Source: an uncultured virus (IMG/VR IMGVR_UViG_2061766007_000711) | Taxonomy: Duplodnaviria > Heunggongvirae > Uroviricota > Caudoviricetes | Reading direction: 5' to 3' (one strand) | IMG/VR virus record: IMGVR_UViG_2061766007_000711 | DNA length: 35,786 bases | In this document: one piece after another, positions 1 through 35,786 of the stretch | Position numbering within the stretch: the stretch's first letter is position 1 | Layout of the letters: each line of letters begins with the position of its first letter | Notes under the pieces: model-generated | What the model was told of the DNA's origin: nothing | Database searches by the model: none | What the model saw: the letters and a program-made list of their open reading frames with translations, nothing else | Position numbers and translations under genes: made by a program

Positions 1-386
1 GAGAAATAGAGTTACTAAGATACAGTAATGCTATCTATACGACGGTTGTTGGTGGTGCAAGTAGACTACTTTCCCATTACCTGCGGGAACATCCGATTGC
101 ATCAGGCGAAAAGCTGGTGACTTATGCAGACCGTCGCTGGAGTAGTGCGAACAACTACTATCCTAGCCTGGGATTTGTTCTTGACCGGGTTACTGAGCCG
201 AACTATTTCTATGTAAATGGAAATGTCCGGGAGTCCAGAATGAAGTACCAGAAGCACCGTCTCGTGGGAATGGGGTACAGTGAGGAAATGAGCGAGAAGC
301 AGATTATGGAGTCGATAGGGATGCACCGTATCTATGACTGTGGCAACTACCGGTACGTATGGGAGCCTGCCGGTACCCAAAACTAG
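1..386 (+). CDS. Hef-like homing endonuclease, C-terminal part (5' end outside the window)
   Basis: Frame 3 is open from position 3: ELLRYSNAIYTTVVGGASRLLSHY...TYADRRWS...YPSLGF...PNYFY...KYQKHRL...SEKQIMESIGMHRIYDCG. This matches the motif series of Hef-like endonucleases in large T4-like phages. Confidence 0.75.
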   Translation, partial: EIELLRYSNAIYTTVVGGASRLLSHYLREHPIASGEKLVTYADRRWSSANNYYPSLGFVLDRVTEPNYFYVNGNVRESRMKYQKHRLVGMGYSEEMSEKQIMESIGMHRIYDCGNYRYVWEPAGTQN

Positions 387-395
387 CCGAAATTA

Positions 396-403
396 GATAA
401 ACT
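396..403 (+). promoter_or_regulatory. Putative late promoter GATAAACT
   Basis: Same 8-mer family as other intergenic copies upstream of structural genes; resembles T4 late -10 TATAAATA. Lies 7 nt before ATG 411. Confidence 0.55.
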
Positions 404-410
404 GTGCTTG

Positions 411-1043
411 ATGGCAGATAATCAGGCACAGACCCAGTCGCAGGCACAGTACTACGACCACATGACGCTCCCGGGGAAGGGGCCGGTGTACTTCCGCGAC
501 GCGAAGTTGCTGAAGGGTAAGGACTTTTCCGTCTCCGGGGACATAGAGGCTGACCCGGTAAAGTTCGATGGCACCGGGAATGTCGACCTGGTGGCCCGGA
601 TAGGGACCGGGGTTGTCGGCATTGACAACATATCCGATGATGCAAAGGCGTCCGAAATCGACGAGGACGAGGGGAAGCTCGCCACGGTCGGCCTTGTCAA
701 GAAGTCCAGTTCGTTTGCTCTCGTCACCGCCAGGAAGCGGGGCGACGTATATGTTCCTGACCGTTCATTTATCGAGCTGGTCGGATACATTTCCCATGAC
801 ATACTTCCCGTACTGCGGGTCATAGACGGCATCAGGACATACAAGGTCGAGATGTCCTCCTTCGACGGTACGACCATCGAGTTCCGTGCTCCTGATGAGG
901 AGAATTCCACCGAGACCGGGAACAAGCGGGAGAGCGGGACTGTCACTAGAAGTTTCACATACAGGGCGGGAGGGTTCTCCCTGGTAACTAGGGATGTCAA
1001 GCCCGCGGCCTATTCGGTCGAGACCATTGACATAGGGGATTAG
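411..1043 (+). CDS. Fibre cluster gene F1 (fibre-associated structural protein)
   Basis: ATG at 411 (ORF track starts at TTG 408). FSVSGDIEADPVKFDGTGNVDL is a GD...FDG..NV fibre repeat. Ends VETIDIGD. Confidence 0.6.
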   Translation: MADNQAQTQSQAQYYDHMTLPGKGPVYFRDAKLLKGKDFSVSGDIEADPVKFDGTGNVDLVARIGTGVVGIDNISDDAKASEIDEDEGKLATVGLVKKSSSFALVTARKRGDVYVPDRSFIELVGYISHDILPVLRVIDGIRTYKVEMSSFDGTTIEFRAPDEENSTETGNKRESGTVTRSFTYRAGGFSLVTRDVKPAAYSVETIDIGD

Positions 1044-1046
1044 TGT

Positions 1047-1737
1047 ATGGCTGAATATGTACACAAGATTAACGGCAAGGACCTGGCTGCCTCGGCGGTA
1101 GTGCCCAACTCGGCGCTTGACCAGCGCATTACAAACATCGAGGAGTTCACTAATCTCGGCGCGTTCGAGATTGTTCCGCTGACAACCGGAGTGGACCCTC
1201 ATCCGGATGTGTTGAATCCGTCCAACAAGGTAATCTACTTGACCAAGGATACGAGCCTTCAGGTTGACGACCCGTATACCGAGTGGATTTATATACTCGG
1301 CGACCCGACCGCCGACCCTCCGACTAGCGACAGGTGGGAAATTATTGGTACTACTGCAATAAAGTTCCAGCGTGCCACCACCACGCAGGAAGGCGTCACC
1401 ATCCTGAACAGTAGTACGGTCGATGCACAGACCGGGGCCCTGTCGACTGACGAGACTATGGCGGTCACCGCGCTCGGCGTGAAGTCCGCGGTGGAGGCAG
1501 GCGTAGNNNNNNNNNNNNNNNNNNACTGCCGGAAACATCCCGGCATTGGACTCGAACGGAAACTTGGTGGACTCCGGGCTGTCCGCAGCGGCCTCAGTGC
1601 AAGGGGTGGTCGACGCGGCCGGTACGAACTTGGTGAATGGCACTACGCACGTGGCCACGATACCTACTGCGGTAGCGGGTGCTTCCGGTGCTCCCGGAAA
1701 CCTCGGACTGGTGACCATTTCGACTATAGACTTGTAA
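1047..1737 (+). CDS. Fibre cluster gene F2 (frame break at N gap 1507-1524)
   Basis: MAEYVHKING...IYLTKD...YTEWIY...WEIIGTT is a head/tail fibre-type motif. After the gap it continues in the 1546 frame, TAGNIPALDSNGNLVDSG...ISTIDL*. Confidence 0.65.
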
Positions 1738-1749
1738 GGAAACCGATAG

Positions 1750-1977
1750 ATGGCTGGCAATCAGCAGACATATGTACACGAGATTAACGGGATGCCCGTC
1801 GCCGCCTCCGAGGTGGTGCCGGGGAGTCCCATCGTAAAGGATGTCGAGCGCCAAGGCGATGACGGTACGGTGTCTGTAGTAAGTAACAATGTGGCTACCC
1901 TGGTGGACATGTCCCAGTCGGAAGTCAATGACGTGATTGCGTGGGTATGCGGAGCGCAGTCGGGAAATAACGGATAG
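1750..1977 (+). CDS. Fibre cluster gene F3, 75-aa putative adapter
   Basis: SD AAGGA upstream. N-terminus paralogous to F2 (YVHEING..AAS.VVP.S); C-terminus paralogous to F4 (MSQSEVNDVI). Confidence 0.65.
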   Translation: MAGNQQTYVHEINGMPVAASEVVPGSPIVKDVERQGDDGTVSVVSNNVATLVDMSQSEVNDVIAWVCGAQSGNNG

Positions 1978-1994
1978 GGTTTTGGAGGAATAAG

Positions 1995-4900
1995 ATGGCA
2001 CTGCCTACCAGTTCTAAGAATAACGTGACCGTCGGCAAGCTCGCCGCGACACTCAAGGGGATATATGACAATGTCGACGCCAAGAAGGCAGACAAGGTAG
2101 CCCAGGCTACCAATGGGAACTTCGCATCTCTTGACGGCAACGGCAACCTGGCCGATTCCGGACACAAGCACTCGGACTATGCCTCTTCCACGCAGGGTGG
2201 GAAGGCCGATACCGCCGTCCAGAGCGTCAAGATGGGGTCGAGTTCCGGAATAGAACTCAATGACAACACGTCGGTCGTAATCCCGAACGCCGTGGCCACC
2301 GGTACATCTGGGGCGACCAGCGGTGTTATGACCGCGGACGACAAGAAGAAGCTCAACGACATTGCGACGGGCGCCGAGGTCAACCAGAACGCGTTCAGTA
2401 ACGTCGTGGTCGGGCAGACTACCGTCGCCGCCTCGGCCAAGACGGATACGTTGACCATAGCCGGGGGCAAGTACACGTCGGTCGTCGGAAACTCAGCCGA
2501 CAAGAGCGTCACCATCGCAAGTACTCTGAAGAGCGAGACGGCAGTCCAGTCCGGTACCACGGAGTCGCTGGTGACTACCGGCGAGAAGTATACATGGAAC
2601 GCCAAGCAGGAACAGCTCACTTTCGACGGCACATACAATGCGTCCACCAACAAGGCCGCAACGGTAAGTTCAATCACGACGAGGATTGGCGCTCTTGATG
2701 TGTCCGACATTACGGCGAATCTCGGTGTCGGCAAGACGATTACCGCGCTGTCCGAGACTGACGGTAAGATTGCCGCCACGGCCTCCAATATCCAGATTAC
2801 CGAGTCCCAGGTAACCAACCTCACCAGTGACCTCGCGCTGAAGGCGCCACTGGCCAGTCCGGAGCTTACCGGTACGCCCACGGCCCCGACCGCGGCACAG
2901 GGCACCAACACTACTCAGATTGCAACTACCGAGTTCGTAGTCACCGAGATTGACGCGAAGATTGAGGAGCTCGGTGATGCGATGGTCTACAAGGGAACCC
3001 TGGCCGGCGGCAGTACCGGCTCATACGGCGCCCTTACGCCTGCGGCAAACAAGGGATGGACGTATAAGGTCACTACTGCGGGTAAGATTGACGGTGTCGC
3101 GGTCGAAGTCGGCGACATGCTCATATGTAATGCTGATAGCACTGCCGCTGCCACCTCGAGCAATTATACGACGATAGTCAACAAGTGGGATTTTGTCCAG
3201 AGCAACATCGACGGAGCAGTCATTGGACCGAGCTCTGCCGTTACTGATGCATCGGTTGCCGGGTTCGACGGCACTGCCGGTCGCAAGCTTAAGGCGCTTA
3301 CCGCGACGGAAATCAAGGCGGCAGCGGGCCTTAGCCTGGTAAAGAACCAGGCGATTACGGTAACGTCGACGAGCGTTTCCGACGGTACGAATACGTTCAA
3401 CAAGTATACCCACCCGACCACCACTGCTGTCGGAGCTGCCGCAGTAAAGGTCGGCAACGATGGTCTTGGCCATGTCGTCCTTGGTGCGGCACTTACCAAG
3501 TCCGATGTCGGACTAGGGAATGTCGCAAATACCGGTGACAGTGCCACGCCGGTGGAAGGCGGCACGACAAAGTTTACCACGGGTGGTGCCTACACTGAAC
3601 TTGCCAAGAAGGTCGACGTAGTAGAGGGCAAGGGGCTTTCGACCAACGACTATACTACGGCTGAAAAGAACAAGCTTGCTGGAATTGCAGCTGGTGCGGA
3701 AGTAAATCAGAATGCGTTCAGCAATGTAAAGGTCGGGAGTACCACTGTTGCTGCAGATACCAAGACCGATACCCTCGAGCTTGTTGGTTCGCAGCATATC
3801 ACTATTACGCCGGACGCCACGAACGATAAGATTACTATCGCGACGGATATTGCTGACCAGACTGCCTATTCGGCTAAGGGTTCTGCGACCAAGGTTCCGC
3901 AGATTACGACGAACAGTCTCGGCCAGGTAACTGGCATTACGGAAGTCACGATTAGCGGCGTTACCCCGGCAAGCCATACGCATGGAAATATTACCAACGA
4001 CGGTAAGATAGGGTCTACTGCCGACAGGTCAGTTGTGACAACTACCGGAGGTGCGGTTACTGCTGTTGATATGACAGTTTCATCCCCGACTGCGTCTGGT
4101 AATACTATATCATTCATCGATACTGTATCACAGTCGAGTAACGGTAAGATTTCTGCTACAAAGAAGACCGTTTCCACAATGGGATCCGCATCAGCCGATG
4201 CTGCCGGAACTGCCGGTTTAGTACCAGCCCCCGCAGCTGGAAAACAAAGCAGTTTCTTGCGCGGAGATGGTACATGGCAGACACCTACTGATAATAAGGT
4301 AAAACAAAATCTAGTTGCAGACACAACAGATGCCGAATATCCTGTTATATTGAAAAATAACACTACTGCAACAGATTCGCCTACTTCTACCGTTAATTAT
4401 GCTGCCGGGATTACGATTAATCCCAAGAATAAATCTGTCTCTGCGACAACGTTCATCGGCGCACTTTCGGGTACCGCCGATACGGCCAAGGCTTATGATA
4501 CCACGTTTACCGGAACAAATAGCATAAAGAGTGCTCTTGACGGAAAGGCGTCTTCCAGCCATACGCATGGCAACATTACCAATGGTGGTGCGCTTCAAAC
4601 GACGGACATCACTATAGCAAACGGCGACAAACTTGTTGTGACCGATGCATCGGATTCAAATAAGGTCGCTCGCACTTCCGTATCGTTCGACGGCTCTACC
4701 GCTACCAAGGCGCTTACCCAGAAAGGTACGTTCGAGACATTTACTAACGTAACGTCTTCGACAACGAACGGGCATATCAATATCAACGGTACCGATACGA
4801 CGGTATATACCCATCCTACTACGGCGGGAAACAAGCATATACCTACTGGTGGCTCAGCTGGTCAAGTGCTAGTATATGGCGGCAGTAGCGGAACCGCATC

Positions 4901-5249
4901 ATGGTCTACGTTAACCGATGCAAGCATGGGGCAGGGCTATTCTGCTACTACGTCATGGTCAAGCGCCGCATGTACGGTCACGATGTCCAATTACGAGTTG
5001 AAAACCGGCGGTATAGTAGCAATTAAGTTCTCTGCCAACGTTCCCGCTAATGCTACGCTGAACATAAATAGTAAGGGTGCGAAGAGCGTCTACTACCGCG
5101 GTGCGGCGATTACTGCTGGCATCATACAGAACGGCGACATCGCCTACTTCATGTATGATGGAACGAACTATGTATTGCTCGGTACCGACCGTAGTGTTGG
5201 TGAGATGACTGACCAGGAAGTTGCTGATATAATAGATGCATTGTCGTAA
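1995..5249 (+). CDS. Fibre cluster gene F4, long fibre shaft (1084 aa)
   Basis: SD GGAGG. T/S/A/G-rich. Fibre motifs KAPLASPELTGTPTAPTA...TQIATTEFV, GKGLSTNDYTTAEKNKLAGI, GAEVNQNAFSNV x2, HxH motifs, AGLVPAPAAG..FLRGDGTW. Confidence 0.85.
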   Translation: MALPTSSKNNVTVGKLAATLKGIYDNVDAKKADKVAQATNGNFASLDGNGNLADSGHKHSDYASSTQGGKADTAVQSVKMGSSSGIELNDNTSVVIPNAVATGTSGATSGVMTADDKKKLNDIATGAEVNQNAFSNVVVGQTTVAASAKTDTLTIAGGKYTSVVGNSADKSVTIASTLKSETAVQSGTTESLVTTGEKYTWNAKQEQLTFDGTYNASTNKAATVSSITTRIGALDVSDITANLGVGKTITALSETDGKIAATASNIQITESQVTNLTSDLALKAPLASPELTGTPTAPTAAQGTNTTQIATTEFVVTEIDAKIEELGDAMVYKGTLAGGSTGSYGALTPAANKGWTYKVTTAGKIDGVAVEVGDMLICNADSTAAATSSNYTTIVNKWDFVQSNIDGAVIGPSSAVTDASVAGFDGTAGRKLKALTATEIKAAAGLSLVKNQAITVTSTSVSDGTNTFNKYTHPTTTAVGAAAVKVGNDGLGHVVLGAALTKSDVGLGNVANTGDSATPVEGGTTKFTTGGAYTELAKKVDVVEGKGLSTNDYTTAEKNKLAGIAAGAEVNQNAFSNVKVGSTTVAADTKTDTLELVGSQHITITPDATNDKITIATDIADQTAYSAKGSATKVPQITTNSLGQVTGITEVTISGVTPASHTHGNITNDGKIGSTADRSVVTTTGGAVTAVDMTVSSPTASGNTISFIDTVSQSSNGKISATKKTVSTMGSASADAAGTAGLVPAPAAGKQSSFLRGDGTWQTPTDNKVKQNLVADTTDAEYPVILKNNTTATDSPTSTVNYAAGITINPKNKSVSATTFIGALSGTADTAKAYDTTFTGTNSIKSALDGKASSSHTHGNITNGGALQTTDITIANGDKLVVTDASDSNKVARTSVSFDGSTATKALTQKGTFETFTNVTSSTTNGHININGTDTTVYTHPTTAGNKHIPTGGSAGQVLVYGGSSGTASWSTLTDASMGQGYSATTSWSSAACTVTMSNYELKTGGIVAIKFSANVPANATLNINSKGAKSVYYRGAAITAGIIQNGDIAYFMYDGTNYVLLGTDRSVGEMTDQEVADIIDALS

Positions 5250-5261
5250 GGAGATAAGTGA

Positions 5262-6317
5262 ATGGCACTGCCTACATCGACGAATGATGTTACCGCACGT
5301 AAACTTGGGTCTGTAATCAACAGTCTCTGGACGAAGATTAAGTCTACCTTCGTCAAGAAGGCCGGTGACACGATGACTGGCCAGCTGGTGAACACCCTGG
5401 CTGACGGCAATTCCGCATTCGTTACCAGTCACGGTACGGCCAACAAGAAGTCCGCTGTCGGAGCCACCAGGACCGATACCGGGGTAAGCGTGTTCATGGG
5501 CGTAGGCTCAAGCGGTACGAACCACGGTGTCTACTCGGAGACCAACGCAAACTGGATTATCCGTGCCGACACTGCGGGCAACGTGGTAATCAACGATGGA
5601 AAGGCGACCAGTACTGTTACCATAGGTAACTCCGACATAGGCTCGACGACCAAGCCGGTCTATATTGATGACGGTGTAATCAAGGCCGGTTCCACCTACG
5701 CTGGTGGCACCGCAGTGACCCTCAACAATTCTTCCAAGGCCGGTTCTACGGCATCGTTCTATGCTCCTACTGCGGGCGGTACGGCTAACTATGTCCTCAT
5801 AGGCGCTGGTACTACGTCTGCACCTACCTGGGCGGAGAAGGCACCGAAGGCATCTGTTGCGGACTACGTGAACTTGCTTCATACCAACGAAGTAAACTTC
5901 AAGAATGTCCCCACCAGCGGTAACAAGGAAAGAGTCTGGTTCAATTATAGAAATGGTGATACTGATGCCGGCGATGCCAATAATCTGATTACGCAGTACT
6001 ACTTTGGCAATAGAAATCTCAGTACAGGTGGTGTAACTCTGATAGCGGACAACTTCAGCGGTAACGCGTCGACGGCCACAACGTCCACTAACTCCAATAA
6101 TACCAAGGTTACAACAGCTAATACAACCAAGACGTACCTGGCCGGAGCAAACGCTACCGGGTATACGTCTGGTGCACAGACGTCGCTACTTACCGACACC
6201 GGGATTTATGCGACGACCACCGCAGGCGAACTCAACGCCACCCAGTACAAGGTAAACGAGCACTGCACCATGAAGTACAACTCCACCAAGTCCTCGCTGG
6301 ACTTCACGTTCTCCTAA
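5262..6317 (+). CDS. Fibre cluster gene F5 (351 aa)
   Basis: SD AAGGAG. MALPTS N-terminus shared with F4; FVKKAGDTMTG fibre motif; ends CTMKYNSTKSSLDFTFS. Confidence 0.8.
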   Translation: MALPTSTNDVTARKLGSVINSLWTKIKSTFVKKAGDTMTGQLVNTLADGNSAFVTSHGTANKKSAVGATRTDTGVSVFMGVGSSGTNHGVYSETNANWIIRADTAGNVVINDGKATSTVTIGNSDIGSTTKPVYIDDGVIKAGSTYAGGTAVTLNNSSKAGSTASFYAPTAGGTANYVLIGAGTTSAPTWAEKAPKASVADYVNLLHTNEVNFKNVPTSGNKERVWFNYRNGDTDAGDANNLITQYYFGNRNLSTGGVTLIADNFSGNASTATTSTNSNNTKVTTANTTKTYLAGANATGYTSGAQTSLLTDTGIYATTTAGELNATQYKVNEHCTMKYNSTKSSLDFTFS

Positions 6318-6326
6318 GGAGTGACC

Positions 6327-8750
6327 ATGCCACTAAAGCTATGGCTTCCATTGGACGGTACGAACGAGAACCGGGGAATCTCCGGGGTGACCATGTCGGG
6401 CTCTCCCAACTCATGGGGCAACGGGAGAACCGGGAAGTGCGCTACGTTTAACAACAACACTGGCAACTGTATAGCGAACACGTCCAAGGAGTTCGACTAT
6501 ATCGTAGAGGACTTCTCTTGGGCAATCTGGGTAAAGAAGGACTACTCGGCCATCACATCGACGTCCATGTGGGTATTTACTGTAGGAAGAGCTGATGCCG
6601 GTGGAAGAGGCTACGGCATGCAGGCAGTATCTTCTACACAAGTAAGAATATGGTTTGGTACAAGTAACTGGAATATTAATTGCGCTGATAATGAATGGCA
6701 TCACTTTGCATTTACTAGGAAAGGTAAATCGCTTAAAATGTATCGTGATGGCACTCTTATTACTTCTGCAACTTTTGGAGGCACTCTTCCGTCATATTCT
6801 GATGGAAATGGTCCAGGTCTTGGATGTTTTCATTATACTGGAAATATCTATCCTCTTATTGGTTCTATATCGGACTTCAGGATATACAACCATACGCTGT
6901 CTGCCAAGGAGGTCTACGAGCTATCCAGGGCGCTGATAGTGCACTATCCGCTGAGCGCACCGGGGAACGCCAACCCGAACCTGCTGACGTGGACCAAGAA
7001 CTATACGGAGGCGAGTCCTCTAGTTCATACCAGTTCCGCCAAGGATGGGTACAAGTATCTTGGCGATGACGCTCTGATTACGGTAACACCGGGAAAGACC
7101 TACTACGTGCAGTTGAAATCCGACGGTACACTATCCGCTTCACATGCAAGTGGTGCAGGGGTAGTATCCGACAAATTCACGTTCTGGTTCTACATACGGA
7201 ATATTGGCACATCTAAGAACGTTGGCCAGTATGACCAGACAACATGCTTTACCAGCGCATCTACAGGCATTTTGGTCAACGACCCCGACAGACAGCTCTA
7301 TGTATGGAAGTGGACGGCCCCGAGCAACGCCCAGGACATCACCTTGCGCACCAACAGCTATTCCGACGGCACCACCGCAGTCACATTGAAGTTCTGGGAC
7401 TTCAAGATAGAGGAAGATACGTACACATCGTATGTCCCCTCGAAGAACTCCGCGCAGTACGGGGAACTCGGTTACGGCACCGGGACTGTCCGGGATGCTA
7501 CCGGGAGAGGGATTGACCTCAGTACAGTAGGTGCACCGGTGTTTTCCACTGAGTCTATCAGATACGCTACTGCAATTAATTTTAATAAAGCCGGATACCT
7601 GAAACTTTCTCCATGCACAATGTCATTGAGTACACTTAGTGTATCTTTTTGGTTCAATGCCAAGGATACCACTGGTTCGACACAGCATTTCCTGTTTGGT
7701 TCATTTGCCAGCTGGCCGAATGAGGGATTAGGAATTTACAGAGATATTGGTAAGAATTATTTTAACATAGTGTTCCGGACAGCGGGCGCTGAAACTACGT
7801 ATTGCTCGTGCGGTGGGCAGACATTCTCTTATAATGAATGGCACCATATGGCTTTCACGTGGGATGGCACTACCGTCAAGATATACTTGGATAATGTGTT
7901 GAAAACGACCAAAACGTATGGACAGTCCGGTACATGTGAATGGAAGAATATATTTCTCGGCAATTCGGCATATAACAGTACTCCGGCTTCAGAGACGGAA
8001 GACTGTAAAATGTCCGACTTCCGCATCTACGGGACCGCCCTGACCGCCGACGACGTCAAGTACCTCTACGAGACCTCGGCCGCCATCGACAACAACGGGG
8101 ACATGTTCGCGGATTCCTTTGAAGAGACCGAGCTGCTGCCACGCGTGGGCAAGGAAGGACTCGTCTACGGGAGCCACCTGTCAGAATCCGGGGGAACTAT
8201 AGCTGTATACCAGAATACAAGCAAGGGTCTGTTCGATCCGAATACCAAGAAATGGAGCTATACTCCCGCCGCAGATACAAACAACTCCTGTATGGATTTC
8301 GGTTTCTTTTGCCCTGAAGAGGGAGTTACCAAATACCATATTACTATGGTGGTCGAGTGGAGCGGATTTGCCGACATATTGACCACAAACCCGGATTTTA
8401 CCATAAATTTCCATGGGCCCAATTATATCATAGGTGGGACAACATACGAGTGGACGACTAATCCCATTTCGGCGGCATTGTACGCCATCAAGACGATGCA
8501 GTCGCTGGTTACCGGAGCGGCGTCCGGGGTGTATAAGTATGAAGCTGACTTTACGCTGAGTAGCGGTTGGCTAAATAGTTACTGGGCTTGCTACGTCGGT
8601 TTCCGGACCAACTACAGCAACGGCACGGGCAAGATTACCGCGTCGAAGCTCCGCATATACCCGGCGGACGAGCACATGGAGGATACTGCCTCCCTCTGCG
8701 CCTCCGGTGCCATCCAAGTGCGTCTGGCGGACGAAGTCAGCCTAGCCTAG
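6327..8750 (+). CDS. Fibre cluster gene F6, LamG/concanavalin A-like protein with inserted carbohydrate-binding-like domains
   Basis: Two LamG signatures (FSWAIWVK...WHHFAFT...MYRDG...GSISDFRIYNHTLS; SVSFWF...WHHMAFTWDG..VKIYLD...MSDFRIY..ALT). SD AAGGAG before ATG 6327. Confidence 0.85.
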   Translation: MPLKLWLPLDGTNENRGISGVTMSGSPNSWGNGRTGKCATFNNNTGNCIANTSKEFDYIVEDFSWAIWVKKDYSAITSTSMWVFTVGRADAGGRGYGMQAVSSTQVRIWFGTSNWNINCADNEWHHFAFTRKGKSLKMYRDGTLITSATFGGTLPSYSDGNGPGLGCFHYTGNIYPLIGSISDFRIYNHTLSAKEVYELSRALIVHYPLSAPGNANPNLLTWTKNYTEASPLVHTSSAKDGYKYLGDDALITVTPGKTYYVQLKSDGTLSASHASGAGVVSDKFTFWFYIRNIGTSKNVGQYDQTTCFTSASTGILVNDPDRQLYVWKWTAPSNAQDITLRTNSYSDGTTAVTLKFWDFKIEEDTYTSYVPSKNSAQYGELGYGTGTVRDATGRGIDLSTVGAPVFSTESIRYATAINFNKAGYLKLSPCTMSLSTLSVSFWFNAKDTTGSTQHFLFGSFASWPNEGLGIYRDIGKNYFNIVFRTAGAETTYCSCGGQTFSYNEWHHMAFTWDGTTVKIYLDNVLKTTKTYGQSGTCEWKNIFLGNSAYNSTPASETEDCKMSDFRIYGTALTADDVKYLYETSAAIDNNGDMFADSFEETELLPRVGKEGLVYGSHLSESGGTIAVYQNTSKGLFDPNTKKWSYTPAADTNNSCMDFGFFCPEEGVTKYHITMVVEWSGFADILTTNPDFTINFHGPNYIIGGTTYEWTTNPISAALYAIKTMQSLVTGAASGVYKYEADFTLSSGWLNSYWACYVGFRTNYSNGTGKITASKLRIYPADEHMEDTASLCASGAIQVRLADEVSLA

Positions 8751-8763
8751 CAAGTCCCAAACA

Positions 8764-8771
8764 GATAAACT
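8764..8771 (+). promoter_or_regulatory. Putative late promoter GATAAACT
   Basis: Lies in the longest (66-nt) spacer of the fibre cluster; GATAAACTGT is identical to 396-405. Confidence 0.55.
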
Positions 8772-8816
8772 GTAGAAACCGAAGGAAAGTATGTAATTTC
8801 CTCAAAAGGGACTGTT

Positions 8817-11800
8817 ATGGCAAACTTGGTAGATACTAGCGTGAATGGCGACCTCAGGGTGACCGGGACAATGTTCGGCACCCAGGCTGGCAACTATGCA
8901 ACCTGTGCGACTACGGCGGGTACCGCAGCCAAGGCGGTGACANNNNNNNNNNNNNNNNNNNNNNNNNCCGGTATCCACGTATTTGTCAAGTTCACCGTGA
9001 CCAATACGGCCGCAGTGGCGTCCCTTACCCTGAACGTGTCCGGTACCGGTGCGAAGGCCATGAAGTACCGTGGGGGAAACCTTCCCGCCGTAGGCACGCT
9101 GTCCGCAAGCAGGGTATACGAGTTCATCTACGACGGGACTAACTGGGAACTGGTTGGCGACCTCGACACTAATACCCAGACGGTCACCGGAGTGAAGGGT
9201 AATGCCGAGTCGTCGTACAGGACCGGCCAGGTAAATCTGACCGCTGCGAATATCGGGGCATCTGCCAGTGACCATACCCACGGGAATATCGGAACCGGTG
9301 GTACACTTACAGATACGGCAGCGGCAGCGGCCGGAAATGACTATGTGGTCATACGGGATGCTGACAACAATAAAGTACAGACTTCTACAATTAAGGGGAC
9401 CGATGTTGCCGATGCGGTAAGCAAGAAGCACAGTCATTCCACTCTAACGCTATCCACTACTGCGCAAGCCTATGATGGAACGCATACTCTAGCACTTCCA
9501 TCGTCTGACCCATATACTTCTGCAAGAACACCTACATCGCATACTCACGGAAATATTGCTAACGGCGGTACTCTTACTGATACGGCAGCGGCAGCAGCCG
9601 GNNNNNNNNNNNNNNNNNNNNNNNNNNNNNNNNATTCAAAGATTCAGACCTCTACAATAAAGGGTACCGACGTTGCTGACGCAGTTAGTAAGAAACATAG
9701 TCATTCCACTCTAACGCTATCCACTACTGCCCAAGCATATGATGGCTCTCATACATTGGCATTGCCGTCTACGGACCCCTATACTTCTGCAAGAACACCT
9801 ACTTCCCATGCCTCCTCGGCCACCACCTACGGTATAGGAACCACGGCAAACTATGGCCACGTAAAGCTGGACAACTCCACTCCTCTTGGTGTGACTGACT
9901 CAAATGCGGACGGCGTCGCTACAGGTAAGGGACACAAGCACAACAATATAGAATCTGTCGCGCGGGCTTCCGTTACTACGGTTGACCTGGACCATGTAAA
10001 TACCAACAACAGGGCGCACATGATACTTTCACAGGTATCTAGCTCTACAGGTACTACGCATGATCCAGGAGATGGTTACATGCTTACCTTTATGTGGGAC
10101 ACAAATGACCCATATGATGCGCAGTTATACATACCGGTTAATTCTACAAGAGATTGGGGTAGAATTAAAATAAGATACCGGGACAATAATAGTAGCGGAT
10201 GGGGTGACTGGGGATATATTAGGCTGGCTGCAACCAGTTCAATCCTTTACAGTTCAAATAATCTTGATAATGTCAAGGGGTCTACCGCTGGTCAGATATT
10301 AAGTTATAACTGGGCATCAAATTCAGTACCGACCAATGCCCCAGTAAGTTCAGCAACTTCAATGATGCTGGTATATCAACCGCATGCATCATATTGCTAT
10401 CAAGCTGTTATTACTGCACAGGATGGTATATACCGTAGAATATGCAAGAATGGCACATGGACTGCATGGACTAAGGATTTGGATGCGGCTGATATCACTG
10501 CCAGTAGCACCAACGGCAATCTTTCTGTCGCCGGCACGGATGTCACTGTATACACCCATCCGACTACTGCAGGCAACAAACATATACCTTCTGGCGGAAG
10601 TTCAGGGCAATTCCTCGGATGGGATTCAGCAGGTACTGCCAAGTGGGTGAGCAACCCAAATTCAGATACCAAAGTTAAGGCTACTGCAAAGACCGATAAT
10701 GTTAATTACAAGGTCCTTGCCACAGCATCGGCATCGCCTACTTCCGGTAATGCAACAGAAGCTATTTATGATACCGATATTTCGCTTAATCCATCGACTA
10801 ATACGATTACTGCAAATATATCGGGAAATGCAGCAACGGCAACTTCACTCGGTGTAAATGGAATTTCATATCATAGGCCAACTAGTTCTACGGGTTCAAC
10901 AGCTGATGGTAAGCAATGGTGTCGTCTTGGTACATTAACTGATACAGCAGTTACGGAAGGTGCACAATGGTTTGGAATCGGTGTACTATTCAATGTATAT
11001 TCAAACCCGTATGGCCCAGTGCGTACTCATTTTGGTTGTTATGAATTTTCATTCCGTATAGGTATATCTGCTAGAGCAGAAGGGGCGGCTGCCTATTCGC
11101 TCAAGACCAGCGGCGATATGACTATTCAGAAACTGTATGGCCCAGATGTACCTGCTTCTGCTGATGGCAAATCTGGTATAGATTTTCGCATAGTCCGTTC
11201 TGATACAAAGGTAGAATTATTTATAAAAAACTCAGTATGGGATTCCACGATTTATGTAGAACGATTCCGTCAAATAAATGGTGTCGGCAGCTATGGAACT
11301 TGGGAATGGGCCATTGCTAATGGGTTATATACTGATGATGAATTTGCTACATATTGTAGTGATAAGACCGTCAAGTATCTTACGAAGAAATATGAATTTA
11401 GGTCAAATTTAGCCGATTCTACTACATGGAACAACTTCTATAATGGTTATAAAGAAGTTACATTTGGGTCTTCAATTACATATGAAACATTCTGTGCTGC
11501 ATGTACTACTGCGGATTCGTTTGCCTATAAAACATTTGGAGATACCTTAGATACAACAGAAAAAACAATTAACGCCATCGGACGACTAAATTTATCATCT
11601 AATAGCGCAATTCAGACCGGTATAGGATTAACGGATGGATATCCTATGTTCCATGTTGTAGCCACAAGGCAAACTGGATATATGGATATTTCATCCGGTA
11701 GTACTATTGTACGATATAAATTCAGCAGATACGGTGCATTATCTAATAAGGTAACTATAAGTACAGGTGATACCAAGGTAACGCAGACCGCCGATAACGG

Positions 11801-13048
11801 CAGNNNNNNNNNNNNNNNNNNNNNNNNNNNNACTGCTGACAATACTACGAGAACCGAAGCTTCTCGTAAGTCTAGTAAGCTCACCTTCCAGCCAAGTACG
11901 GGTACCCTTACAGCAACCAAGTTCAGCGGTCCACTTACTGGTAACGTCACCGGTGACTGCTCCGGTTCTTCCGGTTCGTGTACGGGTAATGCCGCTACAG
12001 CCACTTCGGCTGGTAAGCTTACTACTGCCAGGAAGGCCTATGTAACGCTTGGCACTGCAAGTACTACGACTACGGTTGACTGGAGTGCTGACCCGACGAC
12101 TATCCCGGTAGACGGCACTCTTGCTGTTTCCCATGGCGGTACCGGCATTACTACCTCGACCAATGTCAATGCGGTTGTAATAGGTAATAGCACTACGGCC
12201 ACCAACGCGATGCAGACGGTACGTACCGGCAACGGCGCTTTCTACGCAACTGCACAGGATGCCAAGCCGCAGTTCGGAACCTTGCCTGCAGCCCAGGGTG
12301 GTACTGGTAAGACTTCTGCTAAGGATGCCTGTAATTCCTTTATAAATGCACTCGATACTGGTTCATCTACGCCGGTTGATGCCGACTACTACGTATCCCA
12401 ATACGTAAGCGGTGGAACAACAACAACGACGTATCACCGTAGACCCATGAGCGCACTGTGGACATATATTAAGGGCAAGATGACGTCCGATACCGGTGTG
12501 AACATCTCCGGCAATGCGGCTACAGCCACTTCGGCAACTAACGTTGCATTGACAGGTTCAGTAAAGACAACCAGTACCACCAATGGCGATACAATCCAGT
12601 TCCAGGCCGGAAGCGGTACAGCTGGAACGGTTACTATTGTCAATGCGAAGCATGCTGCCAGCGCAGACTCGGCGACCTCCGCGTCGTCCGCCTCCAAGGT
12701 CACGAACAAGCTGACGCTGAAGATAAAGACCGGCACTACCGAAGGAACCGACCTTTATACATATGACGGCAGCGGGGCCAAGACCCTCGACATCAAGCAG
12801 GGTTCCAACATTACGCTTACGGCGGCAGCCGGCTCGCTNNNNNNNNNNNNNNNGGGTCGACCGACACGTCGAGCAAGATATTCCTTATCGGCGCGACATC
12901 CCAGGCGGCAAACCCGCAGACATATAGTCAGGACACGACATACGTGGATACGGACGCTACCCTTGCATCCACTAAGGTCAGGGTTGCCGAAAAGTGTACC
13001 CTGCAGTTCAACACCACGACCAACGCACTGGACTTCGTGTTTGCATAG
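8817..13048 (+). CDS. Fibre cluster gene F7, long fibre with several N gaps
   Basis: T/S/A-rich shaft with a ~90-aa tandem repeat, HxH motifs and GNAATAT repeats. After the gap ending 12852 the coherent frame reads GSTDTSSKIFLIGATSQAANPQTYS...EKCTLQFNTTTNALDFVFA*, stop at 13046-13048. The ORF-track end at 13172 is a gap artefact. Confidence 0.8.
9270..9810 (+). repeat. Tandem ~270-bp (90-aa) direct repeat within F7
   Basis: HTHGNI..GGTLTDTAAAAA...K(V/I)QTSTIKGTDVADAVSKKHSHSTLTLSTTAQAYDG(T/S)HTLALPS(S/T)DPYTSARTPTSH occurs twice. The second unit starts before the gap at 9602 but spans it. Confidence 0.7.
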
Positions 13049-13058
13049 GAGAAAACCG

Positions 13059-16000
13059 ATGCCTCTAAGAATATGGCTTCCGTTGAACAACTCCTACGAG
13101 AACCGAGGAATAGATGGTTCGNNNNNNNNNNCCTTTCCCAGAAGGAGGTCGTGGAACTGGCCAAGGGGATGATGCTCCATATCCCCATGTACGCCGGATA
13201 TCCGGGCATAGGCACCAATATAGCCAAGAGCACCTCGGCGACACCGGTGGCATATTCAATCGGCCAGTACTACACTAGGATGCAGTACGATACCAACTTC
13301 TACGGTCTGAAGGCCGGCGACACATTTACCTTCGGGTTCAAGGTTACTGCGCCGGCAGACCGTGGAATCTACGCTCGCGTCCAGTACTATACCGACGGCG
13401 ACCACCGTACCAGCGTANNNNNNNNNNNNNNNNNNNNNNNNNNNNNNNNNNNNNNNNNNNNNNNCACAGCGTGGCTATACGCAGATGGAACTGCTCATCA
13501 CCAGTGCCAACAATAGCCTTACTACATCGGCAACGTGCTATGTCAGCGAGGTCAAGCTGGAACGGAGTTCCGTCAGGACTCCGTGGTCACCGGACGCGTC
13601 AAGCAGCCAGTTTACGTCGGACTATTCAATAAAGGACTGCTCGGGATACCAGGTCCCAATAGGCACTACCGGTACTGTCCCGTCAGTAACCGGTGATNNN
13701 NNNNNNNTGCCACCTGTTCCGGCTCGGTGACTACAGAAGGCGGTTCCCCCAGGAACACCAGGGCGTTCAAGTTCAGCGACGGTGCATGCTTGTGGCCAGT
13801 TCCGGACCCAATAAAGTCCACCACTACCGAATTTACCATATCGGTATGGTTCAAGACTACTACAACCAGTGGAAACCAGTGCATATGGAACGGCAGGAGC
13901 AGTAGCAGCTCCGGAAGCACGGCGGTCGGCANNNNNNNNNNNNNNNNNNAACCAGACATCTTCGGTATCCGTTTCGGCCAATACATGGTATCACCTGGCC
14001 GTAACATGGAAGTCCGGGGGAAACAAGGTCATATACCTGAACGGCCAGCAGAAGACATCGGTTGCCGCGGGNNNNNNNNNNTCGAGACTCCCGGTAAGCT
14101 CTCGGCATACTGCTGGAGATCCTCGGCGAGGATAAGTGTGCCTTATACGTACGGTTCCACTGAGCGTCTCAGCGTATGCATGTGGATAAAGCCAAACTCG
14201 GCAAGTGCCTGGACATCAATCTTTGGTTGGGGAAACACGAGTACGAGACAGAACAGAATTGAGGTCAATGCAAATGCCGGTACCACGTATTACTTCTTCG
14301 GTTCCAATGACTGTCTGGTCAACAGTAATCTCAGAGTTGCCGAGAATTTTACGAATGCCGTATGGCATCATTTCGCGATGGTTGCCGACGGAACCATTGT
14401 TAGGTTCTACCTGGATGGCGCTCTGAGCAAAACTGTTACTCAGAAGAGCCAGGTATCCGCGACGTTCGACGGCACCAACACATTCTACTTCGGTGGGTAC
14501 AGCGACAACTACAACGGTTACTACAACGATGTACGAGTCTATGACCACGCCCTCTCCCAGAAGGAGGTCGCCGAGCTGGCCAAGGGGATGATGATTCACT
14601 ATACCCTGGACAACCCGTACACCACCGGTATATACAATTTCTATTCCGGCACGCAGGCACATGGAGGCAGTCCAAGCTATAATTCGAACTGGACTGTGAC
14701 TAAGCTTGCCGATGAAGATGGGTATAATTTTAGTGGCTCCAGAACAGGTAATGGCGGAAACAGTTGGCCCAATTTTGGGTATGCCTCTATAAACCGTTCG
14801 AATTTTACGGCAGGCAAGAAATATACTTGGTCTGCAAAGATTCGCTGTCATACGTGGACCGCCGGTTCGTTGGCTCTGCGAAATTCCATTTCGAGCAATG
14901 ACTATACCAACGGAAGTGTGAACGTATGTTCTACTTCCCTTGCCGACAACCAATGGCACCAGTATAGCAGAACTATAACCCTTACAGAGGGTATGAAGAT
15001 TGGCTCTACGTTCTACTATTTGACTGAAGAGGCATATAACGCATCTACCGAGACTGCAAAGGCATATATGTCGCCACGTGTCGAGTTCTACTGTTCAAAC
15101 CAGAATGGCGACGGTACAGTATACAACATGGATTTCGACATCAAGGAGGTCCAGTTAATCGAATCCGACTCCTTTCCGGGATGGGTGGACAACACGATGG
15201 CGTCCAATACCGTGCGCGATAACACCGGACGCGGTAACGACGCCACTTGTTCCGGCTCGGTGACTACGGAAGGCGGTTCTCCCAGGAACACCAGGGCGTT
15301 CAAGCTGCTCGACACGTCATACATCCAGTATCCGGTGCCTGCCGGAATATCCCAGTGTACAATCGCTTTCTGGGTGAAGAGAACGGGAGGCGGAGCGCAC
15401 TCTACCGTAGACTGCCTGAAGAATAGCCCGGCCGGCGGGATGTGGCTCGGAGTAAATATTGAAAGCAGTAAACTGTGGGCCTACTGGGGAGGTACCTACA
15501 ACAAGGTAAGTGGTTCCCTTACGGCTAATACATGGTATCACGTGGCGTTGACTTTCAATGCCGGAGTAACCCAATGGTACCTGGATGGTGTAGCCGTCGG
15601 GTCCGCCGTGGATTTTTCCGCCAAGGGTACTACATGGCCATCCGGCACCCGAGCAATAGGAAACAGCTATACCGGTTCTACATGGAATACCAAGTTCAGT
15701 GGTTCGTTCTCCGACTGGCGTTTCTATACGACGGTATTGACCGCCGCCCAAATCAAGGAGCTCTACAACGCGCCCATCTCGGTGGCGAATACCGGCGCCT
15801 GCCTCTCCGAGCAGTTCACCGAGGGCGCTGCCGGTATCTCCTTCGCAAAGACAGGGGTAGTCTCCTGTAACGGAATCTCCTCCCTGCCCGGAAAGTACGA
15901 CCCGGAAGTCCTCATAGAGCCCGACGGCTCCTGCTGGGCGCACATCGGGCACCATGCCGACCCAGGTTCTTACAAGTTCGCCTCCACGGATACGTTTTCA

Positions 16001-16486
16001 ACCGGCGTATGGAAGGATGCCAGGCGGTTCCTGGACCCGACCGTGTGCGACAAGGTGGACAAGTGGGAGTTCATTGTTGAGCAGAGAACTACTTCGTCGG
16101 CCACTGTGCAGCGGTTCCGGTGGGTACAGTCGGTAAACCCGAATACTGCAACATACAGCAATACGGTGGCGGCAAACATCACCCGGTACGGTACGGCATA
16201 TGGGTACGACAATTCTTCTTACGGCGGAATGTATAACTTCGGAAATACGAATACATCATACTACGTATGCAACAACGGGAACAACGGAAACTGGTACGGG
16301 GCTATCGGGTGCACCAAGGATTTCAACACGGGTATTCCGGGATATGCCGGTGCTACCATCAAGGACGGCGGGTATGTCGACCTGTACATCAGGGTCGATA
16401 ACGTTACTTGGACCACCGGACTGTCCGGGTGCTCCCTGGACAAGGGCGGCAAGGGGGTCCTGTCGCCGGAATTTGTGGAACAATAG
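13059..16486 (+). CDS. Fibre cluster gene F8, LamG-like protein paralogous to F6 (13122-14091 is a gap-ridden mosaic)
   Basis: Starts MPLRIWLPLNNSYENRG after SD AGGAG. LamG motifs WHHFAMVADG..FYLDG...DVRVYDHALS and WYHVALTF...YLDG...SDWRFY..LT. Uninterrupted from ~14092 to the stop at 16486. Confidence 0.75.
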
Positions 16487-16515
16487 AATAGTTTTGGGGA
16501 AGAAAGAGGGAAATT

Positions 16516-18408
16516 ATGGCACAGCTTAACGATACGATGGTGCAGGGAGACCTGAGGGTCACCGGGAACATCTACGGTCCGCTAAAGGGAAATGCCGATA
16601 CAGCCACGACCGCCCAGGCATATGACACGTCATTTACCGGGACGAACAGCATAAAGTCCGCACTAGATGGTAAGAAGAACACACAGAGTGCCGTTTCTGA
16701 CCCTACGGCGTCTGGAAACTCGTTGACATTCATTGCCACGATTTCACAGAACGCGCAGGGTGTTATTACCCCGACAAAGCGTACAGTATCTACGATGGGC
16801 GCCGCTACCAGCAGTGCTGCCGGAAGTGCTGGCCTAGTACCTGCTCCTGCAGCAGGGGCGCAGGGCAAGTTCTTGCGAGGAGATAAAACCTGGGCGACGC
16901 CTACCGATAGCAAGGTGAAGGCGACCGCTGCGACCACCGATGGACCGTACTATATTCTTGCGGCATCAAGCCCAACCCATACCACCGGCAATACTACCGA
17001 GGCGGTGTATGTTTCCGGTATTACCATCACGCCATCCAACTCTACGATAGCTGCCGGTTTCTTCAATGGCAATGCTGACAGTTCCAATAAGGTGCTTATT
17101 ATTAATCAGCCGGAGCAATCTGCGGTAGACCATACGTCCTATGTTGTTGGGTGGGATGGTAATAACGCTCCGCTATCCAATCCTTCTACTCCGGTACGGA
17201 ACGCGCGGGTATGGATGACTCTGCGGCAGAACACCGGAGGTAACGCAGAATCTTATCTATATTGCGATAATCTGCGCGTATTGAACATTGATACGACCTG
17301 TGGGTTTGAACCGCTGTTGACTACTGAGAGGTATTTTACATGGTATGATGTTAACCAGGCGGGTACTGGAGTTACAGAAAGGGCACTGTATGGGATAGGA
17401 AGCCTGGATTCTACTCAGTCACCTCTTTGCCCGTATAAGTTTGAGGGGTTTGGACTATTGTTTAGTACTCCAACGAAACTTCTTAGGTACAAGTCAAGCT
17501 ACGTTATAGTCAACGGTTCATTAGGGGATATGTCTACTATTGATTATACTTATAATACGATGTGGTTCAGGGGAACTGCTTATGCTGCAACCAGGCTAGC
17601 AAAGTCGATAAATGACAGCGGGTATGCCGTTTTCGGACAGGTAGGAAGTTCAAGCCAGCCAATCTATCTGGATTCGAACGGTTTACCGGTAACATGCAAT
17701 ACCATCCCGGCTGCTGCAAACAATGGTGCCCTCAAGCTTCAACTGAATGGTGGGACGGCAAGCAACATTTTCACAGCCAACCAGAGCGGTACATCCACTC
17801 TTGCTTTTGAGACTGGTAGCACCGCCGGCACATTCAAGGTGAATTCCACGGAGATTTCCATTGCGGGTTGGAGCACCCTGAACAGCCTGGCTACGAACGA
17901 GAATAAGTACTTCCATACGCATCACTTGGAAACGTCATCCTTTACGACATCATCTGGTACAAGCGTTGTAACTGACTTTTTGACAGTAACCTTTTCTGGC
18001 CGTGTTGGACGCTCGTCGGCAATCGTACTTATTGGTGCCGGCAGCGGATATAGGTCAAGTGCATACCGGCTGTCATGGTTTTTTACGACCAATGGTTCTA
18101 TCAGTGATGTAAAGACCCAGTTATTTACATATGATGATATATCTAAGCTTCCCGCAGTTTACTTTGATACTAACAGTTTCTATCTTGGGTTAGAAAACGC
18201 CGGCAACTGGACGGCTAACATAGCCCTGGTGATTGCATGTGAAAATCCGGGTAATGTCACATACGGTACTGCGACACGTACTGCAGTTACTGCGGGGTCG
18301 GCCACTAAAAAGAATTTTACTGACCACGCGGTATACTCGGAAACAATCACTACTATTGTGAAGGACACCGTGGTAGGTACTGACCCGAACACTCTATATA
18401 TTGTGTAG
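16516..18408 (+). CDS. Fibre cluster gene F9, distal fibre (630 aa)
   Basis: N-terminus MAQLNDTMVQGDLRVTG is paralogous to F7; shares shaft modules with F4; ends TDPNTLYIV, a common fibre C-terminal motif. Confidence 0.8.
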   Translation: MAQLNDTMVQGDLRVTGNIYGPLKGNADTATTAQAYDTSFTGTNSIKSALDGKKNTQSAVSDPTASGNSLTFIATISQNAQGVITPTKRTVSTMGAATSSAAGSAGLVPAPAAGAQGKFLRGDKTWATPTDSKVKATAATTDGPYYILAASSPTHTTGNTTEAVYVSGITITPSNSTIAAGFFNGNADSSNKVLIINQPEQSAVDHTSYVVGWDGNNAPLSNPSTPVRNARVWMTLRQNTGGNAESYLYCDNLRVLNIDTTCGFEPLLTTERYFTWYDVNQAGTGVTERALYGIGSLDSTQSPLCPYKFEGFGLLFSTPTKLLRYKSSYVIVNGSLGDMSTIDYTYNTMWFRGTAYAATRLAKSINDSGYAVFGQVGSSSQPIYLDSNGLPVTCNTIPAAANNGALKLQLNGGTASNIFTANQSGTSTLAFETGSTAGTFKVNSTEISIAGWSTLNSLATNENKYFHTHHLETSSFTTSSGTSVVTDFLTVTFSGRVGRSSAIVLIGAGSGYRSSAYRLSWFFTTNGSISDVKTQLFTYDDISKLPAVYFDTNSFYLGLENAGNWTANIALVIACENPGNVTYGTATRTAVTAGSATKKNFTDHAVYSETITTIVKDTVVGTDPNTLYIV

Positions 18409-18416
18409 GTAGAAAT

Positions 18417-19373
18417 ATGGCTGGTGTACTTCTTGAATCAGTTGAAGTTGACGAAGGAGAATATTACGGTGGATTGCGGGCGGTCAAGATATATGACGCC
18501 TCGCTGTACTGGTATAATGTATCGAGCGGAGAGCGGCATGGGCTTGGTATAATCGGCGTGGGGCGTGATGATGGCGGCCGTGACATATTGCTACCTAGCC
18601 TGGATTGGGAGCGGGATATCTGTGCGTATACGCTTGGAGGGGGATATTTCAGAGACAAAAGCTGTCCGAATGTTACCATTGGTTCCAATGGTGTCATTGC
18701 CGTTTCATCTAGCATGATGTGCTTCAACTACAATAAGGCCATTTCCTTATGGTTGAATGCTTCACTTGGAATATATTGTGCATCTACGCCTGGGTATACT
18801 GACAAGTTGCGTGCGCGAGATTATAGTACATATGACTCCTCACTTCACCGCAGGGCTGGCCAGAGCGGGGTAGTTGATACTGACACGGTTGTTGACCCAA
18901 ACCATAACTATGATTATTTTCCGCGGCCAAGCCTGTTTTTTTATGATATAACAAATTCATACGTTCCTACGTATTGTTCCTTGCTGGCGTGCAAAAATAT
19001 ATACGTAGATGATGTTCTGCTGAGACACGGGCAGAATGACCCTGCTTCAGCGGGCTGGGATGACTTTGTTCCGAGAGTGGCTAGTAAGATTCCCGGTGTT
19101 ATGAGTTACGGACCAACATTTTATGTACCGTCCGTCACAGGTTCATTGGGACAGATGCAATTCTTGAACCGATATATTGGAACTATAGAGATTGACGGAG
19201 ATTCTTATAATCTTCATATGGTGAATATTGACTATCCGCGTACCTTACTGTATGCCAACTGTAAATATGCGGAGACACCATTGTATAAGATAAACCGCAA
19301 CGATACATCAAAGGGCGGAAAGATGTACATTCTCGATGAATGGGTGACGCTGCATAAGCCAAATCAAGTCTAG
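18417..19373 (+). CDS. Fibre cluster gene F10, putative tip/receptor-binding protein
   Basis: Last gene of the cluster; aromatic-rich with AT-rich codons; SD-like AGGT upstream. Function inferred from position only. Confidence 0.5.
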   Translation: MAGVLLESVEVDEGEYYGGLRAVKIYDASLYWYNVSSGERHGLGIIGVGRDDGGRDILLPSLDWERDICAYTLGGGYFRDKSCPNVTIGSNGVIAVSSSMMCFNYNKAISLWLNASLGIYCASTPGYTDKLRARDYSTYDSSLHRRAGQSGVVDTDTVVDPNHNYDYFPRPSLFFYDITNSYVPTYCSLLACKNIYVDDVLLRHGQNDPASAGWDDFVPRVASKIPGVMSYGPTFYVPSVTGSLGQMQFLNRYIGTIEIDGDSYNLHMVNIDYPRTLLYANCKYAETPLYKINRNDTSKGGKMYILDEWVTLHKPNQV

Positions 19374-20487
19374 CGCTTCCCGGTATCTCCCGGTTTCCCC
19401 CGGCGTCTCCCCATGCGCCTCCCGGGCTTGCCCCGCCTTACACCGGGTCTTTTTCTCACGCTGCCGTCTCGGTTGAACTCCAGCGGCTTCCCGTCCTCCC
19501 CGGCGGCGACCTGGGCGACCCCGAGTTCTGCCAGCCTGGATATCGAACGTTGCTTCGTGGCTAGGNNNNNNNNNNNNNNNNNNNNNNNNNNNNNNNNNNN
19601 NNNNNNNNNNNNNNNNNNNNNNNNNNNNNNNNNNNNNNNNNNNNNNNACCTTGCGATGGCCGGGGTGTCGTCCCGGGAGATGCCGGGGAACCCCAGTGCG
19701 TCCAGTAGCATGTGCATCGGCTTCAGCTTGGAGCGCTCGACGGACTTCACCATGATGTACGCGTCGGTGTAGGTGTTGTGGCATGCCTCCATGAAGTCCC
19801 CTATGTCCAGCTCGTACAGGTCGACTACCGAGTGAATCTTCCCGGCGGCCATCAGCATCCTGATGGTATCCTCCGTGATTCCGGGTATGGCCATCCCGCC
19901 GACTGCCACGAACTTCCTCAGTGCCTCCCCGGCATGCACCTCGCAGTCACTGTTTGGGCATACGAGTTCCGGACGGTGTCCCTGAAAACGGCGCATGAGC
20001 GCCGCCGAGCAGAACGGACACGTGACCGGTTCCGTGAAGAACTCGACTGTCTTTNNNNNNNNNNNNNNNNNNNNNNNNNNNNNNNNNNNNTCGATACAGG
20101 ATGAAAGCTCGGGGTTCTTCCCGAGTTCTTTCCGGAGGGTTACGGTGCAGCCTCGGTGGAGGCCGAGGAACCCGGTGATGCCCCAGTGCGGGACAGGGCA
20201 GCGGAACAGGGCGTGCCTGTCGAGGTCGTGGCAGCGGATGGTGGCAACCGGCACTATTGCTCCGGCGAGCCCGGCAACCGGTTCAAGGGTGACAAGCTCG
20301 GCGCATATCTCCTCGGCGCACTCATGAATATCCCCTGCGACCGGTTCCAGTGAGGCGGCACACGCCTCGAACTCTATGGCTAGCATGGACAGCAGTTCGA
20401 AGATTGTCTCGTGAACTACCGGGAAGCCCGCGGCTGCTTCGGNNNNNNNNNNNNNNNNNNNNNNNNNNNCTGGAAGGCGTTAATCAT
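19370..20487 (-). CDS. Degenerate NAD-dependent DNA ligase-like protein (OB/Zn finger/HhH portion)
   Basis: LEPVAGLAGAIVPVAT (OB-like), PVTCPFC...CPNSDC (Zn finger), IPGITE...IHSVVDLYEL and ALGFPGI (HhH). Frame is open to the gap at 20443; candidate start ATG 20487 lies across the gap. No KxDG motif visible. Confidence 0.65.
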
Positions 20488-20493
20488 ACTATA

Positions 20494-20521
20494 AAAGTAG
20501 GTTTTTATATGGAGTTGTCAA
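20494..20521 (-). promoter_or_regulatory. Host-type promoter TTGACA-N16-TACTTT
   Basis: Minus strand reads TTGACAactccatataaaaaccTACTTTtatagtATG. An allelic copy TTTACA-N16-TACT lies at ~20743-20768. Confidence 0.5.
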
Positions 20522-20660
20522 CGCCTTTTTCAAGTAAAGTTTTATTTTGCTCGAGTTCTCCTATCCATCCCGGGTCCTTCCCGTAGAATGCCGAGGTTTC
20601 GTCGAGGGATGCCGCAATGAGTATCGCGTAGAGTGTTTCCTTGGGTATATCGTTTTCCAT
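20505..20660 (-). CDS. Small hypothetical protein, allele 1 (MENDIPKETLYAILIAASLDE..., 51 aa)
   Basis: SD AAGGA. The protein is conserved with the 20792-20911 copy despite many synonymous changes. Confidence 0.6.
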   Translation of the reverse strand: MENDIPKETLYAILIAASLDETSAFYGKDPGWIGELEQNKTLLEKGVDNSI

Positions 20661-20791
20661 TGGGTTGTCCTTGTTCAGAAAAGGGACCCCGGTCTCCCGG
20701 AGTCCCCATCGGTATTAGAGGGACCTTGCCTTNNNNNNNNNNAGTAGGTTTTAATCGCCGGCTGTAAACGCAAGGAAAACGTAAACTTTTC

Positions 20792-20911
20792 TTAAGTTTC
20801 CTCGAGCTCGTCCATCCATCCCGGGTCCTGTCCGAAGAAGTCCGAGCTTTCGTCCAGCGAGGCGGCGATGAGTATCGCGTATAGCGTCTCTTTAGGTATA
20901 TCCTGTTCCAT
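20792..20911 (-). CDS. Small hypothetical protein, allele 2 (MEQDIPKETLYAILIAASLDE..., 39 aa)
   Basis: SD AGGA; allelic to 20505-20660. Confidence 0.6.
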   Translation of the reverse strand: MEQDIPKETLYAILIAASLDESSDFFGQDPGWMDELEET

Positions 20912-20925
20912 GTTGCATCCTGTAG

Positions 20926-20955
20926 AAAAGGGGACCCCGGTCTCCCGGAGTCCCC
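20926..20955 (-). terminator. Rho-independent terminator (second copy at ~20679-20707)
   Basis: Minus strand GGGGACTCCGG-GAGA-CCGGGGTCCCC-TTTT, just after the stop at 20963. Confidence 0.7.
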
Positions 20956-20962
20956 ATCGGTA

Positions 20963-21456
20963 TTAGAGGGACCTTGCCTTGGTCTCGGGCTTTGCAGCCT
21001 CCGGTTTCGGCATGGAGGCGGCCCAGTACATGCACTCGAGCGTCTCGTGGATGTCGGCGAGCATCCTGCGGGAGGGAATCCTCCCNNNNNNNNNNGGGCT
21101 TGACCTTGGAGACGAGAATCTCCGGGTTGGCCTTGAGCGAGCCCAGTGCGGCGAAGCCGAGGAACCTGTCACCGAGTTTCGGTATCTGGGAAACCTGGTC
21201 CGCCATGAATCCGATGAAGGCGTCCACCGCCTTGTCCAGACCTATCTTCATGGGCTACTCCTTAGCCGTTGGAGGCCGTTGACGTGGGGGTTGCCGTGGT
21301 GCCGCCGGTCACTACGGCAGGCGGGAACGGGCTGACGAACGCCNNNNNNNNNNCTGAGGAGGTCGGTGTCGAGCTTGCCCTCGTTGGCGATTCCGGCCAT
21401 CTCGGCCCANNNNNNNNNNGGGCGCATCCGGTCCTTTCCATCGTGTCCTTCTCCAT
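20963..21456 (-). CDS. Small hypothetical protein C, fragments scrambled by assembly
   Basis: N-terminal MEKDTMERTGCA at 21456-21420 directly follows the stop of gene B. C-terminal RMLADIHETLECMYWAASMPK...ARSL* at 21085-20963. Joining the pieces is inferred. Confidence 0.4.
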
Positions 21457-21623
21457 CGTCTATTCCTCCGTGTTCTGGATTCGCCTGAGAAGAGCGGTCG
21501 CGTCCTCGGCGGTGAAGGTGAAGCCGAAGTAGCTCACCTTGGGAACGTTGTCGAAGGCCTCCTTGAACGCCGACTTGAGTAGGTCGGTGTCGAGCTTGCC
21601 CTCGTTGGCGATTCCGGCCATCT
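21095..21623 (-). CDS. Hypothetical protein B, fragments out of order
   Basis: N-terminus MKIGLDKAVDAFIGF...VSKVKP (21251-21095, SD AAGGAG). C-terminus EMAGIANEGKLDTDLLKSAF...QNTEE* (21623-21460), partly duplicated at 21354-21409. Confidence 0.5.
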
Positions 21624-21931
21624 NNNNNNNNNNGATATTCTGCTGGAGAATCTGCTCGCGGAGGGGCTCGGCGACCTCGATGGCGGCGACGCGCTGCTTC
21701 AGGTTGCAGACCTCGAATGCGAGGTCCTTGACCTGGGCGTCGGCGTAGCGCTCGGCCTTCAGCTGCGCGATTTCGGTGTCCTTCGTCGAGAGCTGGTAGG
21801 CGGCGCTTGCCGTCGGGTTGTTGTTTCCGAGGATACCGCCGACACCGNNNNNNNNNNNNNNNNNNNNNNNNNNNNNNNNNNNNNNNNNNNNNACCCTTGG
21901 AGGTGTAGCTGTCTTCATTGTATGTTGCCAT
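21262..21931 (-). CDS. Hypothetical protein A (Gly-rich N-terminus plus coiled coil), fragmented
   Basis: MATYNEDSYTSKG...GVGGILG...KDTEIAQLKAERYADAQVK (21931-21634); probable C-terminus AFVSPFPPAVV...ASNG* (21343-21262). The start is duplicated at 22562. Confidence 0.55.
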
Positions 21932-22058
21932 ACGTCTTTCCTTCCTTGTGGACACTGGTTGGAAACCACAAAAAAGACCTCTTTTTTGCGATTGGACCGG
22001 TTGTCCACGGTTTTCCCGGTCCTGCAGAATGTTTATGGAAGGGGAAGTATGGGATACA

Positions 22059-22087
22059 CGTAAGTCATTGAGTATCAACGACTTACG
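22059..22087. promoter_or_regulatory. 29-bp imperfect palindrome CGTAAGTCATTGA-GTA-TCAACGACTTACG
   Basis: 13-bp arms with one mismatch; identical copy at 22691-22719. Confidence 0.7.
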
Positions 22088-22096
22088 AGTATGAAG

Positions 22097-22125
22097 AAAC
22101 CGGACTGGCGGTGCCGGTCCGGTTT
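22097..22125. other. GC-rich hairpin AAACCGGACTGGC-GGT-GCCGGTCCGGTTT
   Basis: Inverted repeat seen directly; a weaker copy lies at ~22729-22757. Confidence 0.5.
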
Positions 22126-22196
22126 AGCCGGGAGAAATTAGTTTGTGTGTACGGTATATTATGCCGTGATGGACATAGTTTCTGGACGTAATCCAG

Positions 22197-22204
22197 TATA
22201 AACT
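22197..22204 (+). promoter_or_regulatory. Putative late promoter TATAAACT (haplotype 1)
   Basis: Upstream of the gp67-like/protease genes. Confidence 0.6.
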
Positions 22205-22232
22205 ACCATCGTAATTTACCGGGAAATGACCG

Positions 22233-22409
22233 ATGATTGACCGTAAGAGCATAAAGGCGTTGATGAGCGGGATACTGAACGGCGACGACGCCGAGGTGAC
22301 GCGCATCGTGTCTGCCTGCATGGAGTCCGAGTTCAACGCGAAGGTTGACAAGGCGACGAAGGCAGTCATCGAGAGCATTTCTACCGACCGCAAGCCGATT
22401 GTCGGGTAG
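22233..22409 (+). CDS. gp67-like small prohead core protein (haplotype 1 copy, 58 aa)
   Basis: MIDRKSIKALMSGILNGDDAEVTRIVSACMESEFNAKVDKATKAVIESI..., directly upstream of a prohead protease start at 22420 that is cut by a gap. gp67 label is mainly positional. Confidence 0.55.
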   Translation: MIDRKSIKALMSGILNGDDAEVTRIVSACMESEFNAKVDKATKAVIESISTDRKPIVG

Positions 22410-22690
22410 GGGGTGCAAGATGGTTCTGGTCGAAAGAATGAATCCTATGTTCGAGGCGTCCAATGTCCGCATGGAGGACAGGATGGGTCTCGACGGAAAG
22501 CCGGTCAAGCGGCNNNNNNNNNNGCCCTTGGAGGTGTAGGAGTCTTCGTTGTATGTAGCCATTTTGCTATCCTTCTTTGAGGACACTTGTTGGAAACCAC
22601 AAAAAAGGCCTCTTTTTTGCGATAAGACCGGTGTGTCCACTGTTTCCCGGTCCTGCCAATATGTTTATGGAAGTCGGAGTATGGGAAACA

Positions 22691-22719
22691 CGTAAGTCAT
22701 TGAGTATCAACGACTTACG
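22691..22719. promoter_or_regulatory. Second copy of the 29-bp palindrome
   Basis: Identical to 22059-22087 while the flanks differ. Confidence 0.7.
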
Positions 22720-22782
22720 AACATCAAGAAACCGGACTGGCGGTGCCGGTCCAGTCTAGCCGGAAGGAACTAGTTTTGGCTT

Positions 22783-23736
22783 ATGAGGAACTTTGACACA
22801 GAGAAATACGTGGACGCCATGGCCCGTGGCCCGAGGGATGCGGCATATCTGCGCGGAGCCGTCGACGGTCTGAAACATGTAGTCAAGCAGGCCCCCGCTT
22901 TGCGTTTGCTTGATTCACTTGCCGCGCAGCTGTCGCGGTTCGGTACGCTTCCGAGGATTCCACTGCCCTCTCCCGTGGAGAAGGTTTCTATTGAACTGCC
23001 GATAGTGGACCGGTGCAACCTGGACTGCGTGGCGTGTTCGCATTTCTCCCCCCTGGCGGCCGGCGTTCCTGACATGGAGCCTGCCGAGGCCGCGGAGATG
23101 CTGGACAGGATGCCGTGCATCAGCGTAGACCAGCTGCTGATAATCGGCGGAGAGCCGATGCTGCATCCGGAACTAAAGGAATTCATCGACATCGCCTACG
23201 AGCGGAGGCAAAGGATGAAATGCCGCATGGTAGTCAGCAACTGTACGCTGTATGACAAGGTAAGGGACTGGCTCCCGGACGAGCTGGCAAGGACTGGAAC
23301 CATGCTGGCATTCAGCGACTATGTCGCGAACAGGAAACACCTGGACCGGGTCATTGCCGACAGGGACAAGAGGTTCAGCACGATTAGGTTCGGGGAATCT
23401 CCGGCGGTATTCAACAGGTACCTGAAGTCGACAGATTGCAGGTATGCTCTGGACAAGCACCTGTGTGGGCAGCGGGTATGCCTTACGCTTAGGGGAGGAA
23501 GACTGTGGGCGTGCAGTTCTGTTGCATGTATCTCTACGCTCAATGCGGCATACGGGACAGCGATTATGCCGTCGGAATTCGACAGCTGGCGAATAGAGGA
23601 TATAGAATGCAGGGATGACCTGGTAATCCTGCAGAATCTACCGAATCCGTTCTGCAGGCACTGTGATACTGCCGGCAGCGGTACGATGCGGCATTCGTTT
23701 GCTAGACCGGCCAGGGAGCATTACCTGGTTGAATGA
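22783..23736 (+). CDS. Radical SAM protein with a Cys-rich C-terminal extension
   Basis: CNLDCVAC (CxxxCxxC), GGEPMLHP, and C-terminal CGQRVC...LWAC...FCRHC (SPASM/Twitch-like). Confidence 0.85.
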   Translation: MRNFDTEKYVDAMARGPRDAAYLRGAVDGLKHVVKQAPALRLLDSLAAQLSRFGTLPRIPLPSPVEKVSIELPIVDRCNLDCVACSHFSPLAAGVPDMEPAEAAEMLDRMPCISVDQLLIIGGEPMLHPELKEFIDIAYERRQRMKCRMVVSNCTLYDKVRDWLPDELARTGTMLAFSDYVANRKHLDRVIADRDKRFSTIRFGESPAVFNRYLKSTDCRYALDKHLCGQRVCLTLRGGRLWACSSVACISTLNAAYGTAIMPSEFDSWRIEDIECRDDLVILQNLPNPFCRHCDTAGSGTMRHSFARPAREHYLVE

Positions 23737-24245
23737 ATTAGCCTGAGGCGTTCCTGCAGTCCGGAGATTATCCGTGCCCTGCAGTTCGCTATGTCTTGCT
23801 CCGGGTACTCCCGGTAGTTTTCCAGGAGCCTGTCGACGTCGGCCACCGTGTAGCACTTGGATAGCTCCGGTGCGAGTCCACCATGTTCCAGTATCTGGAC
23901 GAGGGTCGGGTTCTCGATATTGGAGAGCTCCACGGTATCCCGGGCAAGCGACAGCCAGTTCCATGTATGCCGTTCCAGCCATCCCTCGATGTGGTCGATT
24001 TCGGTGACAATGAGCCTGAAGTTGTCCTTGTCCACTACGTTATTCAGCAACATGTCCCGGATTTCCCTGGTGGTACCGTCGAAGCATATGGAATATACCG
24101 AGCAGGAGCCATGGAACCAGTCGGTGTAGGAATCGTAGTCATGTTCGTTGCTCACCACCCGGCACCACTCGGTAAAGGCGTTCCGTATGAACCGGCGTAC
24201 GGCAACGGAGTTTCGTGCTGAAAATGCTATGAGGAACTGCTTCAT
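23721..24245 (-). CDS. Hypothetical protein, N-terminal half possibly Cas2/VapD-like ferredoxin fold
   Basis: FLIAF...WFH...SVYSI...TTREIRDMLL...D.FRLIVTEI...GWL...WNWL pattern, recalled from stand-alone Cas2-like proteins. Has its own promoter-like element. Confidence 0.5.
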   Translation of the reverse strand: MKQFLIAFSARNSVAVRRFIRNAFTEWCRVVSNEHDYDSYTDWFHGSCSVYSICFDGTTREIRDMLLNNVVDKDNFRLIVTEIDHIEGWLERHTWNWLSLARDTVELSNIENPTLVQILEHGGLAPELSKCYTVADVDRLLENYREYPEQDIANCRARIISGLQERLRLIHSTR

Positions 24246-24250
24246 GCCTG

Positions 24251-24258
24251 CAAATATA
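24251..24258 (-). promoter_or_regulatory. TATATTTG element (TAnnTTTG-type) 5 nt upstream of ATG 24245
   Basis: Matches the Bacteroidota -7 consensus TAnnTTTG; no SD present. Confidence 0.45.
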
Positions 24259-24301
24259 GCAAATTGGCGTCCTTTGGAATAGTTTACTTCGTGTCACTGA
24301 A

Positions 24302-24309
24302 TATAAACT
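24302..24309 (+). promoter_or_regulatory. Putative late promoter TATAAACT (haplotype 2)
   Basis: Upstream of the head-assembly genes; identity with haplotype 1 begins exactly at this motif. Confidence 0.6.
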
Positions 24310-24337
24310 ACCATCGTAATTTACCGGGAAATGACCG

Positions 24338-24514
24338 ATGATTGACCGTAAGAGCATAAAGGCGCTGATGAGCGGGATACTGAACGGCGACGATGCCGAG
24401 GTGAACCGCATCGTGTCCGCCTGTCTCGAGTCGGAGTTCAACGCGAAGGTTGGCGAGGCTACCAAGGCAGTCATCGAGAGCATTTCTACCGACCGCAAGC
24501 CGATTGTAGGGTAG
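24338..24514 (+). CDS. gp67-like small prohead core protein (58 aa)
   Basis: Allele of 22233-22409 with mostly synonymous or conservative changes; sits before the protease as in the T4 67-68-21-22 order. Confidence 0.55.
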   Translation: MIDRKSIKALMSGILNGDDAEVNRIVSACLESEFNAKVGEATKAVIESISTDRKPIVG

Positions 24515-24524
24515 GGGGTGCAAG

Positions 24525-25377
24525 ATGGTTCTGGTTGAGAGAATGAATCCGATGTTCGAGGCGTCCAGTGTCCGCATGGAGGACAGGATGGGTCTCGACG
24601 GAAAGCCGGTCAAGCGGCTCATCATCGAGGGCTACGCCCTCGTGTGTGACATCGCGGGCATCAACGGCCGCGAATACCCGAGCTCCATCATCTCCAGGGA
24701 AGTTGAACGTCTCAACCGCGAGGCCGTCCCGTTCGGACGCCTGGCCGCCGAGCTCAACCACCCGAGGCTCGACGAGGAGGGCAACTCCCGCGACTACCCG
24801 ATTTGCGAGATGGACCTCTCCAAGCTCTGCGCCGTGGTCGAGGAACTCCGAATGGAGGGCAACAAGGTATGGTGCAAGATGGTCGTCGCCGAGGAGACCG
24901 AGGCCGGGCACAACCTGGCCGGCGCAATCAAGGCGGGCTACCGTCCTGGATATTCCATCCGTGGCGCTGGCGACACGACCACCAAGGGTGACCACGAGGT
25001 CGTGACCGACAACTACACCTTGATTACCATTGACGTTGTGGGCAACCCGTCGTTCGGCAAGAGCGCCATCGTGACCAGCAAGTTCGAGGGNNNNNNNNNN
25101 CGGCGCCGGCGATACTACCACCAAGGGTGACCACGAGGTTGTTACCGACAACTACACGCTGATTACCATCGACGTGGTCGGCAACCCGTCGTTCGGCAAG
25201 AGCGCCATCGTGACCAGCAAGTTCGAGGGCATGGAGAAGCCGAAAAAGATGAAGATTATCACCGAGTCAATCGAGAACCTGGGCCGGGAGGTCGCATACA
25301 ACAACCGTCTGCGCGACCTAGGCTACCGCCAGTTCGACACCGGTGCTTTCATGCAGTTCATGAGGGAGAATATCTAG
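24525..25377 (+). CDS. Prohead maturation protease, T4 gp21-like (~130 bp duplicated across gap 25091-25100)
   Basis: LIIEG...NGREYP...AELNHP (catalytic His)...GYSIRGAG (catalytic Ser)...LITIDVVGNPS; C-terminus ends MRENI* at 25377. Confidence 0.9.
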
Positions 25378-25378
25378 G

Positions 25379-26152
25379 ATGTTTGAAGTCAAGAAGGTAT
25401 TGACCGAGGCCGAACTGGGCAAGGTGGACGGTGAAGTCCTGGCCAAGCTCGAGGCCGCCTACCGCGCGGACCTATCGAAGTCCCTCGAGGACGAGGCCGC
25501 CAAGTCTAAGGCCAAGTTCGAGTCTCTCGTCGAATTGGTAGGCAACAAGGTCGACGAGAAGGTGAGCGCCGCCGTTGAGGCCAGCGTCGAGAAGATGAAG
25601 ACCGACGCAATCAATGGAAAGCTGTTCGAGGCGCTGCAGAAGATTACGGCAATCGTCGAGGATGTCGGCATTCCGGCTACCGAGGTCACCAAGCGTCTGA
25701 AGCAGGAACTCGCCCAGGCGGACCAGAACCTCCAGCAGGCATACGCCGAGCGAGAGGACATCAAGAAGAAGCTCAACTACCAGGGCAAGCTGAACCGCAT
25801 CTACGAGCTGACCAAGGGTTGCAGTCCGGACGTTGTCAACATGGTAATCGAGCACTTCAAGAACGAGGACATCCGTGCAATCGACAAGAACAGCATCGCT
25901 GACTTCATCGACAACAATGACGCCGGTGACGCCGGAATCATGGACATCGACGTGGACCTCGGCGGCGGCCTGAACATGGACAAGGTCGAAGCTGCCCTGG
26001 ACGAAATCCAGGACAACGTGGACATGGACATGCCGGGCTTCCTGGCGATAGACTCGGAGCCGGCGAAGAAGGCTCCGGTGAAGCGCAAGGTTCTTGGCGA
26101 GGCGGCAAGCAGGAAGTTCAAGCCCGAGCGGGTGAGGATTCCGGCCACCGGT
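25379..26152 (+). CDS. Prohead core scaffolding protein, T4 gp22-like (3' end in gap)
   Basis: Charged, helical E/K/A-rich protein directly after the protease, with LTE/FES/LGE candidate cleavage sites. Confidence 0.7.
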
Positions 26153-26712
26153 NNNNNNNNNNNNNNNNNNNNNNNNNNNNNNNNNNNNNNNNNNNNNNNN
26201 NNNNNNNNNNNNNNNNNNNNNNNNNNNNNNNNNNNNNNNNNNNNNNNNNNNNNNNNNNNNNNNNNNNNNNNNNNNNNNNNNNNNNNNNNNNNNNNNNNNN
26301 NNNNNNNNNNNNNNNNNNNNNNNNNNNNNNNNNNNNNNNNNNNNNNNNNNNNNNNNNNNNNNNNNNNNNNNNNNNNNNNNNNNNNNNNNNNNNNNNNNNN
26401 NNNNNNNNNNNNNNNNNNNNNNNNNNNNNNNNNNNNNNNNNNNNNNNNNNNNNNNNNNNNNNNNNNNNNNNNNNNNNNNNNNNNNNNNNNNNNNNNNNNN
26501 NNNNNNNNNNNNNNNNNNNNNNNNNNNNNNNNNNNNNNNNNNNNNNNNNNNNNNNNNNNNNNNNNNNNNNNNNNNNNNNNNNNNNNNNNNNNNNNNNNNN
26601 NNNNNNNNNNNNNNNNNNNNNNNNNNNNNNNNNNNNNNNNNNNNNNNNNNNNNNNNNNNNNNNNNNNNNNNNNNNNNNNNNNNNNNNNNNNNNNNNNNNN
26701 NNNNNNNNNNNN

Positions 26713-27709
26713 AAGGGCGGCAGCTTCGCGTTCGCCCCGAGGGACTCCCGCGCCTTGGACCGCAGTTCCTGCGGCGATTAATCTTTTGCCTTCGGCAAGG
26801 ATGTTGACCGCGGCGTTGACGTCACGCTCATGTGGCGTGCCGCAATGCGGGCACGTCCACGAGCGTACGGTCAAGTCCTTGACCAACGGGTTCCTGTAGT
26901 TGCATACGCTGCATAGCTGGGATGACGGGAACCATCGTCCGACGCGGACGATGGTCCTCCCGTACCAGTCTGCCTTGTACTGCAACCTGTTGAGGAACAT
27001 CCTCCATGCCGTGTCATGTTCGGACTTCGCGTGGTCGCCCTCGGCGACCTCGCGTACGTCCAGGTCCTCGACCACTACCGTTTGGTTCTCGCGGAGCAGT
27101 CTCGTGGACAGCTTGTCTAGGAAGTCCTTCCTTCGGTTTGCAACCTTTTCGTGTTCGCGGGCGATGCGCAAGCGCAGCGCCTCGCGCCTTTTCGAGCCTT
27201 TCTGCTTCCTGGCGAGGACGCGCTGGAGGGCCGCGATGCGGCCCTCGGCTTCCTTGAGGAAGCGCGGGTTAGCGACGACTTCGCCGTCGCTTGTAGCGCA
27301 GAATTCCGTCAGTCCGAGGTCGATGCCGACCTCGGTATTCGTCGTAGGCAGTGCCTTCGGCACAGCCTCCTCTACCATGATGGAGGCGTAATATTTACCG
27401 GCGCGTGACCGGTTGACGGTAACGTGCTTGATGCTCCTGGCCGACCAGTCAAGGTCCTCGTAGTTGCGGAAGGAAACGAAGCCTACCTTCGGTAGGCGAA
27501 GTTTCCTTNNNNNNNNNNNNNNNNNNNNNNNNNNTATACGAATCCCTGTCTTTATGTTTCGCCTTGAACTGCGGAAAGCCGACTCCGTCGGCGTTCCGCT
27601 CGAAGAAGTTCTTGAACGCGGCGTTCAGCGTCAGTACCTCGGCGGTCAGCGCGTTGGAGTCCACCTCCTTAAGGAAGGGGAATTCCCCATAGAAGTCGCT
27701 CGGCTTCGA
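26713..27709 (-). mobile_element. tnpB: IS200/IS605-family element encoding TnpB (both ends in gaps)
   Basis: FLKEVDSNAL...AFKNFF...GFPQFK, LRLPKVG, GKYYASI, GIDLG (RuvC-I), VVEDL (RuvC-II), CSVC/CPHC zinc finger, ERDVNAAVNI (RuvC-III). GAAGCTGCCGCCCTT at the 3' edge looks like half of the right-end hairpin. Confidence 0.92.
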
Positions 27710-28147
27710 NNNNNNNNNNNNNNNNNNNNNNNNNNNNNNNNNNNNNNNNNNNNNNNNNNNNNNNNNNNNNNNNNNNNNNNNNNNNNNNNNNNNNNNNNNN
27801 NNNNNNNNNNNNNNNNNNNNNNNNNNNNNNNNNNNNNNNNNNNNNNNNNNNNNNNNNNNNNNNNNNNNNNNNNNNNNNNNNNNNNNNNNNNNNNNNNNNN
27901 NNNNNNNNNNNNNNNNNNNNNNNNNNNNNNNNNNNNNNNNNNNNNNNNNNNNNNNNNNNNNNNNNNNNNNNNNNNNNNNNNNNNNNNNNNNNNNNNNNNN
28001 NNNNNNNNNNNNNNNNNNNNNNNNNNNNNNNNNNNNNNNNNNNNNNNNNNNNNNNNNNNNNNNNNNNNNNNNNNNNNNNNNNNNNNNNNNNNNNNNNNNN
28101 NNNNNNNNNNNNNNNNNNNNNNNNNNNNNNNNNNNNNNNNNNNNNNN

Positions 28148-28570
28148 CCCCAGCAGATGATGGGTCGAGGCATGTTCGGCCCAGGCAACTACCAGCAGAA
28201 CAACGACACTATGCCGGGATACGAGGGTGCCTACAACGCCAACGACTGGCAGAACATCAAGCTCGGCGACGTACGCGACCAGTGGACCCAGCAGCAGGCG
28301 GAGGATTCCGTCGGCCAGATGGACCAGTTCATGGACGAGCTCAACGGGCAGGTCGATTTCAAGGTAGATACCGGCGCGGTCCGCAAGGGGGACGTCGGCA
28401 AGGTGACTTCGGCGATGAGCCTCGTCATCGGACTGCTCAATGACGTGGACGCATGGATTCCGGGCAACGTGAATCCAAGCTCGGTAACTGCTCTCAAGGA
28501 CAAGGGCGGCATTGTCGCCAAGCAGCTCACAATTTTCAGGAACGCTATAGCGCAACTCGGTGGTAAGTAA
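28148..28570 (+). CDS. Hypothetical protein, C-terminal part (5' in gap)
   Basis: Open frame PQQMMGRGMFGPG...IAQLGGK* with phage-typical GC3-rich codons. Confidence 0.65.
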   Translation, partial: PQQMMGRGMFGPGNYQQNNDTMPGYEGAYNANDWQNIKLGDVRDQWTQQQAEDSVGQMDQFMDELNGQVDFKVDTGAVRKGDVGKVTSAMSLVIGLLNDVDAWIPGNVNPSSVTALKDKGGIVAKQLTIFRNAIAQLGGK

Positions 28571-28576
28571 AGAAAT

Positions 28577-31500
28577 ATGTCCCTAGTCAACCTCGTATAC
28601 CGCAGCTACAAGGAGAATGTAACACCGCTATCGGGTTGGTACACTGGCACAATGAAGCTGGTAGCCGAGACCGCCGTCGAGGAGGACGGCTGCGTCACGG
28701 TGAAGTACGACACCGAGCGATTCAAGGTGGGTGCACTCCCTGAGCTCGAGCAGGCGGTATACGCCGGTAGCCTCGTGCTGTCCCCCGACTATCCCTACAC
28801 GGTATCCTATGCGTGGGCCCGGTGGAAGGAGGCGGAGTCCGACCCAGACTACTACATGGTGAAGGACCCGTCAAGGGACGAGTGGGACCTGTATGCGCTT
28901 GACGGCGAGGTGCCCGGCACGATTGACGTGGTGCTCGCCGAGTGGATTGACGGGAAGGGACAGTATAGCACGTACAGCCTCCCGGTGGCACGCCCGGACT
29001 ATTCCCGGGAGCTCCCGGGGTTCGCCCTGTCCCCGTCCACGTTCACTATCCCGGACTATCCGGTGGAGCGCATCGCCGTCGGGACGCTGAAGTACAACCA
29101 CCTATCCGTGGAGCGGCTGCTCGACGTGGTGTACGACGGCGACTGTGAGGAGGGAATGCCGTGCCCGTTCTGGTTCGAGAAAGACGACGGCTATACGCTG
29201 TACACGTCATACTCCGGCGGCAACGTGGCGCACGAGCAGTACGACGTTCCCGTATATGTGCACTACATAGATGCCGAGACCGGCCTCGAGCGCGAGGAGA
29301 GTCTGGTGTTCACGGTGCACGGTTTCGGCGGGGGAATATCTACCGANNNNNNNNNNCCCCGTGGCAGACAATTTCGTTCATCATGTCTCCCGACTACGCG
29401 GTCACGTCGCGAGGCGAGGAGCAGTGCTCCGTGTACGACCTAGAACTCGGATACGGCGATGCCAACGGGTTCATCGCGGTGGCCGGAACTGGCGACGCCA
29501 AGATGGCGCTGGAGAACAACATAGGGCTTATAAGGTACAGGTACGACGCGGAGAACGCGGCGGAGCAGAAGAAGGCTTCCGCCGGGGCGGTCAAGACTAC
29601 GAATGCATCCTGCTTCTATACGTCGGACGTGTCTCTGGTATATGACTCGGTAGATGCGTCGGGCAACCCGTCGCAGGCCGGGGGAGTTCCCGGGAAGTAC
29701 GGGAAGACCATGTACGTCCGCATGAACCGTGGCCAGGACTGCGAGAAGATGCTCTATGTCCGCGTGAAGGCAAAGCTGAACACCAGGCTTGACTACCGCC
29801 ACGGCGAGATGACAATCAACGGCATGCCCGTGCGCGAGGGGGACATTGTCTGGCTCGCCGGGCAGAAGGACGGGGAGACTGACGGACTCTGGGTCGTGCA
29901 GACTGGCGAGTGGGTCGGCCTGAAGAGCTATGCCGGCATCGACCGTGACGACAAGGACTACAATCCGTGTACCGACATGAGCAACGAGCCCCTGCCGGTG
30001 GACGACAGCGTTCTTGTGGACCTCGGTGCGAAGGTGTCGGACAAGGCAGACCTAAGGTGTACGGAGGACGTGCCGGTGAAGTACGGTACGCAGCAGGTGT
30101 GCGGCAGGATTGCCGAGCCTGGGATGAGAGTGCTGCTCTCCAACCAGAGTGATGGCAAGGACGGCCTGTGGGAGGTCACCTGTGCTGACTGGGTCTACTG
30201 GGGACCGGTTGATGACTCGGGTACGACGACGTTCGACATGTCGGGCAATGTCCTCGTGCAGAACGACATTGACTTCTGTGCCTGCAGGGACAGCCGGAAG
30301 AATACGATTTTCAACATAGAGTACTACTACCTGAACGCCGGTTGCTACCTTGCGACTGCCAACAGGAAGGTCAAGCTGATTTGCTCTGGCATGGGCTCGT
30401 CGCTCGTGCCGAACAACAACCTCGTCATTACAGACTACAGCATCACGATAGGTGCCGAGCCCTCGCTTGTCACCGACACGCACAGTACGGCGGGCGACCC
30501 GGAGGCGGAGGACTGCACCCGCNNNNNNNNNNNNNNNNNNNNNNNNNNNNNNNNNNNNNNNNNNNNNNNNNNNNNNNNNNNNNNNNNGAGATGATATGCG
30601 ACTGCGAGCGCTACTACAACCTCCCGGCTTCATTCGACGGCACGACCGTGAAGTCCGGCTACAGCATCGTGTTCTGGGAGTTCGGCGAGGGAGGCTGGCA
30701 CCTGTACTCGTACAACAAGCGCATGCCGGTGGCGTACGACGTGTACCACCTTCACGTGCGCGGGATTGCCAGTCCGGAGATGGTCGATGAGAATACGGAC
30801 ATCTACATGCTGGACGAACGGCAGCTGCCTACTTCGGAAAGGACTAAGGATGCATGGTTCGTCGAGCACGGCGGGAAGGTTTCCAAGAAGTTCTCCATGT
30901 ACGACCCGAGGTGGAAGTTCAAGGTGGTGGACGAGCATGGCGAGCTAGTCGGGTGGACTGACGAGCTCGGGCCGGATACTCTCTACCAGGCGTGGGCAAT
31001 ACACGGGGGAACGGACGGCACGAGGATTCTAGCTCACGGGGAGACCGTCGAAGACCCGGATACGGGGAAGGACGTGGTCGTCCCGGTGGGTACGAACGGA
31101 ATCTACGGGTTCAAGTTCTATGACACCCCGCTTACCCTGCAGCGTTTCTGCGACATCTACAACAAGGCGTCCACCAACTGCATATTCCAGGATACCATGT
31201 CCGGAATCGTCACCGACCAGGAGTCTCCTGTCAGCGGAGGCGATACCGAGCCGTCGTTCATCACTACGGATGGCGACGAGATTGTCGTCAAGGACAGCGA
31301 CGCCGGGACTGCCGGTGCAGCCCCGGGAACTCCCGGGAGCAGCGCGGGCGGCCTCATGTCCAACCTGGAGATTCTCCGCACGAAGATTGTGGAGCTCGAC
31401 CCGTACAGGGCGAAGGTCACCCCGGGGAGCGACATCGAAGGCACCGGGAGTACGGTGGAGTGGGTGCCCGACCCGGAACAGCCGGACGACGCTGCCATGG

Positions 31501-32093
31501 TCGCGGCCTCAGTCCCGTTCGGCGCAGAGCGCATCACTGTCAGGGTGCCGCTGCCGTCTGCCGGAAAGGGTCTCGAGTCCAACGAGTCCGGGGTGTTCGA
31601 CCTCAGGTACGACCCGAATACCCTCCACGTGGATGCGCAGAACCGGCTCACGGTCAATACCGGGATTACCGGCGGGCTTATCTACACTACGGCCCCGTTC
31701 GGACTCGGGCTTTCCTATACGAGGCTCGTTCCCGGTGCGGAGCCTGTCTCACATGGCGTGTCCATCGACGGGATGGGCGTCGTGTCCGTTCCGCAGTCGA
31801 ATCACTGGGTCACCGTGGAGGTGCTCATGTCGTTTGCCGTCACGAACGCCTGGGATTCCCGGTGGCGCTACCGGTGCTGCCTGGAGGTGGACGGTACGGA
31901 CTACGAGTTCTACCTGGATACCACAGAGTCGGCATCCGAGGTCCAGCGCACGGTCACCATATACAGCGACGGGCTGGAACAGAAGAAGTTCCCGATTACC
32001 CTGCGCAGGAAGCCGGAGGCCGACGAGGAAGAGATTGCCGAGCGCGGCATCGAGGTATCATGTACTGCCAGGGTGGCAGTACGCGCCAACTAG
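28577..32093 (+). CDS. Large Cys/Asp-rich virion structural protein (frame breaks at gaps 29347 and 30523)
   Basis: Three ORF-track pieces abut across gaps. Two copies of G..V.L..Q.DG..G(L)W.V....W, a motif seen in phage fibre/decoration proteins, plus GKGL...DLRYDPNTLHVDAQNRL. Confidence 0.55.
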
Positions 32094-32138
32094 AAATGGT
32101 CTAGTTTAGTACCAGAGAAAATTACGGACGGAAACGAC

Positions 32139-32897
32139 ATGGCATGCAGTGCTAAGGAGAAACGTTACAGGGGAAAGCGGACCAAGAAGGTCGCCATAAT
32201 GGAGCCGGAGTTCGACGAGAACGGCGACCAGACCAAGGCATCGATGATGTACGGGCGAATCGACCCGGCATACCTCACCAGGCTCATCATGGAGCACAAG
32301 AAGGTGATGATGCCGTATGTCGAGGAGAAGAAGGCGTTGATTGCCGCCGGCAAGAAGGAAGAGGCGGCTAAGCTGCGTCCGCCGCAGATGGGCGACAAGC
32401 TCGGCGTGGTGGTGGACATCATCATCAAGAAGACGATGGGACTTCCGAGGTGGCGCGAGTATACGCCCGCGTGGCACGAGGACATGTACGCGCATGCCCT
32501 GGAACTGATTCTCAGGTACTGCCACAACTTCGACCCGGTGAAGCTGCAGGGTGCCGACCCGTACTTCTACATCGGGCAGATTGCATGGAACGCGTTCAAC
32601 CAGGTCTGGGGGACTCTGGACAAGCAGAACAAGAGGATAAAGTTCATCCCGCTGGTCGACGGCATCTACCACGCGGTCACCGCGATGGACCAGTACGCCG
32701 GAGTGCTGGAGAAGGCCGAGAAGGAGAAGGCCGAGAAGCAGAAGGCCGAGCTCGCCAACGAGCACATCTCCGACATCGACGAGACGGTCGACATCATGAA
32801 GGAGCTCGACGAGTCCATCGGTATCCATATCGAGGACGAGTGGGTCGAGGAACTCCATAGGAAGATGGACAAGAAGCCCAAGGAAAAGGCCGAATAG
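32139..32897 (+). CDS. Late-transcription sigma factor, T4 gp55-like
   Basis: PRWREYTPAWHEDMY..ALELILRYCHNFDPVK...DPYFYIGQIAWNAFNQ aligns by eye with the gp55 signature (NF.GYT..W..EM..D.IE..L.Y..NFD..K..NP.AY.TQ....AF.Q). Confidence 0.85.
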   Translation: MACSAKEKRYRGKRTKKVAIMEPEFDENGDQTKASMMYGRIDPAYLTRLIMEHKKVMMPYVEEKKALIAAGKKEEAAKLRPPQMGDKLGVVVDIIIKKTMGLPRWREYTPAWHEDMYAHALELILRYCHNFDPVKLQGADPYFYIGQIAWNAFNQVWGTLDKQNKRIKFIPLVDGIYHAVTAMDQYAGVLEKAEKEKAEKQKAELANEHISDIDETVDIMKELDESIGIHIEDEWVEELHRKMDKKPKEKAE

Positions 32898-32916
32898 TAC
32901 ATTTGGATGTGTGGAT

Positions 32917-32946
32917 GGCTCCCGGGAACTCCCGGGAGCCTTTCTT
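32917..32946 (+). terminator. Rho-independent terminator
   Basis: GGCTCCCGGG-AACT-CCCGGGAGCC-TTTCTT. Confidence 0.75.
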
Positions 32947-32958
32947 GTTGACAACTGG

Positions 32959-32966
32959 TATAAACT
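32959..32966 (+). promoter_or_regulatory. Putative late promoter TATAAACT
   Basis: Follows the terminator, 27 nt before ATG 32994. Confidence 0.6.
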
Positions 32967-32993
32967 ATGGGTGTTTAGGAACGGGAGTCTCCC

Positions 32994-33678
32994 ATGGGAA
33001 TTGAACTCGGTGCAGTTGGAATGTATGGTGGCGGTGTCGGAAACTTCGACACCCATCCGGACTGGCGTCACGACATGTACTACTACGTGCAGAATGCCGC
33101 ACGCGGCGTGGGCGACATCAAGTCGGGCAAGGCGGATGACTTCCTCGACCGTGCCTATGAGCAGCAGTGGTGGCATACCGCAGACAAGCTGGCTGAACTC
33201 CAGGAGAAATTCATTGAGGACGACCCAATCAACAACACCCCGGGCCGTGGCCACAGGAACTACCGCCGCATGGAGTACGACATCCAGCCNNNNNNNNNNC
33301 GCGGCACGCGGCGTGGGCGACATCAAGTCGGGCAAGGCGGACGACTTCCTCGACCGTGCCTACGAGCAGCAGTGGTGGCATACCGCCGACAAGCTGGCCG
33401 AGCTCCAGGAGAAGTTCATCGAGGATGACCCCATCAACAACACTCCGGGCCGTGGCCACAGGAACTACCGCCGCATGGAGTACGACATCCAGCCGAACCC
33501 GAACGGGAAGGGCGCGGCGGAGGACCGGGAGCTCGCCAAGGAGCGCGAGGTGCTCACCGTCGACCAGCTGAAGGACCTGGCCAAGCAGCACAAGTGGGCC
33601 ATGTGCACCACCGCCTCTGCCTATGGTGCGAAGCCGATTACGCAGAAGGACTACGCGGACCAGATTAAGCTCCGCTAG
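32994..33678 (+). CDS. Hypothetical protein (~160 aa once the ~190-bp allelic duplicate across gap 33290 is collapsed)
   Basis: 33097-33288 and 33302-33493 encode the same peptide with synonymous differences. SD GGAG upstream. Confidence 0.7.
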
Positions 33679-33703
33679 TTAGTTCATAAAGAAACTTGAA
33701 GTG

Positions 33704-33735
33704 ACCGGTCCTGCAACGCGGGACCGGTTCTTTTT
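33704..33735 (+). terminator. Rho-independent terminator
   Basis: ACCGGTCCTGC-AAC-GCGGGACCGGT-TCTTTTT. Confidence 0.75.
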
Positions 33736-33770
33736 GCATCAAAACTGCAATATATTGCGTATTTCCCGGT

Positions 33771-33787
33771 TTGGCACGGTGTTTGCA
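33771..33787 (+). promoter_or_regulatory. sigma54 (-24/-12) promoter TTGGCACGGTGTTTGCA
   Basis: Exact fit to YTGGCACGrNNNTTGCW with GG-N10-GC spacing; 39 nt upstream of the hsp20 ATG. Confidence 0.75.
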
Positions 33788-33826
33788 TATGGGAGTGCGA
33801 ACAATCAAAGCATAAGGAGCTTTAAA

Positions 33827-34234
33827 ATGGCAAACGCACTTACTAATTTCTTCCGCCCGGGTTTCGGCATCATGTTCGACGACAACGAGTTCGACAGGCT
33901 GTTCAGGAATTTCTTCCCGTCTACTTGCAAGAAGGCTGCCGGTGAGCCCAGCAGGCCGAACTACTACACCAACGAGGACGGCACCGAGCTCTACGTGGAG
34001 CTGCCGGGCTGCAAGAAGGAGGACATCGAGGTTACCGCCAACCCGGACAACACCGTGGTCGTGAAGGCGAAACGCGACGTGGCCGGCCGCAAGGACAGCT
34101 ACCGCATCGAGTTCACCCCGGAGAAGGGTACGGTCGACCCGGAACAGATGAAGCTGACCTTCGTCGACGGTCTCCTTACCATCCCTGTAAAGGAGAAGAA
34201 GAAACAGGAGGCCAGGAAGTTGGCTATCGAATAA
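33827..34234 (+). CDS. Hsp20/alpha-crystallin small heat shock protein (135 aa)
   Basis: FDRLFRNFF...VELPGCKKEDIEV...VVKAKR...FVDGLLTIPV. SD AAGGAG supports ATG 33827 rather than 33701. Confidence 0.9.
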   Translation: MANALTNFFRPGFGIMFDDNEFDRLFRNFFPSTCKKAAGEPSRPNYYTNEDGTELYVELPGCKKEDIEVTANPDNTVVVKAKRDVAGRKDSYRIEFTPEKGTVDPEQMKLTFVDGLLTIPVKEKKKQEARKLAIE

Positions 34235-34244
34235 CTAGGCTGTA

Positions 34245-34281
34245 CAAAAAGAACGGGACCTACAAGGTCCCGTTTTTGTTT
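34245..34281. terminator. Bidirectional terminator
   Basis: AAAAAG-AACGGGACCT-ACA-AGGTCCCGTT-TTTGTT between convergent genes. Confidence 0.8.
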
Positions 34282-34301
34282 CGGCTCTGCAAAGAGTTCA
34301 A

Positions 34302-35034
34302 TTAATTGCCTTGTTCGTCTTGCTGGTTGTTCTCAGCAGTTATCCGCTCCATTATAATGCTGTCAAGTATCTTTTCTAATTTGTATATCCGCATAGACAC
34401 ACGGTACTTGTAGTCCCAGTTTGATGCACCTTTCTTCAATGGCCAGCATATTTTGTCCACTTTGCCATTGGGCATCTGGGTATGCATAATCAGGAGTGGT
34501 TCCCCGTTAGGCGGATTGGTAATCCATATGGTGAACTTGGCGTGTTTGTCGTTGTCATTTGGATGGTTCAGGTCGTATATGGTACCTTCGATTTTGTCCT
34601 TGCCGGTCTTTTTTGCAACGAACCGTGGACGGTTGTCGTAGTGCTTGCTGCGGGGACCGACCTGGATGTCCTTCAAGATATAGTCAAGGAGTGCTTCCTG
34701 TTCTTCCGGTGAATCGTAGTAGGTTGTGTTGAGCATTTTTTTGTCTAGTGCCTTGCCGGCCGACTTTGCTTTGCCCTTAATCCACTCTCCGAACCCTTCA
34801 AGCATTGCGCTCTTGGCCTTCTCCGTATAGTCGGAGTTGATGATTGCGTTACCGATGCATTCGGTGAATGACTTGGAGTCCATGTTGGAACTGGCCATGG
34901 CGGCCTTGGGAGTGTCTGCGTAGTGCAGTACGTACGGCATCTTGAACACTGAATCGTCGACCGGGGTGAGGAGTATCAACTTCTCGTGGTCGGAGTCGAT
35001 TAGCTTGCGTCCAATCTTGTACATTGTCCCGCCA
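34302..35034 (-). CDS. Hypothetical protein, possible internal head protein (5' open into gap)
   Basis: 240+ aa ORF; shares the F.E..G..I..S...E..K..M motif with the upstream ORF. Confidence 0.6.
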
Positions 35035-35044
35035 NNNNNNNNNN

Positions 35045-35527
35045 TTGGTCCACTCCGGCCTTCCGGGCGGTGGCTGCATCGCCATACTTGTGTTCCGACT
35101 TAGGGAGAACGCACTTCTGGAGCAGGTCGCCGATTTTGTTGGAGGCAATGTACTCCTTGCCGATTTCATCAACAGGTTCCATGCTGTAGATGCATCCCAT
35201 TACACCGGTAGCCTCCGTGAGGTGCCTGGCGTATCGGGACAGGCTGTTCATCATCTTGTTCTTGACTTCTTCCGGCTGCTTGGATTCCATGATGGTCTTG
35301 CCTACTCCCTCGACAAAGGCCTTGTCGGATAGGCCGGAAGAGACACGGTGATTGTCCAGTTTGGCGAATCCTTCCGCCTCGAGCTTGGCTGCATTCTCGC
35401 TGGCCTTCCTGCGGCGGTACTCGTCGGCTATGAGGTTCACTCCCTCCATGAGCTTGCCGACGACCTTCTCGTTGTCCGGCGTCTTGAGTTTTTCGAGTTC
35501 AGACATGAACTTTTCCATCTTGGTCAT
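35045..35527 (-). CDS. Hypothetical protein, possible internal head protein (3' in gap)
   Basis: Charged helical N-terminus with LMEG/FVEG/IMES/LTEA motifs; preceded by TATAAACT on the minus strand. Confidence 0.6.
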
Positions 35528-35561
35528 AGTGAATACCGTCCGAAAATGTGTTTTAATCTAG

Positions 35562-35569
35562 AGTTTATA
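35562..35569 (-). promoter_or_regulatory. Putative late promoter TATAAACT (minus strand)
   Basis: AGTTTATA on the + strand, 34 nt upstream of ATG 35527. Confidence 0.55.
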
Positions 35570-35786
35570 AAACGGCGTCGTGAAAACTGCCACCCAGCGC
35601 CAGTAGGCGCTGGGGAACCCTTTAGGGTGGCAGATGAAAGGCGAGTCCCCATTGACTATACACAGAAAATTAACTATATAAACTATATAAAAAGTAACCT
35701 TATCGAACCATGTTCCAGCGAGCCTACAACGTCAGACTGTACCCGACCAGACAGCAGGAAGTATTGCTTAGCAAGACTTTCGGCTG
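35569..35786 (+). mobile_element. Left end of a second IS200/IS605 (IS1341-like, tnpB-only) element
   Basis: Subterminal hairpin CTGCCACCC...TTTA-GGGTGGCAG (35587-35633), TTGACT-N17-TATATA promoter, then tnpB with no tnpA between. The exact left boundary is inferred. Confidence 0.7.
35710..35786 (+). CDS. tnpB: TnpB N-terminus (truncated by window end)
   Basis: MFQRAYNVRLYPTRQQEVLLSKTFG, the HTH_OrfB_IS605 signature (AY..RLYPT..Q...L.KTFG). Confidence 0.85.
   Translation, partial: MFQRAYNVRLYPTRQQEVLLSKTFG

Follow-up and report, generated by a model that had tools for sequence, protein, structure and literature searches.

Ten co-directional genes (F1 to F10, positions 411-19373, all on the plus strand) of an uncultured tailed phage end and begin with recurring, matched peptide motifs, which suggests that their products plug together in gene order. 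On balance, the products of the cluster are probably components of one tail fibre that a large phage builds from several proteins, with a putative serial or branched assembly in the order of the genes. The window, that is, the whole stretch of DNA analysed, has a length of 35,786 nucleotides. The ten-gene cluster of the original prediction was found in its place, and all the peptides quoted for it were located in the window. F2, F7 and F8 can be read only piecewise because runs of N interrupt them and the reading frame is not carried across. The ten genes are the following:

F1, 411..1043, plus strand: 210 aa; alpha C-motif ..SVETIDIGD at 1017-1040; family match absent in Pfam and PHROGs.
F2, 1047..1737, plus strand: two pieces, 1047-1505 and 1525-1737, flanking an N run; alpha N-motif MAEYVHKINGKDLAASAVVPNS; C-terminus ..ISTIDL.
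F3, 1750..1977, plus strand: small adaptor-like protein of 75 aa; alpha N-motif at 1771-1827; beta C-motif MSQSEVNDVI at 1909-1938.
F4, 1995..5249, plus strand: fibre of 1084 aa; beta N-motif MALPTSSKNNVTVGKL..; beta C-motif MTDQEVADII at 5205-5234.
F5, 5262..6317, plus strand: mosaic fibre of 351 aa; beta N-motif; gamma C-terminal module, final residues EHCTMKYNSTKSSLDFTFS, at 6258-6314.
F6, 6327..8750, plus strand: 807 aa, two Laminin_G_3 domains; start MPLKLWLPLDG..
F7, 8817..13048, plus strand: fibre of at least 1376 aa in five pieces between N runs; delta N-motif MANLVDTSVNGDLRVTG at 8817-8867; gamma C-motif EKCTLQFNTTTNALDFVFA at 12989-13045.
F8, 13059..16486, plus strand: LamG protein of at least 1112 aa in six pieces; N-terminus MPLRIWLPLNNSYENRGIDG; C-terminus ..GVLSPEFVEQ.
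F9, 16516..18408, plus strand: fibre of 630 aa; delta N-motif MAQLNDTMVQGDLRVTG; C-terminus ..VVGTDPNTLYIV, of a class named epsilon here.
F10, 18417..19373, plus strand: 318 aa; closes the co-directional cluster; no match in family searches including Pfam and PHROGs.

The similarity of the gene ends within the window was compared with chance by Smith-Waterman alignment of the terminal 40 aa, using 300 shuffles per pair and 45 pairs per end. Four of the 45 N-terminal pairs reached z>3, and these are precisely the four that had been claimed: F2/F3 (z 14.1), F4/F5 (6.9), F6/F8 (14.8) and F7/F9 (14.6), with 0 of 300 shuffles matching the score of any of them. Among the C-termini three pairs exceeded the same value, namely F5/F7, the strong gamma pair (z 12.2), F3/F4, the weak beta pair (z 4.3; 1 of 300 shuffles as high), and F6/F7 (z 3.5), which lies outside the earlier claim. 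The alpha C pair F1/F2 and the delta C pair F6/F8 were not above chance within the window, and the F6 C-terminus is devoid of the ..F-h-E-x end present in other LamG proteins. The proposal that four junction types occur twice each thus holds for all the N-terminal pairs, for gamma C and, weakly, for beta C, but not for alpha C or delta C.

Outside the window, the gamma/LamG/delta triplet is present in dozens of contigs using three genetic codes, with loci for which code 11, TGA=W or TAG=Q gives the best reading. Counting distinct sequences, and gamma-C fibres only when at least 600 nt lie downstream, the LamG gene comes next after the gamma-C fibre in 27 of 32 cases, a gamma-C end precedes the LamG gene in 22 of 23, the LamG gene precedes the delta-N fibre in 17 of 18 (the sole miss is locus L030) and a delta-N fibre comes next after the LamG gene in 16 of 20; as the motifs were themselves the means of retrieving the loci, here and for the beta junction below, and many loci are relatives of one another, the counts do not stand for independent events and are inflated by conserved synteny. 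The four LamG genes with no subsequent delta-N fibre keep the same C-end. A scan for delta-N motifs found a LamG gene immediately upstream in 10 of 10 loci. In many loci an additional small gene separates the gamma-C fibre from the LamG gene, so strict adjacency is unnecessary.

F6 and F8 belong to the Laminin_G_3/concanavalin A-like lectin superfamily of beta-sandwich jelly-roll proteins, a fold that is predicted for F6. The Pfam family PF13385 matches two stretches of F6 (122.9 bits, cut-off 27.6; E 1.6e-35) and two stretches of the largest piece of F8 (127.4 bits), the smaller pieces giving weaker matches. Residues 1-210 of F6 are predicted to be all-beta (block pLDDT 60-93), with a strand at residues 3-7, and structure matches of the model have neurexin LNS, laminin LG and a GH43 carbohydrate-binding domain on top (the latter, 5hon_A, with a target-normalised TM-score of 0.72; LamG/ConA-like matches are generic). 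In the predicted structure the gamma 'N-motif' simply forms the opening beta-strand of LamG domain 1, rather than a dedicated plug.

A phage genome of 267,826 bp (G005) has the order alpha/alpha/beta/beta/gamma/LamG/delta, collinear with the window, in these seven proteins:

Protein 1: 118 aa; ends ..IRTIDLDD (the F1 counterpart, ..KIRTIDLDD).
Protein 2: 375 aa; MSTYVYQING.. at the start and ..TTINDDE.. at the end.
Protein 3: 84 aa; MSTYVSTIND.. and ..ISTSEIEGLFT.
Protein 4: 580 aa; MAKYLDLNGL.. and ..ITDAEIEALE.
Protein 5: 641 aa; MAKYLNLQGL.. and ..FNTTTNALDFVFA.
Protein 6: 833 aa; LamG protein.
Protein 7: 1370 aa; delta-N fibre.

F2 shares 32% identity with the 375-aa protein, F4 68% over 207 aa with the 580-aa fibre and F8 69% over 768 aa with the LamG protein, and F3 and its 84-aa counterpart carry ends of the same classes on both sides. 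In another distant phage (G001) the first fibre, of 2760 aa, combines an N-terminus of its own with a gamma C-end; delta N is found on both later fibres, together with gamma C on the middle one and without it on the last; F5, F7 and F9 of the window show the same boundary pattern. Such behaviour at the array boundaries, with only a C-motif on the first protein and only an N-motif on the last fibre, fits a chain.

The same loci could also be read as repeated cassettes of parallel fibres, each attached by its N-terminal motif to the baseplate or a hub and followed by the gene of its own tip adhesin or assembly factor (the LamG protein), in which case the recurrence of junctions would come from tandem cassette duplication and conserved synteny, with no chain. 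We consider this unlikely. Phages are well known to encode an adhesin or assembly chaperone just downstream of a tail fibre (gp37-gp38 of T4 and T2, the Tfa proteins of lambda, P2 and Mu), an arrangement which a gamma C-end and its LamG protein resemble; moreover, a lectin-type fold suits receptor binding, LamG C-termini are poorly conserved in the window, and LamG can terminate the array, as in the 4 of 20 cases mentioned above. The window differs from that arrangement in that no Tfa/gp38 or tail-fibre assembly family was found by Pfam or PHROGs for F6, F8 or F10, and in that the LamG protein usually precedes a further fibre with a dedicated N-motif (16/20). Against parallel cassettes, a LamG gene stands before the delta-N fibre in nearly every case (17/18 and 10/10). 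Parallel fibres do not predict the different N-terminus of the first fibre or the lack of a gamma C-end on the last one.

The beta junction of the window is a diverged version of a pairing found widely, in which a protein ending in ..I[ST]xxEIDxLF is followed by one beginning with MAKYLDxxGLxxLWxKIK. MSQSEVNDVI and MTDQEVADII align to the ITNxEIDxI column block of the class, and the N-termini of F4 and F5 can be aligned with the MAKYLD class if a 12-residue insertion is allowed for; the motifs of the window fall outside the strict regular expressions used in counting. In 186 distinct adjacent gene pairs from 55 viral loci, both motifs were present in 41, the C-motif only in 10, the N-motif only in 10 and neither in 125 (odds ratio 51, Fisher p 3e-22). 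In an independent collection, genome_contigs, 14 of 15 loci agree with the beta pairing, and cognate C/N classes adjoin in many distant gut, rumen and marine phages. The expectation that the pairs would be adjacent in other phages was therefore borne out. A beta-N profile gave 482 matches at E<=1e-3 among 1.84 billion representative proteins, the motif starting at or before residue 8 in 147 of the best 150 matches. No clear case of a cognate pair fused in one ORF appeared among 465 ORFs, which yielded one ambiguous internal motif.

It is rather improbable that the motifs serve each fibre as intrinsic caps for folding or trimerisation and look paired only because paralogous fibres stand in tandem. 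Beta N and C do occur in the same protein above chance (odds ratio 2.7, p 0.004; 22/32/38/148) and motif similarity correlates inside proteins (r 0.26, 28 proteins), but the coupling across junctions is about twenty times stronger. The C-motif occurs without the N-motif in 38 proteins and the N-motif without the C-motif in 32, and the partner of the gamma C-end is a non-fibre LamG protein. Many of the 38 are tiny non-fibre adaptors, a point that also argues against parallel cassettes, and non-fibre proteins of 55-134 aa with a beta C-motif are common directly upstream of the first beta-N fibre. F3, which had been likened to a plug converter, finds its parallel in these small proteins, which carry the beta C-motif only, in keeping with that comparison. 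Sequence covariation across the beta junction exceeds the value inside proteins only by a modest margin (Mantel r 0.36, 51 junctions), and class-internal specificity of pairing is thus not demonstrated.

The spacers between the genes differ, as had been claimed, apart from a GGAG-like ribosome-binding site, but the interiors are partly shared: F4 is 53% identical to F9 over 137 aa and matches F7 (E 1e-29), and F6 and F8 have LamG domains in common (E 5e-29). Third codon positions are conserved least in the shared motifs; in delta N, for instance, 13, 15 and 8 of 17 bases are identical at codon positions 1, 2 and 3, and 8 of 13 identical residues use the same codon. Since the similarity fades at synonymous sites and in the spacers, the junctions do not owe their likeness to recent duplication, a possibility which the original prediction had put forward for checking. 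This pattern supports selection on the terminal motifs at the protein level. A main role of the conserved gene ends as recombination linkers, homology islands at module boundaries for swapping fibre interiors with no part in binding, is very improbable: mosaicism is indeed strong, F5 being built from modules of about 70 aa common to hundreds of proteins and its last 34 aa, a gamma C-module, being identical in P0022, P0004 and P0027, whose N-terminal sequences differ and are unrelated, but conservation at the protein level persists across three genetic codes and wide differences in base composition, diverged synonymous sites and spacers are a poor substrate for homologous recombination, and strict terminal placement and the lack of fusions are left unexplained.

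The long tail fibre of T4 is built from consecutively encoded proteins (gp34-gp35-gp36-gp37) that join end to end in gene order, the non-fibrous gp35 forming a joint between trimeric segments. The window resembles it in its serial genes and in the possible joint role of the LamG proteins. However, no Pfam or PHROG match to the gp34, gp35, gp36 or gp37 families was obtained in any of 20 pieces, and the window has more segments, joints that are multi-domain, lectin-like LamG proteins, and motif classes that recur, being employed repeatedly both inside a single cluster and in unrelated phages. In modular polyketide synthases, cognate C- and N-terminal docking domains of successive polypeptides enforce their order; the likeness is one of analogy alone, the proteins and their biology being unrelated, and homology is not claimed for the window proteins.

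Secondary receptor-binding proteins of phages dock onto the preceding protein by short conserved N-terminal peptides, and standard units are re-used for building complex fibres, according to three papers (PMC6872550, PMC13352976, PMC11414711); such anchor-branch systems include G7C, K1-5/SP6, Klebsiella KP32/KP34, the Menlow and PhiK64-1 groups, and the tailspike complexes of Ackermannviridae. The window shares with them short conserved motifs, of 17-35 aa, at the N-termini of proteins that are mosaic elsewhere. In those systems the first protein provides the socket, in a T4gp10-like branching domain close to its N-terminus; no such domain was matched in the window by Pfam or PHROGs, the published detection having relied on HHpred-level searches. 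The candidate socket of the window is instead the extreme C-terminus of the upstream protein, so that at least five classes of motif would follow the logic of a collinear chain. The original prediction knew of no description of such a docking code: the general idea of N-terminal docking peptides among phage receptor-binding proteins has been published (PMC6872550), and the proposed chain of C-end sockets would differ from it.

In the proposed assembly, each protein would use its N-terminal element to attach to the C-terminal element of the one encoded before it. The appendage would run F1 (base)-F2-F3 (small adaptor)-F4-F5 (fibre segments)-F6 (LamG connector/lectin)-F7 (fibre)-F8 (LamG)-F9 (terminal fibre), and the LamG proteins may be joints and sugar-binding modules at once. 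We infer from the motif classes that cognate ends may bind physically and class-specifically; as to geometry, the evidence would fit a single chain, such as the very long segmented appendage originally proposed, and a branched fibre alike. It is also conceivable, though we hold it tentatively, that at least five matched docking pairs are common to tailed phages of gut, rumen and marine habitats and specify the order of segments, adaptors and lectin joints. If so, the architecture of multi-gene fibres could be read from gene ends, and segments would be exchangeable, as parts with standard connectors.

The fifth junction, F9/F10, had been taken for a single one, which is incorrect, as the F9 C-terminus is a member of a widespread C-terminal class. 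The N-terminus of F10 is unlike the class found after epsilon C-termini elsewhere (z at most 1.6). The five candidate pairs are alpha; beta; gamma with LamG; LamG with delta; and epsilon with a MPxxKxG.T.. start.

The fibre cluster of this large phage genome comprises ten successive co-directional genes (F1 to F10), and the features in and around it are as follows.

Features of the window
411-19373: fibre cluster F1-F10, ten co-directional genes with gaps of 3 to 66 nt between them
3-386: C-terminal part of a homing endonuclease, adjoining the cluster start
19649-20440, minus strand: NAD-dependent DNA ligase-like gene, convergent with the cluster end, broken by N runs
26713-27507, minus strand: transposase gene (PHROG 506, E 5e-84), inside a low-GC island and between long N runs
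around the cluster: head maturation protease, late sigma factor and Hsp20-like gene

There are 28 N runs within the window. Since reading frames do not carry across them, F2, F7 and F8 were read piecewise, their pieces being joined with X for local comparisons only. Pfam detected only Laminin_G_3 (LamG) domains, in F6 and F8, with no match in the other eight proteins, and PHROGs added weak matches to virion-structural and unannotated families. Among isolated phages, megablast and tblastn detected nothing related to the cluster or to F9.

The original prediction held that the C-terminus of each protein is matched to the N-terminus of the next, in four junction classes that occur twice each: alpha (F1/F2, F2/F3), beta (F3/F4, F4/F5), gamma (F5/F6, F7/F8) and delta (F6/F7, F8/F9). 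Every terminal peptide that it quoted was located in the window. The terminal 40 aa were compared by Smith-Waterman alignment with 300 shuffles per pair and 45 pairs per terminus. At the N-termini, exactly the four claimed pairs stood out (4/45, z 6.9 to 14.8). At the C-termini the claim held in part: F5/F7 was strong (z 12.2) and F3/F4 weak (z 4.3), but F1/F2 and F6/F8 were not above chance; F6/F7, an unclaimed pair, reached z 3.5. Gene interiors are less distinct than had been proposed, fibre modules being common to F4, F7 and F9 and LamG domains to F6 and F8, while the spacers do differ, with the exception of the ribosome-binding site. In the DNA of the shared motifs, conservation is found mostly at first and second codon positions, and different codons often encode identical residues. 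A recent tandem duplication without selection was therefore rejected, because synonymous sites and spacers have diverged.

Alignments show that the beta motifs of the window belong, as divergent members, to a pair of wide distribution. Scanning for the canonical N-motif, MAKYLDxxGLxxLWxKIK, returned 55 viral loci, in which the gene before it usually terminates in ..I[ST]xx[ED]I[DE]x[IL]F. Among the 186 distinct adjacent gene pairs of these loci, both motifs were present in 41, only the C-motif in 10, only the N-motif in 10 and neither in 125 (odds ratio 51, Fisher p 3e-22), counts that are not independent events because the loci are motif-selected and partly related. Most exceptions look like regular-expression or start-codon misses. 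Inside one protein the link between the two motifs is loose (22/32/38/148, odds ratio 2.7), so the coupling belongs to the junction and not to each fibre. By a Mantel test, the covariation of sequences on the two sides of beta junctions (r 0.36, 51 junctions) exceeds only a little that found inside proteins (r 0.26, 28 proteins). Many of the proteins with the C-motif alone are short, 55-134 aa, and are encoded immediately before the first fibre; they agree with the proposal that the short F3 may act as a plug converter. The result was repeated in 14/15 loci of an independent collection, on contigs binned with Fibrobacter, Bacteroidales, Prevotella, Lachnospiraceae, Mollicutes and others, labels that are not host assignments because binning of phage contigs is unreliable.

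A profile of the beta N-motif matched 482 proteins at E<=1e-3 in 1.84 billion representative proteins; of the best 150 matches, 147 begin no later than residue 8. The 465 distinct ORFs of at least 100 aa, taken from all loci, contained a single internal motif, which is ambiguous since it hinges on the genetic code assigned. No clear case of a fused form was found. With a canonical beta fibre as query, the only tblastn matches in isolated phages were to collagen-like or fibre modules of the interior.

F5 combines, as a mosaic, ~70-aa modules that occur in hundreds of metagenomic proteins (343 at E<=1e-3, 8000 candidates scored). Its last ~70 aa form the extreme C-terminus of 11 matching proteins whose N-terminal sequences differ, three of them having identical last 34 aa. 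Motif scans, based on narrower alignment subsets, gave 6 viral and 21 metagenome loci for the gamma C-module. Downstream of the gamma end lies a LamG gene starting M[APS]L..W.PL.G, usually followed by a fibre starting MA.L.D..V.GDLRVTG. The delta N-motif scan gave 10 loci, with a LamG gene directly upstream in 10/10 and a gamma C-end before it in 8/10; the two other loci (L041 and L042) are near-identical to each other.

Fibre-LamG-fibre triplet, counted as distinct sequences
gamma-C fibres followed by a LamG gene: 27/32
LamG genes preceded by a gamma-C end: 22/23
delta-N fibres preceded by a LamG gene: 17/18
LamG genes followed by a delta-N fibre: 16/20

As with the beta pairs, these loci are motif-selected and partly related, and the counts are not independent events. 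Gene calling seems to be at fault in at least two or three of the five gamma misses, through a GTG start (locus L004) or the choice of genetic code (L026, probably also L030). The pattern is found alike in loci reading best under code 11, TGA=W and TAG=Q. Long genes open only with TAG as a residue in L004, L009, L010 and L040 (TAG=Q), or with TGA in L013, L036-L039, L043 and L044 (TGA=W), so the motif pairs extend to phages in which stop codons are recoded. A complete phage record of 288,789 bp (G001) carries two successive rounds.

Fibre genes of G001
gene 1: fibre of 2760 aa, own N-terminus, gamma C
gene 2: LamG protein
gene 3: fibre of 570 aa, delta N, gamma C
gene 4: LamG protein
gene 5: fibre of 951 aa, delta N, without gamma C

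This first, middle and last pattern, present also in F5, F7 and F9, is the one that serial or branched assembly would predict. In the predicted model, the LamG N-motif forms strand 3-7, with which LamG domain 1 opens; the F6 model has a mean pLDDT of 57.6 and is poor beyond that domain, including the LamG C-terminal region. All that LamG C-termini have in common is a loose ..[FL]-h-E-x end, and F6 is without it. In many related loci, a small extra gene of 66-117 aa lies between the gamma-C fibre and the LamG gene (for instance, L004 5126-5479, L015 783-1034 and L011 4141-4341), with starts such as MYKLVFADGTELEGLERLNYSTFE and MFSLQLADGTLIDGLKRINPSTFE. It is absent from the window and could encode an assembly factor.

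The closest relative found for the window is a 284-kb contig (L017, Ga0310696_10000024), in which the termini of the F5-end, F6, F7 and F8 counterparts are almost identical to those of the window. There the F7 counterpart is only 926 aa long, whereas F7 of the window reaches at least 1376 aa, so fibre length varies among close relatives while the ends stay fixed. A 267,826-bp record (G005), with segments 57-69% identical to F4 and F8, keeps the collinear order and end classes of F1-F9, with one LamG round against two in the window; its F3 counterpart (84 aa) has an alpha N-end and a beta C-end. Elsewhere the alpha N-motif was found in a single protein (P0030), and its scan of viral contigs gave no locus. 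The alpha class is consequently based on the window, G005 and P0030.

The F9/F10 junction, previously regarded as single, is not so on the F9 side, since its C-terminus (..VVGTDPNTLYIV) belongs to another recurrent class, present in 11/119 F5 homologues and 34 viral loci. Of the 27 loci (out of these 34) that were walked downstream, 19 have the motif no more than 4 residues from the C-terminus, and 14 of those 19 have, at most 12 nt downstream, a gene starting MP..K.G.T[DE]I...G...VY.G. The fibres of this further junction pair (L102-L135, mostly small viral contigs) end ..GTD[AP]NT[IL]YF... Although F9 carries the matching C-end, the N-terminus of F10 does not resemble this start class, and an atlas search with F10 gave no match.

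The simplest account, as read from these sequences, is that the gene ends would be connectors, which agrees with the junction-level coupling, the strict terminal placement, the protein-level conservation on mosaic interiors, the behaviour at array boundaries and the small adaptors. The C-end of each protein would connect to the N-end of the next-encoded one, and LamG proteins would serve as joints between fibre segments, probably also binding sugars. A multi-protein fibre assembled in gene order, serially or branched, with LamG proteins as joints and probable sugar-binding modules, is the reading that we somewhat favour. Parallel fibre-plus-adhesin cassettes are rather unlikely; the first, middle and last pattern is the one predicted by assembly in series or in branches. 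That the motifs are folding caps intrinsic to each fibre we hold to be improbable, the coupling belonging to the junction. Pure recombination linkers, compatible with mosaic interiors, are very improbable beside conservation at the protein level.

With respect to known systems, the T4 gp34-37 fibre is the closest analogue of the collinear, end-to-end assembly proposed for the window cluster; T4 fibre families were not detected in the cluster by Pfam or PHROGs. Fibre genes of uncultivated phages mostly lack annotation. If the motifs are connectors, sequence alone would predict which proteins form one appendage and in which order, the shuffling of fibre interiors without broken assembly would be explained, and binding and structural studies would have short peptides to test. 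By itself, the beta N-motif picks out 482 representative protein clusters at E<=1e-3. Branched complexes have been described for Ackermannviridae, RaK2 and phiKp24. In G7C, K1-5 and many Klebsiella phages, secondary receptor-binding proteins are reported to dock by short conserved N-terminal peptides onto T4gp10-like branching domains (PMC6872550). Pfam and PHROGs detected no such branching domain in the window cluster, where, unlike T4gp10-type docking, the upstream protein would offer its extreme C-terminus as the socket. Also unlike known docking systems, several motif classes are re-used in one cluster and across distant phages. Searches of the open-access literature found no description of the beta N-motif or the other motifs, nor of a fibre-LamG-fibre arrangement.

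The phage genome has probably acquired the low-GC island at 26001-28000 (GC 0.34, against 0.50-0.59 in the surrounding 2-kb windows), with its transposase, as an insertion element. In locus L009, an apparently GIY-YIG-like gene (7000-7614, judged by eye from its N-terminal sequence) lies between a LamG gene and the next fibre; together with the homing endonuclease at 3-386 of the window, mobile endonucleases seem to target fibre-cluster boundaries.
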